A DNA stretch of 34,615 nucleotides, from the IMG/VR virus record IMGVR_UViG_3300031418_000062; one strand, written 5' to 3'. A program made the position numbers and the translations under genes. The notes beneath the pieces are model-generated. The model saw only the letters and a program-made list of their open reading frames with translations. It made no database searches and was not told the DNA's origin. Each line of letters opens with the position of its first letter. Within the stretch, counting starts at the first letter, position 1. Positions 1-34,615 of this stretch are shown here, one piece after another. The DNA is from a virus.

Positions 1-127
1 TGATCTGCTGGTGTTGAGTCTACAAGGGAGGCTGTGGCCTCCCGTACCTTGTGCGCCGCGCTTGCGCGGGGCAGTCTGGTTCTATTCTCCAGGCTGAACA
101 ACGGCCGGCCGGCCTGAAGTGGCGCGC
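1..127. repeat. Terminal exact repeat, copy 1 (identical to 34489-34615); circular-assembly overlap
   Basis: The first 127 nt (tgatctgctggtgttgagtc...ggcctgaagtggcgcgc) are repeated base-for-base as the last 127 nt. A length of 127 is a common de Bruijn k-mer size. Confidence 0.95.
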
Positions 128-290
128 TGCGCGCGCATAAGAAAACCTACGCTTAGGGGGGACCCGTCCCCCCTGAGACCCCCCAGGGGTAGAAAGAGAA
201 GGAAACCGGCTGAAACCCGCATGGATGCTAGAGGCGACCGCAAGAATTTGGAGGATGACCGAAAATTTTTTGCACAAGTATGCAAACCTT

Positions 291-351
291 AGTGCTTATT
301 CTTTCGGTGAAACCCATAGGCGGTTTGACTTCGACCGAAAGAATAAGCACT
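291..351. promoter_or_regulatory. 18-bp perfect inverted repeat (agtgcttattctttcggt / accgaaagaataagcact, 25-bp spacer) upstream of the RepL-like gene
   Basis: Arms at 291-308 and 334-351 are exact reverse complements. The direct repeat ATAGGCGGT occurs at 316-324 and 363-371. A second inverted repeat, cggtgat/atcaccg, lies at 368-391. All of these sit within 120 bp of the ATG at 412. Confidence 0.6.
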
Positions 352-411
352 TAACTTTTCGGATAGGCGGTGATATGATCCGCTCATCACCGAAAAAATA
401 AGGTCAAAAAA

Positions 412-1020
412 GTGGCAAACAAAAGAGAACATAACGTCGCTTCTGCGCGCACCGGCCCCAGCCTCAAGAGCCTGACGTACTCGGCGGACCATAATCCGCT
501 CCTCAAGCCGAACAGCATCGAGATCAAGCGGCGCAAGGTACAGACCGGCGTGCGCGAGGATCTGACGGCCCCCGGCGAGGTGCGTGTGTCGGCCATCCAT
601 CAGATCATCGAGAAGGACGACGCCGAGTTCGTAAAGGTGTTTGCCGAAGGCGTCAAGGCTATGTTTGGCTTGAGCCGGACGGCCTACCGGGTGTTCCAGC
701 TGGTCCTGGCCAAGTACCAGGACGAGCCGATGGTTGGCGGCTATGCCGATTCGGTCTACCTGGCGTGGTTCGATGGTGGCCTGTCTGGCGTTGACGTCGG
801 TATGACCGACCGGACCTTTCAAACTGGACTGCGCGAGCTGCTGGGCAAGGGATTCCTGGCGCCGCGGCTGCCGAACGTGTTTTGGGTAAATCCCAGCCTG
901 TTTTTCAAAGGCAACCGGGTGGCCTTCATCACCGAGTACGTACGCAAAACTGGATCCGACGCGAAAAAGCGCGATCGCCTTGAAGCCCAGGGCCAGGGGC
1001 GCCTGGGCATGGGCGAATAG
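412..1020 (+). CDS. Putative winged-helix DNA-binding / RepL-like plasmid replication-maintenance protein
   Basis: 202-aa ORF with good GC3 bias. The central segment FVKVFAEGVKAMFGLSRTAYRVFQLVL...FQTGLRELLGKGFLAP...FWVNPSLFFKGNRV has the layout I associate with RepL-type winged-helix initiators (ending in the 'NP..FFKG' motif). The call is from memory and has not been checked with an HMM. Confidence 0.45.
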   Translation: MANKREHNVASARTGPSLKSLTYSADHNPLLKPNSIEIKRRKVQTGVREDLTAPGEVRVSAIHQIIEKDDAEFVKVFAEGVKAMFGLSRTAYRVFQLVLAKYQDEPMVGGYADSVYLAWFDGGLSGVDVGMTDRTFQTGLRELLGKGFLAPRLPNVFWVNPSLFFKGNRVAFITEYVRKTGSDAKKRDRLEAQGQGRLGMGE

Positions 1021-1028
1021 CCGCCAGC

Positions 1029-1376
1029 ATGCCCGATCAAGTCACTCTCCTGTTTGAGGACCAGGGGCGGCCGCTGCCGCTCCACCGGCTGGCGTTTCCC
1101 CAGCCGGCCTACGACGGCGCGTTCTCGTTCAAGGAAGTGCATGTGTCGCAGCTCAAGCGGACATTGCCGGTCGCGCGCCTGGTGGACGGCGTAGGCCAGG
1201 ACGTGGTGGCCCCGCTGTACGATGCGAAGCTGTTGTGGATGGAAGGCGGGGAAGCGCGCGTGACTGGCATCGAGATAGACGAGCTGTCGCAGCGTCGAAC
1301 GGTGCAGACCTGGAACGTGCGCTTTGCAGGATGGCAGGACGCCGGCGCCGTGGCGCGCCGGGATCCGGCCGGCTAG
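1029..1376 (+). CDS. Hypothetical protein (115 aa)
   Basis: The ORF starts 9 nt after the preceding stop and has high GC3. Its stop overlaps the portal gene stop on the other strand (shared CTAG at 1373-1376). No recognisable motif. Confidence 0.5.
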   Translation: MPDQVTLLFEDQGRPLPLHRLAFPQPAYDGAFSFKEVHVSQLKRTLPVARLVDGVGQDVVAPLYDAKLLWMEGGEARVTGIEIDELSQRRTVQTWNVRFAGWQDAGAVARRDPAG

Positions 1377-2422
1377 GCGGCTTTGCTGGCCGGCTCAATC
1401 GTGTAGGGATTGAAGCGAACCACTTCCTCTCCCAGCCAGTCGTTCAGCTGCAGGAAGCGCGCCTGCAGCGGCTCGATCTCGTTGCGGCCGAACACTTTCG
1501 CCGCCGTGTCAGCGGCGCCAAACCCGCCCGTATTGCTCGGGACGATGCCGAGCAGCTGCGGCGGCACGCGGTGCGCCGCCAGCATGTCGTCCCGGGTCAC
1601 GTTCTTGATGTTGAAAAACTCGTCCTTTGCGGCGACCTCGGACACCGGGATAAGCTGGATCCCATCCTTCTTGCCGTTCGGCGCGTACATGAACAGGTTG
1701 CGGAAATTGCCGGGCCCCTTGCTGTTTTTCAGGGCCTGGCGCATCGCGTCGACGTCCTCCTCCCGCTGCGCCGGATCCGTCATGTACAGGATGAAGCCGG
1801 CGTGGCTCCCGTTCTCGTAATACTTGCGCCGGAACAGCGTGGCGGATTCGTTCAGCCAGGCCGCGTGCAGCGCGCCCAGGTATTCCGGCAAGCCGTACAC
1901 CTCTTGGTTGATGTCCGGATCCCGCAGGTGGAACACGGTCCCTTCCTGGAATTCATGCGTCTGTCGCCATCCGTCGATCTGGATGAAGCGGCGCAGATCA
2001 TTGGCGCGGCGGACATACTTAGCCAGCGGCGGCACCAGCTGCAGCGGGTCGCCCAGACGATTGTTCCGGCGCTCGAGGTAGCCGTTGCCGAACGTCAGAA
2101 AGTCCAGCGCCCAGGCTTCGAAGGCGGCCCGGGAAAGCATCTTGTGCGGGATGAAGGTCGAGGCCAAGACGTTACGCTTGAAGAACAGCGCCGAGGCGTG
2201 GTGAGTCCCGGCGCGGAAGCTCTTGGCCAGGCCGGCCCAGCTGACCGGCGGTTCGTACCACTGGCCATTCGTCCAGGCCTCCGTGTAGTTGAGGATATCG
2301 GCCCGGTCCAGGACCGGTACCGGATCCCCGAAACTGAAAGCCTCGACGCGCGACGGCGCCGAGGCCGGCACCGCGGCCGGCGCTGCAGCTGCCATGCCCT
2401 GGGCGCTGTGTTTTTTCTTCAT
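1373..2422 (-). CDS. Q: Phage portal protein (P2 gpQ family)
   Basis: 349 aa. It sits next to and is co-oriented with the large terminase, as in P2. Sequence blocks such as FRRKYYENGSHAGFILY and NFRNLFMYAPNGKKDGIQLIPV are typical of PBSX/P2-type portals. Confidence 0.93.
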   Translation of the reverse strand: MKKKHSAQGMAAAAPAAVPASAPSRVEAFSFGDPVPVLDRADILNYTEAWTNGQWYEPPVSWAGLAKSFRAGTHHASALFFKRNVLASTFIPHKMLSRAAFEAWALDFLTFGNGYLERRNNRLGDPLQLVPPLAKYVRRANDLRRFIQIDGWRQTHEFQEGTVFHLRDPDINQEVYGLPEYLGALHAAWLNESATLFRRKYYENGSHAGFILYMTDPAQREEDVDAMRQALKNSKGPGNFRNLFMYAPNGKKDGIQLIPVSEVAAKDEFFNIKNVTRDDMLAAHRVPPQLLGIVPSNTGGFGAADTAAKVFGRNEIEPLQARFLQLNDWLGEEVVRFNPYTIEPASKAA

Positions 2423-4200
2423 GAGTAGATCTCCATAATGCTGGTGTTGTTTGAGGTCGCGCCCTCGAGCGGTTCGTTGCCGAGCGCGTGCAGGGTGGCC
2501 CAGGCCAGGTCGGCGTGGCCGGTCTCCTGGCTATAGCCGGCGGTGTAGGTAATTTGGCGGCCGCTCGCCGTGACGGTTTTCTTGATCGACATGAAGGACT
2601 GCGCCATGTCCGTCCAGCCGGCATCGAATTCCAGGCGGCCGCCACGGACTACAGACAAGCCTTTGAGGACCAGGCGGCTTTTCACCTCGGGCGAGTAGTG
2701 CAGCCCTACCACGCTCGGATAGAACGTGCGCACCAGCTGGTAGACGCCCTGACCGATGCCGGTCTGGTCGATCGCCATGTAGGCGACGTTGTAGCGCTCA
2801 GTGATTTGTTTGATGCTGCGCGCCTGCGCTTCGAAGTCCATGCCGCGCCACTGGTGTTTCTCCAGTACGCGGAACTTGCCACCTGGGACCAATGGCGGTG
2901 CGACCACGACACAGCTGGCCTGGTCACCAGACATTGCCGGGTCGTAGCCGACCCAGACGGGGCGATGTCCGAATGGGCGCAGCGCGAACGGTTTCACGTC
3001 CTCCCACTCCACCCAGGAATCGACCATGCAGCGCTGCAGCTCGGCCAGCGGGAAAATGCTCTGGCTGTCGTCCACGAACTGGCACATGAGGAGGTTCGCG
3101 TACTCCTCGGGGCTGTATTCCCGGCGCAGCTCCTCCAGGTCGAACAGGTCGCAGCCGGAATTGGCTGCATCCTCGACCGTCACCATTTGCCGCCACTGGC
3201 CATCGGCGCACGCGCGGCCGGCCGCCAGGGCGGCGTGGCTTACGTCCAGCTGGATATGCTCGGCCTTCGCGCGGCCGCGGTTGGCGTGGTCGCCAGTCCA
3301 GAACGGATAGGCCTCATGCGACATGCTCGACGGCGTGGAAAAGTAGGTCTTGCGCCAATGCTTGTGCATGGCCATGCCCGAGGCGACCTTGTTCAGATTT
3401 TTGAAGCCTGGCACCCAGAAGTACTCGTCAAAGTAAAAATTGCCGTGGTAGCTCTGGGCGGTGCGCGCATTCGTGCTCAAGAAAATCAGCTCGGCCGCGT
3501 TCGGCAGCACGATGGTCTCGCCGGCCAGCTCGACGTCGGCCGCCTCGCGCGCGAACTGGCAGATGTATTGCCGGAACACGTTCGCCTGTGCCTTGCTGGC
3601 CGATAGGAAGATCTGGTTGCGGCCGGTCTCCAGCGCGTCGACGAAGGCCTCCCGCGAGAAATACCAGGTGGCGCCGATCTGGCGACTCTTGAGCAGGTTG
3701 CGCGTGCGCTGCTCGCCATTCCGGTACCAGACCTTCTGGTAGTTGAACAGCGAATCATGGAAGGCCTGCAGGATCCGGGCCTGCTGCTCCTCCGTGACGT
3801 TGTTGCGCTCGGGTTTCTTCTTCGGGCCGGCATTGCGCGCTTCGATGTTCGGGTTGAGGTCCTTTTCCTTCCCGGTCTCGCCGTACCTGCTGATCCGCGC
3901 CGTGCGCTCCAGCTGGCGGGTGAGCAGGTCGATTTCCTTGTAGTCCCCGCCGGTCTTGCCGTCCTTGGCAATGAGCAGGGATAGCCGCGCCTCGATCGAG
4001 GCGTCGACCCGCTCCACCGTGCCGGCCTTTTCCCATTCGTCGCGCTGCTTCCAGGATTCCACCGTGGCCCTGTTCAGGCCGAGCTCACGCGCAATGAACG
4101 ACACCCGCCACCCCTGGAAGTAGAGGAGGCGAGCGGCGCGGCGTGGGTCGATCTCAGTCTCGGCCGCGGTGGGGTCGGGGGTAGTGTTGATTTCAAGCAT
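2419..4200 (-). CDS. P: Terminase large (ATPase) subunit (P2 gpP family)
   Basis: About 593-605 aa, translationally coupled to Q (ATGA overlap at 2419-2422). Contains a KSRQIGATWYFSREAF P-loop-like block and a C-terminal nuclease-like region. The start is uncertain: ATG at 4200 or GTG at 4236. Confidence 0.93.
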   Translation of the reverse strand: MLEINTTPDPTAAETEIDPRRAARLLYFQGWRVSFIARELGLNRATVESWKQRDEWEKAGTVERVDASIEARLSLLIAKDGKTGGDYKEIDLLTRQLERTARISRYGETGKEKDLNPNIEARNAGPKKKPERNNVTEEQQARILQAFHDSLFNYQKVWYRNGEQRTRNLLKSRQIGATWYFSREAFVDALETGRNQIFLSASKAQANVFRQYICQFAREAADVELAGETIVLPNAAELIFLSTNARTAQSYHGNFYFDEYFWVPGFKNLNKVASGMAMHKHWRKTYFSTPSSMSHEAYPFWTGDHANRGRAKAEHIQLDVSHAALAAGRACADGQWRQMVTVEDAANSGCDLFDLEELRREYSPEEYANLLMCQFVDDSQSIFPLAELQRCMVDSWVEWEDVKPFALRPFGHRPVWVGYDPAMSGDQASCVVVAPPLVPGGKFRVLEKHQWRGMDFEAQARSIKQITERYNVAYMAIDQTGIGQGVYQLVRTFYPSVVGLHYSPEVKSRLVLKGLSVVRGGRLEFDAGWTDMAQSFMSIKKTVTASGRQITYTAGYSQETGHADLAWATLHALGNEPLEGATSNNTSIMEIYS

Positions 4201-4246
4201 GACGGCAAGCGTACCCGCCACGCGCGCGCGAAACACGTCCGAGCGA

Positions 4247-4267
4247 TTGTGCCCAGCGTCAACACAT
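4247..4267. promoter_or_regulatory. Late-promoter activator dyad TTGTG-N11-CACA in the P/O divergent intergenic region
   Basis: ttgtgcccagcgtcaacacat. The same TTGTG-N11-CACAA architecture recurs upstream of V and FI, and the first 13 nt are shared with the FI copy (ttgtgcccagcgt). A second dyad, ttgag-N10-ctcaa, lies at 4278-4297. Confidence 0.6.
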
Positions 4268-4350
4268 TCCCCTCCTGTTGAGCTCGCGCGTGCTCAACGG
4301 CAACATGGTCCTCGTCCCCCCCATCATCGGATTAACGGAAAAAACCCAAC

Positions 4351-5193
4351 ATGAGCACCGCAACCCACGCAAAAACGAAATGGTTCCGTGTCGCAGTCGA
4401 AGGCGCGACCACTGACGGCCGCAACATCGCCCGCGACTGGATCACCCAGATGGCGAAGAACTACAGCCCGACCGTGTACGGCGCCCGCGTCAACCTCGAG
4501 CACTACCGCGGCATCGATCCGGCCGGCCTGTTCAAGGCCTACGGCGACGTGCTGGCCCTGGAAGCGCGCGAGGAGTCGGGCGAGTTCGCCGGCAAGCTCG
4601 GCCTGTATGCCCAGATCCAGCCGACCGACGACCTGGTCACGCTGACCAAGAAAGGCCAGAAGATCTACACCTCGATCGAGGTCGACCCGTCGTTCTCGGA
4701 CACCAAGCAGGCCTACATGGTCGGCCTGGCCGTGACTGACAGCCCGGCCAGCCTCGGCACCTCCGTGCTGACCTTCGCCGCCCAGAACCCGGCAGCAAGC
4801 CCGTTCGCACACAAGAAACTGAACGCCAACACCCTGTTCACCGCGGCCGATGAGGCGGTGATCGAGTTCGAAGATCCGGCCGACCCGCCGGCGCCGTCCG
4901 TGTTCAAGCGCGTGGGCGAGCTGCTGGGCCTGTTCCGTAGCAAGGAACGCACCGACGACGCCCGCTTCGCGGACATGGGCCAGGCCGTCGAGGCCCTGGC
5001 AACCCACGGCGCCGAAACCGACAAGACGGTGCAGAAGCTGAGCGCCGACCTGGCCGGCGCGATCGCCGCGGCCGAGAAGGATCGCGCCGCTTTCACGGCC
5101 CTGAAAGAGCAGCTGTCGAAAGACCCGAACCCGGGCCAGCCGGCACGCCCTGCGGCCACTGGCGGCACCGGCGAGCTGGTCACCGACTGCTGA
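4351..5193 (+). CDS. O: Capsid scaffolding protein (P2 gpO family)
   Basis: 280 aa, first gene of the rightward head operon. The N-terminus KWFRVAVEGATTDGRNI...WI..MAKNY is typical of GPO scaffolds. Confidence 0.9.
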   Translation: MSTATHAKTKWFRVAVEGATTDGRNIARDWITQMAKNYSPTVYGARVNLEHYRGIDPAGLFKAYGDVLALEAREESGEFAGKLGLYAQIQPTDDLVTLTKKGQKIYTSIEVDPSFSDTKQAYMVGLAVTDSPASLGTSVLTFAAQNPAASPFAHKKLNANTLFTAADEAVIEFEDPADPPAPSVFKRVGELLGLFRSKERTDDARFADMGQAVEALATHGAETDKTVQKLSADLAGAIAAAEKDRAAFTALKEQLSKDPNPGQPARPAATGGTGELVTDC

Positions 5194-5225
5194 TATCCCC
5201 TTATCCCAACTGGAGTAACAGAAGC

Positions 5226-6248
5226 ATGAAAAACGCAACCCGCCTCAAATACACCGCCTACCTGGTCCAGGTGGCACTGCTGAATGGCGTCGCCAGCGCA
5301 GCGGAGAAATTCACCGTCGAGCCGTCCGTCCAGCAGACCCTGGAAACGAAAATCCAGGAGTCGAGCGACTTCCTGACCAAGATCAACATCGTGCCGGTCA
5401 CCGACATGAAGGGCGAAAAGCTCGGCCTTGGTCTGGGCGGCACCATCGCCGGCCGCACCGACACCAGCAAGGCCGAACGCAATCCGAGCGATCCGACCAG
5501 CCTGGAAGGCAACGGCTACGAATGCACCAAGACCGACTTCGACACCCTGGTCAAGTACGTCAAGCTGGACATGTGGGCGAAGTTCCCGGACTTCCAAACC
5601 CGCATGCGCGACCTGGTCATCAAGGCCCAGGCACGCGACCGGATCCTGATCGGCTTCAACGGCGTGGACCGCGCAGCGACCACCGACCGCGTGAAATTCC
5701 CGATGCTGCAGGACGTGAACAAGGGCTGGCTGCAGAAGTACCGCGAGGAAGCCCCGGCCCGCGTCATGAGCGAAGGCGCGCACGCTGGCCAGGTCCGCGT
5801 CGGCGCCGCTGCCGGCCATGACTACGTCAACCTGGACGCCCTGGTGATCGATGCGGTCAACAACCTGGTGGGCGAGGTGTACCAGGAAGATACCGAGCTG
5901 GTCGTGATCTGCGGCCGCAAGCTGCTGGCTGACAAGTACTTCCCGATCGTGAACAAAGACCAGGCGAACACCGAAGCGCTGGCCGCTGACCTCATCATCA
6001 GCCAAAAGCGCATCGGCAACCTGCCGGCCGTCCGTGTTCCTGGCTTCCCGGCCAATGCCCTGATGGTCACGCGCCTGGACAACCTGTCGATCTACTACCA
6101 GGAAGGCGCCCGCCGCCGTTCGGTGATCGACAACCCGAAGCGCGACCAGGTGGAAAACTACGAATCGAGCAACGAGGATTACGTGGTCGAGGACTACGCC
6201 GGCGGTTGCGTGGTCGAGAACGTCACCCTGGAATGGGCGGCTGCATAA
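5226..6248 (+). CDS. N: Major capsid protein (P2 gpN family)
   Basis: 340 aa, positioned between O and M. Calling it a P2-family major capsid protein rests on length, position and overall sequence character. Confidence 0.92.
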   Translation: MKNATRLKYTAYLVQVALLNGVASAAEKFTVEPSVQQTLETKIQESSDFLTKINIVPVTDMKGEKLGLGLGGTIAGRTDTSKAERNPSDPTSLEGNGYECTKTDFDTLVKYVKLDMWAKFPDFQTRMRDLVIKAQARDRILIGFNGVDRAATTDRVKFPMLQDVNKGWLQKYREEAPARVMSEGAHAGQVRVGAAAGHDYVNLDALVIDAVNNLVGEVYQEDTELVVICGRKLLADKYFPIVNKDQANTEALAADLIISQKRIGNLPAVRVPGFPANALMVTRLDNLSIYYQEGARRRSVIDNPKRDQVENYESSNEDYVVEDYAGGCVVENVTLEWAAA

Positions 6249-6250
6249 GC

Positions 6251-7003
6251 ATGAAAACGCCCGCCCAACGTCATTACGAGCGCGTCAGCGCTGCATCGAC
6301 GGCCGCGGCGGCCGCGCCTGGCGAATCGCTCGCCGGCGCGAGCCGTTACGAGCTGATGCTGGCCAAGCTGGCGACTGACCGGCGCCGCTTGAAGTCGCTG
6401 CAGTCGGTCGAGCGCAAGATCGTGGTCAAGCGCGAAGTGCTGCCCGAGTATGCCGACTATGTGGCCGGTGCGCTCCAGGGCGGGCGCGGCGCCCAGGACG
6501 ACGTCCTGGTCACGATCATGGTCTGGCGCATCGACGTGGGCGACTACGCCGGCGCGCTGGACATCGCCACCTATGCCCTGCAGCACGGCCTGACCCTGCC
6601 GGACCAGTACAGCCGGACCCTGGGCACCGTGATTGCCGAGGAGTTCGCGGAAGCGGCCCTGATCGCTCTCAAGGCTACCCAGGAATTCGACGTCGAGCAG
6701 CTGTTCAAGGTGGACAAGCTGACCCAGGCCCAGGACATGCCCGATGAAGTGCGCGCCAAGCTGTTCAAGGCGATCGGCTATGCACTGGACCGCTACCCGA
6801 CCATGGCCCTGCCGTACCTGCGCCGTGCCGTCGAGTTGCACGACCGCATCGGCGTCAAGAAAGACATCGACCGCCTGGAAAAGGCGGTCAACGCGGCGAT
6901 CGAGGCCGCCGGCAAACTCCCTGCAGGCGACAGCGCCGGCAGCAGTGCGCCCGGCACCGAAGATCCTGCAGCTGCCGCCGAGGCCTCGGCCGGCAGCACG
7001 TAA
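6251..7003 (+). CDS. M: Terminase small/endonuclease subunit (P2 gpM family)
   Basis: The ATG at 6251 follows the N stop by 2 nt. MKTPAQRHYERV...YELMLAKL..D...LK is a typical gpM N-terminus. The longer ORF starting at 6206 overlaps N and is less likely. Confidence 0.88.
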   Translation: MKTPAQRHYERVSAASTAAAAAPGESLAGASRYELMLAKLATDRRRLKSLQSVERKIVVKREVLPEYADYVAGALQGGRGAQDDVLVTIMVWRIDVGDYAGALDIATYALQHGLTLPDQYSRTLGTVIAEEFAEAALIALKATQEFDVEQLFKVDKLTQAQDMPDEVRAKLFKAIGYALDRYPTMALPYLRRAVELHDRIGVKKDIDRLEKAVNAAIEAAGKLPAGDSAGSSAPGTEDPAAAAEASAGST

Positions 7004-7103
7004 CGAGCCCCTCTGGCCTGGCGGCGCCGGCTGACGATCGCAAGACCACCAGGTCGCCGCGATCCGACGCCGGCCCACCGCCAACTATCGAAAGCCCAAC
7101 GAA

Positions 7104-7574
7104 ATGAGTTTCATCGCCACCGCCCCCTCGAGCACGCCGGCACCGGCCGCCGCGATCGTGACCAATGACGGATTCTTCCCCGACATCGATCTCGACCAGC
7201 TGCGCGAACACATGCGCCTGGACGGCACCGTGACCCACGTGCGCCTGCGCGATGCGGCGATCGCCGCGGTGATCTCCGTCAACGGCGAGCTCGAGGCCTG
7301 GAAGGTCGCGCAGCTGGCCGCCGGCGTCACCAGTCTGGCCGACACCCTGCCCAAGATCGGCGGGGTGAGTGCCAAGGTGACGCAGTACCAGACGGCCGTC
7401 TACCGCACGGCCAAGGCGGATCTGACCGAGCGCTACCGCGACTACGACACCACCAAGAGCGGCGAAGCGAAGGCCGAGCAGCTGGTCGACACCGTGGGCG
7501 ATGACCGCCGCGCCGCGCGCTGGGCGATCTCGGACCTGCAGGGCAAGCGGCGCTCCACCATCGAGCTGATCTGA
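7104..7574 (+). CDS. L: Head completion/stabilisation protein (P2 gpL family)
   Basis: 156 aa, positioned after M. FFPDIDLDQLREHMRLDGTVT is a characteristic gpL motif. Confidence 0.85.
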   Translation: MSFIATAPSSTPAPAAAIVTNDGFFPDIDLDQLREHMRLDGTVTHVRLRDAAIAAVISVNGELEAWKVAQLAAGVTSLADTLPKIGGVSAKVTQYQTAVYRTAKADLTERYRDYDTTKSGEAKAEQLVDTVGDDRRAARWAISDLQGKRRSTIELI

Positions 7575-7780
7575 TGAAGGTGATGACGCAACAAGGCGAC
7601 ACCGTGGACGAGCTGTGCTGGCGACAGTACGGCCGCACCGCCGGCATGGTCGAAAAAGTGCTCGAGCTGAACCCGGGCCTGGCCGACTACGGGCCGATCC
7701 TGCCCAACGGGCTGGAAGTAGAAATGCCGGCGCCGCCGGCGACAACCCCAACCACCCCGCTGCTGCAGCTGTGGGATTGA
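7574..7780 (+). CDS. X: Tail protein X (LysM-like, P2 gpX family)
   Basis: 68 aa, ATGA-coupled to L. GDTVDELCWRQYGRT...LELNPGL matches gpX-like proteins. Confidence 0.85.
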   Translation: MKVMTQQGDTVDELCWRQYGRTAGMVEKVLELNPGLADYGPILPNGLEVEMPAPPATTPTTPLLQLWD

Positions 7781-7797
7781 AACTCAAGGAACCCATC

Positions 7798-8142
7798 ATG
7801 GCAGAACCTAGCACTACCACAACGGCCATCGTGTCGGCGGGGATCGGCTTTGCAAGCCTGGCACCGGGGATCGACGGTAACGCGCTCATCGGCGCTTTCG
7901 CCGGCGCGGCCCTCCTGGTCGTCAGCTCCAAAGACCTGACCCTCGGCAAGCGATTCGCTTACCTGGTCATTTCGGTGATCGTCGGCTACATGGCCGCGCC
8001 CGAAGTGGTCCGGATGACCCCTATCCACTCCACCGGCGTGGCCGGCTTCTTCGGCGCGGCCCTGGCGATCGCCGTCACGCTGCAGCTGCTCGACCGGCTC
8101 AAAACGCTGGATCTGTTCGCATTCTTCAGCCGGGGGAAGTGA
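7798..8142 (+). CDS. Putative holin (multi-pass membrane protein)
   Basis: 114 aa from the internal ATG at 7798, with about 3 hydrophobic helices. It is the first gene of the lysis cassette upstream of the endolysin. Confidence 0.6.
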   Translation: MAEPSTTTTAIVSAGIGFASLAPGIDGNALIGAFAGAALLVVSSKDLTLGKRFAYLVISVIVGYMAAPEVVRMTPIHSTGVAGFFGAALAIAVTLQLLDRLKTLDLFAFFSRGK

Positions 8143-8144
8143 CC

Positions 8145-8411
8145 ATGACGCACCTGTACGCGTTTATCGCCTTCATCGCCTACGCCGGCGCCACGCTGCG
8201 CCTGCTGGCGTACCGCCGCGACGGCGCCCGCCACCGCCACCACGTGTCCTGGCTCGCCTGGATCCTCCTGGTGGTCCTGGGCGGATCCGCCGTCGACGTG
8301 CTGCTGCACGTCCACACCCTGGATTTTTTCGAGGCGGCCCGGGCTGTCCTCCTTTCCCTGTTCATCTTTTGCAGCCGCGGCAACGTGGCGCGCCTTCTTC
8401 GGAGTGAATGA
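8145..8411 (+). CDS. Second small lysis-cassette membrane protein (holin/antiholin candidate)
   Basis: About 88-90 aa with 3 hydrophobic segments, overlapping the neighbouring genes at both ends. Start is either GTG at 8139 or ATG at 8145 (gggggaag 6-7 nt upstream). Confidence 0.5.
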   Translation: MTHLYAFIAFIAYAGATLRLLAYRRDGARHRHHVSWLAWILLVVLGGSAVDVLLHVHTLDFFEAARAVLLSLFIFCSRGNVARLLRSE

Positions 8412-9223
8412 CCATGATTGCCAAACCTGGTGATATGGGCGAGACCGTCGCCCTGCTGCAGCGCCGCCTGGCGCGCGCCGGCTACCCTGTAACCGAAACC
8501 CACATTTACGATCGCGTCACGGAAAATGCGGTCAAAGCCCTGCAGGCGGCCACCGGCCTGGTGGTCGATGGCATCGCCGGCCCCAAGACCATGACGGCCC
8601 TGAGTGGCATCGTCCCGGCCCACTTCCTGACGGCCGCCGACCTGGTGAAGGCCGCCGGCACCCTGGGCGTGCAGCTCGCCGCGGTGCGCGCCGTCAATGA
8701 GGTGGAATCGCGCGGCCATGGGATGCTGCCGGAAAACGGCAAGCCGGTGATCCTGTTCGAACGCCACGTGTTCTGGAAGCAGCTGCAGGCGCATGGCATC
8801 GACCCGGCGCCGGCGGCCGCCAAGTGGCCGTCCATCGTGTCCCAGGAGCGCGGCGGCTACCGCGGCGGCGCCGCCGAATACCAACGCCTGGCGTCCGCAA
8901 TCATGATCGACCGCGCCGCGGCCCTGGAGTCCTGCAGCTGGGGACTGTTCCAGATCATGGGCTACCACTGGAAAGCCCTGGGCTATGACAGCGTCGACCA
9001 GTTCGTGGAGTGCATGGAGGCGAGCGAAGGCGAGCAGCTGGAGGCCTTCGTGCGCTTCGTCGCCCTCGAGGACAACAAGACCCTGCTGGCAGCCCTCAAG
9101 GCGCGGAAGTGGAGCGCCTTCGCACGCGGCTACAACGGCCCCGCCTACGCGGAGAACCTGTACGACGTCAAGCTGGCCCGGGCCTATTCCAAGTACGCCG
9201 AGGCCGACAAGGTGGCCGCGTGA
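8408..9223 (+). CDS. Endolysin: N-terminal peptidoglycan-binding domain plus DUF3380-type N-acetylmuramidase
   Basis: The N-terminus has a PG_binding_1 pattern (VALLQRRLARAGYPV...DGIAGPKTMTAL). The C-terminus reads SWGLFQIMGYHWKALGY...KWSAFARGYNGPAYAENLYD, typical of DUF3380 endolysins in Burkholderia P2-like phages. Confidence 0.88.
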   Translation: MTMIAKPGDMGETVALLQRRLARAGYPVTETHIYDRVTENAVKALQAATGLVVDGIAGPKTMTALSGIVPAHFLTAADLVKAAGTLGVQLAAVRAVNEVESRGHGMLPENGKPVILFERHVFWKQLQAHGIDPAPAAAKWPSIVSQERGGYRGGAAEYQRLASAIMIDRAAALESCSWGLFQIMGYHWKALGYDSVDQFVECMEASEGEQLEAFVRFVALEDNKTLLAALKARKWSAFARGYNGPAYAENLYDVKLARAYSKYAEADKVAA

Positions 9224-9654
9224 AGGACATCGCCGGCAACCTGGTGGCCCTCGTCCTGGTGGTCCTGCTGGGCGTGGCCGGCTTCTTCTACGTCCACGCC
9301 CTGCACTCCGACCTGGACCAGGCCAAGACCGACCTGACGGCCGCCCAGGAAAAGACGGCCGAACGTGACACCACCATTCGCCAGCTGCTCGAGCGCGATC
9401 GCCTCAACACTCAGGCGCTGGCAAAGCTGGAGACCACGCGCGCCGGCATCCAGGCCGACCTGGACCTGCGCGCAACGATGATAAGGAAACTGGAAAGTGA
9501 AAACGCTGAACTGCGCTCTTGGGCTGCTGCCCCTCTGCCTGGCCCTGTTGTCCGGCTGCTCGAGCATGGCCAAATCACCGGCGCCGCTGCCTACCGTGAA
9601 CGAATGTCCGCGGGTGCAGCGCTGCAGCCTGCCGGCGGTGGCACCGGCCAATAA
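9220..9654 (+). CDS. i-spanin (Rz / LysB-like)
   Basis: The GTG start overlaps the endolysin stop (GTGA). It has an N-terminal TM helix (LVALVLVVLLGVAGFFYV) followed by a coiled-coil-like periplasmic domain. Confidence 0.75.
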   Translation: MKDIAGNLVALVLVVLLGVAGFFYVHALHSDLDQAKTDLTAAQEKTAERDTTIRQLLERDRLNTQALAKLETTRAGIQADLDLRATMIRKLESENAELRSWAAAPLPGPVVRLLEHGQITGAAAYRERMSAGAALQPAGGGTGQ

Positions 9655-9772
9655 TGGCGACCTGATCGGCGCCGTCGATCGGGCCGAGGCGGCGTGGGCC
9701 GCGTGCGCGGCCGTGGTCGACGTGATCGTTGATTGCCAGGCCGCGGCCGACCAGGTGAAAGCCAAGCCATGA
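9497..9772 (+). CDS. o-spanin lipoprotein (Rz1 / LysC-like), overlapping the Rz 3' end in another frame
   Basis: Signal peptide with the lipobox LLSGC (Cys21), followed by a Pro/Cys-containing mature region. It starts (GTG) inside Rz and extends past the Rz stop, the P2-type 'overlapped' architecture. Confidence 0.75.
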   Translation: MKTLNCALGLLPLCLALLSGCSSMAKSPAPLPTVNECPRVQRCSLPAVAPANNGDLIGAVDRAEAAWAACAAVVDVIVDCQAAADQVKAKP

Positions 9773-10197
9773 AAAAACCCGCCTCCCTGCGCGCCGCGAT
9801 CGTGGCGGCCGTCCCCGAGCTCGCCGCCAACCCTGACCGCTTCCTGGTGTTCGCGGACGCCGGCGCCGTCGCCGCCACCAATACAAAGACACTATCATTT
9901 GAATATCGATATACACTCAACTTGATATTACTCGACTACTCGGGGGACGCCGATCCGGTCATGCTGGCCCTGCTGCAGTGGGTCCGCCTGAACCAGCCCG
10001 AGCTGCTGGACAACGCGGACAAACGTCACGACGGCATCGGCTTCGAAGTTGACCACCTGAACAATCTGACCTGTGACCTGTCCATCAAGCTGCAGCTGTC
10101 CGAAGCCGTGGTGGTGGGCACCGACGACCTGGGCGCGGCCACTTTCACGCACCTGGACGAGCCGGTACCGGAATGGACCCAGAAAGGCCTGGCGTAA
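9769..10197 (+). CDS. R: Tail completion protein (P2 gpR family)
   Basis: 142 aa from the ATG at 9769 (ATGA overlap with Rz1). MKKPASLRAAI...P.L is a gpR-like N-terminus, and the gene precedes S. Confidence 0.8.
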   Translation: MKKPASLRAAIVAAVPELAANPDRFLVFADAGAVAATNTKTLSFEYRYTLNLILLDYSGDADPVMLALLQWVRLNQPELLDNADKRHDGIGFEVDHLNNLTCDLSIKLQLSEAVVVGTDDLGAATFTHLDEPVPEWTQKGLA

Positions 10198-10671
10198 ATG
10201 GACGACCTGACCGCGCTCGAGGAGTGGGCCGGCGCCCTGCTGGCGAAGATGGAGCCGGCGGCACGCCGCAAGGTCGCCGTCGACGTGGGCCGCGAGCTGC
10301 GCCGCAGCCAGCAGAAGCGCATCGCAGACCAGAAGAACCCGGACGGCAGCGCGTACGCGCCGCGCAAGCCGCGCCAGGTGATGCGCGATGCCAGGTTGAG
10401 GGAAAAGGAAGGCCGGATAAAACGGCGCGTGAAGATGTTCGCCAAGCTGCGGACGGCTCGCTTTTTCAAAGTCGAGGCGAATAGCGACGGCCTGGCGATC
10501 GGTTTCCTGGGCCGCGCTGCGCGCCTGGCGCGCGTACACCAGGACGGCGAGACCGCCGAGGTGGCCCGCGGCGGCAAGTCGTATCGATATCCGGTCCGCC
10601 AGCTGCTCGGCCTGACCCCGGCCGAGCGCGAAATGATCCGGGAAAAGCTGCTGGACAATCTCACCAGGTAG
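10198..10671 (+). CDS. S: Virion morphogenesis / tail completion protein (P2 gpS family)
   Basis: 157 aa. The block QQKRIADQKNPDGSAYAPRK is typical of gpS-type morphogenesis proteins. Confidence 0.82.
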   Translation: MDDLTALEEWAGALLAKMEPAARRKVAVDVGRELRRSQQKRIADQKNPDGSAYAPRKPRQVMRDARLREKEGRIKRRVKMFAKLRTARFFKVEANSDGLAIGFLGRAARLARVHQDGETAEVARGGKSYRYPVRQLLGLTPAEREMIREKLLDNLTR

Positions 10672-10716
10672 CGCACCTGGTCGACGGCCAGCTGCTCGAG
10701 CTGGCCGGATCCGCGC
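10669..10716 (+). repeat. Dispersed palindrome-rich element, copy A (starts at the S stop codon, fills the S/methylase convergent gap)
   Basis: ctcaccaggTAGCGCAcctggtcgacggccagctgctcgagctggccggatcc shares ctcaccaggt and cctggtcgacggccagctgctcgagct with copy C. Confidence 0.8.
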
Positions 10717-10717
10717 C

Positions 10718-11470
10718 TTACGCGGCCAGGCGGTCGGGCACCGCGGCCAGGCGCTCCGACGCATCGGCATGGATGCGCGGGTTCATCTCACACCCCATCC
10801 AATTCAAGCCGGCTTCTTTCGCAGCCACCAGGAAGGTGGCCGATCCGGCGAACAGGTCGAGCACGGTCCCGCCCTCGGGCACCAGGCGCACCACCTCGCG
10901 CGCCAGGTCGACCGGCTTTTCCGTCAAGTGCCGTTTTGGAAAGTCCAGCTTGCACTGGAAAACGCCAGGCAGGTACACCTCCCGGTCGGGCATCGCGCCC
11001 TTGCTGGCCCAGACGATGAATTCCGCCTGTTGCTTGAAGCCGCTGCGGCGCGGCCGTGCGCGCCCTGTCGTCTTGTCCCAGACCGCGATCCCGCGCAGCG
11101 TGAAGCCGGCGGCCTGGATCACGTCGGTGAGCGCCGGCAGCTGCCGCCAGTCGATGAAGCACACCACCATGCCGCTGCTTTTCAACGCCCGGTATGCACC
11201 CGCCAGCCAGGTCTGGCACCAGAACAGCCAGGAACGCTGGTCCATGTTGTCGAAGTCGAAGTCCTCGTAGAGGTCCTGGGATGCGGCATTGAGATACTTC
11301 TTGCTGGTGGTGGCAGCGCGCGCAGCGCGATGCAGGCCGCCGGAACAATAGGGCGGGTCGGTTAGTAGCATATCGATCGAGCTGGCCGGCAGCTGTCGCA
11401 CGAATTCCACCGCATCGACCTGATGCAGGCGGTTCAAAAGGGGGGTGGTTTGTTCGGTTTGTTCAATCAC
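10718..11470 (-). CDS. Orphan beta-class DNA methyltransferase (N6-adenine or N4-cytosine)
   Basis: Motif IV (LLTDPPYCSGG) precedes motif I (VLDLFAGSATFLVAAKEAG), the beta-class order. No adjacent endonuclease is present. The start is uncertain: GTG at 11470, or upstream GTG/ATG as far as 11620. Confidence 0.85.
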   Translation of the reverse strand: MIEQTEQTTPLLNRLHQVDAVEFVRQLPASSIDMLLTDPPYCSGGLHRAARAATTSKKYLNAASQDLYEDFDFDNMDQRSWLFWCQTWLAGAYRALKSSGMVVCFIDWRQLPALTDVIQAAGFTLRGIAVWDKTTGRARPRRSGFKQQAEFIVWASKGAMPDREVYLPGVFQCKLDFPKRHLTEKPVDLAREVVRLVPEGGTVLDLFAGSATFLVAAKEAGLNWMGCEMNPRIHADASERLAAVPDRLAA

Positions 11471-11574
11471 GATAAGGGTCCAGGTTGCGTAGGGATCGGC
11501 GCGGAAGCGTCCCCCCGGACTCGCGCTCTGTAGGTATTTTCGACGCCAGCCGGCGCCGGTAGAACCTCGAGCTG

Positions 11575-11595
11575 TTGTGGCCGCTGCGGGCACAA
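11575..11595 (+). promoter_or_regulatory. Late-promoter activator dyad TTGTG-N11-CACAA upstream of V
   Basis: ttgtggccgctgcgggcacaa followed by ccgc, the same spacing and flank as the FI copy. A perfect 9-bp-stem hairpin (gccccgtgc...gcacggggc, 11601-11625) lies between it and the V start. Confidence 0.55.
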
Positions 11596-11640
11596 CCGCC
11601 GCCCCGTGCATCGCGCGCACGGGGCCTGCACCATGGCGGC

Positions 11641-12243
11641 ATGAACCTCAACGATATCTACCGCCTGCTGCTGAACCTCCTGCGCAAGGGCACCGTCTTG
11701 GAAGTCGATCACGACGCCGAGCTGTGCCGCGTGGAATGCGGCGAGATCCAGACCAACTGGATCCGCTGGATGGCCTTCGCCGCCGGTGAGACGCGCGACT
11801 GGAACCCGCCCACGCCTGGCGAACAGGTACTCGTCCTGTCTCCGGGCGGCGACATGGCCGACGCCGTGGCCCTGCGCGGCATCACCACCGACGACATTCC
11901 GGCGCCGAGCCATAGCCCGACGACGCACACCCGCACCTATCCGGACGGCGCGCGCATCGAGTACGACCACGACGCCCACTCCCTGGTGGCCACGCTGCCG
12001 GCCGGCGCGACGGTCCTCCTGGAGGCCCCGGGTTCGGTGACGGTCAAGACAGCCAACGCCACCGTCGAAGCGGATACGGTCCTGGTCAAGGCCAGCCAGA
12101 TCACCCTGGACGCCGGCAAGACCAGCTGCACCGGCGCGCTCGACGTGAAGGGCGACGTCACCTCCGGCGGCGACGTGAAGGCGAGCGGTATCAGCCTGAC
12201 CAAGCACACACATGCCGACAGCGGCAAAGGAAAGCCTCAATGA
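11641..12243 (+). CDS. V: Baseplate assembly/spike protein (P2 gpV family)
   Basis: 200 aa from the internal ATG. MNLNDIYRLLLNLLRKGTVLEVD...TNWIRW parallels the P2 gpV N-terminus. Confidence 0.88.
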   Translation: MNLNDIYRLLLNLLRKGTVLEVDHDAELCRVECGEIQTNWIRWMAFAAGETRDWNPPTPGEQVLVLSPGGDMADAVALRGITTDDIPAPSHSPTTHTRTYPDGARIEYDHDAHSLVATLPAGATVLLEAPGSVTVKTANATVEADTVLVKASQITLDAGKTSCTGALDVKGDVTSGGDVKASGISLTKHTHADSGKGKPQ

Positions 12244-12593
12244 TTGGAATGAACGCAACCACCGGCCGCGCAATATCCGGCCGCGACCACCTCTCGCAAT
12301 CGATCGGGAAGGTGATCGGCACCCCGACCGGCTCGCGCGTGCAGCGCCGCCGCTTCGGGTCCGACCTTTTCAACCTGATCGACGCCCCGGCCAACATGGT
12401 GACCCGGGTTCGGGTCTACGCCGCGATCGCCTCGGCCCTGATGCGCCAGGAACCGCGCCTGCAGCTGCGCCGCGTGTCCCTGAGCGAGATCACCCAGGGC
12501 GGCGCCGCCGTGTTCGATATCGAAGGCATCGCCACCGAGGACGGCGCCGTGCTGTCCACCAGCGTGACCGTTCCCGCTCGAGGTGGCGTATGA
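12240..12593 (+). CDS. W: Baseplate protein (GPW/gp25 family)
   Basis: 117 aa, ATGA-coupled to V. SIGKVIGTPTGSRVQRRRFGSDL is a gp25/W lysozyme-like baseplate motif. Confidence 0.88.
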   Translation: MIGMNATTGRAISGRDHLSQSIGKVIGTPTGSRVQRRRFGSDLFNLIDAPANMVTRVRVYAAIASALMRQEPRLQLRRVSLSEITQGGAAVFDIEGIATEDGAVLSTSVTVPARGGV

Positions 12594-13501
12594 GCACGAT
12601 CGACCTGGCGACCCTCCCCGCGCCGGACGTGGTGGAAGTACTCGACTTCGAAACGATCTATGCCGAACGCAAGGCGCGCCTGGTATCGCTGTACCCGGCC
12701 GCCCAGCGGGCCGAGGTGGCCAAGACCCTGGCCCTCGACTCCGAGCCCATGGCCATCCTGCTGCAGGAGAACGCGTACCGGGAGATTGTCTGGCGTCAGC
12801 GTGTCAACGAAGCGGCGCGCGCCCTCATGCTGGCCTTCGCGCTGCGCGGCGACCTCGACCAGCTGGCCGCCAACTACAACCTGGTGCGCCTGACCATCAC
12901 GCCGGCGGACGACACGACCACCCCGCCGACGCCGGCGGTGATGGAAACGGATGCCGCGCTGCGCGAGCGCGTGCTGCTGGCCTTCGAAGGTATGTCGGTA
13001 GCTGGTCCCCGCAACGCCTACATCAAGCACGCCCGAGACGCGGACGGCCGCGTGGCCGATGCCAGCGCGATCTCGCCGGAACCGTGCGAGGCTGTCATTA
13101 CGGTCCTGTCGAACCAGGGCGACGGCACCGCGCCGGCGGATCTGCTGCAGGCGGTAGCCGCGGCCTTGAACGATGAGGACATTCGCCCGGTGGGCGACGT
13201 GGTGACTGTGCAAAGTGCCAAGATCGTGCCCTACGAGATCCGCGCCACGCTCTACCTAGACAACACCGGCCCGGAAGCCGAGCTGATCCTGCAGGCCGCC
13301 GCCGCGCGCGCCGACACCTACCGCAACACCCAGCGCCGGATCGGCCGCGACGTGAACAGGTCCGCGATCACCGCCGCCCTGCACGTCGAAGGCGTCACCA
13401 AGGTGGTGCTCACGCAGCCGGCCGTCGACCTGGCCCTGGACGACACCCAGGCGTCCTACTGCACCGGGATCACCCTGACCAATGGGGGCGTGAGTGTCTA
13501 G
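12590..13501 (+). CDS. J: Baseplate assembly protein J
   Basis: 303 aa from the ATG at 12590, coupled to W. The N-terminus LPAPDVVEVLDFETI is typical of gpJ. Confidence 0.88.
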   Translation: MSTIDLATLPAPDVVEVLDFETIYAERKARLVSLYPAAQRAEVAKTLALDSEPMAILLQENAYREIVWRQRVNEAARALMLAFALRGDLDQLAANYNLVRLTITPADDTTTPPTPAVMETDAALRERVLLAFEGMSVAGPRNAYIKHARDADGRVADASAISPEPCEAVITVLSNQGDGTAPADLLQAVAAALNDEDIRPVGDVVTVQSAKIVPYEIRATLYLDNTGPEAELILQAAAARADTYRNTQRRIGRDVNRSAITAALHVEGVTKVVLTQPAVDLALDDTQASYCTGITLTNGGVSV

Positions 13502-14195
13502 CCTGCTGCCGCCGAACGCCACCGTACTGGAGCGCAACCTGGCCGCGGCCGCGGCCGCGATCGAGGGCGTGCCGATCCCGCTGCGCGACCTGTGGAACCC
13601 GGACGCCTGCCCGGTGGCCTGGCTCCCCTTCCTGGCCTTCGCTTTTTCCGTCGATCGCTGGGATGCGAACTGGTCGGAAAAGACCAAGCGCAAGGTCATC
13701 AAGGCGGCCTACTTCGTCCACAAGAAAAAGGGCACGATCGGCGCGCTGCGCCGCGTGGTAGAGCCTCTGGGCTACCTGATCCGCGTCCTGGAGTGGTGGC
13801 AGATCGACCCGCCAGGCCCGCGCGGCACCTTTCACCTGGACATCGGCGTCCTGGATACCGGCATCACCGAAGAAATGTATCTCGAGCTCGAGCGCCTGAT
13901 TGACGACGCCAAGCCCCTGGCGCGCCACCTGCTCGGGATGGCTATCAGCGTCGAGGTGCGCGGCACCGAATACATCGGCGCGTCCGCCTACCTGGGCGAC
14001 GAGCTGACCGTGTACCCGTACACCCCGCGCGAGATCGTGTCGTCGCTGGCCTGGGGCACCAAAGGCAGCACACACACGATCGACACCATCACCGTCTATG
14101 CATTCACCAACAACCTGGTCGTGTCGTCCCTGACTTGGGGCACCTCTGGCAGCACGCACACGATCGACACCATCACCGTTCAACCGAAACACTGA
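13494..14195 (+). CDS. I: Tail/baseplate protein I (P2 gpI family) with a duplicated C-terminal extension
   Basis: GTG start overlapping the J 3' end. LLPPNATVLERNLA...P.LWNPDACP..WLPFLAFAFSVD is the gpI signature. The C-terminal ~55 aa contain a tandem duplication (SSLAWGTKGSTHTIDTITV / SSLTWGTSGSTHTIDTITV). Confidence 0.85.
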   Translation: MSSLLPPNATVLERNLAAAAAAIEGVPIPLRDLWNPDACPVAWLPFLAFAFSVDRWDANWSEKTKRKVIKAAYFVHKKKGTIGALRRVVEPLGYLIRVLEWWQIDPPGPRGTFHLDIGVLDTGITEEMYLELERLIDDAKPLARHLLGMAISVEVRGTEYIGASAYLGDELTVYPYTPREIVSSLAWGTKGSTHTIDTITVYAFTNNLVVSSLTWGTSGSTHTIDTITVQPKH

Positions 14196-14202
14196 GGAAA
14201 AC

Positions 14203-16575
14203 ATGGCAAACCAAACCTATTTTTGCACCCTGACCGCCATTGGCGAGGCGAAGGACGCCAACGCCAAGGCCCTGGGCACCGCGCTGAAACTCACGGAAAT
14301 GGCCGTGGGCGACGGCAACGGCGCGCTGCCCATTCCCGACCGGGCCCGGACCACCCTGGTGCGCCAGGTGCGCCGCGCACCGCTCAACACGTTGAAGGCC
14401 GACCCGCAGAACCCCGGCCAGCTGATTGCGGAACAGATCATCCCCGAGGACGTGGGCGGCTGGTGGATCCGCGAGCTGGGCATTTACGACGATGCCGGCG
14501 ACCTGATCGCGATCGGCAACTGCCCGGAGACCTACAAGCCACAGCTGGCCGAGGGATCGGGCCGCGTCCAGGTGGTCCGCATGGTGCTCATCATGAGCAG
14601 CGCGGCAACCGTGCAGCTCAAGATCGACCCTTCCGTGGTCCTGGCAACGCGCAAGTATGTGGATGACCAGGACGCGGCCGTCGAGGCGAGGATGAATACC
14701 GCGGTGGCCGCCCTGGGCGCAAGTACCCAGACGGCCCTGGGCGGCAAGGCCGACCTGGCCGGCGCCACGTTCACCGGCCCTGTATATGCCAGCAAGGGGT
14801 TCAGGATCGGGGGGGCATGGACCCTGACCCCTAGTGCTTCGCCTGGATCGTTCAGCCTGGAAAACATCACGATGCGCAACTACATTGGCGATGGGACTGG
14901 CTGGGCCTGGGCGTTTAGTAAGCGGGCAAACGGTGTAACGACTGACCTGTTCACCGTCAATGACGCCGGCAATGTCGGCATCGGTGTTGATGCGCCGGCG
15001 GCGCGGCTGGACGTTGGCGGCTCTGCCTCTGCAGCACTGCAGGCCATCCTTGCGCGCGGGGCAAGCGACGGCGGCTTCCAGCTTCGAGCGCGAAATGGTT
15101 GGGGAAATGCCGTAGATACCGAGCAGGTCCGGTTCGGCATGGAATACGCCTCGCAAGGTATGGCGGCCGGCTTTAGCTTCATTCGCGGTGCGTCCGCTAC
15201 CAACTCCTCCCTGGCAATCTTCACCGACAACCTTGAGCGTGTACGCGTCGATGCAACTGGCAATCTCGGAATCGGTACGCAATCTCCGAAAGGCACCCTG
15301 CATGTGTCGAAGCCGGGCGAGGCATCGGTTGTCGTGTCGAATTATCAAAACTCCGGGGCCGACAACGTGAAGGCTGGTTCGGTCGTATTCCAAACCGCCT
15401 ATACGAGCACCGGGACGGTTTATGAGAATGCCCGTATCGACGCGATTACGAAGGCCGGGAACATCGACATATCGCAGCTGGTGTTCAGCGTTGGCCGCTT
15501 CGGCGCCGGTGGCTTGGCCCAGGAAGCCATGCGCATCGACAGCAACGGCAATTTGCTGGTGGGCGTAACGAGTAGCACATGCCACGTAGTGTCTAAGGGC
15601 AATGCCGTGGTTGACACACGAATTTTCGACGTTGCCTATTCCACCGGTTTTTTTGTGGGTGATGGGTATGGCTTCAGTGCCACGGCTGCATGTCAGAAGG
15701 TGATGAGGAACGCCACTAGCGGACGTTCGATCAACGCATCCGGCACGATCAACGCCGGCGGCGCCGACTACGCCGAGTACATGACCAAGGCCAGCACCTG
15801 CGGCGAGATCGACAAGGGCCAGATCGTTGGCGTGGATCGCGCCGGCCTGCTGACCGACAAGTGGGCCGATGCGGTTTCTTTCCTGATTAAATCCACCGAT
15901 CCGTCCTATGTCGGGGGCGACACCTGGGGCCACCCGGACGCCATAGGCATGGCACGCCCGGAGGAGCCGGTGCTGGGCCTGGCCGACTACACCGGCACGG
16001 CGCACCCTGGAGAAGCCCCGGTCGCGCCTTCGGCGCCGGATCTGACGCAGCCAGTCCTGCCATCCATGCCGGCTGACGATGCAAGCGAGGAGGAAAAGGA
16101 GGCCTACCTGGTCGCGCAAACGGCCTACTCCGAGCAGCTGGATGCGTTCAATGAAGCCCAGGCCGCGTACCTGATCCAGCTGGCCGACCACAAGGAAGCG
16201 ATGCAGGTGTACACCAAGCAGCTGGCCGAGTTCGAACGCGACCTCGCAAACCACCTGGTGGTCGTTGAAGCTGCCCGAGCCGAGTTCGACACCGTGACCA
16301 TGCCGGCGTACCTGGAGGAGCTGGCCGCCTTCGAAGCTGCGCTCGAGCAGGCACGCCAGCGCGTGGACCGCATCGCCTATTGTGGCCAGGTCCCGGTCAA
16401 CGTCAAAGGCGCCAAGCCGGGCCAGTACGTGGTCCCGGTGCAGGATGGCGACGGCATCGGCGGCCAGCTGGTGGACGACGACGCGATCGACTTCAAGCAG
16501 TACCGCCGCGCTGTCGGCATCGTCCAGAACGTCCTCGAGGACGGCCGCGCGAACGTGCGCGTCAAAATCGTGTAA
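14203..16575 (+). CDS. H: Tail fibre protein (P2 gpH-like N-terminus, divergent distal part, coiled-coil C-terminus)
   Basis: The N-terminal 150 aa parallel P2 gpH (LTEMAVGDGNG...GGWWIRELGIYDDAGDLIAIGN...YKPQLAEGSG). The distal part carries a GADYAEYM motif followed by an Ala/Glu/Gln-rich coiled coil. Confidence 0.85.
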   Translation: MANQTYFCTLTAIGEAKDANAKALGTALKLTEMAVGDGNGALPIPDRARTTLVRQVRRAPLNTLKADPQNPGQLIAEQIIPEDVGGWWIRELGIYDDAGDLIAIGNCPETYKPQLAEGSGRVQVVRMVLIMSSAATVQLKIDPSVVLATRKYVDDQDAAVEARMNTAVAALGASTQTALGGKADLAGATFTGPVYASKGFRIGGAWTLTPSASPGSFSLENITMRNYIGDGTGWAWAFSKRANGVTTDLFTVNDAGNVGIGVDAPAARLDVGGSASAALQAILARGASDGGFQLRARNGWGNAVDTEQVRFGMEYASQGMAAGFSFIRGASATNSSLAIFTDNLERVRVDATGNLGIGTQSPKGTLHVSKPGEASVVVSNYQNSGADNVKAGSVVFQTAYTSTGTVYENARIDAITKAGNIDISQLVFSVGRFGAGGLAQEAMRIDSNGNLLVGVTSSTCHVVSKGNAVVDTRIFDVAYSTGFFVGDGYGFSATAACQKVMRNATSGRSINASGTINAGGADYAEYMTKASTCGEIDKGQIVGVDRAGLLTDKWADAVSFLIKSTDPSYVGGDTWGHPDAIGMARPEEPVLGLADYTGTAHPGEAPVAPSAPDLTQPVLPSMPADDASEEEKEAYLVAQTAYSEQLDAFNEAQAAYLIQLADHKEAMQVYTKQLAEFERDLANHLVVVEAARAEFDTVTMPAYLEELAAFEAALEQARQRVDRIAYCGQVPVNVKGAKPGQYVVPVQDGDGIGGQLVDDDAIDFKQYRRAVGIVQNVLEDGRANVRVKIV

Positions 16576-16592
16576 GCAAAGGAGCCATACGC

Positions 16593-16898
16593 ATGCATTT
16601 TCTCTCTGTCGTCCTGTTCGTCCTGGTGGTGGCCCTGCAGGCCGCCGATGGCTTCCTGACCTGGCGCGTGCTGCGCGCCGGCGGCCGCGAGCTCAATCCG
16701 GCCGTGCGCTTCCTGATCGGCCACCTCGGCGCCGTCCCCGGCCTGGCCCTGGCCAAGCTGTTCCTGGTGGTGATGGTCTGGCTGTACCTGCGCGAGCAGC
16801 TGCTGATCCTGCTGGCGATCGCCGCTCTGTATGCGTGGGTGGTCCGCCACAACTGGCAGCAGCTGCAGCGGGCAACCGGCAAGCTGTCGAGCGCCTGA
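16593..16898 (+). CDS. Small 3-4-TM membrane protein (DUF5658-like) in the P2 Z/fun cargo position
   Basis: 101 aa from the internal ATG at 16593. ADGFLTWRVLRAGGRELNP resembles the D..T....G..E.NP pattern of DUF5658. It lies between the tail fibre and sheath genes. Confidence 0.55.
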   Translation: MHFLSVVLFVLVVALQAADGFLTWRVLRAGGRELNPAVRFLIGHLGAVPGLALAKLFLVVMVWLYLREQLLILLAIAALYAWVVRHNWQQLQRATGKLSSA

Positions 16899-16899
16899 C

Positions 16900-17037
16900 A
16901 TGGAATTCCACGTCATCACCGCCGCCGGCGCCGACCTGATCGCGCGCAAGATCGACGGGCAACCGCTCATCATCATCCCGCCGGCGATGGCGCCAACGCC
17001 GGCCGCCGCGCCGGCGGCGCAAGTCCCCGGCAAATAA
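16900..17037 (+). pseudogene. 45-codon ORF resembling the first ~30 aa of a P2-type tail fibre (possible relic of a second fibre gene)
   Basis: MEFHVITAAGADLIARKIDGQPLIIIPPAMA aligns by eye with the fibre N-termini F.T(V/L)(I/T)TAG...A....G.....(T)MAV of P2 gpH and of the H gene at 14203. After that it degenerates into a Pro/Ala tail and stops. Confidence 0.35.
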
Positions 17038-17057
17038 TCGACAATCCGACGCCCAGC

Positions 17058-17092
17058 GCGGCCGGTCCTCACAAGGGGCCGGCCGCTTTTTA
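17058..17092 (+). terminator. Rho-independent terminator after the tail-fibre operon
   Basis: The stem gcggccgg...ccggccgc (17058-17065 / 17079-17086) is followed by ttttta. Confidence 0.7.
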
Positions 17093-17113
17093 TTGTGCCC
17101 AGCGTGGGCACAA
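17093..17113 (+). promoter_or_regulatory. Late-promoter activator dyad TTGTG-N11-CACAA upstream of FI
   Basis: ttgtgcccagcgtgggcacaa followed by ccgc, centred about 117 nt upstream of the FI ATG and directly after the terminator. Confidence 0.6.
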
Positions 17114-17219
17114 CCGCTCCCAGGTGCGGCACTCCCGCGCGCGGGGCATCCTGTCGCCACCGTCTGAACTGACCGATCCCCGGCCACAACGGCCACCTCT
17201 TTACCAACCTGGAGCACAC

Positions 17220-18398
17220 ATGGCAACCGATTACCACCACGGTGTACGAGTCCTCGAAATCAACGAGGGTTCGCGCCCGATTCGCACTATCTCGACCGCC
17301 GTCATCGGCATGGTCTGCACGGCCGAGGACGCCGACGCCGCGGCCTTCCCCCTGAACAAGCCGGTCCTGCTGACCGATATCGCGTCGGCTGTCGGCAAGG
17401 CCGGCACCAAGGGCACCCTGGCGCGCGCGCTCAAGGCGATCGCCGCACAGACCAAGCCGGTGACCATCGTCGTGCGCGTGGCCGAAGGCGAGGACGCGGC
17501 CGCAACCGCCGCCAACGTCATCGGCACCACCACCGCAGCCGGCCAGAAAACCGGCCTGCAGGCCCTGCTGGCCGCGCAATCGATGTTCGGCGTGAAGCCG
17601 CGGATCCTGGGCGCCCCGGGACTGGACAACCTGGCTGTCGGCACCGAGCTGGCGGCGATCGCCCAGAAGCTGCGCGGCTTCGCCTACCTCTCGGCCTTCG
17701 ATTGCAAGACCAAGGAAGAGGTCGCCGCCTACCGCGCCGGCTTCAGCCAGCGTGAAGTCATGATTATCTGGCCGGACTTCATCAACTTCGACACCGTGGC
17801 CAAGGCCGACGTCGACGCGCCGGCCGTCGCTTACGCCCTGGGCCTGCGCGCCAAGATCGACGCCGACACCGGCTGGCACAAGACCCTGTCGAACGTGGGC
17901 GTCAACGGCGTCACCGGCATCACCATCCCGGTGTTCTGGGACCTGCAGGACCCGGCCACCGATGCCGGCTACCTGAACGAGCAGGACATCACGACCCTGA
18001 TCCGCAAGGACGGCTACCGCTTCTGGGGCAGCCGCACCTGCTCGGATGACCCGCTGTTCGCCTTCGAAAGCTACACCCGCACCGCCCAGGTCCTGGCCGA
18101 CACCATGGCCGAGGCGCACATGTGGGCCGTCGACAAGGATATGCACCCCTCCCTGGTGCGCGACATCCTGGAAGGCATCAACGCCAAGTTCCGCGAACTG
18201 GTCAACGCCGGCTACCTGATCGGCGCCGAGGCCTGGTTCGACGCCTCGGCCAACACCGCGGAAACGCTCAAGGATGGCAAGTTGACCATCGACTACGCGT
18301 ACACCCCGGTACCGCCGCTGGAAAACATGATGCTGCGCCAGCGCATCACGGACCAGTACCTGGTCGACTTCGCCACCAGCGTGGCGGCCGCCGGCTGA
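17220..18398 (+). CDS. FI: Contractile tail sheath protein (P2 FI family)
   Basis: 392 aa from the internal ATG. The N-terminus MATDYHHGVRVLEINEGSRPI is typical of sheath proteins, and the gene precedes the tube gene. Confidence 0.92.
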   Translation: MATDYHHGVRVLEINEGSRPIRTISTAVIGMVCTAEDADAAAFPLNKPVLLTDIASAVGKAGTKGTLARALKAIAAQTKPVTIVVRVAEGEDAAATAANVIGTTTAAGQKTGLQALLAAQSMFGVKPRILGAPGLDNLAVGTELAAIAQKLRGFAYLSAFDCKTKEEVAAYRAGFSQREVMIIWPDFINFDTVAKADVDAPAVAYALGLRAKIDADTGWHKTLSNVGVNGVTGITIPVFWDLQDPATDAGYLNEQDITTLIRKDGYRFWGSRTCSDDPLFAFESYTRTAQVLADTMAEAHMWAVDKDMHPSLVRDILEGINAKFRELVNAGYLIGAEAWFDASANTAETLKDGKLTIDYAYTPVPPLENMMLRQRITDQYLVDFATSVAAAG

Positions 18399-18435
18399 TC
18401 GGTCCGGAACATCATCTTTTAACTAGGAGAAAAGC

Positions 18436-18945
18436 ATGGGCATGCCCAGCAAACTTAAAGGCTTCAATATTTTCAACGACGGTAACAACTACCAGGGCGT
18501 GGTTGCCGAGGTGGTCCTGCCGAAGCTGACCAAAAAAATGGAAGAGTGGCGCGGCAGCGGCATGAACGGCCCGATCAAGGTCGATATGGGCCAGGAAGCC
18601 ATGGTCCTGGAGTGGACGGTTGGCGGCATGATGCGCGGCGTCCTCGACCAGTGGGGCGTGACGACCCACAACGGCGTGATGGTTCGTTTCGCCGGCGGCT
18701 ATCAGAGTTCGGACACCGGCACGGTGGACGCCGTGGAAGTGGTGGTCCGCGGCCGCCATAGCGAGATCGACATGGGCACCGCCAAGCCTGGCGACGATAC
18801 CGCGATCAAGATCGTCACCGAGGTGAGCTACTACAAGCTGACCATCAACGGCCAGGACGTGATCGAGATCGACCTGATCGGCATGATCGAGAAGGTCAAC
18901 GGCACCGACCGCCTGGCCGACCTGCGCCAAGCGATCGGCCTCTAA
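18436..18945 (+). CDS. FII: Tail tube protein (P2 FII family)
   Basis: 169 aa with AGGAG 6 nt upstream. PSKLKGFNIFNDGNNYQGVVAEVVLPKLTKKMEEWRG parallels the P2 FII N-terminus. Confidence 0.92.
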   Translation: MGMPSKLKGFNIFNDGNNYQGVVAEVVLPKLTKKMEEWRGSGMNGPIKVDMGQEAMVLEWTVGGMMRGVLDQWGVTTHNGVMVRFAGGYQSSDTGTVDAVEVVVRGRHSEIDMGTAKPGDDTAIKIVTEVSYYKLTINGQDVIEIDLIGMIEKVNGTDRLADLRQAIGL

Positions 18946-19011
18946 GCCCGCCGCACCCCGCCGCCTGGGCGACCAGGCGGCCCCCTCCCCTGAACATAGC
19001 GAGATACCAAC

Positions 19012-19317
19012 ATGAACGAGAACAACCCGAACACCGTCACCCTGGAAACCCCGATCAAGCGCGGCGAACAGACCATCGAGCAAGTCACCCTGCGCAAGCC
19101 GTCCGCCGGCGAGCTGCGCGGCACCTCCCTGTCGGCCTTGATGAACCTGGACATCGACGCACTGCAAAAAGTCCTGCCGCGCATCGCCAACCCGATGCTC
19201 ACCGAAGCCGATGTCGCCCAACTGGATCCGGCCGACCTGGTGCAGCTGGGGAGCGTGTTCGCCGGTTTTTTGCTGACGAAGGCCGCGCAAGCGAGCATGG
19301 CATCCCGAACCGCGTAG
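19012..19317 (+). CDS. E: Tail assembly chaperone E (zero-frame product)
   Basis: 101 aa, lying between the tube and tape-measure genes. Contains a slippery heptamer near its 3' end. Confidence 0.85.
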   Translation: MNENNPNTVTLETPIKRGEQTIEQVTLRKPSAGELRGTSLSALMNLDIDALQKVLPRIANPMLTEADVAQLDPADLVQLGSVFAGFLLTKAAQASMASRTA

Positions 19318-19439
19318 AGGACGCGATGGCCGACATCGCCGTGGTGTTCCACTGGACACCGCAGGCGATGGACGGCCTGGCCCTGGCTGAATTGATGGAC
19401 TGGCGCGAGCGTGCGCGCGTACGAAGTGGGAATGAGTAA
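19012..19439 (+). CDS. E': Tail assembly chaperone E+E' (-1 programmed frameshift product)
   Basis: After ggT TTT TTG (19266-19272), the -1 frame stays open for 55 codons (ADEGRASEHGIPNRVEDAMADIAVVFHWTPQAMDGLALAELMDWRERARVRSGNE). It stops at TAA 19437-19439, abutting the tape-measure ATG at 19440. Confidence 0.75.
19266..19272 (+). other. Slippery heptamer TTTTTTG for the E/E' -1 frameshift
   Basis: T6G heptamer in the zero frame GGT TTT TTG, the same type of site used by P2 E/E'. Confidence 0.7.
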
Positions 19440-22400
19440 ATGTCGAACGATCTGAGATTACGAGTGCTGTTCAACCTGGCCGACAGCATCACCGGGCCCC
19501 TGCGCAATATCCGGCAAGGGAACGACGACGTCGCCAAGTCTTTGCGGGAAACTCGGAACCGCCTCAAGGAGCTGAACAAGACCCAGGCCGAGATCGGCGC
19601 GCTGCGCGAGCTGCGCACCGGCATGGCGGCCACGGCCGGCGAGCTGAACGCGGCCAAGACCCGGGTGGCGTCGCTCGCCCAGGCGCTCCACGCAAACGGC
19701 CCGCCAACCCAGGCAATGGTCCGGGACTTCGAACAGGCCCGGACGGCCGCGCGCGCGCTGCAGGACCAGCACCGCCAGCAATACGTCCAGCTGCATCAAC
19801 TCCGCACCGGCCTGGCCGGCGCCGGCATCGACACCCGCAACCTGTCCCAGCACGAGCGCGACCTGCGCCAGAACATCCAGGCCACCACGGCCGACATGCA
19901 ACGCCAGCAGCAACAGCTGGCCGAGCTGGCCGCGCGCGAGCGCCGCCTGGGCGAGGCCCGGGCGCGCATGCAGCGCACCCAGGAGACCGCCGGCAAGATG
20001 ACCAGCACCGGCGCGGGCATGGCTGCAGCCGGCGCCGTCACCACGGCCGCGCTGTCGGTCCCTGTGACCGAATACGCGAAGGCCGAGGACTCGGCCACCC
20101 AGCTGTCCGGCGCCCTGATGCGCGCCGGCGGCGTGGTCCCTCCCGAGTTCGAGAAAATCAACGCCCTGGCCATGAAGCTGGGCGATCGCCTGCCCGGCAC
20201 CACGTCGGACTTCCAGGACATGATGACGATGCTGACCCGCCAGGGCATCTCGGCGCAGACCATCCTGGGCGGCATGGGCGAGGCGGCCGCGTACCTGGGC
20301 GTGCAGCTGAAAAAGACGCCGGCAGAGGCGGCCGAGTTCGCGGCCAAGATGCAGGACGCGACCAAGACCACCGAAAAGGACATGCTCAGCCTGATGGACG
20401 TGATTCAGCGGACCTTCTACCTGGGCGTGGACGATAACAACATGCTCAACGGCATGGCCAAGCTCAGCCCGGCCATGGACACGATCAAGATGAAGGGCCT
20501 GGAAGGGGCCAAGGCCGTGGCGCCGCTGCTGGTGATGGCCGACCAGTCCGGCATGGCCGGCGAAGCCGCGGGCAACGCCTACCGGAAGATCTTCCAGATG
20601 GGCATGGACAAGAAGAAGATCGACAAGGCCAACAAGGGTCTGGCGCCGGCGCAGCGCCTGGACTTTACCGATGGAAAGGGCGAATTCGGCGGCTTTGACA
20701 AGATGTTCAAGCAGCTGGACAAGCTCAAGGGCCTGACCACGCAAAAGCGCCTGTCTGTCCTCAAGGAAGTTTTCGGGGATGATGCCGAAACGCTGCAAGT
20801 CGTCTCCCTGCTGATGGAGAAAGGCGTCGACGGCTACCGCGAGGTGCAGGGCAAGATGGCCGCCCAGGCCTCCCTGCAGGAGCGCGTCAACCAGCAGCTC
20901 GGCACCCTGAAAAACCTGTGGGAAGCTGCCGGCGGCACCTTCACCAACACCATGGTGGCCTTCGGTGAAACGCTCGCCCCCGAATTGAAGGCAACCACGG
21001 AATGGCTCGGAGACACGGCCCAGAAGATGGGCGCATGGGCGCGCGAGAACCCGCGTTTGTCTGGTGGCCTGATGAAAACCGTGGCCGCCCTCGGGATCCT
21101 GCTCACCGTCGGCGGCGCGCTGCTGGTGATGCTCGGGACCGTCCTCGGCCCCCTGGCAATGCTCAAGTTCAGCCTGACCACCCTCGGCATGCAGGGCGGC
21201 CTCATGGCGAACGTGTTCCGGATGGCCATATCACCGCTCAAGCTGCTGGGCCAGGCCGTGCTATTCATCGGCCGCGCCATGCTGATGAACCCCATCGGCC
21301 TGGCAATCACCGGGATCGCCGTCGCCGCCTTCCTGATCTACAAGTACTGGGGCCCCATCAAGGAATTCTTTGGCGGTCTGTGGGACCAGGTGAAAGCCGC
21401 GTTCAACGGCGGCATCGGCGCGATCGGCGCCCTGCTGGTGAACTGGTCGCCAGCCGGGCTGTTCTACCGAGCCTTCGCCGGCGTGATGTCCTATTTCGGC
21501 ATCGACATGCCTTCCAAGCTGTCGCAGTTCGGCGCGAACATCATCACCAGCCTGGCCACCAGCCTGGCCCCGATCGGCGCCTTTGTCGGCGGATTGTGGG
21601 ACCAGATAAAGACGGCTTTCAACGGGGGCATCGGCTCGATCGGCGCCCTCCTGGCTAACTGGTCCCCGGTCGGGCTGTTCTACCAGGCCTTCGCCGCGGT
21701 GATGTCCTATTTCGGGATCGACCTGCCGGCCAAGTTCTCGACCTTCGGGGCGAACATCATCGCCGGCCTGGTCAACGGCATCACCGGCGGCCTGGGATCC
21801 GTCCAGACCGCAATCACGGCGGCCGCCGACAGCACGGTGGCCTGGTTCAAGGAAAAACTGGGAATCAAGAGCCCGAGCCGGGTGTTTGGCGAGCTGGGCG
21901 GCTTCATCAGCCAAGGCGCCGCTGTCGGGATCGAAGGCGAGCAGGGAAAGGTAGCCAAGGCGATCGCGGCCCTGGCAACGGTCGCCTCGGCCACGTTCAC
22001 GCCTGCTGTCACTGTTGCCGCCCAGCTGCCCACGACGCCGCCGGCGCAGCTGCAGCCGGTGGTGGCCGCGGCCAAGTCGCCGGCAGCGGCACCGGCACCG
22101 GCCCAGCTGCAGCCGGTGGTGGCCGTGGCGAAGTCGCCGGCAGCAGCGCCGGCACCGACCCAGCTGCAGCCAATGGCGGCCGCGGCCAAGTCGCCGGCAG
22201 CGGCACCGGCACCGGCCCAGCTGCAGCCAATGGCGGCCGCGGCCAAGTCGCCGGCAGCGGCGGCGGCGCCGGCCCAGCTGCAGCCGGTGGTGGCCGTGGC
22301 GAAGTCGCCGGCAGCGGCGGCGGCGCCGGCCCAGCTGCAGCCAGTGGCGGCCGCGGCGAAGTCGCCGGCAGCGGCGGCGCCGCCGGCCCAGCTGCAGCCG

Positions 22401-22925
22401 GTGGTGGCCGTGGCGAAGTCGCCGGCAGCGGCACCGGCACCGACCCAGCTGCAGCCAATGGCGGCCGCGGCCAAGTCGCCGGCAGCGGCGGCGGCGCCGG
22501 CCCAGCTGCAGCCGGTGGTGGCCGTGGCGAAGTCGCCGGCGGCGGCGGCGCCGGCCCAGCTGCAGCCGGTGGTGGCCGTGGCGAAGTCGCCGGCGGCGGC
22601 GGCGGCGCCGGCCCAGCTGCAGCCAGTGGCGGCCGCGGCGAAGTCGCCGGCAGCGGCGGCGCAGCCGGTGACGGCCGCGGCCAAGGCGTCGATCGTCAAC
22701 CCGGTCCCGATCGACACGCGCGCATCCGTGCTCACGCCGAAGGCCGGCGCAGGATCCGCAGCTGGCGGCGCCGGCGCTGCAGGTGGCGGGAATAACACGT
22801 ACACCATCAACATCAACCCCGCTCCAGGGATGGACCCGGCCGCGATCGCGCGCGCCGTGGCCGCTGAACTGGACCGCCGCGAGCGCGCGAAGCAGTCGCG
22901 CATCGGCTCGCGCCTGACCGATTGA
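19440..22925 (+). CDS. T: Tail tape measure protein (P2 gpT family) with an internal 72-aa duplication and an 11-copy 19-aa tandem repeat
   Basis: 1161 aa. It has a helical N-terminus, hydrophobic central segments and sits between E/E' and U. Confidence 0.92.
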   Translation: MSNDLRLRVLFNLADSITGPLRNIRQGNDDVAKSLRETRNRLKELNKTQAEIGALRELRTGMAATAGELNAAKTRVASLAQALHANGPPTQAMVRDFEQARTAARALQDQHRQQYVQLHQLRTGLAGAGIDTRNLSQHERDLRQNIQATTADMQRQQQQLAELAARERRLGEARARMQRTQETAGKMTSTGAGMAAAGAVTTAALSVPVTEYAKAEDSATQLSGALMRAGGVVPPEFEKINALAMKLGDRLPGTTSDFQDMMTMLTRQGISAQTILGGMGEAAAYLGVQLKKTPAEAAEFAAKMQDATKTTEKDMLSLMDVIQRTFYLGVDDNNMLNGMAKLSPAMDTIKMKGLEGAKAVAPLLVMADQSGMAGEAAGNAYRKIFQMGMDKKKIDKANKGLAPAQRLDFTDGKGEFGGFDKMFKQLDKLKGLTTQKRLSVLKEVFGDDAETLQVVSLLMEKGVDGYREVQGKMAAQASLQERVNQQLGTLKNLWEAAGGTFTNTMVAFGETLAPELKATTEWLGDTAQKMGAWARENPRLSGGLMKTVAALGILLTVGGALLVMLGTVLGPLAMLKFSLTTLGMQGGLMANVFRMAISPLKLLGQAVLFIGRAMLMNPIGLAITGIAVAAFLIYKYWGPIKEFFGGLWDQVKAAFNGGIGAIGALLVNWSPAGLFYRAFAGVMSYFGIDMPSKLSQFGANIITSLATSLAPIGAFVGGLWDQIKTAFNGGIGSIGALLANWSPVGLFYQAFAAVMSYFGIDLPAKFSTFGANIIAGLVNGITGGLGSVQTAITAAADSTVAWFKEKLGIKSPSRVFGELGGFISQGAAVGIEGEQGKVAKAIAALATVASATFTPAVTVAAQLPTTPPAQLQPVVAAAKSPAAAPAPAQLQPVVAVAKSPAAAPAPTQLQPMAAAAKSPAAAPAPAQLQPMAAAAKSPAAAAAPAQLQPVVAVAKSPAAAAAPAQLQPVAAAAKSPAAAAPPAQLQPVVAVAKSPAAAPAPTQLQPMAAAAKSPAAAAAPAQLQPVVAVAKSPAAAAPAQLQPVVAVAKSPAAAAAPAQLQPVAAAAKSPAAAAQPVTAAAKASIVNPVPIDTRASVLTPKAGAGSAAGGAGAAGGGNNTYTININPAPGMDPAAIARAVAAELDRRERAKQSRIGSRLTD
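22041..22664 (+). repeat. In-frame tandem repeat, 11 copies of 57 nt (one copy 54 nt), encoding PAQLQPVVAVAKSPAAAAA-type units inside the tape measure gene
   Basis: Units start at 22041, 22098 and so on, with period 57. The copies differ by a few substitutions (V/M, A/P). Confidence 0.95.
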
Positions 22926-22935
22926 GGAAGTTTCC

Positions 22936-23346
22936 ATGCTGCTATCACTGGATCAATTCACCTTTGGCATGGACACCCTGCCCTGGCAAGAGCTGCAGCG
23001 GCAAACGCAGTGGAAACACCGCAGCAGCTCGCGCGTGGGCGCCCGGGATGCGCGCCAGTACCTCGGCCCGGGCGAGGACGTGGTGACCATCAACGGCGTC
23101 CTGGTCCCCGAGATCACCGGGGATGCGGTGTACCTGGAGGATCTGCGCGCAATGGCCGACGCCGGGGATGCCTATGTCCTGGTCGACGCGACCGGCAACG
23201 TGTACGGCGCTTTCGTGATCGAGTACGTGAACGAGACCCAGAACGGCCACAAGAAGGACGGCACGCCACGGCGGATCGACTTCACGGTTGGCCTGTCCCG
23301 GGTTGACGAAAGCCTGGCGGCCGAGCAGCTGGCGAGCGAGGAATAA
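22936..23346 (+). CDS. U: Tail protein U (P2 gpU family)
   Basis: 136 aa, located between T and D. LLSLDQFTFGMDTLPWQELQR is a gpU-like N-terminus. Confidence 0.88.
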   Translation: MLLSLDQFTFGMDTLPWQELQRQTQWKHRSSSRVGARDARQYLGPGEDVVTINGVLVPEITGDAVYLEDLRAMADAGDAYVLVDATGNVYGAFVIEYVNETQNGHKKDGTPRRIDFTVGLSRVDESLAAEQLASEE

Positions 23347-24360
23347 ATGCGACAGCCTACCCCTGATTTCGTCGTCACCCTGGACGGCAAGAACCTCAGC
23401 AGTAAGCTGGCCCCGCGCCTTATCAGCCTGACGATCAACGAATGCCGCAGCGATGAAGCCGACATGCTCGACATCGTTCTCAACGACAGCGACGGCCAGC
23501 TGGCCCTGCCGTCCCGCGGCGCCGTCCTGGCCGTGTCCATGGGATGGGCTGGCCAGCCCCTGGTCGACAAGGGCACGTTCACCGTGGATGAGGTCGAGCA
23601 CAGCGGGTCCCCGGATATCCTCACCCTGCGCGCGCGCAGCGCGTCCATGACCAAGAACATGGGCACGCGCCAGGAAAAAAGCTGGCACGGTCAAACCCTG
23701 GGCGGCATCGTGAAGGCGATCGCCGGCAAGCACAGCCTCAAGCCGGTGATAGGCGACCAGCTGGGCAAGATCGTGATCCCGCACATCGACCAGACCCACG
23801 AAAGCGACATGGCCTTCCTGACGCGCCTGGCGAAACGGTACGACGCCGTTATGACTGTGAAGGAAGGCAACCTGCTGTTCATGCCGATCGGCCAGGGCGA
23901 GACCGCCAGCGGGAAAAAGCTGCCGGTCATCAGCATCACGCGCAAGGACGGCGACCAGCACCGGTACCACGTTGCCGACCGCGAGAACTACGAGGGCGTG
24001 CGCGCCTACTGGCACAACGGGAAGAAGGGCAAGCGCAAGGAGGTGATCGTGGGTGGCGAGGTGAACCGCAACACCAAGACGCTGCCCGAGACCTACGCCA
24101 CCGAAGCCGAGGCCAAGGCGGCGGCGACGTCGGAATACAAGCGGGTCAAGCGCGGCCAGGCGGTGATGGGCTATACCCTCGCCCTGGGCCGGCCCGAGAT
24201 CCGGCCCGAGCTGCAGGTATCGGTCAGCGGCTTCAAGCCCGAGATCGACGGCACTACCTGGCTGGTCCAGCGCGCAAGCCACACCATTTCGGATGGCGGC
24301 CTGTCTACATCGCTCGAGCTCGAGACGAGCGAAGCCGCAGACCAGGGCAAGACCAAGTAG
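23347..24360 (+). CDS. D: Tail protein / late control protein D (P2 gpD family)
   Basis: 337 aa, starting TAAATG-adjacent to U. PDFVVTLDGKNLSSKLAPRLISLTI...DEADMLDIVLND is the gpD signature. Confidence 0.9.
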   Translation: MRQPTPDFVVTLDGKNLSSKLAPRLISLTINECRSDEADMLDIVLNDSDGQLALPSRGAVLAVSMGWAGQPLVDKGTFTVDEVEHSGSPDILTLRARSASMTKNMGTRQEKSWHGQTLGGIVKAIAGKHSLKPVIGDQLGKIVIPHIDQTHESDMAFLTRLAKRYDAVMTVKEGNLLFMPIGQGETASGKKLPVISITRKDGDQHRYHVADRENYEGVRAYWHNGKKGKRKEVIVGGEVNRNTKTLPETYATEAEAKAAATSEYKRVKRGQAVMGYTLALGRPEIRPELQVSVSGFKPEIDGTTWLVQRASHTISDGGLSTSLELETSEAADQGKTK

Positions 24361-24470
24361 CGCGCCGGCGCCGCGGCCGCGCACCTGGTGCGCACCTGGT
24401 CGACGTCCAGCTGCTCGAGCTCGAGGCCTGCGCGATCGCCGCCGGCGCCGGCCGGCACCGATCACGGCCC
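24358..24470 (+). repeat. Dispersed palindrome-rich element, copy B (starts at the D stop codon)
   Basis: TAGCGCGCCGGCGCC...gcacctggtgcgcacctggtcgacgtccagctgctcgagctcgagg..gcgatcgccgcc is about 90 percent identical over ~80 nt to the reverse complement of the 138-bp tandem unit at 33641-34054. Confidence 0.85.
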
Positions 24471-24687
24471 AGGGTGAAGCAGCGTCCACAACTTCACCAG
24501 GTAATACCCGGCCCTCATGAGCTGGGAGAGGCAGGCACTGGCCTGGCGGGCAATTCTCAACTTTCGCATATCGTTTCCTTTCGGGTTGAACCGATACGAT
24601 GACCTCGATCGGCGCCGGATTCCTCTGGTGGGTTTTCCGGCAAGGAAATTCTGCTGTCACGACGGCGCGGTACGTATAGCCGGCGGC

Positions 24688-24822
24688 TGTCTAACAAACC
24701 ACGGTTTTTTAGACACTCAACAAGAAAGGGCCAACCGGCCCTTTTTTCACACTGGAAGTGTCTAAAAACCCTGTATAGTTTTCTATGTCTAACAAACCAC
24801 GTTGAAACTTAATTTTTATACA
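24688..24822. promoter_or_regulatory. Cluster of TGTCTA-type half-sites (candidate res/operator site) upstream of the recombinase operon
   Basis: A 28-bp near-perfect palindrome, TGTCTAACAAACCacGGTTTTTTAGACA, lies at 24688-24715. Further half-sites are TGTCTAAAA (24759), TGTATAGTT (24772), TGTCTAACAAACCACG (24786, an exact repeat of 24688-24703) and an inverted TGTATAAAA (24814-24822). Confidence 0.55.
24725..24747 (+). terminator. Short GC hairpin plus T6 (possible terminator of the tail operon), embedded in the TGTCTA cluster
   Basis: aaagggcc aacc ggccctttttt. The A-run upstream could make it bidirectional. The stem is only 5-6 bp. Confidence 0.5.
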
Positions 24823-24838
24823 GAAAGGGTAGGTTCCT

Positions 24839-25075
24839 ATGGATGTTCGTGATATTGCTCAGCAGTGGCGGGTGGCGAAGGGCTATGAGGGCCGCGGTGG
24901 TGTCGTTGTGGTGTTCGACGGTGTCGCAGGCGGTTGGGTAGATTGTCTTCGCAATCCGGAGCACTGGCGCATTGGTAATTACGCGGTCGATGAGTCCGGC
25001 AAGGTATGGATCGCCAGTGGCGTCCAGGTGACGGATGACGATACGGCATCGTCGTGGAAGCCTGTAGAGCAATGA
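24839..25075 (+). CDS. Hypothetical protein (78 aa)
   Basis: ORF with aaaggg upstream and an ATGA overlap with the next ORF. No recognisable motif. Confidence 0.5.
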   Translation: MDVRDIAQQWRVAKGYEGRGGVVVVFDGVAGGWVDCLRNPEHWRIGNYAVDESGKVWIASGVQVTDDDTASSWKPVEQ

Positions 25076-25527
25076 AAACCGTTCTTATGATGCCGCGCCG
25101 CTTCGGCCGGACCGCGATCGCGCGCGCGCTGCGCGCCACCGGCGACGACCAGCTGACGCCCGAGCAGTACCGGGCGCTGTTTCAAGGCGAATTCTCGATC
25201 GAGGCCAAGGACCGCGAACTGGTGGCCCTGGCCGAGGAGTACGACCGCCGCACCGAGCTATACGACCGCACGGTCTGCACCGGCCCGATCGGACCGGATG
25301 GGATCATGCCGGCGACGCCGGCCGAGCTCGCGGCGATCAACAGGCACGCCGACCAGGTGCGGCGCGAGCTGGTCGACCGCGCGATGCGCGCCGGCTTCAC
25401 CGCGGCGCAGTTCAAGGAAGCGATGATGCACCAGGTGCGGCAAGGCCCCGCGGCCGTGGCCGCGCAGGCGGCGCGCCAGGATCGCCCCCCGACCTGGATC
25501 GGGATGGACTTCGGGAAGGAGGCGTAA
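25072..25527 (+). CDS. Hypothetical protein (151 aa)
   Basis: Translationally coupled at both ends (ATGA at 25072, TAATG at 25525-25529) with high GC3. No recognisable motif. Confidence 0.55.
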   Translation: MKTVLMMPRRFGRTAIARALRATGDDQLTPEQYRALFQGEFSIEAKDRELVALAEEYDRRTELYDRTVCTGPIGPDGIMPATPAELAAINRHADQVRRELVDRAMRAGFTAAQFKEAMMHQVRQGPAAVAAQAARQDRPPTWIGMDFGKEA

Positions 25528-26171
25528 TGCGACACCCGACCGCCACCAACAACCTGGACATCATCACCGGAGGCCTGCTGATCGGCTACGCCCGGGTGTC
25601 CACGGTCGACCAGAACCTGGACCTGCAGCGGGACGCCCTGCAGCGCGCCGGGTGCGGCCAGATCTATGAGGACAAGGCCAGCGGCCGCGCGAAGTCGGGC
25701 CGGCCCGAGCTGGCGGCCGTGCTGCGCGCGCTGCGCGCCGGCGACACCCTGGTGGTCTGGCGCCTGGACCGCCTGGCGCGATCGCTGGTCGACCTGGTGC
25801 AGATCATCAACGAGCTGGGAGAAAAGGGGATTGGCTTCAAGAGCCTGACGGAACAGATCGACACCTCGAGCGTGCAAGGCCGGTTGTTCCTGGGCGTGTT
25901 CGCAGCCATGGCGCAGTATCAGCGCGACGTCATCCACGAAAACACGATGGAGGGATTGAAGGCAGCTCGAGCACGCGGTCGCATGGGCGGCCGGCGGTCG
26001 AAGCTGGGAGAACAGGAGATCCGGGAGATCGAGGCGCTGTTGAAGGATCCGCAGATCACCGTGGTGGACGTGGCCAAGCGCTACGGGGTGAGCCGGGCCA
26101 CCATTTACAACGCCCTGGGGAAGAAACAGCCTACCGCACAGCTCGCACTACCGAGTGGCAATAGCCAATGA
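25527..26171 (+). CDS. Small serine recombinase (resolvase/invertase family)
   Basis: IGYARVSTVDQNLDLQRDAL (catalytic Ser motif), LVVWRLDRLARS and a C-terminal HTH (VAKRYGVSRATIYNAL). At 214 aa it is the size of a Tn3/Hin-class enzyme, not a large serine integrase. Confidence 0.93.
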   Translation: MRHPTATNNLDIITGGLLIGYARVSTVDQNLDLQRDALQRAGCGQIYEDKASGRAKSGRPELAAVLRALRAGDTLVVWRLDRLARSLVDLVQIINELGEKGIGFKSLTEQIDTSSVQGRLFLGVFAAMAQYQRDVIHENTMEGLKAARARGRMGGRRSKLGEQEIREIEALLKDPQITVVDVAKRYGVSRATIYNALGKKQPTAQLALPSGNSQ

Positions 26172-26778
26172 TCTGCAGCCGGTCCCGATCGGCGGCCGGC
26201 ACAACCTCCGCGACATAGCCCGGGCTATCGCACGACATACGCAGCGATCCATCCACCATGTGCTGGATCCTGCGGAAATAAGCATGGGTATCATCGAAGC
26301 GCACCAGGTAAAGCCCATCTGCAGACTGCTGAGCGCAATTCACCAGGACCACGTGCCCTTCGGGTAGCGTGTCCGCCATAGCATCCCCCACCACCCGCAC
26401 GGCGATAACGTCACCAGCTTCCAGTCGCTCCTGGTCAAGCCATTGCCGCGGCACGTACCAGGATTGTTCCTCGAACGCCTTCGGCCAGTCCATCGCATCC
26501 AATAATGGCACCTCGACCATGTGGGCCGGGATCGGGGCCGGCGCCGCGCCGCCGGCTTCCTTTGTGCCCCTTCCCAGAATCAGCCAGTCCAGGCTGATAT
26601 TCCGATCGAGCGCAAAAATGACGCATTCGTCATAGGGGATTGAGCCCCGATTCTTTAGCACGCTGATAAAGCCGCGCGACCCACCAAGCACCTCGGATAA
26701 CTCTTTGTCTAATTGGATGCCAAGCACAGTTTTCATTCTGTCGATTATGTCTGTTACGGATGGCTTATTTTGTTCCAT
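26131..26778 (-). CDS. cI: CI-like immunity repressor: N-terminal HTH plus a degenerate S24 (LexA/CI/UmuD-type) C-terminal domain
   Basis: The N-terminus LGIQLDKELSEVLGGSRGFISVLKNRGSIP is HTH-like. The C-terminus aligns with the S24 fold but reads GDAM instead of G(D/N/M)SM, and AYFRRI instead of FTVKKL. The 3' end overlaps the recombinase gene by 41 nt. Confidence 0.85.
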   Translation of the reverse strand: MEQNKPSVTDIIDRMKTVLGIQLDKELSEVLGGSRGFISVLKNRGSIPYDECVIFALDRNISLDWLILGRGTKEAGGAAPAPIPAHMVEVPLLDAMDWPKAFEEQSWYVPRQWLDQERLEAGDVIAVRVVGDAMADTLPEGHVVLVNCAQQSADGLYLVRFDDTHAYFRRIQHMVDGSLRMSCDSPGYVAEVVPAADRDRLQIIGYCHSVVRAVR

Positions 26779-27156
26779 TTTTGAGCTTTACATTGCAAAA
26801 GGTTGTCCGAAGTTGCTGCGCGGAACCGGAGTAGAGCGTACAATTTACGGAGCGCAATGTTGGCTTACAAAATGTTACTTTTATTGTAATCACGCATTGC
26901 AAATTGTAGTTCTGACATCCACTTTCTTGCCATTTGTCACTGAGAAACACTGTACGGATATACAGTATTATTGAGCCTTACACAGTGATCGCGGTTGGCT
27001 GTTGAGAGTGGGAAACGACGCCGGTGCGCGAGGGGATTATCTACCGAACAGCATCTATCGCCTATGAAAAAGGCGTAACGGCATAGCAATAATGCCGCAA
27101 AGCAATAAAAGGAACGGTTTGGACTTGTCCGCCAGGGATCGCCAGGAATTACACAA
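26779..27156. promoter_or_regulatory. Immunity switch region (divergent promoters/operators), AT-rich relative to the genome
   Basis: 378 nt with no credible ORF. CATTGCAAA repeats at 26791 and 26895, with an inverted cattgcg at 26853-26859. Also the inverted repeat TTACAA/TTGTAA (26865-26889), cactgt/acagtg (26948/26982) and the LexA box. Confidence 0.6.
26950..26965. promoter_or_regulatory. LexA (SOS) box CTGT-N8-ACAG in the cI/ogr switch region
   Basis: cACTGTacggatatACAGTa matches 16 of 20 positions of the E. coli-type consensus TACTGTATATATATACAGTA, with both CTGT and ACAG arms perfect. Confidence 0.65.
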
Positions 27157-27414
27157 ATGAGCCTGAGAATTACAATCTGTTGCCCACATTGCGAATCGAA
27201 AGCAAACGCGCGCACCAGCAAGGCGCTTTCCGCTACCTTGAGGGAAATAGTTTACGTTTGTGTAGACCCTGAGTGCGGACATACCTACGTTGCGCAGCTT
27301 GAGGTGGTTCGTACTCTTTCGCCGTCGGCAAAACCTAAAAAAGACATCCGGCTCCCGATTTCGCCACACGTAATGGCGATGTTGAGAGAACAGCTGGAGT
27401 TATTACCCGCGTGA
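27157..27414 (+). CDS. ogr: Ogr/Delta-family zinc-finger late-gene activator
   Basis: CPHCESKANARTSKALS...REIVYVCVDPECGHTY has the CxxC...RTS...C....C pattern and spacing of P2 Ogr / P4 Delta. Confidence 0.85.
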   Translation: MSLRITICCPHCESKANARTSKALSATLREIVYVCVDPECGHTYVAQLEVVRTLSPSAKPKKDIRLPISPHVMAMLREQLELLPA

Positions 27415-27764
27415 TCGAAGAGAAACCTATGCACAAAGCCATGCAACCTAATCCGCTTTACACCCTTGCAATCGAATTTCTGCAGCAACACCAGGACGAG
27501 CATCTGACACCGGATCGCCCCCGCCTCATCGCCCGTTGCGCTTATCACCTGATCGACCGCGCGACGGCCAGCCTGGACGAAGCCACGGACGTGGCCCGGC
27601 AAGCCTTTGGCGAGCTGACGGCCGGCACCTGCCGCTCCTATATCAACCTTGACCTCACCACGAGTTACGCCCTCTTCATCAACGGCCCGGACGGCAAGAA
27701 GCGCTGCTACCCGCTGCCGGAAGTGCTGCGCGTGATTCGCCAGGCTGCGGCCGGCGCCCTGTAA
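27411..27764 (+). CDS. Hypothetical early protein (111-117 aa)
   Basis: ORF coupled to ogr (GTGA overlap; alternative ATG at 27429). No recognisable motif. Confidence 0.55.
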   Translation: MIEEKPMHKAMQPNPLYTLAIEFLQQHQDEHLTPDRPRLIARCAYHLIDRATASLDEATDVARQAFGELTAGTCRSYINLDLTTSYALFINGPDGKKRCYPLPEVLRVIRQAAAGAL

Positions 27765-27846
27765 TACCCAACCACGACTAGACCCTGCCGCAGCTGGAGA
27801 CGCTGCGGCAATACCACGTGGTGACGCCCGAGAAAGAGGTTGCAAG

Positions 27847-30624
27847 ATGGCTAATATTGACGAAGTAAAACGGATCGTAAACCCTCGGCTGCATGACCTG
27901 GCCTCCAGGCTCGGCATCAAGCAGGGAAAGGGTGGCGACGATGCGCTGTATCACTCGCCGCACCACCCCGACAAGAATCCCTCCCTGTCGATCTACATCG
28001 ACCATCCCAAGCACGGCACCGGCTGGAAGGACCACAGCGGCGACGCCGGCGGCTCCTGCATCGACATGGTGATGTTCACCCAGGGCTGCAGCGCCTCCGA
28101 TGCCCTGAAATACCTGCACCAGGAATACGCGATCCCCTTCGACACTCCGGATAAGCCGGCCCAGGAAAACAAGAGCATGGTCGAGTACATTGCCGACCGC
28201 TGCATCGCCGCCCGCGAGAAGGTGCGGGACTACCTGCAGGGCCGCGCGATCGGCGCCGGCGCGATCGATGCCGCGCTGCGCGCCAAGACCCTGGGATTCA
28301 ACGAATGGACCAGCCCGAAGAAACAACCAGGTGAGGTGGGCTATGGCGGCCCGGCTGCGGCCTTCATCGTGCGCTCGCCCGACACCAGCCAAGTGGTGGC
28401 CGTCGACATGCGCTTCCTGGATCCGGCCCAGAATGGCGACGTCAAGACGCAGGCCCAGGGCGAGAAGGACGGCTACTACTGGACCGCCGACCCCCGCAAG
28501 CTCGAGCGCGCCCAGCGCGTGTACGTGGTCGAAAGCCCGATCAACGCCCTGTCGATCGACACCTGCAGCATCCCCAAGACTGCAGCGATCGCCCTCCGCG
28601 GCCTCAGCAACGCGTCGACCATCGACCTGGCCTTCCTGCAGGGCAAACAGGTGGTGATCTGCATGGACAACGACGAGCCCTTCCCGGACGGCCACCAGCG
28701 CGCCGGCCAGCGTCCCGGCCCAGAGGCCGCCTGGATCCTGTACGAGCGCCTGACCGCCATCAACATCAGCGCAGTCCTGGTCGACCAGGAGGAGTGGGAC
28801 AAGGTTGAAGGCGACGAGAACGGCGGCAAGCCGATCAACGACGTGAACGACTACCTGCAGGCGCGCGGCGCGCAGAAGCTGGCCAAGGCCCTGGACACCT
28901 ACGAGACCTGGCTGATCGCCGGCATGGCCGGCAACGTCTCGCGCAAGGGCCGGGCGCGCGTCTACCTGCCAGCACACGATTACGCCCAATACTGGAAATT
29001 CCGGCCGCACCTGGACTTCACCAAGTACATCGCCAGGATGGACGAAAACAAGGAAACCGGCGACGAGACCCCGATCTACCACGACCTGTGCGGTTTCCGG
29101 GTCGCATCCCTGAGCCGGGTATCGGTCGCCAGCTCGACCGCCACCATGACCGGCGATCGGGACCACTCCCCTACCGTGTACTTTTCCGTGACGGTCCAAG
29201 TTCCCCGCCACGGCCCCGAGCTGGTCCGCAAGGTCCTGATGGACGACCAGCTGCACAACACGAACACCTGGACGAAGTTCGGCCCGATCTGGAAGCCGGC
29301 CGAATTCTCGCGCATGGTGAGCATCCTCGAGCGCACCGCGGATCTCGGCGCACGCAAGGCCGCCAACTTCGTGGGCCTGGCCTGGCTCGACGGCCGCCTG
29401 GCTGTCAACGAGGGGCCGGACTGCTATTTCACCGAAGCCGAGAAGCAATGCACGTATCACAACCTGACGTTCCCTTCCGGGCCGACCGCGAACGCGCGCA
29501 GGGTCATCAAAGCGTATCAGGCCACCTACACCAGCAACGCCGGCGCGATCCCCCTGGTCTGGGCACTCGGCGGCCACCTCAAGGCCTTCCTGGGATTCTG
29601 GCCACACATCACGATGCAGGCCGACAAGGGCGCCGGCAAGTCCACCCTGGTGAAGCGCCTCGAGCGCTCCCTGGCCTTCACCATGTTCTCGGGCCAGAGC
29701 CTGCAGACGGAATTCCGCCTGATGACCAGCATCAGCTACACCAGCCATCCGGTTGGCTGGGAGGAGCTGAGCGCCCGCCGCACCGACGTGATCGACAAGG
29801 CCGTGGCGATCCTGCAGGAGTCGTATCAGTACACCACTACCAAGCGCGGCTCCGAAATGACCGAGTTCCTGCTGTGCGCGCCGGTGATGCTGGCCGGCGA
29901 GGACGTGCCCGTTAAGAGCCTCACCGGCAAGGTGGTCCGGACGGATCTGACCAACAAGGCCAACGGCTTCATGGCCGACGACCTGCCCCACTTCCCAGTG
30001 CGCCAGTGGCTGGAATTCCTGACCAAGCTCGACAAGGCCACCGTGCTGGAGAAGTACGCCGGGCTGCGCGAGTACTGCCTGAAAAACAGCCGCGCCGGCG
30101 GCGACGACAGCGGCGCCAGGCGCATGGCCGGCAACTACGCGGCCGTGCTGCTGGCCTGGGGACTCCTGGCCGAGTTCGCCGGCATGGACTATTCCGAAGG
30201 TGCATTCGGCAAGGACCTCCTGGCCGAGATGAACGCCCATATTTCGGAGACCAGCAGCGACCGCTCGCCGTGGGTCTGGATCATGGAAACGGCGCTGTCC
30301 GAGATCGACGCCAGCAACTTCAAGCACCCGTACAAGTTCGAAGTGGTGGACGGCAAGGATTGCCTGCTGGTGCGGCCGCAGCACATCATGGACCACCTGT
30401 CGAGCTCCTCGAGCCTGCGCGAGAAGTGGAATTCTCTGCCGGTCAAGACCGCTGCAGTGTTCAAGCGTCAGATGATGTCGGCCGGGATCCTGTTGCTGGA
30501 CGAAGCCGGGAAGCCCAAGGAACTGGAGCGGACCATTTTGATGCGCCGCGTTGGCCACCTCTCCGCGATCCCGCTCGAGGCCTTGAACAACTTCGGCCTG
30601 TCGGTCGGCTGGCGGAACGAGTAG
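27847..30624 (+). CDS. Bifunctional primase-helicase-like replication protein (degenerate zinc-finger region, toprim domain, P-loop NTPase)
   Basis: 925 aa. Toprim motifs VYVVESPINALS and VVICMDNDEP, and Walker A ADKGAGKST. The overall layout resembles P4 alpha / DUF927-type phage-plasmid primase-helicases. Confidence 0.85.
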   Translation: MANIDEVKRIVNPRLHDLASRLGIKQGKGGDDALYHSPHHPDKNPSLSIYIDHPKHGTGWKDHSGDAGGSCIDMVMFTQGCSASDALKYLHQEYAIPFDTPDKPAQENKSMVEYIADRCIAAREKVRDYLQGRAIGAGAIDAALRAKTLGFNEWTSPKKQPGEVGYGGPAAAFIVRSPDTSQVVAVDMRFLDPAQNGDVKTQAQGEKDGYYWTADPRKLERAQRVYVVESPINALSIDTCSIPKTAAIALRGLSNASTIDLAFLQGKQVVICMDNDEPFPDGHQRAGQRPGPEAAWILYERLTAINISAVLVDQEEWDKVEGDENGGKPINDVNDYLQARGAQKLAKALDTYETWLIAGMAGNVSRKGRARVYLPAHDYAQYWKFRPHLDFTKYIARMDENKETGDETPIYHDLCGFRVASLSRVSVASSTATMTGDRDHSPTVYFSVTVQVPRHGPELVRKVLMDDQLHNTNTWTKFGPIWKPAEFSRMVSILERTADLGARKAANFVGLAWLDGRLAVNEGPDCYFTEAEKQCTYHNLTFPSGPTANARRVIKAYQATYTSNAGAIPLVWALGGHLKAFLGFWPHITMQADKGAGKSTLVKRLERSLAFTMFSGQSLQTEFRLMTSISYTSHPVGWEELSARRTDVIDKAVAILQESYQYTTTKRGSEMTEFLLCAPVMLAGEDVPVKSLTGKVVRTDLTNKANGFMADDLPHFPVRQWLEFLTKLDKATVLEKYAGLREYCLKNSRAGGDDSGARRMAGNYAAVLLAWGLLAEFAGMDYSEGAFGKDLLAEMNAHISETSSDRSPWVWIMETALSEIDASNFKHPYKFEVVDGKDCLLVRPQHIMDHLSSSSSLREKWNSLPVKTAAVFKRQMMSAGILLLDEAGKPKELERTILMRRVGHLSAIPLEALNNFGLSVGWRNE

Positions 30625-30725
30625 CGCGCCGGCCGGCGCCGACCTGGTGGGCCAGCTGCTGCAGCGGCTCACCAGGTCGACGGCCAGCTGCTCGAGCTCG
30701 AGGCGATCGCCGTCGAGTCGGATGC
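30622..30725 (+). repeat. Dispersed palindrome-rich element, copy C (starts at the primase-helicase stop codon)
   Basis: TAGCGCGCCGGCCGGCGCCgacctggtgggccagctgctgcagcgg ctcaccaggtcgacggccagctgctcgagctcgaggcgatcgcc. Both sub-motifs of the 138-bp unit are present, in the reverse-complement orientation. Confidence 0.85.
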
Positions 30726-30874
30726 GGGACACATAGGAAATTTATTGCACCGCCATAAACGCGTGGGTGCAAATGTTGGCGATAATACAGCGGCCGCCTT
30801 GCGCGGCCCGCTTCACTGAATATGCTGCCAGGCCGCCCTGGTGGCTCCCCGACAGTTGCTGCATAGGCGACTGT

Positions 30875-30902
30875 GATCACCTTTGTGGCCGCCTCGCGCG
30901 GC
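30875..30902 (+). terminator. Rho-independent terminator of the early/replication operon
   Basis: gtggccgc ctcgc gcggccac followed by T7. Confidence 0.8.
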
Positions 30903-30910
30903 CACTTTTT

Positions 30911-31216
30911 TTACCTGTTCGCCTCGCGTTCCTCGGCCGCGATGAAGCGCGAGACCGCCAGCGCGAACGCTGCCGCACGGCTGAGGCCAAGCGCGGCGGC
31001 CTTGTTGTCCAGTGCCGCCAGGATATGCGCGTCGATCGTCAAGCTGATCGGCTTCTTTCTGCCGCCTTTCGGAATCAACGCCGGCGCCGGCGTCGACGTC
31101 GCACTCGGCTTAGCGTCCGGCGCGGCGCCGATGAGGGCCGCGACCTGATCTTCGGTTACGCCTGGCTTGAGCCCTGCCGGATTGCTACCTGGGCGGGGCA
31201 AGATTTTCGATACCAT
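30911..31216 (-). CDS. parG: Ribbon-helix-helix (ParG/CopG-like) partition adaptor / centromere-binding protein
   Basis: 101 aa immediately downstream of ParA. It has a disordered Pro/Ala-rich N-terminus and then KPISLTIDAHILAALDNKAAALGLSRAAAFALAVSRFI, an RHH pattern. Confidence 0.65.
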   Translation of the reverse strand: MVSKILPRPGSNPAGLKPGVTEDQVAALIGAAPDAKPSATSTPAPALIPKGGRKKPISLTIDAHILAALDNKAAALGLSRAAAFALAVSRFIAAEEREANR

Positions 31217-31250
31217 TTCTATATTCCTTTAATATCAACCTGATGTTGTG
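31217..31250. promoter_or_regulatory. TTCTATATTC + TAATATCAAC box between parA and parG
   Basis: ttctatattcctttaatatcaacctgatgttg parallels ttctatattcagttgatatcaacttactgtag upstream of parA. Confidence 0.5.
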
Positions 31251-31256
31251 TTGAGA

Positions 31257-31916
31257 CTACTTTGACCTGTCCGCGAATGCGCGAATGTCCTCGAGCAGGT
31301 TGTACATTTCGTTGCGGGCGTCCGGTGGTGCGCCCTTGAATTCGCTGATATGACGGCCGGCCGCGCTGGCATGGGAGAACGCCTTGCGATCGCCCAGCCT
31401 GCATTTGCTGATCTCAAAACCAAACTGAGACACATATTCAATCGACGCCTCGTTGTCGGCCTCTTGACCAGCTGGATCCGCCTTGTTCAGGAAAGCCAAC
31501 ACCTTGAAGTCTTTCACCTGCTGCATTTCCCGGGCCAGATTCACTGTATTTTCGAATGCCCACACATCGAACGAGCGTGGAGCAAACGGAAACACCATCA
31601 CGTCACACAGCGACAACGCGGCCCGCATCGCGCCTGAATCCTTTGCCCCCACGTCGATAACCACGTCATCGAAGTTCCCCGCCTGCAGGAGCACCTGGGC
31701 ACGCATGGACGGGCCATCCGTCAGCGGCACCGATGGGATCCCAGGCAAATCCGCCAGGATCCGGGCGGTAAGGGCCAGGTGCATGGAGGTCTGTTCATCG
31801 TCCCCATCGACCGCCCAAACCCTACGCCCGGCCAGGGACAAGCCGGTCACCAGTTGCACCGAGGTGGTGGACTTGCCAACGCCGCCCTTTTTATTCGCTA
31901 CTGCATAGATTGTCAT
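31257..31916 (-). CDS. parA: ParA-family partition ATPase (small, type Ib-like, no N-terminal HTH)
   Basis: The deviant Walker A AVANKKGGVGKSTT is at the extreme N-terminus. VWAVDGDDEQTS is also present. 219 aa. Confidence 0.9.
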   Translation of the reverse strand: MTIYAVANKKGGVGKSTTSVQLVTGLSLAGRRVWAVDGDDEQTSMHLALTARILADLPGIPSVPLTDGPSMRAQVLLQAGNFDDVVIDVGAKDSGAMRAALSLCDVMVFPFAPRSFDVWAFENTVNLAREMQQVKDFKVLAFLNKADPAGQEADNEASIEYVSQFGFEISKCRLGDRKAFSHASAAGRHISEFKGAPPDARNEMYNLLEDIRAFADRSK

Positions 31917-31951
31917 GTTGTGGCCTTTCGTTTATAGCGGTTCGATTGTAA

Positions 31952-31975
31952 TTCTATATTCAGTTGATATCAACT
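31952..31975. promoter_or_regulatory. TTCTATATTC + 14-bp palindrome AGTTGATATCAACT upstream of parA (operator/centromere candidate)
   Basis: A perfect palindrome at 31962-31975, located 46 nt upstream of the parA start. Confidence 0.55.
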
Positions 31976-31983
31976 TACTGTAG

Positions 31984-32343
31984 TTATGATTGCGTTTCAG
32001 TATTTTCGACCAGGATAGCCAATAGTTCACGCTGACGCGCCAGGGCCTCAGCGATCGCGTGGCGGACATGCATGACCTCGCCCTGCCGACCGTTGCCGTT
32101 CTCGATCTGGCGCGCGACCTCGGCGGCATCATCCAGGGTGAAGCGAGTCGCCAGCTGGGGCAGCTCGGGGCGTGGGTTGGTCGCTTCGCCTTCGACCACA
32201 TCGAAGGCCAGTGGCAGACCCTGGCATACCACCACATAGGCCTCGGGCAGCGGCGCGTCGAACAACGCGTCAAGGGTCATTTCGTAGCCGGTGATCGCGG
32301 CGCGGGTTTTCTCCAGCATGTTGTTCCAATCGGTCATGTTCAT
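31984..32343 (-). CDS. Hypothetical protein (119 aa) upstream of parA
   Basis: ORF with high GC3, co-oriented with parA/parG. No recognisable motif. Confidence 0.55.
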   Translation of the reverse strand: MNMTDWNNMLEKTRAAITGYEMTLDALFDAPLPEAYVVVCQGLPLAFDVVEGEATNPRPELPQLATRFTLDDAAEVARQIENGNGRQGEVMHVRHAIAEALARQRELLAILVENTETQS

Positions 32344-32421
32344 TTTGTTCCCTGGTGGTATGCCTGCAGCTCCGCAGGCGTGATTGTCAATATTGCAAAT
32401 TCGGTGAACGGCTCAGCCGGT

Positions 32422-32628
32422 CTATCGGCGCGCCGGAAGCGATCGCAAGTGCATCAAGGCCGCTTTCTCGCACTCGCGCAGCGTGTCGGCCTGGCCGGCT
32501 GCAGCGCCGCGCACCCATACGAACGGATTCGGCTCGCCGGCGACGATCGAGCGCCGGATCTCAAATTCCGCTGCAACGGTAGGATGCAACGGGGTGATGC
32601 GGGTGTAGACCGCTGGCACATGGCACAT
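32422..32628 (-). CDS. Hypothetical protein (66-68 aa)
   Basis: ORF with aaaggaaaa 4-5 nt upstream of tandem ATGs and good GC3 bias. It is short, so weakly supported. Confidence 0.35.
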   Translation of the reverse strand: MCHVPAVYTRITPLHPTVAAEFEIRRSIVAGEPNPFVWVRGAAAGQADTLRECEKAALMHLRSLPARR

Positions 32629-32663
32629 GGTTTTCCTTTCGTTCTGGACTTGATGCGCTGATT

Positions 32664-32751
32664 GTATCTCTACATCATGTTGATATCAACATGAGATTGA
32701 ATAAATATTTATATCGTATCTACTTGATGTTAATACCATGTTGATATTAAG
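32664..32751. promoter_or_regulatory. AT-rich cluster of TTGATATCAA-type boxes (centromere/origin candidate)
   Basis: An 18-bp perfect palindrome CATGTTGATATCAACATG (32676-32693), then cttgatgttaatac (32723) and CATGTTGATATTAAG (32737-32751). The preceding GTATCT..TAC context is duplicated (32664 and 32715). Confidence 0.55.
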
Positions 32752-32880
32752 CGACACTAGCGCCCGCCTCGAGCCATGCCCAGCACCTGGTCGACCCCGC
32801 GGCCGCCTATGAAACCGGGCCAAGACGGCGCCGGCGGCCGCCGGTTTCCACTCGCCAGCAGCAGGGCACAGGCAGCACAG

Positions 32881-33256
32881 AAAACCCGGGGATTTATGCC
32901 CTCTTGTGACGTAAGTCATTGATTCTTGAGCAACTACCATCCCCGAACTACCCCCGAAAATCCCCGGATATGCTGAGTTTTTCCACGGCGGGCCTCATTT
33001 CTTCCATGGTTGTGGCCGGCGCCGTCCTCCTACTTCTTTCTTTTTTTTAGCTATGAAAAGAGAGAGGAATAGAGGGAAGGAAAGAATTTCGCGCATCCCC
33101 GACCCGCACCCGCATTTCCCCGACTTTTCCCCGCTGCCTAAATTTTCATCCCCGGGTTCCCCGACCTTTCCACGGCCTTTTCGTGGATGGTGGGGGATGG
33201 AAATTTCTTAGGAATCAGGTACTTACGCCAACATCCACGGCATCCCCCGATCCCCG
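32881..33256. repeat. Iteron-like cluster of (A/T)TCCCCG(A/G) motifs (at least 10 copies) flanking a polypyrimidine/polypurine dyad
   Basis: TCCCCG occurs at 32940, 32961, 33096, 33117, 33128, 33149, 33158 and 33251. CCCCCG occurs at 32951 and 33244, with an inverted copy at 32881-32895. TCCACGG occurs at about 32982, 33168 and 33234. The Py tract is 33025-33048 and the Pu tract 33055-33086. Confidence 0.7.
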
Positions 33257-33640
33257 GCGTGCGCTGCCTGGGGGGTGTTCGGGTTCCTTTTTCTGAGCCA
33301 TAGGGTTTTGCCCCTCGCTAGAACGCATCAAAACCGCCTACAGGCGCATCAAACCGCATCAGGTGACGCGGCCAGCAAATCGGCTGAAGGCCGCACCAGG
33401 CCTGTTTCCGGCCGGCTCCTGGGGCTGCATTAGAACCAGGCCCCCAAGCGAAGCCCGGAGGCGGGGAGGGGCCTCCGCAGCAGCGGGGCAGGCGGCCTTG
33501 CCTTGGGGATCCCCCTCCAGGAGCCCCAGGGGGCCGCCCAGGGCGTCGCAGGCGCTGCGCACGGTGCGCGGACGCTCTGCGGCACCTCCAACCGTGCGCG
33601 CGTCATAGAGGCCCGTTTGATGCGTCTGGCCAGGTGCATT

Positions 33641-34054
33641 GGCGGCGATCGCACGCCTCGAGCTCGAGCAGCTGGCCGCCGACCAGGTTGCGCACCAGGT
33701 GCGGCCGCGGCGCCGGCGGGATCCTGCAGCTGCAGCAGCTGGTCGACCAGGTGGATCCGACCCGGGCTGGCCAGCGCCGGCGGCGATCGCGCGCCTCGAG
33801 CTCGAGCAGCTGGACGCCGACCAGGTTGCGCACCAGGTGCGGCCGTGGCGCCGGCGGGATCCTGCAGCTGCAGCAGCTGGTCGACCAGGTGGATCCGGCC
33901 CGGGCTGGCCAGCGCCGGCGGCGATCGCGCGCCTCGAGCTCGAGCAGCTGGACGCCGACCAGGTTGCGCACCAGGTGCGGCCGCGGCGCCGGCGGGATCC
34001 TGCAGCTGCAGCAGCTGGTCGACCAGGTGGATCCAGCCCGGGCTGGCCAGCGCG
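33641..34054. repeat. Three tandem copies of a 138-bp unit built from perfect palindromes
   Basis: Units start at 33641, 33779 and 33917 and differ by only a few substitutions. Each contains GCGATCGC, CTCGAGCTCGAG, CAGCTG, CTGCAGCTGCAG, CTGGTCGACCAG, GGATCC, CCCGGG and TGGCCA. Confidence 0.95.
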
Positions 34055-34060
34055 CCGAGC

Positions 34061-34088
34061 GTGTTTGTGTTTGTGTTGTTGTTTGTGT
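34061..34088. repeat. GT-rich microsatellite (gtgtttgtgtttgtgttgttgtttgtgt)
   Basis: Low-complexity TG/TTG tract directly abutting the tandem array. Confidence 0.85.
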
Positions 34089-34129
34089 CGTCCAGGTGCG
34101 TGGACTGAACAGCAGGCTTGCATGGGTTA

Positions 34130-34168
34130 CGCATCCTGGTGCGTAGTACTGCGCATCCTGGTGCATAG
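34130..34168. repeat. Two 17-bp direct repeats CGCATCCTGGTGC(G/A)TAG spaced 22 bp start to start (iteron-like)
   Basis: 34130-34146 and 34152-34168. A related cgcatcctcggcgc lies at 34447-34460. Confidence 0.75.
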
Positions 34169-34488
34169 GTGTAGTAAAAGCCAACGGGACACCTGCCCGC
34201 GCTCCCGCTTGGGTTGCGCACCGATTTCCTACGGAAACCGGCACGCCCGGTTACGCGGGTGAACCCGTAAAATCAAAACCCGAAAACCCCGAAATGCAAC
34301 TAACCCATGACTCGGCCAGCGACACAGGCAGGCCACCAGGTTGGAGGCCGCCCTACAGGCCGTTGATCTGACGGCAGGGGCGATTTGAGTCCGAGGACCG
34401 ATGCCGAAGGCGAGGGAGCGAGGATGGCCCGTTAGGGCCACCCCTGCGCATCCTCGGCGCTCCTCCAGAGCGTCCGGTTGTTAGCGGG

Positions 34489-34615
34489 TGATCTGCTGGT
34501 GTTGAGTCTACAAGGGAGGCTGTGGCCTCCCGTACCTTGTGCGCCGCGCTTGCGCGGGGCAGTCTGGTTCTATTCTCCAGGCTGAACAACGGCCGGCCGG
34601 CCTGAAGTGGCGCGC
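34489..34615. repeat. Terminal exact repeat, copy 2 (identical to 1-127)
   Basis: Same comparison as for copy 1. Confidence 0.95.

Follow-up and report, generated by a model that had tools for sequence, protein, structure and literature searches.

The window analyzed here, a stretch of 34,615 nucleotides of viral DNA, probably represents a complete temperate myophage of P2 type (Peduoviridae) that has an Oxalobacteraceae host and lysogenises as a low-copy circular plasmid and not by integration, like Burkholderia phage KS14. A plasmid lifestyle is the most likely one because a complete phage without an integrase has genes for plasmid replication, partition and recombination (Table 1). The initial annotation, whose main features all lie at the positions it gave, had already read the window as a P2-type phage that lacks an integrase and is kept as a plasmid, and this part of it is well supported by gene content, isolate contigs and orthology to KS14, whereas the novelty that it claimed for the lineage did not hold.

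The first 127 bases of the window are exactly the same as the last 127, which is the signature of a circular assembly with a unit genome of 34,488 bp and agrees with the earlier statement that the contig closes on itself. A circular contig could also stem from replicative or cos-joined phage DNA. The same element is carried by a second, independent MEGAHIT contig (34,209 bp, without host flank), and in four isolate assemblies, relatives of the same architecture form separate contigs of genome length, from Duganella sp. SG902 (34,319 bp), Pseudoduganella sp. FT55W (34,740 bp) and Massilia dura (n = 2; 38,992 and 38,894 bp). As the breakpoints of the two Massilia dura contigs lie within different genes, these contigs are circular permutations. 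No relative joined to host DNA was found, these four assemblies included. It had been considered that the par and rep genes might come from a chimeric misassembly, in which a small plasmid carrying RepL, ParA and the recombinase was joined to a P2-like phage. Other relatives of the RepL gene family and of the 34204-34478 block are indeed found on small plasmids, but the junctions and gene order recur in the MEGAHIT assembly, the four isolate assemblies, 34-37 kb IMG/VR contigs and KS14; such a chimera is barely credible, and its recurrence across independent assemblies already effectively refutes it.

Table 1. Features of the window, with coordinates, strand and basis of assignment.
Feature	Coordinates	Strand	Basis or position
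Terminal direct overlap	1-127		identical to 34489-34615
Noncoding block CCTTGTGCGCCGCG...GCGGGGCAGTC	40-80	+	conserved only among phage elements
Region upstream of repL, candidate plasmid origin or operator	190-411	+	motif and inverted repeat
Distant RepL-family plasmid replication initiator (presumed), 202 aa	412-1020	+	homologs match PF05732
orf115	1029-1376	+	variable insert separating repL from portal gene
P2-type packaging, head, lysis and tail block	1373-24360		Pfam match for each gene
Recombination-site cluster	24688-24813	+	upstream of recombinase operon
orf78 (24839-25075) and orf157 (25054-25527)	24839-25527	+	upstream of recombinase gene, co-oriented
Small serine recombinase, 214 aa	25527-26171	+	PF00239 Resolvase domain, 154 bits; HTH_7
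CI-type repressor, S24 (LexA-like) autopeptidase domain	26131-26778	-	PF07022 1.6e-13; PF00717 2e-10
Ogr/Delta zinc-finger late activator (27157-27414) and orf117 (27411-27764)	27157-27764	+	PF04606 2.2e-19 (Ogr/Delta)
Toprim primase, 925 aa, Walker-A-like motif	27847-30624	+	Toprim_3 3.9e-17
RHH protein, 101 aa, ParG/omega-like partner of ParA	30911-31216	-	RHH_1 20.7 bits (cut-off 20.5)
Small ParA, Walker-type, type Ib-like partition ATPase, 219 aa	31257-31916	-	Pfam CbiA, AAA_31 and MipZ above cut-offs
GTTGATATCAAC box, proposed operator	31963-31974		overlaps -35 hexamer of promoter-like site upstream of parA
orf119 (31984-32343) and orf68 (32422-32628)	31984-32628	-	upstream of parA, same strand
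Conserved noncoding iteron block	32859-33240		at least 11 copies of (A/T)TCCnCG(G/A)
138-bp tandem repeat	33641-34053		TRF; 3 copies, 97% matches
Noncoding block	34204-34478	+	78% identical to sequence preceding repB in small plasmids pHB2a and pHB2b

The P2 order that had been described for the morphogenesis and lysis genes was borne out by the Pfam matches. It runs Q (1373-2422, minus strand), P (2419-4236, minus strand), O, N, M, L, X, two holins, muramidase, Rz/Rz1, R and S, followed by an orphan type II MTase (10718-11620, minus strand; PADLOC MTase_II 1e-93), V, W, J, I, H, a DUF5658 ORF, FI, FII, E, T, U and D (23347-24360), and KS14 shows 39-76% amino-acid identity across the block. 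The orf115 insert ahead of it had no match in Pfam, PHROG, NCBIfam or PADLOC, and a relative with a 97% identical RepL lacks it, repL there directly abutting the portal gene.

The absence of tyrosine and large serine integrases, also claimed initially, was upheld by profile, six-frame and tblastn searches. No match to Phage_integrase or a large serine recombinase was obtained in any called accessory ORF with Pfam, NCBIfam likewise gave no integrase among the ORFs, and the hypothetical ORFs, where an overlooked integrase had been considered, gave none in these profile searches. For the ~2.5-kb gene-poor region, ORF segments from all six frames returned nothing at E <= 1, and a tblastn search of the complete window with the phi52237 integrase and phiE12-2 gp23 as queries returned only noise at E <= 10.

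The CI/S24 protein, 35% identical to KS14 gp5, is the lysogeny repressor. It would hold the Ogr-primase early operon off during lysogeny, and its SOS-triggered self-cleavage would lead to the lytic cycle. The Ogr-orf117 region matches phrog_3461 at 8e-14, and a small Arc-like gene found between CI and ogr in four of four relatives is absent from the window.

Replication in the plasmid state would be started by the RepL-like protein, the presumed initiator, at the conserved region just upstream of its own gene. The RepL-like label given earlier suits the family better than the window's own protein, which stays below the PF05732 threshold (E = 0.062, 13.2 bits; cut-off 20.3), while the profile matches 24 of 25 aligned homologs (best 1e-8). 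There are 475 homologs, many with a precomputed PF05732 match and on 1-8 kb contigs; they occur only on contigs of <=39 kb, including many small plasmids that are not phages, and all 10 genome loci inspected lie on contigs of <=34.3 kb, the more distant ones being non-phage. By sequence comparison, the protein is not homologous to the RepB-like gp37 of KS14. The upstream region contains the motif AACCCGCATGGATGCTAG (214-231), common to phage elements and to two non-phage 4-kb RepL contigs (L015 and L016), and an 18-bp inverted repeat (291-308 and 334-351). The 40-80 block has k-mers in common with the elements of Duganella, Massilia and Pseudoduganella and not with small RepL plasmids, and is a candidate cis site, possibly cos; the P2 cos 19-mer had no match in the window at <=3 mismatches. 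At the other end of the genome, the last ~105 nt of the 34204-34478 block are 94% identical to pHB2a/pHB2b; the block has fold z-scores of only -1.5 and -1.8 and no match in Rfam. Partial dispersed copies of the 138-bp repeat lie just past the stop codons of D, primase and S, and the repeat array matched nothing in Pfam in any frame.

For lytic replication, we presume that the Toprim primase is used, which is also carried by integrative Burkholderia and Ralstonia P2-like phages. It matches phrog_5629 with 1653 bits and is 65% identical to KS14 gp2, and its gene has ~74-76% nucleotide identity to phi52237, RsoM1USA and Menos. The initial annotation had called it a P4-alpha-like primase-helicase. 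The primase assignment stands, with a weak DnaG zinc-ribbon match as all that was detected besides Toprim, but P4-alpha likeness has no sequence support (BLASTP against P4 alpha, E = 0.69), no match was found among PDB sequences, and we infer a helicase part from the Walker-A-like GAGKST motif alone.

The partition locus contains the ParA, RHH partner and palindromic boxes that had been described. ParA also matches phrog_164, has a KGGVGKST motif without an N-terminal HTH, and is 48% identical to KS14 gp40 and 52% to phiE12-2 gp12; its match to NF041546 ParA_partition (1.4e-33) is below that model's cut-off. The RHH protein (phrog_18157, E = 1.9e-20) shows 61% identity to KS14 gp41 in its C-terminal 44 aa, has an identical beta-strand sequence, PISLTID, and is proposed to bind both centromere and operator. 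The GTTGATATCAAC box has an exact sister at 32679-32690 and two more with 2 mismatches each (32740-32751 and 31228-31239); over the whole window, 5 matches at <=2 mismatches compare with 0.30 expected, as many as 5 did not occur in any of 100 shuffles, and all but one of the matches fall in the par locus. Minus-strand promoter-like TTGATA-17-TACAAT sites overlap both exact boxes, and the parA genes of KS14 and Duganella are preceded by the same box, which is exact in KS14 (30384-30395) and has 1 mismatch in Duganella. From this position and conservation we propose that the boxes are operators, which the RHH protein would probably bind at the two par promoters, leading to autoregulation. Farther upstream, orf119 has counterparts in the corresponding position in Massilia and Duganella, with 38-40% identity, and the orf119/orf68 region has a weak phrog_23407 match.

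The iterons, partly at 21-bp spacing, form two arrays flanking an AT/polypurine palindrome, and a four-way alignment of the block with Massilia, Duganella and KS14 has 70% mean column identity. Clusters of 11, 11, 6 and 4 copies were counted in the window, Duganella, KS14 and Massilia, respectively, and none was found in phiE12-2 or phi52237. Its conservation and its place next to the par genes suggest that this block is likely the centromere through which the small ParA and its RHH partner would segregate copies, the alternative being a lytic origin. ParA homologs of >=54% identity are all on contigs of <=38 kb, and contigs of hundreds of kb to Mb carry only homologs at 53% identity and below, those of 51-53% sitting on contigs of 0.49-2.96 Mb. 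The use of ParA as a plasmid signature has to be corrected: by itself it is not diagnostic of a plasmid lifestyle, because phiE12-2, with a 52%-identical ParA and an RHH protein, integrates (PMC2920897).

The serine recombinase had been called resolvase-class. It is indeed a small serine recombinase, but of a Gin/Hin-like clade, nearer in sequence to Gin-type invertases than to Tn3-type resolvases, with matches to phrog_125 "DNA invertase" (5e-71) and, in PDB, to Mu Gin (7e-49) and gamma-delta resolvase (1e-27). Its identity is 65% to KS14 gp6 and reaches 87% with the ortholog from Massilia dura. The res-like site reported ahead of it was recovered as a cluster with a gix-like palindrome, TGTCTAACAAACC-AC-GGTTTTTTAGACA (24688-24715), two additional left half-sites (24759-24771 and 24786-24798) and a terminator-like hairpin (24727-24749). 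This is the genome's only cluster of the 13-mer (<=2 mismatches) and holds its only AAACCNNGGTTT. In Massilia dura, the same palindrome immediately precedes the recombinase gene (12-39 and 110-122 of locus L006), and a related one is at the same place in Pseudoduganella (17739-17750 of locus L022). We propose the cluster as a candidate res-type site for multimer resolution and also as operator for the recombinase operon, at which the Gin-like recombinase would turn dimers into monomers and probably autoregulate its own operon. Within that operon, orf157 matches phrog_27964 (4e-23) and resembles the KS14 gp7 region (46% identity) and the C-terminal part of Pseudoduganella orf190 (52%). The recombinase gene may be dispensable, because the Duganella relative shows none beside CI.

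The recombinase could instead be an integrase, with the 24688-24715 palindrome as an attP pairing with a chromosomal attB, and ParA/RHH as a regulator or exclusion module, as presumably in integrative phiE12-type prophages. Its gene holds the position of P2 int, between D and the repressor, the single site cluster beside it also fits an attP, and a small resolvase-like recombinase is what integrates the Ralstonia filamentous phage phiRSM; the ParA homologs of 51-53% identity on large contigs and the integration of phiE12-2 point the same way. We nevertheless consider integration unlikely, as the relatives are stand-alone in the isolate assemblies with differently cut Massilia dura contigs, a ceiling of ~38-39 kb applies to contigs with close ParA homologs and all RepL homologs, and KS14, with an orthologous recombinase, yielded plasmid DNA from lysogens. 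Furthermore, the additional half-sites look like accessory res subsites, the genome has a dedicated plasmid initiator gene, and the Duganella element is still a separate contig with no recombinase gene beside CI.

Circular closure alone cannot tell a plasmid from replicating phage DNA, and the circle could be only the replicative or packaged genome of a lytic or pseudolysogenic P2-like phage caught during growth, its plasmid-like genes being remnants or morons with no stable plasmid prophage. The missing Arc-like gene hints at an altered switch, and the authors who described FLC5, a relative of KS14, could not say if it lysogenises. This explanation is very unlikely, since the intact CI/S24, ParA/RHH with conserved operator boxes, RepL and recombinase stay full-length ORFs across diverged relatives, and the presence of the element in assemblies of cultured isolates, two separate Massilia dura ones among them, argues for stable carriage.

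A plasmid prophage is what is known from KS14. P2-like myophages had been taken as unrecognised among phage-plasmids, which is wrong: KS14, a P2-like phage, was shown in 2010 to form a plasmid prophage, its DNA being obtained from lysogens by plasmid miniprep with a restriction digest pattern that fits a circle (PMC3091744), and it appears in a 2021 phage-plasmid survey under the "VP882 community" (PMC7969092). KS14 and the window have the same gene order, with a capsid identity of 60% besides the recombinase, primase and ParA values given above, but differ in the replicon slot, where KS14 has a RepB-type initiator together with iterons of its own and the window a RepL-like one, and therefore replicons appear to have been swapped. 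The window is a new KS14 relative in another host family with a lifestyle already known from KS14, and what it adds is modest, namely a host among the Oxalobacteraceae, a RepL-like replicon in place of the RepB of KS14, and some cis elements that are conserved.

The window's last 127 bases are identical to its first 127, the usual sign of a circle opened by the assembler, so the contig closes on itself as first described and the unit genome is 34,488 bp, with a G+C of 65% in the window, no tRNA genes and no Rfam match anywhere along it. The recombinase protein was found in only three contigs of public assemblies, all of 20-50 kb, and one of them, a 34,209-bp MEGAHIT contig, has the gene order of the window without host flank. 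By Pfam match, the virion and lysis module follows P2: Q and P on the minus strand, then O, N, M, L, X, two holins, a muramidase, Rz/Rz1, R and S, followed by an orphan N6/N4 methyltransferase (minus strand) and by V, W, J, I, the tail fibre gene H, FI, FII, E, the tape measure gene T, U and D, with GpU and GPD contributed by the precomputed annotation of L001. We took a Peduoviridae head to mean a P2-family major capsid, GPO scaffold, gpP/gpM terminase and gpQ portal with divergent Q-P and O-N-M-L, and found PF05125 (494 bits), PF05929 (336 bits), PF03237/PF17289/PF06056, PF05944 and PF04860 in P2 order. The tail genes R, S, V, W, J, I, H, FI, FII, E, T, U and D and the Ogr/Delta activator each have a Pfam match as well.

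Accessory and control genes of the window
Feature	Position	Strand	Remarks
RepL-like protein (orf202)	412-1020	+	distant PF05732 relative
Serine recombinase, 214 aa	25527-26171	+	Resolvase domain (154 bits) and HTH_7
CI-type repressor with S24 autopeptidase domain	26131-26778	minus	converges on recombinase gene
Ogr/Delta activator	27157-27414		first gene of divergent early operon
Toprim primase, 925 aa	27847-30624		early operon, after Ogr/Delta gene; Toprim_3, Toprim_2
RHH protein, 101 aa	30911-31216	minus	40 bp downstream of parA
ParA, 219 aa	31257-31916	minus	deviant Walker A KGGVGKST at residues 10-17; no N-terminal DNA-binding domain

The tape measure gene (19440-22925, 1161 codons) contains 11 copies of a 57-bp tandem repeat at 22039-22668, which encodes an Ala/Pro-rich unit (PAQLQPVVAAAKSPAAAAA) and raises local GC to 76%, together with about 1.9 copies of a 216-bp repeat (21372-21771); the corresponding gene of KS14, a Burkholderia P2-like plasmid prophage, is much shorter (8574-11102 in its own record). 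Downstream of H lies a small DUF5658 protein (16590-16898), at the place where KS14 and the integrative Burkholderia phage phiE12-2 have a tail-fibre assembly gene, of which no homolog was seen in the window. Between repL and the portal gene lies orf115 (1029-1376), with no family match and no defence match, in an interval that corresponds to a portal-side accessory hotspot described for P2-like phages (PMC13586616); it is gone in L010, a relative with a 97%-identical RepL, where the two neighboring genes are about 50 bp apart. Among the ORFs of unknown function, PADLOC matched only the orphan methyltransferase and found no defence genes. The 19-mer of the P2 cos site is unmatched in the window at up to three mismatches, and comparison of the noncoding regions with phi52237 (another integrative Burkholderia phage), phiE12-2 and KS14 gave no common block, leaving the block at 40-80 as a cos candidate.

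Two further noncoding stretches were noted. A 138-bp unit is present in three tandem copies (33641-34053, 97% matches) that are rich in 6-bp palindromes (CTCGAGCTCGAG, CAGCTGCAGCAGCTG, GGATCC, GTCGAC), and partial copies occur at 24363-24443, 30631-30712, 10662-10702 and 19914-19947, just past the D, primase and S stop codons; it looks like a REP-like intergenic repeat, and its copy number may differ or be collapsed, as the MEGAHIT contig falls about 279 bp short of the unit length. The block at 34204-34478, strongest at 34375-34477, has 78% identity over 277 nt to the sequence upstream of repB in two plasmids of 4.8-5.4 kb (GU722200 and GU722201, 'hyperthermophilic bacterial plasmid 2a/2b'), rising to 94% over its last ~105 nt. 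No counterpart of this block was found in KS14 and none in Rfam, and the fold z-scores of the ~105-nt part (-1.5 and -1.8) are not significant.

No Phage_integrase, large serine recombinase, Cox/Apl, gpA or gpB family was found in the called accessory ORFs using Pfam, PHROG and NCBIfam. The only stretch able to hide an integrase is a gene-poor region of about 2.5 kb, from 32340 through the junction to 420, and its six-frame ORF segments of at least 45 aa gave nothing in Pfam at E <= 1. Likewise, when the phi52237 tyrosine integrase and phiE12-2 gp23 were used as tblastn queries on the entire window, only noise was returned at E <= 10. In line with the initial annotation, the HMM search, the six-frame scan and tblastn found no integrase and the HMM search found no Cox/Apl-like excisionase, and every accessory gene that the annotation named was found in its place. 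In KS14 and in the Massilia, Duganella and Pseudoduganella relatives, the early genes begin, between CI and ogr, with one for an Arc-like protein of 50-66 aa (motif RVPIPLS...IIY); this gene has no homolog in the window (tblastn E <= 1), and the 380-bp low-GC spacer at 26779-27156 holds no credible small ORF.

The primase had been described as a P4-alpha-like primase-helicase, a homology that sequence comparison does not support, since BLASTP against P4 alpha, which has primase, SF3 helicase and ori-binding domains, gave E = 0.69 and Pfam matched only the two Toprim families; the protein has no sequence relative in the PDB. Its gene is found at ~74-76% nucleotide identity in P2-like phages of Burkholderia and Ralstonia that integrate, and in phi52237 it lies beside the tyrosine integrase gene. 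Because integrative phages carry it too, the primase is most simply read as a phage replication protein.

The partition genes are as first proposed, a type Ib-like ParA in the ~200-220 aa range with an RHH partner gene downstream. Pfam and NCBIfam matches to ParA begin at residue 1-5, as in type Ib, and the partner matches RHH_1 (20.7 bits, cut-off 20.5) and phrog_18157 (1.9e-20), in line with a type Ib partner. The palindromic boxes described at this locus were also recovered, with exact copies of GTTGATATCAAC at 31963-31974 and 32679-32690 and copies with two mismatches at 32740 and 31228; the window has five matches against 0.30 expected, a number reached in none of 100 shuffles. Both exact copies overlap the -35 hexamer of a minus-strand promoter-like sequence (TTGATA-17-TACAAT), one upstream of parA and the other upstream of orf68-orf119. 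The box just upstream of parA is also present in KS14 (exact) and Duganella (one mismatch), and the RHH beta-strand sequence PISLTID is common to the window and KS14. From these sequences we infer that the RHH protein binds the GTTGATATCAAC boxes and would autoregulate its operon.

The protein encoded by orf202 was only partly what the initial annotation had called it, a RepL-like protein. It has no direct match in Pfam, PHROG or NCBIfam at normal thresholds, and against RepL (PF05732) it scores 13.2 bits (E = 0.062), below the cut-off of 20.3. Its homologs do support the family assignment: many of the 475 carry a precomputed PF05732 match, one is named a RepL-domain protein in UniRef, and 24 of 25 aligned homologs scanned individually match RepL at E <= 0.1 (best 1e-8), so that orf202 is best classed as a distant RepL relative. 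Searching the PDB by profile yielded nothing above noise, and the AF2 model (mean pLDDT 50.6) is unusable. Genomic context, which we consider a stronger argument than the profile score, marks orf202 as a putative plasmid replicon gene. Most homologs are on contigs of 1-8 kb, all 10 homolog loci in species-representative genomes are on contigs of at most 34.3 kb, and the contigs of homologs with 52-64% identity have no match to any phage protein of the window, some encoding ParA or a resolvase. In addition, the motif AACCCGCATGGATGCTAG upstream of orf202 (214-231) is common to two 4-kb non-phage RepL contigs. The position between the par region and the portal gene is filled by the RepB-type gp37 in KS14 and by the unrelated RepL-type gene here; the best BLASTP match between the two proteins (E = 0.015 over 43 aa) does not indicate homology, and gp37 found nothing above noise in the window by tblastn. 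With unrelated initiators in the same slot, the plasmid replicon appears to have been swapped. Directly upstream of its RepB-like gene, KS14 has three repeats at a spacing of 20-22 bp (GAACCGGGGTTTTG-like, 28586-28639 in its record), which are probably the iterons of that gene and distinct from the ATCCnCG block that it shares with the window.

Relatives in cultured bacteria speak to how such a genome is kept. Stand-alone contigs of one genome length are present in the isolate assemblies of Duganella sp. SG902 (34,319 bp) and Pseudoduganella sp. FT55W (34,740 bp) and in two separate assemblies of Massilia dura (38,992 and 38,894 bp). One Massilia dura contig begins within the primase gene, which is intact mid-contig in the other assembly, and that other contig ends about 3.6 kb beyond the S gene, in the tail-gene region. 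The same length with different cut points indicates a circular molecule and not an att-bounded prophage. Contig sizes agree: in ParA homolog clusters of at least 54% identity the longest contig is at most 38 kb, with values of 33-36 kb recurring, and longer contigs, of hundreds of kb to Mb, are seen only from 53% downwards (for example, 2.96 Mb in Burkholderia thailandensis), while the largest IMG/VR relatives found with RepL are 34-37 kb. The permuted stand-alone contigs and the size ceilings lend indirect support to a lineage maintained as an episome. The host is likely a member of the Oxalobacteraceae, as a MAG of that family holds the relative with the 97%-identical RepL and the relatives from isolates belong to Massilia, Duganella and Pseudoduganella. 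Cultured phages cover at most 17% of the structural region and 25% of the accessory region at ~75% nucleotide identity, which places the window, as judged by sequence, in a distinct, uncultured branch.

The serine recombinase was first described as a resolvase-class recombinase behind a res-like site, and both the gene and an upstream site cluster are there, but the protein is closer to Mu Gin (E = 7e-49) than to the gamma-delta resolvase (1e-27). At 214 aa, with PF00239 and short HTH domains only, it is not a large serine integrase (>400 aa, with a large C-terminal recombinase/zinc-ribbon domain), and the XisF and Ccr models match its catalytic domain only, far under their cut-offs. The palindrome TGTCTAACAAACC-AC-GGTTTTTTAGACA (24688-24715) is situated past the end of gene D and before the recombinase operon; its 13-bp inverted half-sites flank a 2-bp core with AAACC-NN-GGTTT, the layout of gix/hix sites. 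The left half-site is repeated at 24759 and 24786, and the whole genome has a single 126-bp cluster of the 13-mer at up to two mismatches and a single AAACCNNGGTTT. In Massilia dura the recombinase gene is immediately preceded by an identical palindrome, and in Pseudoduganella the corresponding position has a related one; the sequence was not found in KS14. An invertible tail-fibre switch is ruled out by the single cluster about 8 kb from gene H, as Gin/Hin systems act on two inverted sites. One site is compatible with dimer resolution or with integration, and we prefer resolution because of the evidence for an episome in the relatives, the two extra half-sites, which look like accessory subsites (a putative role), the KS14 precedent, and the Duganella relative, which has no recombinase gene beside CI yet is a separate contig. 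The window resembles Tn3/gamma-delta res in having its site upstream of the recombinase operon, both Tn3/gamma-delta and Gin/Hin in having a catalytic domain with a C-terminal HTH, and gix/hix in having 12-13-bp inverted half-sites with a 2-bp core; it differs from Tn3 res in subsite spacing and in having no evident second full palindrome. Beside CI, the Duganella contig (JABMJK010000027.1, 1-1800) has other small ORFs, including a BrnA antitoxin-domain gene, which suggests that a toxin-antitoxin module may occupy that slot.

The ~380-bp noncoding block immediately upstream of the par region (32859-33240) has 70% mean column identity with KS14, Massilia and Duganella, and its repeat cluster is absent from phiE12-2 and phi52237. 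It contains at least 11 copies of (A/T)TCCnCG(G/A), several of them 21 bp apart, flanking an AT/polypurine palindrome, with a central base of C in the window, T in KS14 and A in Massilia and Duganella. An origin for RepL is ruled out, since KS14 has the block together with a different initiator that has separate iterons of its own. Its position suggests a candidate partition centromere, so that two candidate RHH-bound centromere sites exist, this block and the promoter boxes; the block may instead be a lytic origin used by the primase, or a part of cos.

Taken together, these results allow a broader but tentative proposal, to which we would give somewhat less than an even chance: KS14-like P2 phage-plasmids may be a widespread, modular Burkholderiales lineage that trades its portal-side replicon, of RepB type in Burkholderia and of RepL type in Oxalobacteraceae, with small cryptic plasmids, has turned a Gin-family invertase into a single-site multimer resolvase, and uses an undescribed array of 8-bp iterons, with a lineage-specific central base (C, T or A), as its centromere. 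The kind itself is already known, and what is new here is modest: a different host family, the exchanged replicon and the cis elements. KS14, the sole experimentally supported P2-type plasmid prophage, is extended to a second bacterial family, and Massilia dura, Duganella sp. SG902 and Pseudoduganella sp. FT55W are named as culturable carriers in which the plasmid state of a P2-type phage can be studied. Surveys that need an integrase to call P2-like prophages would miss this branch. As hypotheses, the replicon swap and the conservation of the cis elements are concrete and testable; they leave the understanding of phage-plasmids unchanged. In a separate search of PLSDB, 74 plasmid-deposited records encode P2-family capsids, including circular records of 22-45 kb (Enterobacter, Salmonella, E. 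coli) and 11 from Zymomonas, so there may be other phage-plasmids of P2 type, or phage genomes wrongly labelled as plasmids, beyond Burkholderiales.

Compared with P2 and 186, the window has the same gene order and families in Q-P, O-N-M-L-X, lysis, R-S, V-W-J-I-H and FI-FII-E-T-U-D and the same Ogr late activator, but it lacks Int, Cox/Apl, B and A (PF05840), places ogr first in the early operon, has a CI/S24-type repressor and adds genes for plasmid replication, partition and recombination. P1, N15 and SSU5 are repressor-controlled prophages kept by a plasmid replicon and active partition, in P1 also with site-specific dimer resolution. The window follows the same maintenance logic with unrelated virion modules and maintenance proteins: P1 has type Ia ParAB and the tyrosine recombinase Cre and N15 is linear with a protelomerase, whereas in the window ParA is small and type Ib-like, its partner is an RHH protein and the recombinase is a Gin-like serine enzyme. 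phiE12-2 and related integrated prophage islands share the P2-type virion, ParA (52% identity) with RHH and the position of the orphan methyltransferase, but in phiE12-2 a nickase of the P2 A type takes the place of the primase, and RepL, the serine recombinase and the iteron block are absent. Since phiE12-2 integrates at a mapped attP (PMC2920897), ParA is not diagnostic alone and does not predict lifestyle by itself.

The closest known system is KS14 (Peduoviridae, Kisquattuordecimvirus), to which, with its relatives, tblastn of ParA against cultured phages led. KS14 has no tyrosine integrase, and its Gin/Cin-like recombinase was argued not to be an integrase (Lynch et al. 2010, PMC3091744); its DNA was obtained by plasmid miniprep from lysogenised cells with the EcoRI pattern that a circular genome should give, from which a plasmid prophage was concluded (PMC3091744). 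It was later placed among the phage-plasmids of the 'VP882 community' (Pfeifer et al. 2021, PMC7969092). The initial annotation had taken P2-like phage-plasmids to be unrecognised, but these papers mean that the kind has been described for over a decade. By content as used in the 2021 survey, the window qualifies, with a P2 module, ParA/RHH and a RepL-family gene. It does not belong to the KS14 genus, which would require high nucleotide identity over most of the genome: amino-acid identities are 35-76%, KS14 is not among the best megablast matches listed, and coverage of either query by any phage record stays within 25%. KS14 has a RepB-like initiator beside the portal gene, a Burkholderia host and the Arc-like early gene, whereas the window has a RepL-like initiator there, Oxalobacteraceae as its host group and no Arc-like gene. 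Like KS14 and its relatives FLC5, FLC10 and CEP1, the window combines P2-type virion and lysis genes with the lack of a tyrosine integrase, and it shares with KS14 the order D, small ORFs, Gin-like serine recombinase, divergent CI/S24, ogr, primase, RHH, ParA, replicon slot and portal. The proteins are orthologous along this order (recombinase 65%, primase 65%, capsid 60%, ParA 48%, RHH domain 61% and CI 35% identity), and both genomes carry the box upstream of parA and the iteron block.

Follow-up and report, generated by a model that had tools for sequence, protein, structure and literature searches.

The 34,615-nt window analysed here, by which we mean the whole stretch of viral DNA in IMG/VR record IMGVR_UViG_3300031418_000062, carries a repeat family that, judged from its sequence, is genuine and confined to this phage lineage. 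The repeat appears to be a non-coding, palindrome-rich element peculiar to one small P2/KS14-like phage-plasmid lineage, and pieces of its tandem array recur directly behind the stop codons of three operons. The role of these copies is putative; to the reading that array-derived pieces of this private repeat, inserted at operon ends, act as stem-loop barriers we assign a probability of roughly 40%.

The phage is P2-like and, by prediction, probably lives as a plasmid. Its genome is circular, with a serine recombinase only and no integrase-type gene seen, and the related Burkholderia phage KS14 has been shown experimentally to be a plasmid prophage (PMC3091744). The partition operon (30911-32343, minus strand) comprises a 119-aa ORF (31984-32343), a 219-aa ParA (31257-31916) and a 101-aa ribbon-helix-helix (RHH) protein (30911-31216), with Pfam matches to CbiA/MipZ/ParA and RHH_1. 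Upstream of it lie TTGATATCAA-type palindromes (32676-32750), a motif conserved in the window, in the relatives L030, L161 and L164 and in KS14, which is likely the operator or centromere for the RHH partner of ParA. The repeat itself has its home in the control region between this operon and the replication/cos region, where arrays appear to expand and decay.

In the window, the array occupies 33641-34054 on the minus strand and consists of 3.0 units of 138 bp that are 97% alike (Tandem Repeats Finder); read on that strand, it runs the same way as the three gene-end copies. Each unit is made of segment A (~80 nt, with a conserved core) and segment B (~58 nt), which are parted by GCGCCGGCGG junction motifs. 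The 24-mer core GGTCGRCGKCCAGCTGCTCGAGCT occurs six times in the window, three times on the plus strand at gene ends and three times on the minus strand in the array, compared with an expectation of zero in 100 dinucleotide-preserving shuffles. Six-base palindromes reach 15 per 100 nt in the array against a background of 3.1. Palindrome density was rejected as a repeat detector, as Ala/Gly/Pro-rich coding stretches of relatives score equally high. We likewise discarded ACCWGGT as an enriched motif: its 42 sites, ~18-fold more than the 2.3 in dinucleotide shuffles, reflect codon usage (xAC CTG GTx), and outside the repeats comparable 7-mers are just as frequent.

Unit number and length vary (two or three units; 118- or 138-bp units), and a near-identical assembly of the same phage, L001, has an array of two units. 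Gene callers place an ORF on the array, the only match to which among 5.8 billion protein clusters is the corresponding ORF of L001, and the 118-nt units of L030 speak against the array being coding. No BLAST match to the array was found among PLSDB plasmids, and Rfam returned nothing at gathering thresholds. A core of ~37 nt, GCGCACCTGGTCGACGNCCAGCTGCTCGAGCTCGAGG, is common to the arrays of the window and L030; the two ParA proteins are only 67% identical and the other non-coding DNA is barely alignable, yet this core has been kept.

Next to the par operator, where the initial annotation had placed a degenerate copy near 32757, three short collinear matches to the plus strand of the array extend over 32757-32870. 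The core is absent there, the orientation is ambiguous, and the alignment score of 31 barely exceeds those of shuffles (maximum 30, mean 21.5). This stretch is a probable relic of a first array, and it is credible mainly because relatives carry an array or relic at the corresponding place. L030 has a four-unit array there, and its arrays lie in both orientations; L161 has ~240 nt of diverged repeat beside the par operator, and L164 has a 60-nt relic but no array. L167 retains a decayed array homologous to that of the window. Counted over the related elements, one has arrays in the home region, two have shortened or decayed forms and two, KS14 among them, no more than a diverged GC-rich stretch. 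KS14 has only a diverged GC-rich palindromic stretch at the home position; its GC-rich motif, GTCGACGAGCTGCG, was not found at KS14 gene ends, and its D end is an ordinary bidirectional terminator.

We searched 925 kb with a hidden Markov model built from the arrays of the window and L030 alone, the dispersed copies being excluded. All three gene-end copies are homologous to the array, with scores of 63.4 bits (E = 1.4e-17) at the D end, 32.2 bits (E = 7.5e-8) at the primase end and 25.7 bits (E = 8e-6) at the S end, all above the best unselected background of 13.7 bits. The similarity is thus beyond chance, and the site inside the Rz gene at about 9381, for which the initial annotation had asked for a background model, proved to be noise at 7.7 bits. 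Copies do indeed follow the TAG stops of the S, D and primase operons directly, at each of the places where they had been proposed. TAGCGC is found at three of the nine TAG stops among 35 genes, namely those of S, D and primase, and GTAGCGC heads all three copies. The D copy (24361-24461, plus strand, after TAG 24358-24360) contains segment A, both junction motifs and an 11-nt internal duplication in which GCGCACCTGGT occurs twice; its proposed ~90% identity to the reverse complement of the unit was borne out by BLAST (88-89% over 90-102 nt, E = 1e-25). It occupies the entire gap up to the stop of a convergent 32-aa ORF (24462-24560, minus strand). The S copy is 46 nt long (10672-10717, plus strand, after TAG 10669-10671), contains the core and a piece of segment B with internal deletions, and fills the whole gap before the stop codon of the N6/N4 DNA methylase gene, which runs convergently (10718-11620, minus strand). 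The primase copy (~92 nt, 30625-30716, plus strand, after TAG 30622-30624) is rearranged and unites the segment A core with a junction motif and part of segment B; it lies in front of a conserved promoter-like and small-RNA-like unit, so that it has no direct contact with the par operon.

Copies fill the two convergent gene junctions that do not overlap as well as the gap ahead of the promoter-like unit, and no copy was found in the other intergenic gaps of an approximate gene map. As to the proposed single orientation relative to transcription, all three copies are co-oriented with the upstream gene, which with n = 3 has a chance probability of 0.25. The dispersed copies derive from the array unit by deletions or rearrangements that differ from copy to copy, and the 15 copies that we aligned start and end at differing points of it. 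Every dispersed copy retains the core and differs in the rest, although a core-less copy would have escaped detection.

The copies are restricted to a narrow lineage and were inserted recently. They are limited to relatives of at least ~87% identity (L005, L009, L035 and L115), whereas relatives at 60-83% identity have none and the same junctions there are gaps of 2-50 nt or ordinary terminators, the latter found in the corresponding operon-end slots of KS14, L039 and L161. L005 and L115 have kept the S copy, which is lacking in L116 and L117; L009 has the primase copy, which L163-L167 and L161/L171 lack; the D copy is shorter in L035 and missing in relatives at 60-79% identity, the D-junction gap measuring 7-11 nt in the copy-free L036 and L040. 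One contig (3300031414_000077) has the S copy without the primase one, hence the copies did not all arrive at once. L030 has a dispersed copy of its own in the gap after brnA, and dispersed copies are confined to genomes that have, or recently had, an array. Arrival together with the neighbouring minus-strand cargo (methylase, small ORF) was considered and rejected, as L116, L117, L036 and L040 have these genes and no repeat.

The initial annotation had offered, as its null explanation, a REP- or MITE-like insertion that donated the stop codons. Donation of the stop fails at S, since in L116, which has no repeat, S ends at the same residue with TAGCGC; the S stop codon and C-terminus therefore predate the repeat. 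D and primase lengths differ by a few residues at most among relatives, which leaves room for donation only in their last 1-4 codons, which vary. The pieces of the array were most likely copied into formerly tiny gaps just after pre-existing stops. A likely route would be template switching or recombination at GCGCCGGCG, a short GC palindrome that serves as the junction motif of the array and also adjoins the stop codon in 'empty' relatives, where the junction motif is seen as TAGCGCCGGCCCGGC in L116, TAGCCCCCCGGCGCC in L040 and TGACCTGGCGCCGGCGCC in L166.

Could the copies come from the host? REP/BIME elements, including the GTAG-headed SMAG elements of Stenotrophomonas, are GC-rich imperfect palindromes that sit just after stop codons, often between convergent genes, and their stem-loops can stabilise upstream mRNA. 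They occur in tens to hundreds of host-chromosome copies, in units of ~20-40 nt with a GTAG-type head followed by an imperfect palindrome. The copies described here resemble them in being extragenic, GC-rich, palindromic and sited after stops, in forming stem-loops at S and primase, and in that the GTAGCGC with which all three begin resembles the GTAG head of REP and SMAG elements. However, there are only three of them, they derive from the phage's own 138-bp array in the par/ori region, GTAG was not found in the array units, and the TAG of S is ancestral. Nor were the hallmarks of MITEs seen: the aligned copies have no common ends, no inverted termini were found, and a comparison of filled and empty sites revealed no target duplications. 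We scanned one genome for each of 185,579 species, among which the true host may be unrepresented, for exact matches to the 24-nt core. This gave 15 loci, 13 of which are single matches in unrelated high-GC genomes, that is, chance, and the remaining two are phage fragments binned into one Oxalobacteraceae metagenome-assembled genome; in IMG/VR and JGI metagenomes, the core was found only in related phage fragments. The exact-match scan hence found neither a chromosomal core family nor the abundant chromosomal REP copies that the null explanation implied, and a REP/BIME- or MITE-type mobile element of the host that also landed in the phage is barely credible.

Two of the three gene-end copies form strong stem-loops. 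Folding z-scores were -4.7 (plus strand) and -3.7 (minus strand) for the S copy and -3.6 and -5.2 for the primase copy, with at most 1 in 200 shuffles as stable. Together with the last S codons, the S copy gives two perfect stem-loops, and a third, of 5 bp, spans the methylase stop; in the primase copy, ACCTGGTG pairs with CACCAGGT in a stem of ~13 bp. In the close relative L115, two of three substitutions in the S copy lengthen the second stem (9 bp in the window) to 11 bp, and the first is made perfect by a synonymous change within S, whereas in L009 one substitution breaks a pair of the primase stem, with no compensation. As RNA the D copy (z = -0.5), although it is the longest of the three and the one nearest to the array in sequence, folds no better than shuffles, and the same holds for its L035 version and for the brnA-side copy of L030; array units gave z-scores of +0.7 and +1.1. 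Hairpin formation is a general tendency of palindrome-rich DNA. Strong GC-rich stem-loops at operon ends, as at S and primase, recall intrinsic terminators, but no copy has a U-tract, and no T-run follows the S or primase stem on either strand. As the phage uses ordinary intrinsic terminators elsewhere (~24728-24748 and 30885-30905), classical termination is not supported. The copies would most likely form symmetric stem-loop barriers at the operon end, which may curb transcription that reads through or converges, or may shield the 3' ends of mRNAs. In sum, a non-REP element would do a REP-like job.

The copies also change slowly. We counted 10 substitutions in 190 nt compared with 31 expected from the third-position rate of the flanking genes (pooled P = 3e-6), which makes the copies ~3 times slower to change than neighbouring third codon positions. 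Array slippage or illegitimate recombination could also have dropped functionless by-products into harmless spots where they are now decaying. Such an origin would suit the different derivative at each site with no common ends, the shorter D copy of L035, the confinement of copies to close relatives, the instability of the arrays (two or three units, 118 or 138 bp, decayed in L167, absent from L164) and the other GC-rich palindromic filler in the gene-end gaps of relatives. Against it stand the deficit of substitutions, the S and primase derivatives that are far more structured than both shuffles and the parent array, the changes in L115 that lengthen a stem, and the filling of all three available slots, with L030 as an independent case. 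We regard by-products as an unlikely explanation. Slow substitution could, however, stem from gene conversion by the array or from protein binding, and not from the stem-loops.

Protein binding would make the copies extra sites for a protein that recognises the array, either as scattered, N15-like centromere-like sites that aid partition of the plasmid prophage or, with a stoperator-like effect, as roadblocks of protein where operons end. In favour, the arrays invariably lie next to the ParA/RHH operon, GCGCACCTGGTCGACGNCCAGCTGCTCGAGCTCGAGG is retained in the window and L030 despite the divergence of ParA, KS14-type phages are plasmid prophages, and both the slow change of the copies and the presence of the core in every one of them (in a search blind to core-less copies) are in keeping with binding sites. 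The D copy keeps its sequence while being unstructured, which is easier to reconcile with a protein that reads the sequence than with one that reads the structure. On the other hand, L161 and L164 (60-83% identity) have the same par operon and no copies, which argues that the copies are not needed for maintenance. The window, L030 and KS14 share the DNA-contact beta-strand K(K/T)PISLT(I/L) of the RHH protein, and this conservation goes with TTGATATCAA and not with the GC-rich repeat, which diverges fast. The candidate replication proteins are not shared either: in the 9.6 kb available of L030, the stretch from ogr to the RHH gene lacks a primase gene and a Rep_3 initiator is encoded alongside the arrays, whereas no Rep_3 was found in the window. 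Binding of this kind is, on balance, rather unlikely.

The initial annotation had likened the copies to two known systems. In cluster A mycobacteriophages (L5 and relatives), stoperators are asymmetric 13-mers identical to the operator of the immunity repressor; over 20 of them are spread across the genome in short intergenic spaces, with an orientation tied to transcription (PMC9283540). Our copies share with them the dispersal over intergenic sites of a temperate phage and, as far as three copies can tell, a single orientation relative to transcription; they are, however, palindrome-rich and not asymmetric, number only three, and measure 46-101 nt. No copy lies at the immunity promoters, and the divergent region at 26778-27157, between CI (26131-26778) and the early genes, has no match to the array profile, so that membership of the stoperator class has to be dropped. 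In the linear plasmid-prophage N15, scattered centromere sites IR1-4 are bound by the type Ia protein SopB (PMC7205306). The likeness lies in palindromic, partition-related sites across the genome of a phage kept as a plasmid, which for the present phage is a prediction; the N15 sites are, however, four near-identical short inverted repeats, while those here are heterogeneous fragments whose binding is putative. The partition system also differs, with ParA and a small RHH protein here, and the copies are missing in close relatives with the same par operon.

A further comparison is with phage P4. Its origin and crr regions contain two 120-bp direct repeats with short iterons that are bound by the alpha primase-helicase. 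The window combines an array of ~120-138-bp units, each with ACCWGGT three times, with a 925-aa primase that has a Toprim domain and that we take to be P4-alpha-like; the annotation of relatives names it a zinc-finger CHC2 primase or a primase/helicase. Unlike in P4, however, the arrays of L030 go with Rep_3 and its 9.6-kb fragment lacks a primase gene at that place, and ACCWGGT in this genome is also an ordinary codon triplet pattern.

Small antisense RNAs act in P4 and P1 immunity, and RNA from the array, or its reverse-strand equivalents, might pair with the complementary copies that lie in the 3' ends of transcripts from S, D and primase. Between the plus strand of the array and the plus-strand copies, complementarity amounts to 88% over ~100 nt for D and is perfect over 24-35 nt for S and primase. 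But no promoter-like site facing the array was found, when an alignment of five relatives was folded, the covariation term spoke against a structured RNA in the conserved region just upstream of it, the Rfam search was empty, and the arrays of L030 lie in both orientations, all of which makes antisense pairing highly improbable. If true, it would act in trans on late and replication transcripts, couple plasmid maintenance to lytic gene expression and carry the RNA-based logic of P4 and P1 immunity over to an entire P2-like phage-plasmid genome.

If the stem-loop reading holds, the raw material for operon-end stem-loops would arise inside the phage, from its own unstable array in the maintenance region, and not from a mobile element of the host. 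The relatives offer dated stages of this process, from empty sites to a fresh array-like copy (D) and remodelled hairpins (S and primase). Should the copies bind a protein after all, they would be the second independent case, after N15, of a plasmid-prophage with scattered maintenance-related sites, here with a ParA/RHH system. On both readings, KS14-like phage-plasmids have an unstudied cis element in the array next to their par operator, and some of these Burkholderia phages, such as KS14, have been studied with phage therapy in view.

The window is a P2-like phage genome of 64.5% GC with an exact 127-nt terminal overlap (1-127 and 34489-34615), so the assembly is circular, with a length of 34,488 bp. 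The sample is a metagenome (ENA ERZ27247390), and L001 is a near-identical contig of 34,209 nt. Among named phages the closest are KS14, FLC5 and FLC10 of Burkholderia, at ~69% nucleotide identity; KS14, which encodes ParA and a Rep protein, is known by experiment to be a plasmid prophage (PMC3091744). An uncultured Oxalobacteraceae MAG contains binned phage fragments 94-96% identical to the window, which suggests Oxalobacteraceae as the host group. The gene map includes S (10198-10671, +), an N6/N4 DNA methylase (10718-11620, -), D (23347-24360, +), a serine recombinase (25527-26171), a CI-like repressor (26131-26778, -), a Toprim primase (27847-30624, +) and a partition operon encoding a ribbon-helix-helix (RHH) protein (30911-31216, -), ParA (31257-31916, -) and a 119-aa ORF (31984-32343, -). 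The tape-measure gene holds eleven in-frame 57-bp repeats (22039-22668) whose copy number differs in L001, which could reflect either a variable tail length or unreliable assembly at that place.

A palindrome-rich unit of 138 bp is repeated in tandem at 33641-34053 (3.0 units, 97% alike), each unit comprising a segment A, which contains a core, and a segment B. The initial annotation had proposed that copies of this unit stand at the ends of the S, D and primase operons, and these copies indeed proved real. The D copy (24361-24461) has 88-89% identity over 90-102 nt to the unit's reverse complement. BLAST matches were weaker for the S (10672-10717) and primase (30625-30716) copies (46.8 bits), a score also attained by low-complexity repeats in the tape-measure gene. 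An HMM trained only on the arrays of the window and one distant relative, with dispersed copies left out, was searched against 925 kb of phage DNA and scored the D, primase and S copies at 63.4, 32.2 and 25.7 bits, respectively, against a maximum of 13.7 bits for unselected background. The 24-mer GGTCGRCGKCCAGCTGCTCGAGCT is common to all copies and occurs six times in the window, compared to zero expected. The similar site within Rz, which had raised the need for a background model, scored 7.7 bits and thus falls below that maximum, and a further 'degenerate copy' proposed at 32757-32870 is only marginal when taken alone. In the array and D copy, the density of six-base palindromes is 15-18 per 100 nt, compared to 3.1 (sd 2.7) in the background. 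The best-kept part across all copies is a core of ~37 nt, GCGCACCTGGTCGACGNCCAGCTGCTCGAGCTCGAGG. The D copy combines segment A with the two junction motifs and carries a duplication of 11 nt. In the S copy the core is fused to a fragment of segment B, and the primase copy is composed of one junction motif, a portion of B and segment A's core.

Comparison of the three 3' ends in related phage contigs revealed that the copies were inserted recently, behind stop codons already in place. At the D end, a shorter copy is present in L035 (D 95% identical), and none of 38 relatives examined at 60-79% identity has one; in L036 and L040 the D stop lies 7-11 nt from the stop of a convergent small ORF, and other relatives have an ordinary terminator. 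The S copy is present in L005 and L115 (87% identical) and missing from L116 and L117 (77-79% identity); the primase copy is present in L009 and missing from L163-L167 (79-83%) and L161. Contig 3300031414_000077 carries the S copy but lacks the primase copy, so the insertions occurred at different times. In L030, a 9.6-kb contig, a degenerate copy of its own occupies the gap after the brnA stop, and dispersed copies have been observed solely in genomes that have the array now or had it recently. The idea that the repeat donated the stop codons does not hold for S, since L116, without the repeat, ends its S protein at the same final residue (stop region TAG CGCCGGCCCGGC TCA). At empty sites GCGCCGGC-type motifs adjoin the stop, and a motif of the same type, GCGCCGGCGG, borders both segments of the array unit and delimits the D and primase copies on the left; the copies may have been inserted by short homology at this GCGCCGGC/GCGCCGGCGG motif.

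Other small elements lie close to these gene ends. A 32-aa ORF (MRKLRIARQASACLSQLMRAGYYLVKLWTLLHPGP; 24462-24560, -), convergent with D, is conserved in L036 and L040 (MR.LR...YYLV.LW), absent in L035 and without a match in Pfam; its product could be a small peptide of toxin-like or membrane type. At 24690-24800, GTCTAA(C/A)AAACC occurs four times in both orientations, flanking an intrinsic terminator (GGGCCAACCGGCCC then T6) directly upstream of a gene starting at 24839, an arrangement conserved in L035, L039 and L041 that looks like a putative operator set. A candidate small-RNA gene (30737-30912, +) separates the primase gene from the par operon. It has a promoter-like TTGCA...GATAAT, three hairpins whose differences among the window, L009 and L163-L167 are compensatory, and a canonical terminator (GTGGCCGC...GCGGCCAC then T7) abutting the stop of the convergent RHH gene; it has no match in Rfam.

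To seek a host origin, the null explanation of a REP- or MITE-like insertion, we scanned the core against IMG/VR, one genome per species for 185,579 species, and JGI metagenomes, and found no genome in these sets with a family of it. IMG/VR gave one chance match, within coding sequence; the species genomes gave 15 loci, 13 of them single matches in unrelated high-GC genomes and two related phage fragments; and the JGI metagenomes gave 16, with L030 the only true relative. The chance matches indicate that high-GC coding DNA gives rise to core-like sequence, with palindromic codon pairs in phase (CTC GAG CAG CTG GxC GAC). Moreover, the copies have no ends in common and neither inverted termini nor target duplications, and so are no discrete mobile element. 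They resemble REP elements in likely function but lack the defining chromosomal family. It is well supported that the element is lineage-private, array-derived and inserted recently, later than the genes, being neither REP nor stop-codon donor.

The repeat has its home beside the par operon. L030 encodes ogr, RHH, ParA (67% identical) and a Rep_3 initiator, and four ~118-bp units there adjoin TTGATATCAA palindromes upstream of parA, followed by an iteron-like GGGGAT region and two units in reverse orientation. At the position adjoining TTGATATCAA, the window and L164 each have a relic (60 nt long in L164), L161 has a diverged repeat of ~240 nt and KS14 a GC-rich palindromic stretch of 250 nt, and L167 has a decayed array of ~230 nt where the window has its array. 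A coding repeat was ruled out by the 118-nt unit length and variable spacing in L030. The TTGATATCAA-type palindromes upstream of parA (window 32676-32750; L030 3763-3827 and 5001-5057; KS14 30300-30395) and the RHH beta-strand are both conserved from KS14 through to the window phage, and the palindromes are likely the operator or centromere of the ParA/RHH system. A low-GC stretch at 32880-33290 contains a dozen CCCCG(A/G)/GGGGAT boxes that look like KS14's Rep_3 iterons (AACCGGGGATTTGTACACC x4); Rep_3 is encoded in L030 and KS14, not in the window. A 75-nt element (window 34178-34252; L030 5726-5802; L167 5565-5640), 92% identical among otherwise diverged relatives, may be related to packaging or replication. 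TGCGCATCCTGGTGCRTAG-type repeats (inverted TACGCA...TGCGTA) occur at window 34130-34168, L164 10720-10870 and L167 6120-6260, in the latter two directly upstream of a winged-helix gene homologous to L030 ORF 7152-7535 (weak RepL match in Pfam) and without a homologue in the window at 412-1020. A (GTGTTT)n microsatellite directly follows the array (34061-34088), and (ACAAAC)n, in the opposite orientation, lies in the middle of the decayed L167 array (~5385-5420).

Known systems offer partial parallels. The suggested analogy to stoperators breaks down, as stoperators are identical to the immunity operator and form many short asymmetric sites, and the copies have neither feature. Likeness to the scattered centromeres of N15 goes no further than palindromic sites being dispersed through a plasmid-prophage; the partition system is of another type, and a centromere role here is putative. 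The array's likeness to P4 crr is weakened by L030, whose 9.6-kb fragment contains arrays but has no primase gene in the interval from ogr to the RHH gene.

As to function, the S and D copies occupy the only two convergent junctions with any spacer, and the primase copy sits between the primase stop and a conserved promoter-like/hairpin/terminator unit. Fold stability against shuffles (z, + and - strands) was high for the S gap (-4.7, -3.7; L115 -4.6, -4.4) and the primase copy (-3.6, -5.2; L009 -2.0, -2.5), whereas the array unit (+0.7, +1.1), the D copy (-0.5, -0.5; L035 +0.9, +0.3) and the L030 copy (-0.4, 0.0) lacked it; the strong symmetric hairpins of the two remodelled copies are thus missing from the parent array. 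Two of the three substitutions in L115 add to the length of the second stem at S, which there reaches 11 bp instead of 9. Given which slots the copies occupy, the remodelling of two copies into such hairpins and the stem-lengthening changes, we tentatively favour the copies as stem-loop barriers at operon ends (probability about 0.4). None of the copies has a U-tract, and ordinary terminators are close by (30885-30905 and ~24728-24748). Alignment of the copies with their counterparts in L115, L035 and L009 yields 10 substitutions over 190 aligned nt, where 31 are expected from the third-codon-position rate of flanking genes (pooled binomial P 3e-6), a rate that, like the structure, sits badly with neutral debris, an unlikely reading that would fit the heterogeneity of the copies. 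The main rival, itself rather unlikely, is that the copies would bind a protein that also binds the array, explaining why sequence is kept in the unstructured D copy and the core across distant arrays; however, copies are dispensable in relatives whose par operon is the same, and it is with TTGATATCAA, not with the fast-changing GC-rich repeat, that the RHH contact strand K(K/T)PISLT(I/L) is conserved. An antisense link, by pairing of array RNA with the complementary 3' ends, is very improbable.

To conclude, this is a real, lineage-specific repeat family whose history is interesting and partly dated. We class the family as a new variant among extragenic palindromic elements, with stem-loop barriers as the proposed mechanism.

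Follow-up and report, generated by a model that had tools for sequence, protein, structure and literature searches.

Host LexA acts on a phage lytic promoter in CTXphi, where both RstR and LexA are found at PrstA, so that the SOS signal passes through cleavage of LexA and not of the phage repressor. The combination of a non-cleaving S24-fold repressor with LexA-dependent induction is the established design of phage 186, whose induction runs via a promoter under LexA repression, without cleavage of CI (PMC7708051; PMC3121763). The Gifsy prophages and phage N15 also have non-cleavable repressors, and their induction needs a LexA-repressed phage locus (PMC3121763). In Bacillus phage GIL01, LexA and gp7 act on the lytic promoter, and LexA cleavage transmits the SOS signal (PMC4551915). 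For phages of the KS14 type, plasmid maintenance has been demonstrated for KS14 alone (PMC3091744), and the KS14 lysogen shows no sensitisation to ciprofloxacin (PMC12780198).

The window, which is the whole stretch of 34,615 nucleotides analysed here, is a complete circular genome of ~34.5 kb; a terminal repeat of 127 nt points to a closed circle. It is a small, plasmid-like phage of soil bacteria, a P2-type plasmid prophage of the KS14 kind from Oxalobacteraceae. The feature set of KS14-like phages (Peduoviridae) is present, namely P2-type structural genes, a ParA gene and a genome in the form of a separate circle, and a serine recombinase takes the place of a tyrosine integrase, as expected for KS14-like plasmid prophages. 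The partition module is composed of a ParA-type ATPase (31257-31916) together with a small RHH protein (30911-31216). Relatives fill entire contigs of 34-35 kb in assemblies from Massilia and Duganella. A tblastn search of PLSDB plasmids returned no close relative. The features discussed below are collected in Table 1.

Table 1. Positions of genes, protein domains, codons and predicted regulatory sites in the window.
Feature	Position	Strand	Basis or remark
Serine recombinase, invertase type	25527..26171	+	Converges on the repressor gene, 41-nt overlap with its 3' end
Immunity repressor gene, 215 aa	26131..26778	-	186-CI-type HTH and non-catalytic S24-fold domain
S24-fold C-terminal domain, residues 105-205	26164..26466	-	Peptidase_S24 PF00717, Pfam E 2e-10
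Arg169 codon, column of general-base Lys (LexA K156, UmuD K97)	26272..26274	-	Profile alignments
Ala133 codon, column of S24 nucleophile Ser (LexA S119, UmuD S60)	26380..26382	-	Profile alignments
Asp97-Trp98 codons, junction of deleted segment	26485..26490	-	Alignment with canonical relatives
Ala75-Gly76 codons, the earlier 'Ala-Gly'	26551..26556	-	Variable linker; not the homologous cleavage site
N-terminal HTH, PF07022 Phage_CI_repr, residues 10-72	26563..26751	-	Pfam E 1.6e-13
P_R (ancestral early lytic promoter), -10 TACAAT	26839..26844	+	Conserved across clades
Predicted repressor promoter Pc	26842..26870	-	Best conserved sigma-70-like site, 8/8 aligned loci
SOS (LexA) box CTGTACGGATATACAG	26950..26965	.	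Extended palindrome 26948-26967
-10-like hexamer TATTAT directly after the box	26966..26971	+	TAnnAT in 13/13 loci
Relic of cro-like RHH gene 3' end ('GIIYR..AY'), no intact ORF	27031..27095	+	Position and nucleotide identity
Ogr/Delta-type zinc-finger late-gene activator, first gene downstream of the box	27157..27414	+	PF04606, E 2e-19
orf117, phrog_3461, no known function	27411..27764	+	Positional equivalent of KS14 gp3
Primase/replication protein, 925 aa	27847..30624	+	Toprim domain
Partition module typical of plasmid prophage	30911..31916	-	KS14 precedent (PMC3091744)

A sequence-only reading of this DNA had described a CI-like repressor that keeps the S24 fold and has lost both catalytic residues, and the open reading frame is present as described. 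Public gene calls start the protein at Met15 (201 aa); family conservation favours Met1. Retention of the S24 fold, at first seen by eye, agrees with both the Pfam match to PF00717 and the structural comparisons. The AF2 model of the repressor (mean pLDDT 88.6) matches phage 186 CI, LexA, lambda CI and UmuD'. Superposition on LexA had been suggested as a check, and the model does match LexA; the best Foldseek match is 2fjr, phage 186 CI (E 7e-9). The 186 CI C-terminal domain, 2fkd, is matched with a TM of 0.80, and target-normalised TM values against LexA, lambda CI and UmuD' are 0.7-0.8. At the sequence level, a single-sequence PDB search gave a weak match to 186 CI, and the relationship needed a family profile, built from 51 sequences, against which the 186 CI N-domain scores 36 bits. 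The S24-fold domain of the repressor probably has an oligomerisation role only. In repressors of the 186 CI type, this domain builds a higher-order oligomer, a wheel of dimers.

The same 51-sequence profile was used for the alignment with UmuD' and for hhalign against E. coli LexA, and the two independent alignments agree that both catalytic residues are replaced, Ser by Ala133 and Lys by Arg169, as had been proposed. Against UmuD', the family 'GDaM' lies over GDSM (Ser60) and 'rfkRvQ' over FTVKKLQ (Lys97). Against LexA, VRVVGDAMAD lies over LRVSGMSMKD (A133 = S119) and AYFRRIQ over VTVKRLK (R169 = K156). A true Ser/Lys dyad elsewhere in the C-terminal domain was looked for and not found, because K100, the only Lys of the domain, is unconserved.

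The homologues divide by their cleavage site. Among 80 distinct sequences, Ser and Lys are both retained in all 33 that have an [AS]AG motif, which lies 41 residues ahead of the Ser; the Alkalilimnicola homologue, with GDSM, Lys and AAAG, is one such canonical relative. The other 47 have no such motif and form a single clade (Burkholderiales), in which both residues are left in 3 of 47. The window repressor belongs with the latter, as the six-residue cleavage-site segment of canonical relatives ([AS]-A-G-x-G) is deleted. The linker Ala-Gly pointed out earlier does exist, at residues 75-76, and is not a remnant S24 cleavage site, since the true segment is deleted and the linker is variable. It lies 57 residues before position 133, where S24 sites are expected about 35-41 before the Ser, in a stretch of low model confidence, and close relatives carry IG, GG, VG, EG or SG at this point. 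In the non-cleaving clade, the Ser column holds A, P, T, G, N, C or V and the Lys column R or A. The survey of homologues thus found the loss of cleavage to be common to the 47 relatives, while the exact Ala/Arg pair is not fixed and the dyad has drifted. This pattern indicates that loss of the cleavage-site segment came first, followed by free drift of Ser and Lys under a preserved fold. The loss of cleavage is ancient and common to the entire Burkholderiales branch of the family. With Ser changed to Ala, Lys to Arg and the segment deleted, self-cleavage of the window repressor is, judging from its sequence, very unlikely, as the sequence-only reading had expected.

A LexA box beside the repressor had also been noticed. 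It lies 172 nt from the repressor ATG and 192 nt from the ogr ATG, about equidistant from the two, and is unique in the whole genome with one mismatch allowed. Compared by eye with the extended E. coli consensus, it matches at 16 of 20 positions. LexA of Beta- and Gammaproteobacteria recognises CTGT-N8-ACAG, from which recognition by the host's LexA is assumed; some Betaproteobacteria are reported to have a LexA motif that is non-canonical. A lone CTGT-N8-ACAG in the window is within chance, with at least one arising in 27 of 100 shuffles. Its conservation is beyond chance: the box is kept in all 13 loci of the subclade, whose repressors are 50-100% identical to that of the window, at 181-197 nt from the repressor ATG. 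Across these loci CTGT and ACAG are invariant while their flanks diverge, and the intergenic region is otherwise poorly conserved. The box is the obvious route for DNA-damage input, one of the routes named in the sequence-only reading, and would be bound by host LexA. Scanning metagenomes for the box sequence yielded mainly SOS boxes unrelated to this one, along with no more than two loci, both already in the set. Viral contigs scanned for the P_R block contributed a single further match, L236, an unrelated sequence that matches by chance.

The idea that the dead domain and the SOS box form a coupled pair did not hold. The loss of cleavage is old, being shared by 47 relatives, Burkholderia phage KS14 among them, and in most of the 47 the region upstream of the repressor is free of SOS boxes; the KS14 genome has no SOS box anywhere. 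The box arose later than the loss of cleavage, in one subclade, along with the decay of a cro-like RHH gene. All non-cleaving relatives examined outside this subclade have a divergent RHH gene before ogr. In box-bearing loci, ogr is at the same distance, a conserved RHH ORF is missing, and a relic of the 3' end of the RHH gene is left. In the window, this relic has 65% nucleotide identity to the RHH gene at the equivalent position of a relative, locus L011, compared with 34% for the preceding 150 nt. An HMM of 49 RHH proteins found nothing significant in six-frame translations of the intergenic region (best E 0.4), and the relic is therefore identified by its position and by nucleotide identity to outgroups. 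The SOS box falls inside the decayed remnant of this gene.

Two promoters are predicted close to the repressor gene. Pc has a -35 of TTGTAA (26865-26870), a 17-nt spacer and a -10 of TAAATT (26842-26847). The -10 of P_R is conserved at about 60 nt from the repressor ATG and reads TAGAAT or TATAAT in the same place in other clades; together with the synteny to KS14, this points to an immunity-repressor position. The P_R start lies about 100 nt upstream of the SOS box, which could form the 16-nt spacer of another, putative rightward promoter with a weak -35, GAAACA (26944-26949). In the hexamer that follows the box, T1, A2, A5 and T6 are kept in 13/13 loci and positions 3-4 vary; the mirror-image position on the opposite strand does not resemble a -10. 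As the box is palindromic, the flanking -10 alone gives the direction of this promoter, which is predicted to be active and to read rightward. A generic promoter and terminator scan made no call at the SOS box. Few of the direct and inverted repeats in the intergenic region are conserved in relatives, and for this reason none is assigned as an operator. There was no Rfam match in 26600-27400 and no conserved small ORF between the SOS box and ogr. A small RNA or riboswitch in the 180-nt leader was considered and dropped, as RNAalifold gave weak hairpins with little covariation.

The best explanation, and a reasonably probable one, is that SOS sensing has been passed to host LexA via a second early promoter, the repressor itself being non-cleaving. 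The PF07022 HTH of the repressor would bind operators at the early promoter, with the S24-fold domain retained for oligomerisation. Loss of cleavage alone would leave these phages unable to sense SOS, which seems to be the case for KS14. The subclade of the window would then have regained DNA-damage input through the host, by means of a LexA operator in the spacer of a second rightward promoter (TATTAT -10), located downstream of the repressor-controlled P_R and within what is left of the cro-like RHH gene. With two promoters in tandem, the operon of ogr, orf117 and primase would be under OR-gate control: it would be on if the repressor is absent (infection) or if LexA is cleaved (SOS) with the repressor still intact. 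Expression of this operon may be enough to start lytic growth. That SOS in this way starts late-gene activation and replication with an intact repressor still bound, the cro-like repressor having been lost and LexA forming the second arm, is put forward tentatively, at somewhat below an even chance.

Other readings of the locus were weighed against this one. In 186-like induction by an antirepressor, a product of the LexA-controlled rightward transcript, with orf117 and the Ogr-like protein as candidates, would inactivate the intact repressor and derepress P_R. The repressor is of the 186 type, 186 works by this logic, and orf117, the second gene after the box, has no known function. However, tblastn with 186 Tum and Apl found no homologue in the window (all E > 0.5; Tum E > 1), so the antirepressor route named in the sequence-only reading has no Tum-like gene behind it. 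The Ogr family consists of well-characterised late activators. Box-less relatives (KS14 gp3, L016) have orf117 homologues in the same place, so this gene is not confined to the subclade with the SOS link. This reading is considered unlikely. The near-central position of the box between the two ATGs and its distance from the P_R start would also suit a different role, in which the box controls a leftward promoter that supplies the repressor gene, so that SOS raises immunity, or in which it roadblocks or fine-tunes P_R transcripts and biases the choice between lysis and lysogeny at infection without inducing an established prophage. The right arm of the box reads TACTGT on the minus strand, like the -10 of 186 p95, and KS14 shows ciprofloxacin 'biasing' without lysogen sensitisation (PMC12780198). 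A leftward p95-like promoter with this -10 can be drawn in some members and was ranked low, as its -35 is not conserved, including in five added loci. Across the 13 loci it is the plus-strand TAnnAT that is conserved and not the minus-strand -35 candidate. KS14, the source of the biasing report, has no box, and raised immunity under SOS brings no obvious benefit. A leftward or roadblocking role is doubtful and is placed below the antirepressor.

The prophage may also not be SOS-inducible, like P2 and apparently KS14, with a neutral or vestigial box. One CTGT-N8-ACAG per 34.6 kb is within the range of the shuffles, and most non-cleaving relatives do without a box, but its sequence and position are kept in 13/13 loci, while their repressors have diverged to as little as 50% identity and the rest of the intergenic region is poorly conserved; this reading is improbable. 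Least credible, with hardly any probability assigned to it, is that the repressor is still proteolysed by a cryptic active site, by trans-cleavage through an active S24 protein, or by another protease. Intermolecular cleavage is known for UmuD, and Ala-Gly occurs in the linker. Against this stand the Ala/Arg replacement, an Ala75-Gly76 that is unconserved even in close relatives, a domain with no conserved Lys, and the finding that no ImmA/IrrE-type protease gene adjoins the repressor gene. As the homologous cleavage-site segment is deleted, trans-cleavage, which had been suggested as a route, is also unlikely.

The family is an unusually clean natural series that leads from a self-cleaving repressor to a 186-type non-cleaving one. 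It also appears to show a later, independent regain of SOS input by capture of a host LexA operator, with the cro-like gene lost. If induction by LexA past an intact repressor is true, it would proceed without inactivation of the repressor and would bear on how prophage responses to SOS-inducing antibiotics are predicted. This is of practical interest for KS14-type Burkholderia phages under study for phage-antibiotic therapy, KS14 being box-less and its lysogen unsensitised to ciprofloxacin. Several of these repressors are publicly labelled 'LexA family transcriptional regulator' or 'SOS-response repressor LexA'. Such annotations call for caution, as these proteins cannot work like LexA.

LexA, lambda CI and UmuD share the C-terminal fold and recognisable sequence homology with the window repressor, but the latter lacks a nucleophile and a general base as well as the cleavage-site segment, and its N-terminal domain is of another type. 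CTXphi and GIL01 are unrelated phages with unrelated repressors, and GIL01 has no CI-like repressor. In these two phages LexA takes part in co-repression of the same promoter, whereas in the window it would gate a separate, tandem promoter. The Gifsy prophages and N15 encode small antirepressors away from the immunity region, and none is evident in the window. The KS14 gp5 repressor is a homologue with 35% identity to that of the window, and the gene neighbourhood is the same, with a serine recombinase, the repressor, an early operon (ogr, a gp3-like gene, primase) and a ParA module. In gp5 the cleavage-site segment is likewise deleted and Lys is replaced by Arg, but the Ser is retained (GNSM) where the window repressor has Ala. 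KS14 also retains gp4, its cro-like RHH gene, and lacks an SOS box; the window is the opposite on both counts.

Phage 186, like the window phage, is P2-type, and its CI is the best structural match. Both repressors consist of a PF07022 HTH and an S24-fold domain without the Ser/Lys dyad; the Ser and Lys columns are occupied by Gly and Arg in 186 CI and by Ala and Arg in the window repressor. The window repressor still scores as Peptidase_S24, whereas the C-terminal domain of 186 CI matches the family profile weakly (11.5 bits), and the window repressor therefore looks intermediate. In 186, SOS enters via a phage LexA operator and not by repressor cleavage, and the same is proposed for the window. 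The arrangements differ. Phage 186 has a LexA-controlled p95-tum, and the window has no Tum homologue; the box lies between the repressor and the early genes in the window and at the far end of the genome in 186. The early operon begins with ogr in the window and with apl-cII in 186, and Pc and P_R are back to back in the window and face to face in 186. Because the phage 186 design is already established, the window is a variant of it and not a new principle.

The repressor combines a Phage_CI_repr domain (PF07022; residues 10-72, E 1.6e-13) with a Peptidase_S24 domain (PF00717; residues 105-205, E 2e-10). In public gene calls the protein starts at Met15 and has 201 aa. Met1 is the better start because the family conserves residues 1-14 and PF07022 already matches from residue 10. 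In a profile of 51 homologues, the family motif G-D-a-M falls on UmuD' GDSM (Ser60) and r-f-k-R-v-Q falls on FTVKKLQ (Lys97). Alignment of the same profile by hhalign to E. coli LexA, with A84-G85, S119 and K156 verified in its sequence, places VRVVGDAMAD on LRVSGMSMKD and AYFRRIQ on VTVKRLK. Both alignments thus assign Ala133 to the nucleophile position and Arg169 to the general-base position, as the sequence-only reading had proposed by eye. The sole Lys of the C-terminal domain is the unconserved K100, so no dyad is concealed elsewhere. That reading's claim of a retained S24 fold also stands, given the Pfam match and the AlphaFold model (mean pLDDT 88.6). Foldseek matches the model best to phage 186 CI (2fjr, E 7e-9; C-terminal domain 2fkd, TM 0.80), then to LexA, lambda CI and UmuD'. 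The public names of homologues P0006, P0009, P0044, P0071 and P0072 include "LexA family transcriptional regulator" and "SOS-response transcriptional repressor LexA"; the HTH of the members so named is of the 186-CI type, and the catalytic residues are missing from many of them.

The decay of self-cleavage was surveyed in 80 distinct homologues from IMG/VR and GTDB loci. A six-residue [AS]-A-G segment (e.g. QAAAGNGRLF) is found in all 33 homologues with a Ser/Lys dyad and intact loop, exactly 41-42 residues N-terminal to the Ser. The remaining 47 lack the segment and fall into a single clade of a neighbour-joining tree. In this clade, A, P, T, G, N, C, V or S stands at the Ser column and R, K or A at the Lys column, and both Ser and Lys are kept in only 3/47 members. 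The cleavage segment was likely lost first, with the dyad drifting afterwards. The Ala-Gly dipeptide noticed earlier in the linker is present (residues 75-76), but near relatives have IG, GG, VG, EG or SG there, and model confidence around it is low. Within the clade, gp5 of Burkholderia phage KS14 has GNSM, an Arg for Lys and the segment deleted. Phage 186 CI has Gly at the Ser column and Arg at the Lys column; together with the drift in the clade, this makes the repressor look transitional between canonical S24 repressors and those of the 186 type.

Coordinates of the features discussed, with strand relative to the window.
Feature	Position (nt)	Strand	Remark
Serine recombinase	25527-26171		
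Repressor ORF	26131-26778	-	215 aa
P_R -10, TACAAT	26839-26844	+	~60 nt from repressor ATG
P_R region			71% identity to L011
Candidate Pc, TTGTAA-17-TAAATT	26870-26842	-	best conserved minus-strand promoter
SOS box, CTGTACGGATATACAG	26950-26965		CTGT-N8-ACAG palindrome
Position of RHH 5' two-thirds, box inside			34% identity to L011
Putative RHH 3'-end relic, GIIYRTASIAYEKG	27031-27095	+	65% identity to intact L011 gene
Ogr-type activator	27157-27414		
Toprim primase	27847-30624		925 aa
ParA-type ATPase gene, then ribbon-helix-helix (ParG-like) gene	30911-31916	-	101 aa (ribbon-helix-helix protein)

The SOS box is the window's single CTGT-N8-ACAG, also with one mismatch permitted; taken alone, one such site is within chance. 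Its position is conserved: it lies 186-197 nt from the repressor ATG in 8/8 loci with repressor identity of at least 61% (window included) and 181-186 nt away in five more (51-58%), and is absent there from sister locus L243 (50%). The CTGT and ACAG arms are invariant across the box-bearing loci, and much of the intergenic region varies. In L243, a box lies at +811 from the repressor start. Near-matches (at most one mismatch) are strikingly rare in the window, at 1 versus 8.9 +/- 3.1 expected from dinucleotide-preserving shuffles (a recount agreed), a scarcity that could stem from avoidance of stray LexA sites or from codon usage. Loci L012, L013, L014, L016 and L085, whose clade keeps the cro-like RHH gene, have a perfect SOS-box-like palindrome with A-run/T-run flanks (AAAAAGTACTGTATGGGTATACAGTACTTTTT) 133-154 nt past the repressor stop (e.g. 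L016, 4275-4305), with a recombinase gene converging on the palindrome in L012 and L014. In L086, a plain CTGT-N8-ACAG that lacks these flanks lies 72 nt past the stop. The downstream palindrome may serve as a LexA site, as a two-way terminator or as both.

In all other non-cleaving relatives examined, a small RHH gene (gp4 in KS14, "Arc-like") separates the early promoter P_R from ogr, which lies at 350-395 nt. In box-bearing loci, ogr lies at a similar distance (~375-390 nt) and the conserved RHH ORF is gone. Nucleotide identity to L011, the nearest RHH-bearing outgroup, varies by segment (table). The box-bearing subclade has thus lost its cro-like gene and acquired a putative LexA operator in that position. 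The relic translates as GIIYR..AY, resembling an RHH C-terminus, and its frame is not intact. A protein HMM did not confirm it, so its identification rests on position and nucleotide identity. The relic's start codon is missing, and most subclade members have stops in it. In L242, a 53-codon ORF spans the box; its N-terminal part is unrelated to RHH proteins.

Directly after the box, all 13 loci have TATTAT, TAAAAT or TAGAAT; T1, A2, A5 and T6 are invariant and positions 3-4 vary, which is the pattern expected of a plus-strand -10 element. The minus-strand mirror is not -10-like. The candidate promoter has a weak -35, GAAACA, and a generic promoter scan made no call there. A leftward promoter resembling 186 p95, with TACTGT as -10, is less likely, its -35 being lost in the five added loci. 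In all clades, a lytic-strand -10 (TAGAAT or TATAAT outside the window) lies ~60 nt from the repressor ATG and is assigned to the ancestral P_R. TTGTAA-17-TAAATT fits a predicted repressor promoter, Pc. The predicted -10s of P_R (TACAAT, +) and Pc (TAAATT, -) overlap within 26839-26847, so polymerase at one may exclude it from the other.

The window is a complete phage genome: nt 1-127 are identical to nt 34489-34615, making the contig a closed circle of ~34.5 kb (~34,488 bp) and not a fragment. It encodes P2-type portal, terminase and tail genes, and its gene order matches that of KS14, a P2-like phage whose persistence as a plasmid has been demonstrated (PMC3091744). The ParA/RHH pair and the recombinase, along with the lack of a tyrosine integrase, point to similar plasmid-prophage maintenance. 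Among relatives from genomes, the closest belong to Oxalobacteraceae: an uncultured MAG (78% identity), followed by Massilia, Duganella and Pseudoduganella, often on separate 34-35 kb contigs. The convergent recombinase and repressor genes share 41 nt at their 3' ends (26131-26171), as in KS14 (4809-4849). G+C reaches 76.5% in 22001-23000, against ~65% elsewhere, inside a 1161-aa ORF (19440-22925).

We propose that the repressor occupies P_R, from which RecA could not remove it, and that LexA would bind a second promoter ~125 nt downstream. This promoter would be active rightward and, like P_R, would read into ogr, orf117 and primase. LexA cleavage after DNA damage would then suffice to switch on the late-gene activator and replication without removal of the immunity repressor. 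The main alternative is that an antirepressor is encoded among the products downstream of the box. Phage 186 is induced by the antirepressor Tum from LexA-repressed p95 (PMC7708051), and Gifsy phages and N15 also use LexA-controlled antirepressors (PMC3121763). Against this, no Tum or Apl homologue was found in the window, and homologues of orf117, the second gene past the box, also occur in relatives that lack the box.

No SOS box occurs in the 32.3 kb of KS14, and the KS14 lysogen is reported not to be sensitised to ciprofloxacin, in contrast to a KS5 lysogen (PMC12780198). The KS14 result fits an SOS-blind, non-cleaving repressor. Between gp3 and gp4, KS14 (NC_015273) also has an Ogr/Delta-type zinc-finger ORF that is not annotated (~3540-3800, minus strand; 64% identity to the Ogr of the window, E 3e-33); no Ogr homologue is listed in the original KS14 paper. 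New here are the window's lack of a recognisable antirepressor, the stepwise decay of self-cleavage across one family, and the apparent acquisition, at a later stage, of a LexA operator within the early leader, with the cro-like gene given up. Non-cleaving S24-fold repressors were already known, as was LexA-dependent prophage induction, and phage 186 is the direct precedent.

Follow-up and report, generated by a model that had tools for sequence, protein, structure and literature searches.

Temperate phages that respond to the SOS signal do so by three routes: through a repressor that cleaves itself, as in lambda; through an antirepressor under LexA control, as in 186, N15 and Gifsy; or, rarely, through LexA acting directly on lytic promoters, as in CTXphi and GIL01. 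The question raised by the present locus is which of these routes could be served by a LexA-type palindrome that lies between the divergent cI and ogr genes of a phage contig of 34,615 bp (the window, by which we mean the whole stretch of DNA analysed).

By its gene content the window is a complete, phage-sized plasmid-prophage of the KS14/FLC5 type (Peduoviridae, Kisquattuordecimvirus-like). It has the KS14-like hallmarks of P2-type tail and head genes, a serine recombinase instead of a tyrosine integrase, a divergent ogr/gp3/Toprim-primase operon and a partition gene. Tail genes D, U and T are followed by a Gin/Hin-like (invertase-like) serine recombinase (25527..26171, plus strand), which is convergent with the cI repressor gene (26131..26778, minus strand) as in KS14 and FLC5. 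Divergent from cI on the plus strand are ogr, encoding an Ogr/Delta zinc-finger late-gene activator (27157..27414; PF04606, E = 2e-19), the KS14 gp3-like orf117 (27411..27764; phrog_3461), whose GTG start overlaps the ogr stop codon, and a KS14 gp2-like Toprim primase/helicase-like replication protein assigned by homology (27847..30624). A ParA-like partition ATPase, a hallmark of plasmid-prophages, is encoded on the minus strand at 31257..31916 (CbiA/MipZ/ParA Pfam hits); the 101-aa protein adjoining it matches a repressor-like family. What the window lacks of the KS14-like traits is the Arc-like gene that opens the early operon, between cI and ogr; only a frame-broken 3' relic of it remains. 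The original prediction compared the switch with those of P2 and 186, but in its switch genes the phage is like neither; with its serine recombinase and its ParA it belongs among the KS14-like plasmid-prophages.

The closest characterised relatives, KS14 and FLC5 (Burkholderia, Kisquattuordecimvirus), share with the window tail D/U/T, the serine recombinase, cI, the divergent ogr-like/gp3/Toprim primase operon and the -10 block of the early promoter described below, but they have the Arc-like first early gene, carry no LexA box, and their cI is only ~35% identical to that of the window. KS14 is kept as a plasmid prophage (PMC3091744). The window's cI was found on contigs of 34.2 and 34.6 kb, with relatives on contigs of 32-39 kb, all replicon-sized, and a scan of a genome collection returned one near-identical MAG contig. 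Relatives have been assigned to Oxalobacteraceae (the MAG), Pseudoduganella (Massilia) dura, Duganella and Cupriavidus, all of them Burkholderiales; judging from relatives only, the host of the prophages grouped below as clade A is probably a member of the Oxalobacteraceae.

The palindrome is a LexA-type 20-mer, CACTGTACGGATATACAGTA (also written cACTGTacggatatACAGTa), at 26948-26967, with its CTGT-N8-ACAG core at 26950-26965. A near-consensus SOS box had been predicted here, with both CTGT and ACAG arms perfect and 16 of 20 positions in agreement with the classical operator, and a direct count against TACTGTATATATATACAGTA gave just these values. The predicted distances hold as well: the cI ATG (26778, minus strand) is 170 nt away from the box, and the ogr ATG (27157) 190 nt. 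CTGT-N8-ACAG occurs once in the whole window; the bare 4+4 core is unremarkable alone, with an expectation of 0.33 matches per window and one or more matches in 27 of 100 shuffles. The original prediction had also suggested scoring the site by a scan of the whole element, for which we used a weight matrix of 11 E. coli SOS boxes, taken from a starting set of 24 and each confirmed exactly within seven regions of MG1655, from upstream of recA, lexA (two), uvrA/ssb, uvrB, sulA, umuD, recN (two) and dinI. With a uniform background the box scored 20.3 bits, inside the range of 18.8-27.6 bits spanned by the 11 verified E. coli boxes, the matrix here being that of E. coli and the host being known through relatives; under a 65% GC background the same 11-box matrix gave 23.4 bits. 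The feature was accordingly annotated as a predicted LexA (SOS) box (26948..26967, no strand) on a matrix score of 20.3-23.5 bits and on conservation. It is the sole strong LexA-type site in the 34.6 kb. The runner-up, at 24806-24825 (AACTTAATTTTTATACAGAA; 13.2 bits, uniform background), was rejected as an SOS box, as it has no CTGT arm and the motif is gone in more distant clade-A genomes. The box score was attained in none of 300 windows from a first-order Markov simulation, and in 0.06% of simulated 378-nt AT-rich intergenic sequences. The palindrome CTGT-N8-ACAG and its TACTGTAT...ATACAGTA-like flanks fit the E. coli / beta-gamma-proteobacterial LexA operator, and the E. coli-type motif holds for most beta- and gamma-proteobacteria and is the accepted motif for Burkholderiales (PMC3323433).

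We followed the site through ~100 loci that were collected from viral and metagenome collections via a profile of cI homologues, each locus being scored for cI identity, dyad residues, LexA boxes and neighbour genes. A DNA-level search of the phage collection with the switch region returned the primase gene only. Loci with a cI at least 50% identical to that of the window were defined as clade A (the window, L001, L004-L010, L082, L085, L086 and L107). All 12 distinct switch regions of clade A, in which cI identity is 50-78%, keep the box 168-192 nt from cI, and wherever the region is present the box scores 23.5-32.9 bits. In an alignment of 11 clade-A switch sequences, 17 of the 20 box columns are invariant, and the three that vary (C/T, C/T, G/A) shift toward the consensus, as in TACTGTATAGATATACAGTA, which reaches 32.9 bits. 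By comparison, only 3 of the 37 columns directly upstream of the box are invariant in the same alignment, and this variable spacer between the promoter/operator region and the box (26885..26945) has indels of 10-11 nt. As most of the box is invariant while the adjacent spacer diverges, it forms an island of constraint rather than a by-product of recent ancestry.

Clade B comprises ~45 distinct loci, KS14 and FLC5 included, with cI 32-44% identical to that of the window. Each has an Arc-like (ribbon-helix-helix) first early gene of ~60 aa and no box between cI and ogr, whereas the Arc-like gene is absent throughout clade A. The ogr start lies at a similar distance from cI in both clades, 350-400 nt in clade B and 378-390 nt in clade A, and the box occupies the slot of the Arc-like first early gene of the ~45 KS14/FLC5-like relatives. 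Because the genomes with a box in the switch all belong to one clade, the anticorrelation between box and Arc-like gene counts as a single evolutionary event and not as repeated evidence. A sub-clade of B, termed B1 (L012, L013, L014, L016, L087 and L089), carries a TACTGTATGnGTATACAGTA motif (TACTGTAT..ATACAGTA) of 22-30 bits at another place, directly beyond the cI terminator hairpin and ~150 nt downstream of the stop codon of cI. In B1 the cI recognition region and the TTAC-type operators are unlike those of clade A and the Arc-like gene is retained. That the same motif is found despite another cI, other operators and another position implies a host factor rather than a phage protein, and suggests that the family took up the motif on at least two occasions, each time in a different architecture.

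These comparisons bear on the reading in which the palindrome is not a LexA site at all and would instead be a hairpin in the leader RNA of the early promoter Pe, a site bound by one of the phage's own proteins (cI, Ogr, the serine recombinase or a partition protein), or a palindrome that arose by chance and was kept by recent ancestry. In its favour, the 9-nt arms would be able to pair as a hairpin (I9), the clade is of fairly recent origin, with an intergenic region 75% identical overall, and a strong matrix hit in one relative (L096 5605) resembles a hairpin with a 12-bp stem rather than an operator. However, the arms show no covariation, the 'loop' is conserved and drifts toward the AT-rich LexA consensus, and the stem is AT-rich, with no intrinsic terminator called at or before the box. 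An invertase (gix/hix-like) or partition site was rejected, as the palindrome bears no resemblance to one and is present in one genomic copy, whereas such sites occur as pairs or arrays. The DNA-binding domain of cI is a Phage_CI_repr HTH, unlike that of LexA, and the candidate cI operators are of the TTAC type. Together with the recurrence of the motif in B1 beside a different cI and at a different position, and with an upstream spacer that has diverged heavily where the box has not, this makes a non-LexA identity quite improbable. The palindrome is very probably a real host-LexA operator.

If LexA binds here, the other two routes for an SOS signal have to be considered. The cI protein resembles repressors of the lambda-type cI/LexA (S24 peptidase) class in its N-terminal HTH and C-terminal S24-like domain (Pfam: Phage_CI_repr HTH plus S24-like domain) but differs in that its catalytic dyad has been replaced. 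In an alignment with E. coli LexA, A133 of cI takes the place of S119, and R169 that of K156 (GDAM/FRR). All scorable clade-A cI proteins have GDAM/[FP]RR except that of L005 (GDSM/FRR); the same or equivalent dyad losses are seen in most of clade B, and more distant relatives keep GDSM/[IV]KR. The linker Ala-Gly is not conserved either. With Ser and Lys replaced and the linker Ala-Gly not conserved, RecA-stimulated self-cleavage of cI is not expected, which argues against lambda logic. The accessory ORFs gave no match to an antirepressor or Tum-like family, and the matrix scan returned no second LexA box in the genome that could drive an antirepressor. In the absence of a tum-like gene the arrangement is not that of 186, in agreement with the original prediction, which had further judged the locus closer to CTXphi and GIL01. 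Given the lack of an antirepressor and the loss of the cI dyad, direct LexA control of early and late-activator transcription, a CTXphi/GIL01-like logic, is indeed the best reading. The geometry is suitable for it: the box is followed by a leader and then by ogr, the first intact gene downstream, orf117 and the primase gene, with no intervening antirepressor.

The original prediction had placed the box in the only plausible early-promoter region. This part did not survive an alignment of the 105 nt nearest to cI in ~40 loci of clades A and B, KS14 and FLC5 among them, which uncovered a conserved early promoter, Pe, beside cI. Its -10 element, TACAAT in the window (26839..26844, plus strand), lies inside an invariant block, GAGTAGAGCGTACAATTTAC (26829-26848), 104 nt upstream of the LexA box. 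At the aligned position the loci have TACAAT, TATAAT, TAGAAT or TATACT, always within GAGTAGAGCGTAcAATTTAC (window 26829-26848), so that one element is common to the whole family, and the pattern of substitutions at 26839-26844 fits a plus-strand (rightward) -10. In clade B, Pe stands directly before the Arc-like gene, and behind Pe come TTAC/GTAA-type repeats. The putative cI operator region (26845..26880, no strand) contains TTAC repeats (TTTAC, CTTAC and GTTAC) that are conserved in clade A and in the clade-B locus L011. Half-sites of the TTAC/GTAA type recur in every sub-clade, the details differing from one to the next, as would be expected of phage-specific operators, and none is conserved near the LexA box; we infer an operator role from this pattern. 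A window-specific 17-nt palindrome (I2; 26854-26870 / 26884-26900) was discarded as a cI operator because its right arm is not conserved beyond L001. For the cI promoter there are several candidates, for example TTGTAA-17-TAAATT on the minus strand at 26870-26842, none of which is conserved across sub-clades. The proposal that LexA sits directly in the lysis-lysogeny switch thus stands as far as the box does lie, conserved, between cI and ogr; it is modified in that LexA would more likely act in parallel, as the gate of a bypass promoter, than from within the cI operator region.

What lies between Pe and ogr in clade A became clearer from L011, whose Pe/operator region is nearly identical to that of clade A and which served as the reference. 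Homology between the window and L011 runs through Pe to ~26879, is lost where the Arc-like gene of L011 begins, and returns inside the 3' half of that gene. In the matching frame, positions 27033-27095 of the window read GIIYRTASIAYEKGVTA, against GIIYRAGLKAYLKGVDAQQ in L011, each followed by a stop. Local DNA alignment to the L011 Arc-like gene gave z scores of 8.0 (window) and 14.9 (L086), above all 200 shuffles. A protein-HMM test of the leader against Arc-like proteins gave at most 6.7 bits, at a consistent place and no better than shuffled controls. In-frame stops close the relic frame in L007, L008, L009, L010, L082 and L107, leaving it broken in half of clade A. On these comparisons the segment at 27033..27095 (plus strand), part of an untranslated leader at 26972-27156, is a decayed gene and not a short ORF: the 3'-half relic of the Arc-like gene, which occupied the Cro/Apl position. 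The box would have arisen in the ancestral slot of this gene, of which the 5' half is gone and the 3' half persists as a non-coding relic.

The leader was also searched for other functions. A small ORF or antirepressor within its 190 nt was rejected, as no ORF is conserved and indels and in-frame stops vary between relatives. Rfam returned nothing at E <= 1 for 26000-28000, and a structured leader RNA was likewise rejected, the RNAalifold consensus reaching only -4.2 kcal/mol with almost no covariation; one small conserved hairpin, GGCAT..ATGCC, is found at ~27078-27097. A long-range pairing (I3) of 26900-26913 with the ogr start region (27166-27179), which would mask ogr in Pe transcripts only, was treated as coincidence; its apparent compensatory change (TTGTA/TACAA vs TTGAA/TTCAA) holds in only 6 of 11 sequences. 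A further candidate, I4, is not conserved.

Within the former first early gene lies a second candidate promoter, P_SOS, directly at the box. Its -10 hexamer, TATTAT (26966..26971, plus strand), starts with the last two positions of the box, and the aligned hexamers (TATTAT, TATGAT, TAAAAT and TAGAAT) conform to TAnnAT in all 11 sequences. The final AT (26970-26971) is invariant though it lies outside the LexA motif. As the T and A at the start of the hexamer are also part of the LexA consensus, only these two invariant bases back the -10 independently. The -35, GAGAAA (26942-26947, 18-nt spacer), is weak, agreeing with consensus at 3 of 6 positions, and because of it P_SOS was not called in a stringent sigma-70 consensus scan. 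No Ogr-type TGT-N12-ACA activator site was seen by eye at about -55 of P_SOS, where the region is not conserved. Downstream, 20 nt past the ACAG arm, an ACAGTG (26982..26987, plus strand) has an invariant ACAG and a nearly invariant TG; it may mark the initial transcribed region of P_SOS, or else an additional LexA half-site, whose corresponding left arm is not conserved. From the abutting hexamer and its invariant AT we infer that P_SOS is a LexA-occluded rightward promoter.

LexA could also bind the box with no promoter present there. The box lies within the transcribed leader of Pe, and LexA bound ~100 nt past the Pe start might act as a roadblock or attenuator on Pe transcripts running into ogr, tuning early and late-activator expression without any bypass of cI. 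Pe is the only strongly conserved promoter-like element in the region, which together with the weak -35 of P_SOS and its absence from the consensus scan speaks for such a role. The TAnnAT hexamer with its invariant AT outside the LexA motif would, however, be left unexplained, and with an uncleavable cI still on Pe the removal of a roadblock would not induce the prophage, so that the SOS input would do little. Bound repressors are, moreover, generally weak roadblocks to elongating RNA polymerase. We consider this arrangement unlikely.

The direction of transcription from the box can be questioned in the same way. In P2 and 186 the Pc/pL promoter lies downstream of the early promoter and faces it, and LexA might here control transcription leftward out of the box, in the direction of Pe and cI, from a face-to-face lysogenic promoter or as an interfering transcript, such that SOS would alter cI expression or cause collisions with Pe transcription. 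The B1 box has TTGnnn hexamers on both sides, 17-18 nt from its TACTGT arms, which makes a leftward LexA-controlled promoter plausible in that sub-clade, and the cI promoter itself has no confident location. Around the clade-A box, though, the alignment holds no conserved minus-strand -35 or -10 or other promoter element on that strand, the correctly spaced hexamers being GATCAC and CACTGT, and the complement of TAnnAT varies in a manner unlike a minus-strand -10. A cI promoter de-repressed during SOS would also oppose induction. A leftward role for the box in clade A therefore seems very unlikely.

The arrangement that we favour, with some reserve, is a full bypass of cI by two rightward promoters in tandem between cI and ogr, a cI-gated Pe and, 120 nt downstream, a LexA-gated P_SOS. 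Pe would presumably be shut off by the phage cI, and LexA on the box would cover the spacer of P_SOS and the first two bases of its -10. In a lysogen Pe would be held by cI and P_SOS by LexA. Upon DNA damage, RecA-stimulated cleavage of LexA would free P_SOS, which would supply Ogr for the late genes and the primase/helicase for replication while leaving cI intact. When a naive, unstressed cell is infected, LexA is intact and no cI has yet built up; the same genes would then be transcribed from Pe. As all intact early genes (ogr, orf117 and the primase/helicase gene) lie downstream of both promoters, LexA cleavage alone would switch them on and might suffice for induction; with cI uncleavable and P_SOS held by LexA, SOS would bypass cI. 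Two qualifications apply to this model. Since the replication gene of a plasmid-prophage has to be on in the lysogen, the picture of both promoters being off is probably incomplete, and a regulated leak or an internal promoter must exist. In addition, as the cI operators and the cI promoter have no confident location, control of P_SOS by cI is possible.

Comparison with characterised switches places this model among known ones. The likeness to 186 and to P2-like phages with a LexA-controlled tum (p95-tum) is that a Peduoviridae-type phage receives the SOS signal through host LexA on an SOS box, with no repressor autocleavage; the E. coli HS phage DuoHS is a further P2-like phage with a LexA-controlled tum (PMC12055606). 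In 186, however, LexA represses a separate promoter of the antirepressor Tum, which inactivates CI, whereas here no gene lies between the box and ogr, no homolog of Tum or of another antirepressor was found, and the box is the sole one. It would gate the early and late-activator operon directly.

Direct repression of phage promoters by LexA occurs in CTXphi and GIL01 (PMC4551915). CTXphi is similar to the model for the present locus in that the region between the repressor gene and a divergent replication/early operon is the target of both host LexA and a phage repressor, with LexA cleavage directly de-repressing phage genes. Kimsey and Waldor reportedly showed in 2009 that PrstA of CTXphi is under LexA plus RstR. 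There both repressors act on one promoter, whereas here two tandem promoters are suggested, one for each repressor; CTXphi is also a filamentous phage whose genes are not homologous to those of the window. The tectivirus GIL01 of Bacillus thuringiensis employs LexA plus gp7 at P1 (PMC4551915, PMC6182141). GIL01 likewise is an extrachromosomal (plasmid) prophage with lytic genes held off by host LexA on SOS boxes of the early promoter, but it has no cI-type repressor, needs the small co-repressor gp7 and carries several boxes of Gram-positive motif, in contrast to the full-length cI and the single beta/gamma-type box found here. To our knowledge the present phage has no gp7 analogue. The locus differs from both CTXphi and GIL01 in combining a full cI with a single box and, apparently, with a LexA-gated promoter that lies behind a cI-gated one and was born inside a decayed gene at the Cro position.

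If the model is right, the locus would be a P2-family example of the direct-LexA route with a distinct architecture, in which promoters under the phage repressor and under host LexA stand in tandem before one early operon. The evolutionary path to it could also be traced: cI gave up its dyad, the Cro-like gene decayed until it was no more than leader, and the box appeared in the slot of that gene. A more tentative scenario, which we put forward as possible, is that the clade-A lineage handed induction over to its host, losing autocleavage and the Cro/Apl-like gene and evolving a LexA-gated bypass promoter within the decayed gene, with LexA and cI as independent locks for induction and infection, respectively, and that B1 acquired on its own a LexA box downstream of cI, which may drive antisense transcription into cI. 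One phage family would then have recruited LexA more than once, by mechanisms that differ. The model predicts that those KS14-like phage-plasmids that can be induced by DNA-damaging antibiotics are the carriers of the box, which would be of relevance where such temperate phages are combined with fluoroquinolones. KS14 itself has no box and has a Lys-to-Arg change in its cI. KS14 lysogens show no sensitisation to ciprofloxacin (PMC12780198), in keeping with the box as the element that confers the SOS input.

Within the leader of the late-gene activator gene ogr, 27033-27095 is what remains, with its frame broken, of the 3' half of an Arc-like (ribbon-helix-helix) gene. This relic is still ~75% conserved within clade A, the loci whose cI is at least 50% identical to that of the window, and it may therefore have acquired a role at the DNA or RNA level. 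The Arc-like gene is retained in sub-clade B1, which belongs to the same phage family as the window. Sequence scoring in these B1 loci also gives a strong candidate LexA-type box (22-30 bits) ~150 nt 3' of the cI stop, immediately past the cI terminator hairpin. The box lies at 3838-3857 in L013, one of the loci fetched with the cI homologue profile, and at 1136 in L012, 3830 in L014, 3822 in L016/L088, 1202 in L087, and 3902 in L089. On both sides it has TTGnnn hexamers at 17-18 nt from TACTGT arms. LexA may control an antisense transcript here, directed against cI or against the convergent recombinase or 165-aa gene.

In the window cI (26131-26778), both catalytic residues of the S24-like domain are gone, with A133 and R169 in the motifs GDAM/FRR. 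Loss of the dyad is common across the KS14-like family, as in the cI proteins of KS14 (GNSM/LRR) and FLC5 (GNVM/LRR); GDSM/[IV]KR is retained in the cI of remoter relatives.

Several other palindromes and SOS-like sites were noted. Just downstream of the early promoter Pe, an imperfect palindrome with 17-nt arms, GCAATGTTGGCTTACAA / TTGTAATCACGCATTGC (26854-26900), was seen only in the window and in the clade A locus L001, and may represent an operator layout particular to that lineage. At 24699-24790, in the stretch that separates tail gene D from the orf78-orf157-recombinase operon, the inverted copies TTTTTAGACAC / GTGTCTAAAAA surround a strong terminator-like hairpin, AAAGGGCCAACCGGCCCTTTTTT, and similar TAGACA motifs recur in relatives. 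The AT-rich half SOS-like site AACTTAATTTTTATACAGAA (24806-24825), which precedes the 78-aa ORF by 14 nt, scores 13.2 bits on a uniform background and is conserved only among the closest relatives; it probably belongs to a promoter and is not a LexA site. A perfect palindrome with a 12-bp stem in the related locus L096, CGTTATGCTGTA-TGTATC-TACAGCATAACG (5596-5630), reaches 24.9 bits when scored as a LexA box. This palindrome falls in the interval separating tail gene D from the upstream cluster and may be a hairpin and not an operator.

Elsewhere in the window, a ParA-like ATPase (31257-31916, minus strand) adjoins a 101-aa repressor-like protein (phrog_18157; 30911-31216, minus strand), forming a partition module that fits a plasmid-prophage lifestyle. 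The contigs of isolate-genome relatives are 34-39 kb. GC content peaks locally at 0.80, compared with ~0.65, in 22001-22500, within the 1161-aa ORF at 19440-22925 that is presumably the tape-measure gene.

Follow-up and report, generated by a model that had tools for sequence, protein, structure and literature searches.

Organization of the element and extent of the gene-free gap

The window (the whole 34,615-nt viral contig analysed here, IMG/VR record IMGVR_UViG_3300031418_000062) ends in a 127-bp copy of its own start, and the element is therefore a circle of 34,488 bp. On this circle, the gene-free gap spans positions 32629-34488 and continues through 1-411, for a total of ~2.3 kb, as the first-pass annotation had proposed. 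The genes recognized elsewhere in the window include those for the portal, P2-type terminase, Ogr, CI repressor, ParA, a ribbon-helix-helix (RHH) protein and a Toprim primase, identifying the element as a P2-like phage with added plasmid modules, that is, a phage-plasmid. The same layout is found on separate contigs of 34.3 and 38.9 kb from Duganella and Massilia isolates, and the source of the element probably belongs to the Oxalobacteraceae. When the whole gap was searched as DNA against phage and plasmid collections, only short matches were obtained; these provided leads to Menos (cos), AP3 and Momento (phage origin), and pHB2a and Collimonas (the folded element denoted S below). Every repeat listed in the first-pass annotation was found again in the gap.

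Overall, we interpret the gap, with a probability of about 0.7, as a pool of the cis-acting sites of a P2-like phage-plasmid, comprising, in this order, the par operators, the phage origin, cos, GC-rich filler and a RepL origin that includes S. Its length stems from the insertion of two plasmid modules next to the origin and cos that belong to the phage itself. Homology, layout, covariation and genomic context are directly observed in this work, whereas protein binding, the exact cos cut site and a priming role of S are inferred. This reading agrees with the earlier suggestion that replication, partition and packaging signals are combined here, for which comparative evidence is now available, but not with the suggestion that control RNAs are present as well.

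Coding potential and known RNAs

The earlier conclusion that the gap contains no credible gene is corroborated by Pfam searches, GC-frame analysis and gene calls in relatives. The GC frame signal is flat across 32650-33350 and 34050-411, and the corresponding gaps of the Duganella and Massilia relatives, 1.8-2.3 kb in length, receive 0 and 1 gene predictions from independent callers. A search of the gap for tRNAs yielded none, and no Rfam family reached the gathering threshold either in the window or in eight related loci; the highest sub-threshold score (Cupriavidus-1, 23.7 bits versus a threshold of 45.5) was obtained at 33360-33415, outside S. Outside the gap, a 984-aa minus-strand open reading frame (ORF) was rejected as a gene, given that it retrieved nothing in sequence searches against Pfam, PHROGs, NCBIfam and the PDB and merely shadows the primase gene on the plus strand.

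Partition operon and proposed phage origin

The gap begins with the promoter and operators of the orf68-orf119-ParA-RHH operon (32654-32760, minus strand), which were delineated by a promoter scan, palindromes and comparison with relatives. The promoter, matching at 10 of 12 positions, consists of a -35 element TTGATA (32689-32684), embedded in the palindrome CATGTTGATATCAACATG (32676-32693), and a -10 element TACAAT (32666-32661). This perfect 18-bp palindrome is unique in the window, with 0 occurrences expected by chance, and a second operator site (32721-32750) includes a second copy of it at 32737-32750. In seven related loci, two to four copies of a CATCAA-N-TTGATG palindrome occupy the equivalent position, and palindrome arrays precede the operon in all relatives. 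The operon combines a small Walker-type ParA (219 aa) with an RHH partner (101 aa), both recognized with Pfam and PHROGs, and a repeat array upstream, all of which are traits of type Ib partition systems. A sigma-70 promoter overlapping palindromic operators would control the operon, and the operators probably double as the type Ib centromere.

The next functional module is the predicted origin of the Toprim primase-helicase (32871-33275, plus strand), defined by TCCMCG iterons, a dyad and alignment with prophages. The module contains a conserved box TAAGTCATTGATT (32912-32924), sets of (A/T)TCCMCG iterons spaced ~10.5 bp apart (32940-32987, 33096-33174 and 33234-33256), with inverted copies at 33182-33198, and terminates in TGCGCTGCCTG (33260-33270). 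The TCCMCG motif is strongly concentrated here, with 13 of the 55 sites in the window falling within 370 bp (32887-33256), compared to ~0.6 expected. An AT-rich pyrimidine/purine dyad (33026-33086) is flanked by iteron sets on both sides. The primase gene itself lies at 27847-30624 on the plus strand (Toprim_3, 3.9e-17), and a module that can be aligned column by column with the one in the window is located 100-850 bp 3′ of the primase gene in at least 12 prophage loci that lack ParA, RHH and RepL homologues. Because the same module directly follows the primase gene in prophages devoid of ParA and RepL, we assign 32871-33275 to the primase.

Centromeres of type Ib consist of short repeats in phased arrays and the TCCMCG arrays are located 250-600 bp upstream of the par promoter, so that they could in principle represent the parS site of the ParA-RHH system, if not the RepL iterons; however, the occurrence of the module in prophages without any of these proteins, the palindrome array possessed by the par operon itself and the invariant iterons that adjoin the repL gene make both assignments very improbable. 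The TCCCCG iterons of the first-pass annotation are accordingly attributed to the origin of the Toprim primase, and neither to RepL nor to the centromere.

In the P4 alpha ori/crr and SaPI ori, two sets of 6-8-bp iterons flank an easily melted AT-rich region. The module in the window resembles these origins in the sets of short iterons around an AT-rich segment and in its linkage to a Toprim primase-helicase gene, but differs in the iteron, TCCMCG(R), in the central element, a pyrimidine tract mirrored by a purine tract, and in the 2-kb par operon that separates the primase gene from the origin; furthermore, no second crr-like site was identified here. The primase-helicase would bind the TCCMCG iterons, which flank the predicted easily melted dyad, and open the DNA. 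The vegetative origin, placed directly after the primase gene in the prophage relatives, would have been separated from it by insertion of the par operon.

The predicted cos site

A predicted P2-type cos region spans 33322-33625 (plus strand), as judged from a five-way alignment of the window with P2 (annotated cosL and cosR), the termini of the PK23 record, the pre-portal stretch of Menos, and Milagro. The conserved left flank, TGCATTAGAACC...AAGCGAAGCCCGGA (33426-33459), corresponds to a flank, TGCATTAGAACC...CAAGCGAAGCCC, common to P2 (TGCATTAAAACC...GAAGCGGGC), Menos and PK23. It is followed by the predicted 19-nt cohesive end GGCGGGGAGGGGCCTCCGC (33460-33478), a GC-rich sequence related to GGCGAGGCGGGGAAAGCAC that aligns in register with P2 cosL and the first bases of PK23. 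No other site in the window fits as well, with one mismatch to GGCGAGGNGGGG, although a 12-mer match of this kind, taken alone, does not exceed chance and the cut site is placed solely by the alignment. A GGAGGCG.GGAGGGGCCTCC block is retained, with at most small changes, in six relatives in which the flanks diverge. Repeats of the form CGCATCAAA(A/C)C are found on both sides of the predicted end, in direct orientation at 33324 and 33345 (plus strand) and inverted at 33616 (minus strand), so that the CGCATCAAAC repeats listed in the first-pass annotation, which did not assign them to a particular function, can now be placed at cos, on its flanks. We can only guess that these repeats serve as accessory binding sites near cos.

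As in the P2 family, the putative cohesive end starts with GGCG(A/G)GG.GGGG, is preceded by a TGCATTA.AACC...AAGC left flank and is oriented in the same way relative to the portal gene; its 3′ half, predicted here from sequence, differs from those of the P2 and PK23 ends. We infer that a P2-type terminase would cut at this site, leaving GGCGGGGAGGGGCCTCCGC as the end. With the RepL replicon filling the interval, the portal gene is 2.4 kb away from cos, compared to 0.19 kb in P2. In sister phages, the cos-to-portal slot holds toxin-antitoxin genes as cargo.

Two other leads to cos were considered and rejected. The hairpin at 152-177 contains AGGGGGGACC, a sequence similar to the second half of the PK23 end, but its stem covaries in two relatives and a similar G-run hairpin is present in a Klebsiella RepL plasmid. 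In IMG/VR relatives, contigs that end near 33400-33600 do so because of circular overlap at a poly-G/C tract and not because of cos.

GC-rich filler and the 138-bp array

Two stretches between the functional modules are variable and GC-rich. At 32761-32870, relatives have unrelated GC-rich inserts of 0-330 bp, and in the window, 32761-32838 corresponds to a truncated and degenerate version of the 138-bp unit that forms a tandem array farther downstream, as seen from the repeat families D3-D5, which share ordered words with this array. The array itself, detected with TRF and a repeat search, consists of three 138-bp copies (33641-34054) that are 96-97% identical to the reference copy and is embedded in hypervariable GC-rich filler (33479-34175). 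The unit contains 19 palindromic hexamers, compared to 4.8 ± 2.4 expected. In L027 and L019, only a single 27-42-nt fragment of the unit is present, and the array is a lineage-specific duplication. The notion that the array region (33603-34244 on the minus strand or 33634-34146 on the plus strand) encodes a genuine repeat protein draws on the divisibility of 138 by three, the GC content of 0.90-0.94 at one codon phase and the long ORFs, but is exceedingly improbable given that all six frames are open (170-263 aa), that GC amounts to 62-72% at both remaining codon positions, in contrast to the genuine genes of the window with their low-GC second codon position, that the few weak Pfam matches all fall below the curated cut-offs, that relatives with 90-97% identical RepL lack the array as well as most of its unit, and that the phage and plasmid collections contain no DNA match.

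Downstream of the array, at 34061-34168, repeat searches revealed a GT-rich tract (34061-34088) and two 17-bp repeats, CGCATCCTGGTGCRTAG, at 34130 and 34152 (22-bp period). Both features are present in L027 (2.8 copies) and missing from the close relative L013. The 17-bp repeats hold an XerC-arm-like GGTGCGTAGTA, but given that there is no XerD arm and the repeats are not conserved, a cer/dif-like XerCD site was rejected. None of these three features listed in the first-pass annotation, that is, array, GT tract and 17-bp repeats, is conserved even in near relatives, which makes a core function for them unlikely. In our reading, the filler evolves fast and has no conserved role, and the 3 × 138-bp duplication is recent.

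A probable RepL plasmid replicon in the cos-to-portal slot

The gene that bounds the gap (412-1020) encodes a protein that itself yields no match in Pfam, PHROGs or NCBIfam. Nevertheless, many of its homologues, at 58-71% identity, contain PF05732, and a tblastn search with this protein retrieved 134 plasmids, many of them annotated as encoding RepL, suggesting that the product is a member of the RepL family. Upstream of the gene, the region 236-411 (plus strand) harbours five copies of a 15-bp iteron or operator, (G/C)ACCGAAARAATAAG, between 236 and 402, four of them direct (236, 257, 333 and 388) and one inverted (295), with iteron columns invariant in seven family members, as well as the predicted and likewise invariant repL promoter (-35 TTAACT, 351-356; -10 TATGAT, 374-379), which overlaps the iterons, and a 25-nt inverted repeat (284-308/334-358). 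A similar arrangement is seen in L038, a 2.2-kb RepL plasmid with four iterons directly upstream of repL. The iterons are preceded by a DnaA-box-like box, TGAAACCCGCATGGATGCT (211-229), which is near-invariant in six of the seven family members; the same 19-mer, inverted, adjoins the iterons of Rep_3 plasmids. Farther upstream lies a G6/C6 hairpin, CTTAGGGGGGAC-CC-GTCCCCCCTGAG (152-177, plus strand), with a stem that covaries in two relatives.

This layout closely resembles that of the pHW126-like, RepL-related plasmids, in which an ssi, a conserved region, iterons and an inverted repeat precede rep in this order, and in which the ssi is dispensable, its loss raising the copy number and multimer formation (10.1101/2022.12.05.519187; PMC6854812). 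As in pHW126, pIGRK and pIGMS31, the initiators of which are distantly related to RepL, the window presents a hairpin comparable to the ssi palindrome (152-177), the box, iterons, an inverted repeat that overlaps the promoter and, finally, the initiator gene. The box at 211-229 is the counterpart of the 'conserved region' of RepL-type origins. A small Klebsiella plasmid with a RepL-related Rep, which we take to be of the pHW126 kind, carries a G-run hairpin of similar form, TGGGGGGAAC...GTTCCCCCCA, upstream of its iterons, although the RepL in the window is only ~34% identical to the Rep of this plasmid. The replicon further differs from the pHW126-like ones in its 15-bp iterons, present in five copies of which one is inverted, in the presence of S, a 440-nt element without a reported counterpart, and in its location inside a phage genome. 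Together, S, the G6 hairpin, the DnaA-box-like box, the five iterons and the repL promoter would make up the whole of a RepL plasmid origin, with the cargo slot between cos and portal as its location.

Phage P1 combines a plasmid replicon (oriR/RepA), a lytic replicon (oriL/RepL) and a par system, with oriL located inside repL. The element described here is similar to P1 in uniting two replicons, one with a RepL-family protein, and a partition system in a single temperate phage genome. However, the roles are probably reversed, with RepL and its upstream iterons acting as the plasmid replicon and the primase-helicase as the phage replicon; the iterons lie upstream of repL rather than within it, and the virion module is P2-like.

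Element S: structure and distribution

Between the filler and the G6 hairpin, the gap is occupied by S, a conserved folded element of 440 nt that crosses the circular junction (34176-34488 and 1-136, plus strand) and was recognized from covariation in its core, its recurrence in 85 loci and DNA folding. Its 5′ part starts with the M1 hairpins and a linker rich in A (together 34176-34297) and continues with a GC-rich connector, the core, a 74-nt four-helix junction (34374-34447) closed by GCAGGGG/CCCCTGC, and hairpin M3 (34455-34477) with the loop CTCCA. The 3′ part, M4, includes the hairpins GGGAGGC-TGTG-GCCTCCC (26-43, followed by CCTTG), TGCGCCGCG...CGCGGGGCA (51-72, followed by GTCT) and GCGCGC-TGC-GCGCGC (122-136), and is retained, with compensating stem changes, in five relatives and in Rep_3 plasmids. 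The hairpin noted in the first-pass annotation at 26-44 is thus present, but as a part of a far larger element.

Covariation in the core is strong: 99.2% of cells are paired, seven pairs are changed on both sides, none of 500 shuffles is as good and slid controls are 38-51% paired, and ~35 unpaired bases are near-invariant in the face of varying stems. When the whole of S was analysed with RNAalifold (31 sequences), the energies of the two strands were similar (-51 and -63) and alignment gaps led to a poor global structure, and therefore only the core was quantified. Folded as DNA and compared with shuffles, the plus strand (z = -3.76) is favoured over the minus strand (z = -1.34), as it is by the 5 to 1 ratio of G-T to A-C pairs in the core, whereas a conserved A-C mismatch in the M1 hairpin on the plus strand becomes a G-T pair on the minus strand, so that the assignment of the folding strand to the plus strand is not fully settled.

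At least 85 small plasmids carry S, and in the 85 loci it precedes at least three kinds of initiator genes (Rep_3, RepL and others). It is co-oriented with rep in all 37 Rep_3 plasmids, the rep start being 343-503 bp downstream of the core, and with repL in 16 of 23 RepL loci, but not in the remaining 7 or in 8 loci with other initiators. Between relatives, only the central core is swapped and the flanking M1 and M4 are kept.

What is the function of element S?

A single folded strand, the structure of which is maintained through compensatory changes, is characteristic of single-strand signals, and S is most likely a priming signal of the ssi/sso type. Like RSF1010 ssiA/ssiB, the G4-type ssiA of R1 and ssoA/ssoU, S is non-coding and strand-specific, its stems conserve structure rather than sequence, it lies within a few hundred bp of initiator binding sites, and it behaves as a cassette common to plasmids with unrelated initiators in one host group. 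Similarity to the ssi sequences checked was not detectable beyond GAA-triloop hairpins and, in some copies of S, a GTGCAGYC tail, both resembling RSF1010 ssiA. Compared to known ssi hairpins, the core is more elaborate, and exchange limited to the core sets S apart from ssi/sso elements. Such a signal would be recognized by host factors, and not by any one initiator, and would act in priming once exposed by origin unwinding or strand displacement.

To put this more broadly, S, with its four-helix core, has not been described before, and we tentatively propose, at slightly less than even odds, that it represents a family of host-dependent, strand-specific origin accessory elements, either a new priming signal or a new replication-linked RNA, which Rep_3, RepL and other replicons would pass on to one another as a cassette. 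Its flanking modules would be swappable, the exchange would occur among plasmids of Oxalobacteraceae and their relatives, and the P2-like phage would have captured S together with RepL; S would be read by a host primase or primosome protein, unless it acts as an RNA.

The alternative that S encodes a non-coding RNA, or else forms a structured leader or primer RNA, transcribed towards repL and involved in replication control or directed at a host target, seems unlikely, even though the multi-helix junction, strong covariation and near-invariant junction bases are typical of functional RNAs, the plus strand has more G-U than A-C pairs, several GAGG/GGA motifs are present in the core junctions and the M3 loop (CCUCC) is anti-Shine-Dalgarno-like. 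In pHB2a, co-oriented genes are located just upstream of S, making read-through transcription possible. However, 26 Rep_3 plasmids show no conserved -35/-10 elements upstream of S, with conservation beginning abruptly at M1; a plus-strand scan around S detected no promoter or terminator; and S matches no family in Rfam. The proposal of control RNAs in the gap, made in the first-pass annotation, is therefore unsupported. Furthermore, the association of S with the initiator gene, in fixed orientation in Rep_3 plasmids, befits an origin component, and GAA triloops with a C-G closing pair, such as those of S, are a hallmark of stable DNA mini-hairpins.

It is very unlikely that S or M1 mimics an oriT for conjugal mobilization or that the core is a cos allowing plasmids to hitch-hike in P2-like capsids. 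The M1 repeat CCGATTTCC-TAC-GGAAACCGG, followed by CACGCCC, does resemble the RSF1010 oriT repeat CCAGTTTCTC-GAA-GAGAAACCGG, the sequence of which was confirmed in 200 plasmid records, down to a similarly placed A-C mismatch, and the GGCGAGG in the core equals the first seven bases of the P2 cohesive end. However, the MOBQ nick motif TAAGTGCGCCCT is missing after the M1 inverted repeat, being replaced by CACGCCCGG, and pHB2a has a canonical MOBQ oriT, GCAAAC-GAA-GTTTGC-ATTAAGTGCGCCCT, elsewhere (3060-3090), so that M1 was rejected as the primary oriT of these plasmids. The core was likewise rejected as cos, because its stems covary, S occurs on plasmids of only 2-5 kb and a far better alignment exists at 33421-33478. 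More generally, freely varying stems combined with fixed loops are the signature of a folded strand rather than of a duplex protein-binding site.

Implications

The map of the gap traces a route from a P2-like phage to a plasmid, along which a par operon was placed between the primase gene and its origin, and a whole RepL replicon was accommodated in the cos-to-portal slot. The sharp definition of S and its presence on small plasmids with unrelated initiators point to a hitherto unrecognized host-dependent step in the replication of Burkholderiales plasmids. If S is indeed a priming signal, it would be among the most elaborate known, and it would provide a useful marker for origin annotation, as well as a part for vectors in these bacteria.

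Identity of the element and absence of genes in the gap

The first 127 bases of the window are repeated as its last 127, indicating a circle of 34,488 bp. The element encodes a P2-type portal protein and large terminase, Ogr, a CI-type repressor, a small ParA with a ribbon-helix-helix (RHH) partner, and a 925-aa Toprim_3 primase (27847-30624, plus strand), which is probably a primase-helicase. The protein encoded at 412-1020 has no direct family match, but many of its 475 homologues match PF05732 (RepL) and its relatives are found on 134 plasmids, many under the name RepL. Near relatives with the same gene order are present as separate contigs in Duganella sp. SG902 (34.3 kb) and Massilia dura (38.9 kb). 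Taken together, the gene content and these separate contigs identify the element as a P2-like phage-plasmid, with Oxalobacteraceae as the most likely hosts.

Several other features of the gene complement deserve mention. A 984-aa ORF on the minus strand (27778-30732) matched nothing and was discarded as a shadow of the plus-strand primase gene. The interval between repL and the portal gene contains orf115 (1029-1376, plus strand), which has a strong coding signal and no family match. The relatives in Duganella and Massilia lack this gene, and in them the portal gene abuts repL. The GC content drops to 0.48-0.50, versus approximately 0.65 elsewhere, at 26500-27500, the likely immunity switch, where the genes for the CI repressor and Ogr are located. 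The 1161-aa ORF at 19440-22925, presumably the tail tape-measure gene, contains an 11-copy, 57-bp tandem repeat (22039-22668; 19 codons, 80% GC) and 1.9 copies of a 216-bp repeat (21372-21771).

The region between the par operon and repL (32629-34488, continuing into 1-411 across the circular junction) had been described in the first-pass annotation as lacking a credible gene and saturated with repeats. This observation is confirmed: all the listed repeats were found at their positions, and ORF analysis, Pfam searches, GC-frame analysis and the gene calls of relatives yielded no convincing gene. All six frames are open in the GC-rich array, with ORFs of 170-263 aa that produced no significant Pfam matches. 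The 138-bp array does show a three-base periodicity, with GC of 0.90-0.94 at one phase and 62-72% at the other two, but this pattern differs from that of the real genes in the window; in the rest of the gap, the GC frame signal is flat. Independent gene calls for the equivalent 1.8-2.3 kb gaps of two isolates contain 0 and 1 genes, and no tRNA was found in the gap. The proposed interpretation of the region as a combination of oriV, centromere, cos and control RNAs is partly supported: the origin and cos are upheld and the centromere is probable, whereas several repeats had been assigned loosely and the control RNAs find no support, with no family reaching threshold in the Rfam scan.

Par control region, proposed phage origin and predicted cos

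The par operon is preceded by a predicted minus-strand promoter with its operators (32654-32760; TTGATA, 17 bp, TACAAT), the -35 box of which sits inside the 18-bp palindrome CATGTTGATATCAACATG; a second, related site lies beyond it. Palindromes of the form CATCAA-N-TTGATG are found in 2-4 copies upstream of the par operon in all relatives, even where ParA identity falls to 50-56%. We read these palindromes as operators; the analogy to type Ib systems suggests that they likely serve as the centromere as well.

Next to this region is an iteron/dyad module (32871-33275). Of the 55 TCCMCG sites in the window, 13 are concentrated within 370 bp (32887-33256), in sets spaced by approximately 10.5 bp on both sides of a dyad (33026-33086) in which a purine tract is mirrored by a pyrimidine tract. 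This architecture is kept in the phage-plasmid relatives and is also present, 100-850 bp past the primase stop codon, in at least 12 prophage loci that encode a primase with approximately 67-68% identity but no ParA, RHH or RepL. The prophage and window modules align box for box, through TAAGTCATTGATT, the iterons, the dyad, the inverted iterons and TGCGCTGCCTG. The presence of the module beside the primase in prophages devoid of ParA, RHH and RepL indicates that it belongs to the primase rather than to ParA or RepL, and that an insertion of the par operon has separated the primase gene from its origin in the phage-plasmids. The same layout is seen in origins of the P4-alpha and SaPI types.

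We place cos at 33322-33625, based on an alignment of window positions 33380-33660 with the Menos junction, the joined ends of PK23, the start of Milagro as set by PhageTerm, and the annotated cosL/cosR of P2; the exact cut site is a prediction. In this alignment, the P2 cohesive end GGCGAGGCGGGGAAAGCAC and the opening bases of PK23 fall in register with the window sequence GGCGGGGAGGGGCCTCCGC (33460-33478), and the aligned phages have the left flank TGCATTA.AACC...AAGC in common. A 12-mer cos match by itself is not above chance. A weak match to the Burkholderia phage Menos falls within the few hundred bases preceding the Menos portal gene. In six family members, the block GGAGGCG.GGAGGGGCCTCC is kept with only small changes, while the flanks diverge. 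Menos and PK23 likewise have the word GCGCATCAAAACGCA, at approximately 100 bp on the left side of cos. In the window, CGCATCAAA is present in two copies to the left of cos and one inverted copy to the right, which we take to be putative cos accessory sites. Between these repeats and cos, at 33360-33415 (plus strand), lies a sub-threshold hit to the Cupriavidus-1 Rfam motif (23.7 bits versus a gathering threshold of 45.5; E = 1.1), the structure of which is not obviously kept in relatives.

Filler and the 138-bp array

The segment following cos (33479-34175) differs completely among close relatives and can be regarded as filler. L027, in which the available portion of RepL is 97% identical, and another relative, L019, each carry only a single 27-42-nt fragment of the 138-bp unit. 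A GT tract and 2.8 copies of a 22-bp repeat are retained in L027 and absent from L013 (RepL 97%). A shortened copy of the 138-bp unit is found at 32761-32838, where relatives carry other GC-rich inserts. The three copies in the array are 96-97% identical, pointing to a recent duplication, without a conserved role. The array (33641-34054) sits just within the left end predicted for the virion DNA and is the densest region of the genome in palindromic hexamers (19 per 138-bp unit versus 4.8 +/- 2.4 expected), including CTCGAG, CTGCAG, GGATCC, GTCGAC, CAGCTG, CCCGGG and the core of GCGGCCGC. The filler words CTGGTCGACCAGGTG, GGCGGCGATCG and CTGCAGC recur at 32761-32838 in the window and in two related loci (L122, 6050-6390; L027, 3090-3200); their location within the cis region varies from one relative to another, which gives the impression that the GC-rich filler spreads or expands locally.

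RepL origin

Immediately upstream of repL (152-411), a G6/C6 hairpin (152-177) covaries in two relatives (L020 and L021) and resembles a hairpin with a G run that precedes the iterons of a small Klebsiella plasmid whose Rep is RepL-related. The box TGAAACCCGCATGGATGCT (211-229) hardly varies in six of seven family members and is found inverted beside the iterons of Rep_3 plasmids; its likeness to a DnaA box is only a resemblance. The iteron (G/C)ACCGAAARAATAAG is present five times within 236-402, once in inverted orientation; these copies overlap the promoter of repL (-35, 351-356; -10, 374-379) and are invariant across seven relatives.

Element S, a structured element shared with plasmids

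The filler and the RepL origin are separated by element S (34176-34488 and 1-136), consisting of a core (34374-34447) and the hairpin parts M1, M3 and M4. Window positions 34204-34477 match non-coding DNA upstream of rep in the small plasmids pHB2a and pHB2b, and the 72-bp core has a match in a plasmid from Collimonas, located 570 bp upstream of its repL gene. Scans with the core pattern identified 12 contigs among species-representative genomes, all from Oxalobacteraceae, and 83 metagenomic contigs, a few of which are chance matches; 85 loci remained after filtering. A Rep_3 initiator is encoded at 37 of these, invariably co-oriented and starting 343-503 bp downstream of the core, a RepL relative at 23 (16 co-oriented) and other initiators at eight. 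At one locus (L038, contig Ga0187844_10038078; 2,330 bp), two copies of the core are separated by 2,207 bp, implying a 2,207-bp circular plasmid, with a RepL gene, a CopG-like gene, S and four GTTGCTAAGG iterons just upstream of repL. L038 is the smallest S-carrying replicon, with a backbone of visibly higher AT content than the window. Among the other S contigs, L047, L050 and L097 are head-to-tail repeats of 4.6-5.2-kb plasmids.

In a comparison of 45 distinct sequences, the core folds into four helices, with 99.2% of cells paired and seven pairs changed on both sides; none of 500 shuffles was as good, and shifted controls were 38-51% paired. The stems vary (CAGGGG/CCCCTG, TGGGGG/CCCCCA, CTGGGG/CCCCAG, CATGGG/CCCATG), whereas approximately 35 unpaired bases are almost invariant. 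By eye, the M1, M3 and M4 hairpins covary in the same way. In five phage-plasmid relatives (L017, L019, L027, L020 and L021; alignment A3), M1 and M4 are kept, with another, longer GC-rich segment in place of the core; this segment also looks structured and has no Rfam match.

We infer that S is a host-dependent, strand-specific origin accessory and favour its identification as a single-strand priming signal. The folding energy as DNA is -105.7 kcal/mol (z = -3.76) for the plus strand and -95.5 kcal/mol (z = -1.34) for the minus strand. In the RepL-related pHW126-like plasmids, an ssi holds the place that S occupies in the window; that ssi is dispensable, and plasmids that lose it form multimers and rise in copy number (10.1101/2022.12.05.519187; PMC6854812). 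The GAA-triloop hairpins of S and the GTGCAGYC tail of some copies recall RSF1010 ssiA, the sequence of which was confirmed in this analysis. The main rival explanation is that S, with its covarying helices, acts as RNA instead; against this, conservation begins abruptly at M1, no shared promoter was found upstream of M1, no promoter or terminator was predicted around S on the plus strand, and S has no Rfam match. It is also conceivable that M1 is an oriT mimic: the hairpin (34219-34247; compare L001, 3050-3095) resembles the RSF1010-type oriT inverted repeat, with a similarly placed A-C mismatch, but the nick motif is missing; in pHB2a, the canonical MOBQ oriT is located elsewhere.

Composite organization of the region

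In the sister phages PK23 and FUB41, the interval from cos to portal contains toxin-antitoxin genes, whereas in the window this slot is filled by the filler, S, the RepL origin, repL and orf115. The phage primase origin and cos are still next to each other, the arrangement anticipated for the right-end portion of a P2-type genome, with the par operon wedged between the primase gene and that origin. The long gene-free stretch thus combines the par control region, the phage origin, cos, junk-like filler and the plasmid origin. Most of these parts are new representatives of known kinds of element; S, the core sequence of which was not found in the literature searched, is the part that may be new.

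Follow-up and report, generated by a model that had tools for sequence, protein, structure and literature searches.

What is a cluster of near-identical, palindrome-packed repeats doing between the partition genes and the replication gene of a small phage genome? The DNA analyzed was a virus record from IMG/VR (IMGVR_UViG_3300031418_000062; 34,615 nucleotides), the whole of which is referred to below as the window. An earlier note, made from the letters of this DNA, had drawn attention to the cluster and had listed as candidate roles a centromere or origin array for a dimeric DNA-binding protein, a handcuffing or incompatibility array, a cruciform-forming element and amplified host REP-like DNA. 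On the best reading of the evidence given below, the array resembles REP/BIME-type DNA more than it resembles a centromere or an origin, and is at most a candidate member of that class.

Genome context of the array

The first and last 127 bases of the window were identical, and the window was therefore taken as a circular assembly of 34,488 bp. It is the complete circular genome of a KS14-like plasmid-prophage of the P2 family. The nearest DNA matches of this P2-family myovirus (~75% identity) were Burkholderia and Ralstonia P2-like phages, and its gene content includes a ParA, an RHH protein, a RepL-family gene, a CI-type repressor, a serine recombinase and a Toprim primase-helicase. No tyrosine integrase was found among the window ORFs scanned. 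KS14, a P2-like Burkholderia phage, was shown experimentally to persist as a plasmid (PMC3091744).

The par operon lies on the minus strand and comprises orf68 (32422-32628), orf119 (31984-32343), the ParA-type partition ATPase (31257-31916) and the RHH-like orf101 (30911-31216). The RepL-family replication protein (202 aa) is encoded on the plus strand at 412-1020. Its closest relatives were Rep genes from small plasmids (2.7-9.6 kb), and several of these genes bear the name RepL; when these small RepL plasmids were compared with the array region, no DNA was found in common.

The array sits in a non-coding stretch of 2.3 kb (2.7 kb round the circle) that runs from the par operon to cos and repL. 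It lies ~850 bp from repL with cos between, and the location given for it by the earlier note, between the par genes and the RepL-like gene and beside a GT tract, was borne out. Going from the par side, one meets AT-rich dyad repeats at the promoter of the par operon (32670-32745), then ATCCCCG repeats together with an AT-rich tract (32880-33280), which lie upstream of the array by ~360-760 bp, then GCATCAAA repeats (33320-33630) and the array itself. The array is flanked by the GT-rich tract (34061-34088, plus strand), which most relatives share, though in the L001/L251/L281 lineage it is inverted (CA-rich). Two 22-bp repeats follow (TTACGCATCCTGGTGCGTAGTA and a variant; 34121-34170, plus strand), each a dyad around CCTGG, and then a conserved hairpin block (34185-34290); related 22-bp repeats were found in relatives near or upstream of the rep gene. 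A putative cos-like sequence, judged by likeness to P2 cos, lies at ~34540-34565.

Three further candidates were set aside. A res site for the serine recombinase was rejected as an identity for the array, and putative Gin/Hin-like sites, judged by the consensus, lie instead at 24690-24815. A Chi-like recombination hotspot (GCTGGTCG, CACCAGG) was dropped, the match to E. coli Chi being imperfect. For a cluster of methylation or restriction sites (CCWGG, GATC), the window contained no supporting gene.

Repeat units and palindrome content

Tandem Repeats Finder reported a single array at 33641-34053 (period 138, 3.0 copies, 97% matches, no indels), and a gap-free repeat finder placed copies at 33641, 33779 and 33917 with identities of 100, 97 and 96%, respectively. 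The three tandem 138-bp units that had been described at 33641-34054 were thus confirmed by both programs as 96-97% alike. Unit 1 (33641-33778; 138 bp) can be divided into half A (~bases 1-68) and half B (~bases 69-138), unit 2 (33779-33916) is absent, or removed by recombination, from the assemblies with two units (L219 and L220, described below), and the last bases of unit 3 (33917-34054) diverge into the GT-rich tract.

Every unit was found to contain the palindromes CTCGAGCTCGAG, CTGCAGCTGCAG, CTGGTCGACCAG, GCGATCGC, GCCCGGGC, GCTGGCCAGC and GGCGCC, with CAGCTG and GGATCC twice each, and all those named earlier were present in each unit. Perfect palindromes of at least 6 bp covered 121 of 150 bases; 2000 dinucleotide-preserving shuffles gave 33.7±12.3, and not one of them reached 121. 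The density greatly exceeds chance. The array unit was 80% palindrome-covered. In 150-bp segments elsewhere in the genome, coverage averaged 27 with a maximum of 95, the latter belonging to a partial copy of the same element. An S-W-S triplet rhythm runs through the array (CTG, CAG, GAG, CTC, GTC, GAC etc.) and accounts for part of the palindrome density; when triplets were shuffled in register, coverage was only 33±13 (maximum 84) against 106 observed.

Each unit also carries a dyad core, CAGCTGGTCGACCAGGTG (33874-33891, with further occurrences at 33736-33753 and 34012-34029), that is symmetric at 16 of 18 positions. The 21-mer CAGCAGCTGGTCGACCAGGTG was identical in diverged relatives in which the flanks could not be aligned. 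ACCAGGT, a heptamer that is palindromic except for its central base, is spaced irregularly in the window (12/52/74 bp) and differently in each relative.

Two similar sub-motifs of the unit are spaced 68 bp apart, and because of this spacing the 138-bp unit is taken as an old duplication, made of two halves of ~69 bp. The two halves, A and B, are directly repeated, with triplet registers that are one base apart. The unit as a whole had no global dyad symmetry, being 51% complementary, equal to shuffles. Each unit can also be described as a module of ~92 nt plus a 46-nt linker with a related dyad. One such module (33903-33997, minus strand) spans a unit boundary, is ~95% identical to a dispersed copy of the element at 24358-24455, and was predicted to fold as one closed hairpin (-54.5 kcal/mol, z -1.4); each unit boundary rebuilds a closed hairpin of the type of that copy (copy 2 below; -50 to -54 kcal/mol, z -0.9 to -1.4).

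Coding and folding

All six frames are open across the array, as had been stated, and a protein with 46-residue repeats was weighed as an alternative. The period is divisible by 3, one codon phase is 92% G+C, and a gene-calling program proposed an ORF of 217/263 aa across it. The S-W-S registers of the two halves are, however, shifted by one base, so that no single frame is codon-like across the unit; the sub-motifs, being 68 bp apart, fall in different frames, again as had been stated. No frame was conserved among relatives, and between close relatives there is an 82-bp indel. In five relatives, stop-to-stop ORFs of the homologous region matched the window in every frame at low identity, a pattern that marks DNA similarity and not protein similarity. 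A search of 5.8 billion proteins with the ORF across the array returned a single match, its own two-unit version, and the ORF matched no Pfam or PHROG family. A coding repeat was rejected on the frame shift between halves, the lack of a conserved frame and the lack of homologues, and is considered hardly credible; the earlier view of the array as non-coding stands.

Folding of the array unit and of the whole array was equal to that of shuffles (z +0.40 as DNA; -0.91, +0.20 and +0.49 as RNA), and no Rfam match was found for the array. On these results, together with the lack of a global dyad, the suggested cruciform was rejected, as was a structured RNA.

Dispersed copies at gene 3' ends

By a sensitive self-search, three further partial copies were found in the window, all of them inverted relative to the array. 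A box common to the array and the three copies, GGTCGACG(G/T)CCAGCTGCTCGAGCT(C/G)G, is dyad-symmetric at all four loci and is not consistently a hairpin arm. Copy 1 (10669-10717, plus strand) starts at a TAG stop codon, takes up all 46 nt of the spacer separating the convergent genes 10198-10671 (plus) and 10718-11620 (minus), and forms a predicted hairpin of -26.8 kcal/mol (z -2.9). Copy 2 (24358-24455, plus strand) immediately follows the TAG stop of the gpD-like tail gene and precedes a convergent small ORF on the minus strand (24462-24569) that has a homologue in the relative L140; it is ~95% identical to the array over 92 nt and forms a predicted 95-nt hairpin (-60.6 kcal/mol, z -2.1). 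Copy 3 (30622-30716, plus strand) immediately follows the TAG stop of the primase-helicase, precedes the convergent par operon and consists of a B-like part and then an A-like part, with two predicted hairpins totaling -59.2 kcal/mol (z -3.5). Unlike the array unit, all three copies folded significantly better than shuffles.

A GTAGCGC head that overlaps the TAG stop was found at all three copies, which hold three of the four plus-strand occurrences of this 7-mer in the genome; the array has no GTAG head. The copies occupy all three convergent-gene spacers of the genome (chance ~5e-4 even with placement limited to non-coding DNA, on a rough gene list).

The copies differed by lineage. Copy 1 was kept in the L001/L261 lineage and was absent from L289; copy 2 was present as a shorter version at the same place in L139 and was absent from L140 and L142; copy 3 was absent from L001; and more distant relatives had no dispersed copy. 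Because the copies are shared, shortened or absent in this way, the family appears to have grown along the branch leading to the window, and the pattern is consistent with proliferation.

Placement of this kind could also mean that the array is a selected transcription barrier, in which stacked, stable GC-rich hairpins insulate ori/par from leftward read-through (from the late portal-terminase operon and the cos side) and single copies terminate convergent operons. Such a role would account for single copies in every convergent spacer, with hairpins of -27 to -61 kcal/mol, and for the closed hairpins at the unit boundaries. The orientation of the array to minus-strand transcription from the portal/terminase side is also that of the single copies to their upstream genes, a match with a 1-in-2 chance. 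No U-tract was found after any copy, however, the array folded no better than composition-matched shuffles, and relatives manage without the array. A selected barrier is judged to be quite improbable.

Searches outside the clade

The array and its unit were compared by BLAST with 72,556 plasmids/chromids and 50,697 phages, with no match at E 1e-5 and only noise at E 10. A degenerate pattern searched in species-representative genomes gave at least 120 matches; those listed were single, unrelated to the window and without extended similarity. In metagenomes, 65 unrelated matches were obtained, all single copies inside long ORFs encoding QQLVDQV or HLVDQLL, and a 24-nt A-box pattern had one match in IMG/VR, in an unrelated coding sequence. 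The pattern matches listed outside the clade, whether in genomes, metagenomes or viral contigs, are due to chance. Among the window ORFs, no RAYT or other transposase gene was seen. The suggestion of amplified host REP-like DNA was upheld in part, and fits best of those made earlier: a dispersed hairpin family at gene 3' ends speaks for the REP-like element of it. All copies found lie inside the phage clade, and the host would be no more than a putative source.

Conservation among relatives

Four related viral contigs (L001-L004) were found by exact search for the 21-mer CAGCAGCTGGTCGACCAGGTG, and because of this ascertainment the apparent conservation of the core is inflated. The same 21-mer gave 71 matches in metagenomes, including six related contigs, two of which were already among the four viral ones. 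RepL searches independently recovered several of the core-bearing relatives, together with L005, L007 and L008. A 21-27-nt core was identical in the window, L001, L003, L004, L233, L281 and L289, with flanks that were 70-76% identical or unalignable; in L005, found independently through RepL, the core had 2 mismatches. Both core and array were absent from L007, L008 and KS14.

The 138-bp tandem array was absent also from the core-bearing diverged relatives, which keep only the dyad core CAGCAGCTGGTCGACCAGGTG and ACCWGGT heptamers. Among 7-mer families, ACCAGGT alone occurred two or more times in each of the four lineages, at 2-4 copies per 180-400 bp against 0.03-0.19 expected, and was enriched 20-30 times in every lineage. 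Palindrome coverage in relatives was 40-67 per 100 bp (at or above their 95th percentile), against 75-97 in the window. An 82-bp insertion in L005 is flanked by ACCAG(G/A)TGG; because of this insertion and of the inversion of the GT tract between lineages, the region is regarded as recombinationally plastic. No partner protein that tracks the core across relatives was found, with RepL, ParA, the RHH protein, orf119 and the primase each occurring both with and without it.

The identical core and the ACCAGGT enrichment both point to constraint, and constraint fits selfish DNA no better, and perhaps less well, than it fits a protein-binding site. The main rival to the REP-like reading is accordingly a multi-site platform for a dimeric DNA-binding protein of phage or host, with a putative dyad ACCTGGTCG-(0-1 nt)-CGACCAGGT. 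Duplicated sites could then give handcuffing, incompatibility or copy-number control, a P4-crr-like replication enhancer or a roadblock, and single sites at operon ends would act like the stoperators of mycobacteriophages. Agreeing with such a platform are the core shared by the window and six relatives across unalignable flanks, the recurrence of ACCAGGT far above expectation, the dyad symmetry of the common box at four loci, and the position of the array within the replication and maintenance control region; the ~130-bp direct repeats, with three short motifs each, may also recall P4 crr. Against these stand the selection of L001-L004 by the core itself, the failure of any candidate binding protein to co-vary with the core, the irregular motif spacing, a copy number that is free to change between identical genomes (below), and relatives that lack the array entirely. 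Duplication followed by divergence can, moreover, by itself yield motif enrichment in one orientation. A binding platform is considered unlikely, though deserving of serious weight.

Partition and replication

Situated in the non-coding region upstream of the par operon, the array is repetitive and palindromic, as would be expected of a centromere (parC/parS) for the ParA/RHH system. It is, however, 1 kb from the par promoter, and the promoter region carries separate repeats, CATGTTGATATCAACATG and related ones, which overlap the predicted -35/-10 elements and are conserved in KS14. ParA was present, and the array and core absent, in KS14, L007 and L008/L015, with an RHH homologue detected in KS14, L007 and L015. 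The par operator is probably a different, AT-rich repeat adjoining the par promoter. Repeats at the par promoter that are co-inherited with the binding protein, as in type Ib centromeres (parC/parH-like), do not describe the array, and the proposed centromere is considered extremely unlikely.

The origin proposal fared no better. In iteron arrays, direct repeats of 17-22 bp are regularly phased and adjoin the rep gene and an AT-rich unwinding element, whereas motif spacing here is irregular and repL is ~850 bp away; a classical origin or iteron array is not supported. KS14, L007 and L008 keep the ori-like block, cos and a Rep gene without array or core.

Copy-number variation

The exact RepL protein was present on four other contigs. 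L219 and L220, complete-length contigs that come from other samples, contain 2.0 units each. Over ~5 kb on the repL side, both were 100% identical to the window; over a further 3 kb upstream, L219 was 99.9% identical. L219 lacks unit 2, and the first unit of L220 is a unit 1/unit 2 recombinant. In the window, unit 2 carries a private SNP (T at position 68), and the three units can be distinguished. A Logan contig starts inside the last unit of the array. A check for copy-number variation had been proposed earlier, and variation was observed, though in assemblies (2 units in L219 and L220, against 3 in the window). Two readings of this difference are possible, unequal exchange or collapse by short-read assemblers; the distinct SNP patterns favor real haplotypes.

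The three-copy structure could in principle be an artefact of short-read assembly: the 138-bp unit is close to the assembly k-mer, the terminal overlap of the window is 127 bp, other contigs bear k141 names, and the Logan contig breaks within the array. The private SNP of unit 2, by which the units can be told apart, the presence of at least 2 units in three independent assemblies, and the occurrence of the family as single copies elsewhere in the window all oppose this, and an artefact is held to be very improbable.

Proposed explanation and implications

Tentatively, and at a little short of an even chance, the array is taken to be a REP/REPIN-like amplified repeat with at most an accessory function. 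It would be a tandemly amplified member of a small GC-rich, palindrome-built repeat family that has spread within the phage lineage. The dispersed copies may act as 3'-end hairpins (barriers to transcription or to RNA decay), or may simply be tolerated there. The 138-bp unit would have been duplicated by unequal recombination or slippage, because of which the array would behave as a variable-number tandem repeat (2 or 3 units), the tandem cluster expanding and contracting. As a consequence, the array would not be required for partition, replication or packaging, and any effect that it has would likely be accessory; it might, e.g., bind a host protein or keep read-through out of the ori/par region.

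A more elaborate possibility, which we think improbable, is that the phage lineage carries its own proliferating dyad family read by a dedicated phage or host protein, combining roadblocks with a titration knob in the form of the tandem cluster. If this were true, single copies would close every convergent transcription unit in a stoperator- or terminator-like manner, and the variable cluster, lying next to the plasmid origin, would adjust replication, copy number or incompatibility through titration of that protein. The result would be a rapidly adjustable, repeat-encoded control of the plasmid-prophage state.

REP/REPIN-type families are regarded as features of bacterial chromosomes. Here, a self-contained REP/REPIN-like family, with a variable tandem cluster, is found on a 34-kb P2-like plasmid-prophage. 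If the amplified repeat is host-derived, host repeat-mobilizing machinery would act on extrachromosomal prophages, and such repeats would offer a route to inferring the hosts of uncultured phages. If it is the phage's own, it would provide a compact model for the origin of a repeat, its spread to gene ends and its amplification. The array can in either case serve as a natural VNTR marker for the phage, and it carries the warning that short-read assemblies break at such an array or miscount its units.

Comparison with known systems

KS14 shares with the window the gene order of portal, Rep gene, cos/non-coding region, ParA plus small repressor, primase, CI and serine recombinase. It also has AT-rich par repeats, ATCC(C/T)CG repeats with an AT-rich tract, GCATCAAA-type repeats and a GC-rich island with palindrome content above background. 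It differs in having no 138-bp array, core dyad or dispersed family, and its Rep gene had no similarity to the RepL of the window (tblastn).

The crr (cis replication region) of the satellite phage P4 consists of direct repeats of ~120-140 bp, with three short-motif copies each, located away from the replication gene. We presume a likeness of the array to P4 crr and to the P1 incA iteron arrays, P4 also encoding a primase-helicase. In contrast to both, no matching motif cluster marks an origin here and the motifs are irregularly spaced; ACCWGGT is a palindrome in its own right, and relatives dispense with the array.

The stoperators of mycobacteriophage L5 are short sites at gene boundaries (roughly 24-30 in number) that have a fixed orientation to transcription and are accompanied by a regulatory cluster. 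The par locus of pSC101 is a gyrase-binding cis repeat/hairpin locus beside the plasmid origin, and works without a centromere-binding protein. The sequences here are unrelated to those of the two systems, the sites are far fewer than the stoperators, and any binding of a repressor or of gyrase would be hypothetical.

Of the known classes, REP/REPIN elements and their clusters are the best match, among them the tandem REPIN clusters of Pseudomonas fluorescens SBW25, in which a near-identical element and its flank are repeated in tandem (PMC3116915). The array likewise consists of a few near-identical units (2-3, 96-97%) that include flank. Several differences from the class should be read alongside this. 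REP-type elements typically number tens to hundreds in a host chromosome and are associated with a RAYT transposase. Only four loci were found here, all on a 34-kb phage-plasmid, with no RAYT nearby and no chromosomal copies among the genome matches listed. The common box is not consistently a hairpin arm, as it would be in REP doublets; halves A and B are direct, whereas the units of E. coli BIMEs are inverted alternately; and the fold of the array unit is not above chance, in contrast to REP. In common with REP/REPIN, the family has short, GC-rich palindromic units that are extragenic and lie at the 3' ends of genes or between convergent genes, and predicted hairpins of ~50-95 nt. Several copies per replicon, lineage-specific proliferation and polymorphic copy number are shared as well, and a GTAG-containing head (in the dispersed copies) may be a further likeness. 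Nothing indicates a new mechanism or system: the array is best seen as repetitive DNA of a familiar kind whose setting, a phage-plasmid, is unusual.

Genome ends and the region between the array and cos

The two ends of the window (1-127 and 34489-34615) are identical; this exact 127-bp terminal overlap shows the assembly to be circularised, which gives a genome of 34,488 bp. Within or beside the overlap is GCGCGGGGCAGTCT, which we take to be a P2-cos-like sequence. Between cos and the palindromic array lies a block (34185-34290) that is 83-92% conserved across seven relatives and contains a hairpin, CCGATTTCC-TAC-GGAAACCGG. The hairpin carries compensatory changes in contigs of related phages (TTCCC/GGGAA in L001/L004; TTTCG/CGAAA in L007). 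No Rfam match was found for the block; it might encode a small RNA, serve as a signal for single-strand initiation or take part in packaging.

The array is adjoined by a GT-rich tract (34061-34088), and most relatives have a GT tract. In the L001/L251/L281 lineage the tract (L001 5400-5435; L281 4660-4695) is inverted (CA-rich), together with the neighbouring CG(T/C)CCAG(G/C)TGC, a sign that a local inversion took place between palindromic repeats. L281 (4830-5060), like L251, has a region containing the core, the dyad found within each array unit, followed by a small zinc-finger gene (MKNCPECG…; product MqsA/YgiT-like by appearance, we presume). Because this gene replaces the hairpin block and cos, it shows that a mosaic junction falls right at the repeat region.

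Candidate partition and replication sites

AT-rich dyad repeats (CATGTTGATATCAACATG and CATGTTGATAT; 32660-32745) overlap the predicted promoter of the par operon and are also kept in Burkholderia phage KS14. They are likely to be the operator and centromere of the RHH protein (orf101, 30911-31216) and ParA. A further block (32880-33280) consists of a 60-bp AT-rich tract with purine/pyrimidine skew and multiple ATCCCCG/TTCCCCG repeats on either side of it; this block is conserved in L001, L003, L007 and L008, is represented in KS14 by a version reading ATCCTCG, and looks like the origin of plasmid replication.

Features in the tail-gene and recombinase regions

The second-highest palindrome density in the genome was found at 22039-22668, inside the tape-measure gene (19440-22925, 1161 aa), where 11 copies of a 57-bp repeat (89% matches, ~80% G+C) encode an Ala/Pro/Gly-rich repeat. 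A small conserved ORF (24462-24569, minus strand; 35-39 aa, …YYLV(K/R)LW…) is convergent with the gpD-like tail gene. A counterpart is present in L140 (about 2505-2625), and none in L139 or L142. The ORF may represent a moron encoding a small membrane or toxin-like protein.

Three sites sharing the half-site TGTCTAA(C/A)AAACC are located at 24690-24815, and a canonical terminator (AAAGGGCCAACCGGCCCTTTTTT) is situated between them. This locus probably serves the serine recombinase encoded at 25527-26171 as its res or dimer-resolution site. The first is a 28-bp dyad, TGTCTAACAAACC-AC-GGTTTTTTAGACA, which resembles the Gin/Hin crossover sites (AAACC-NN-GGTTT).
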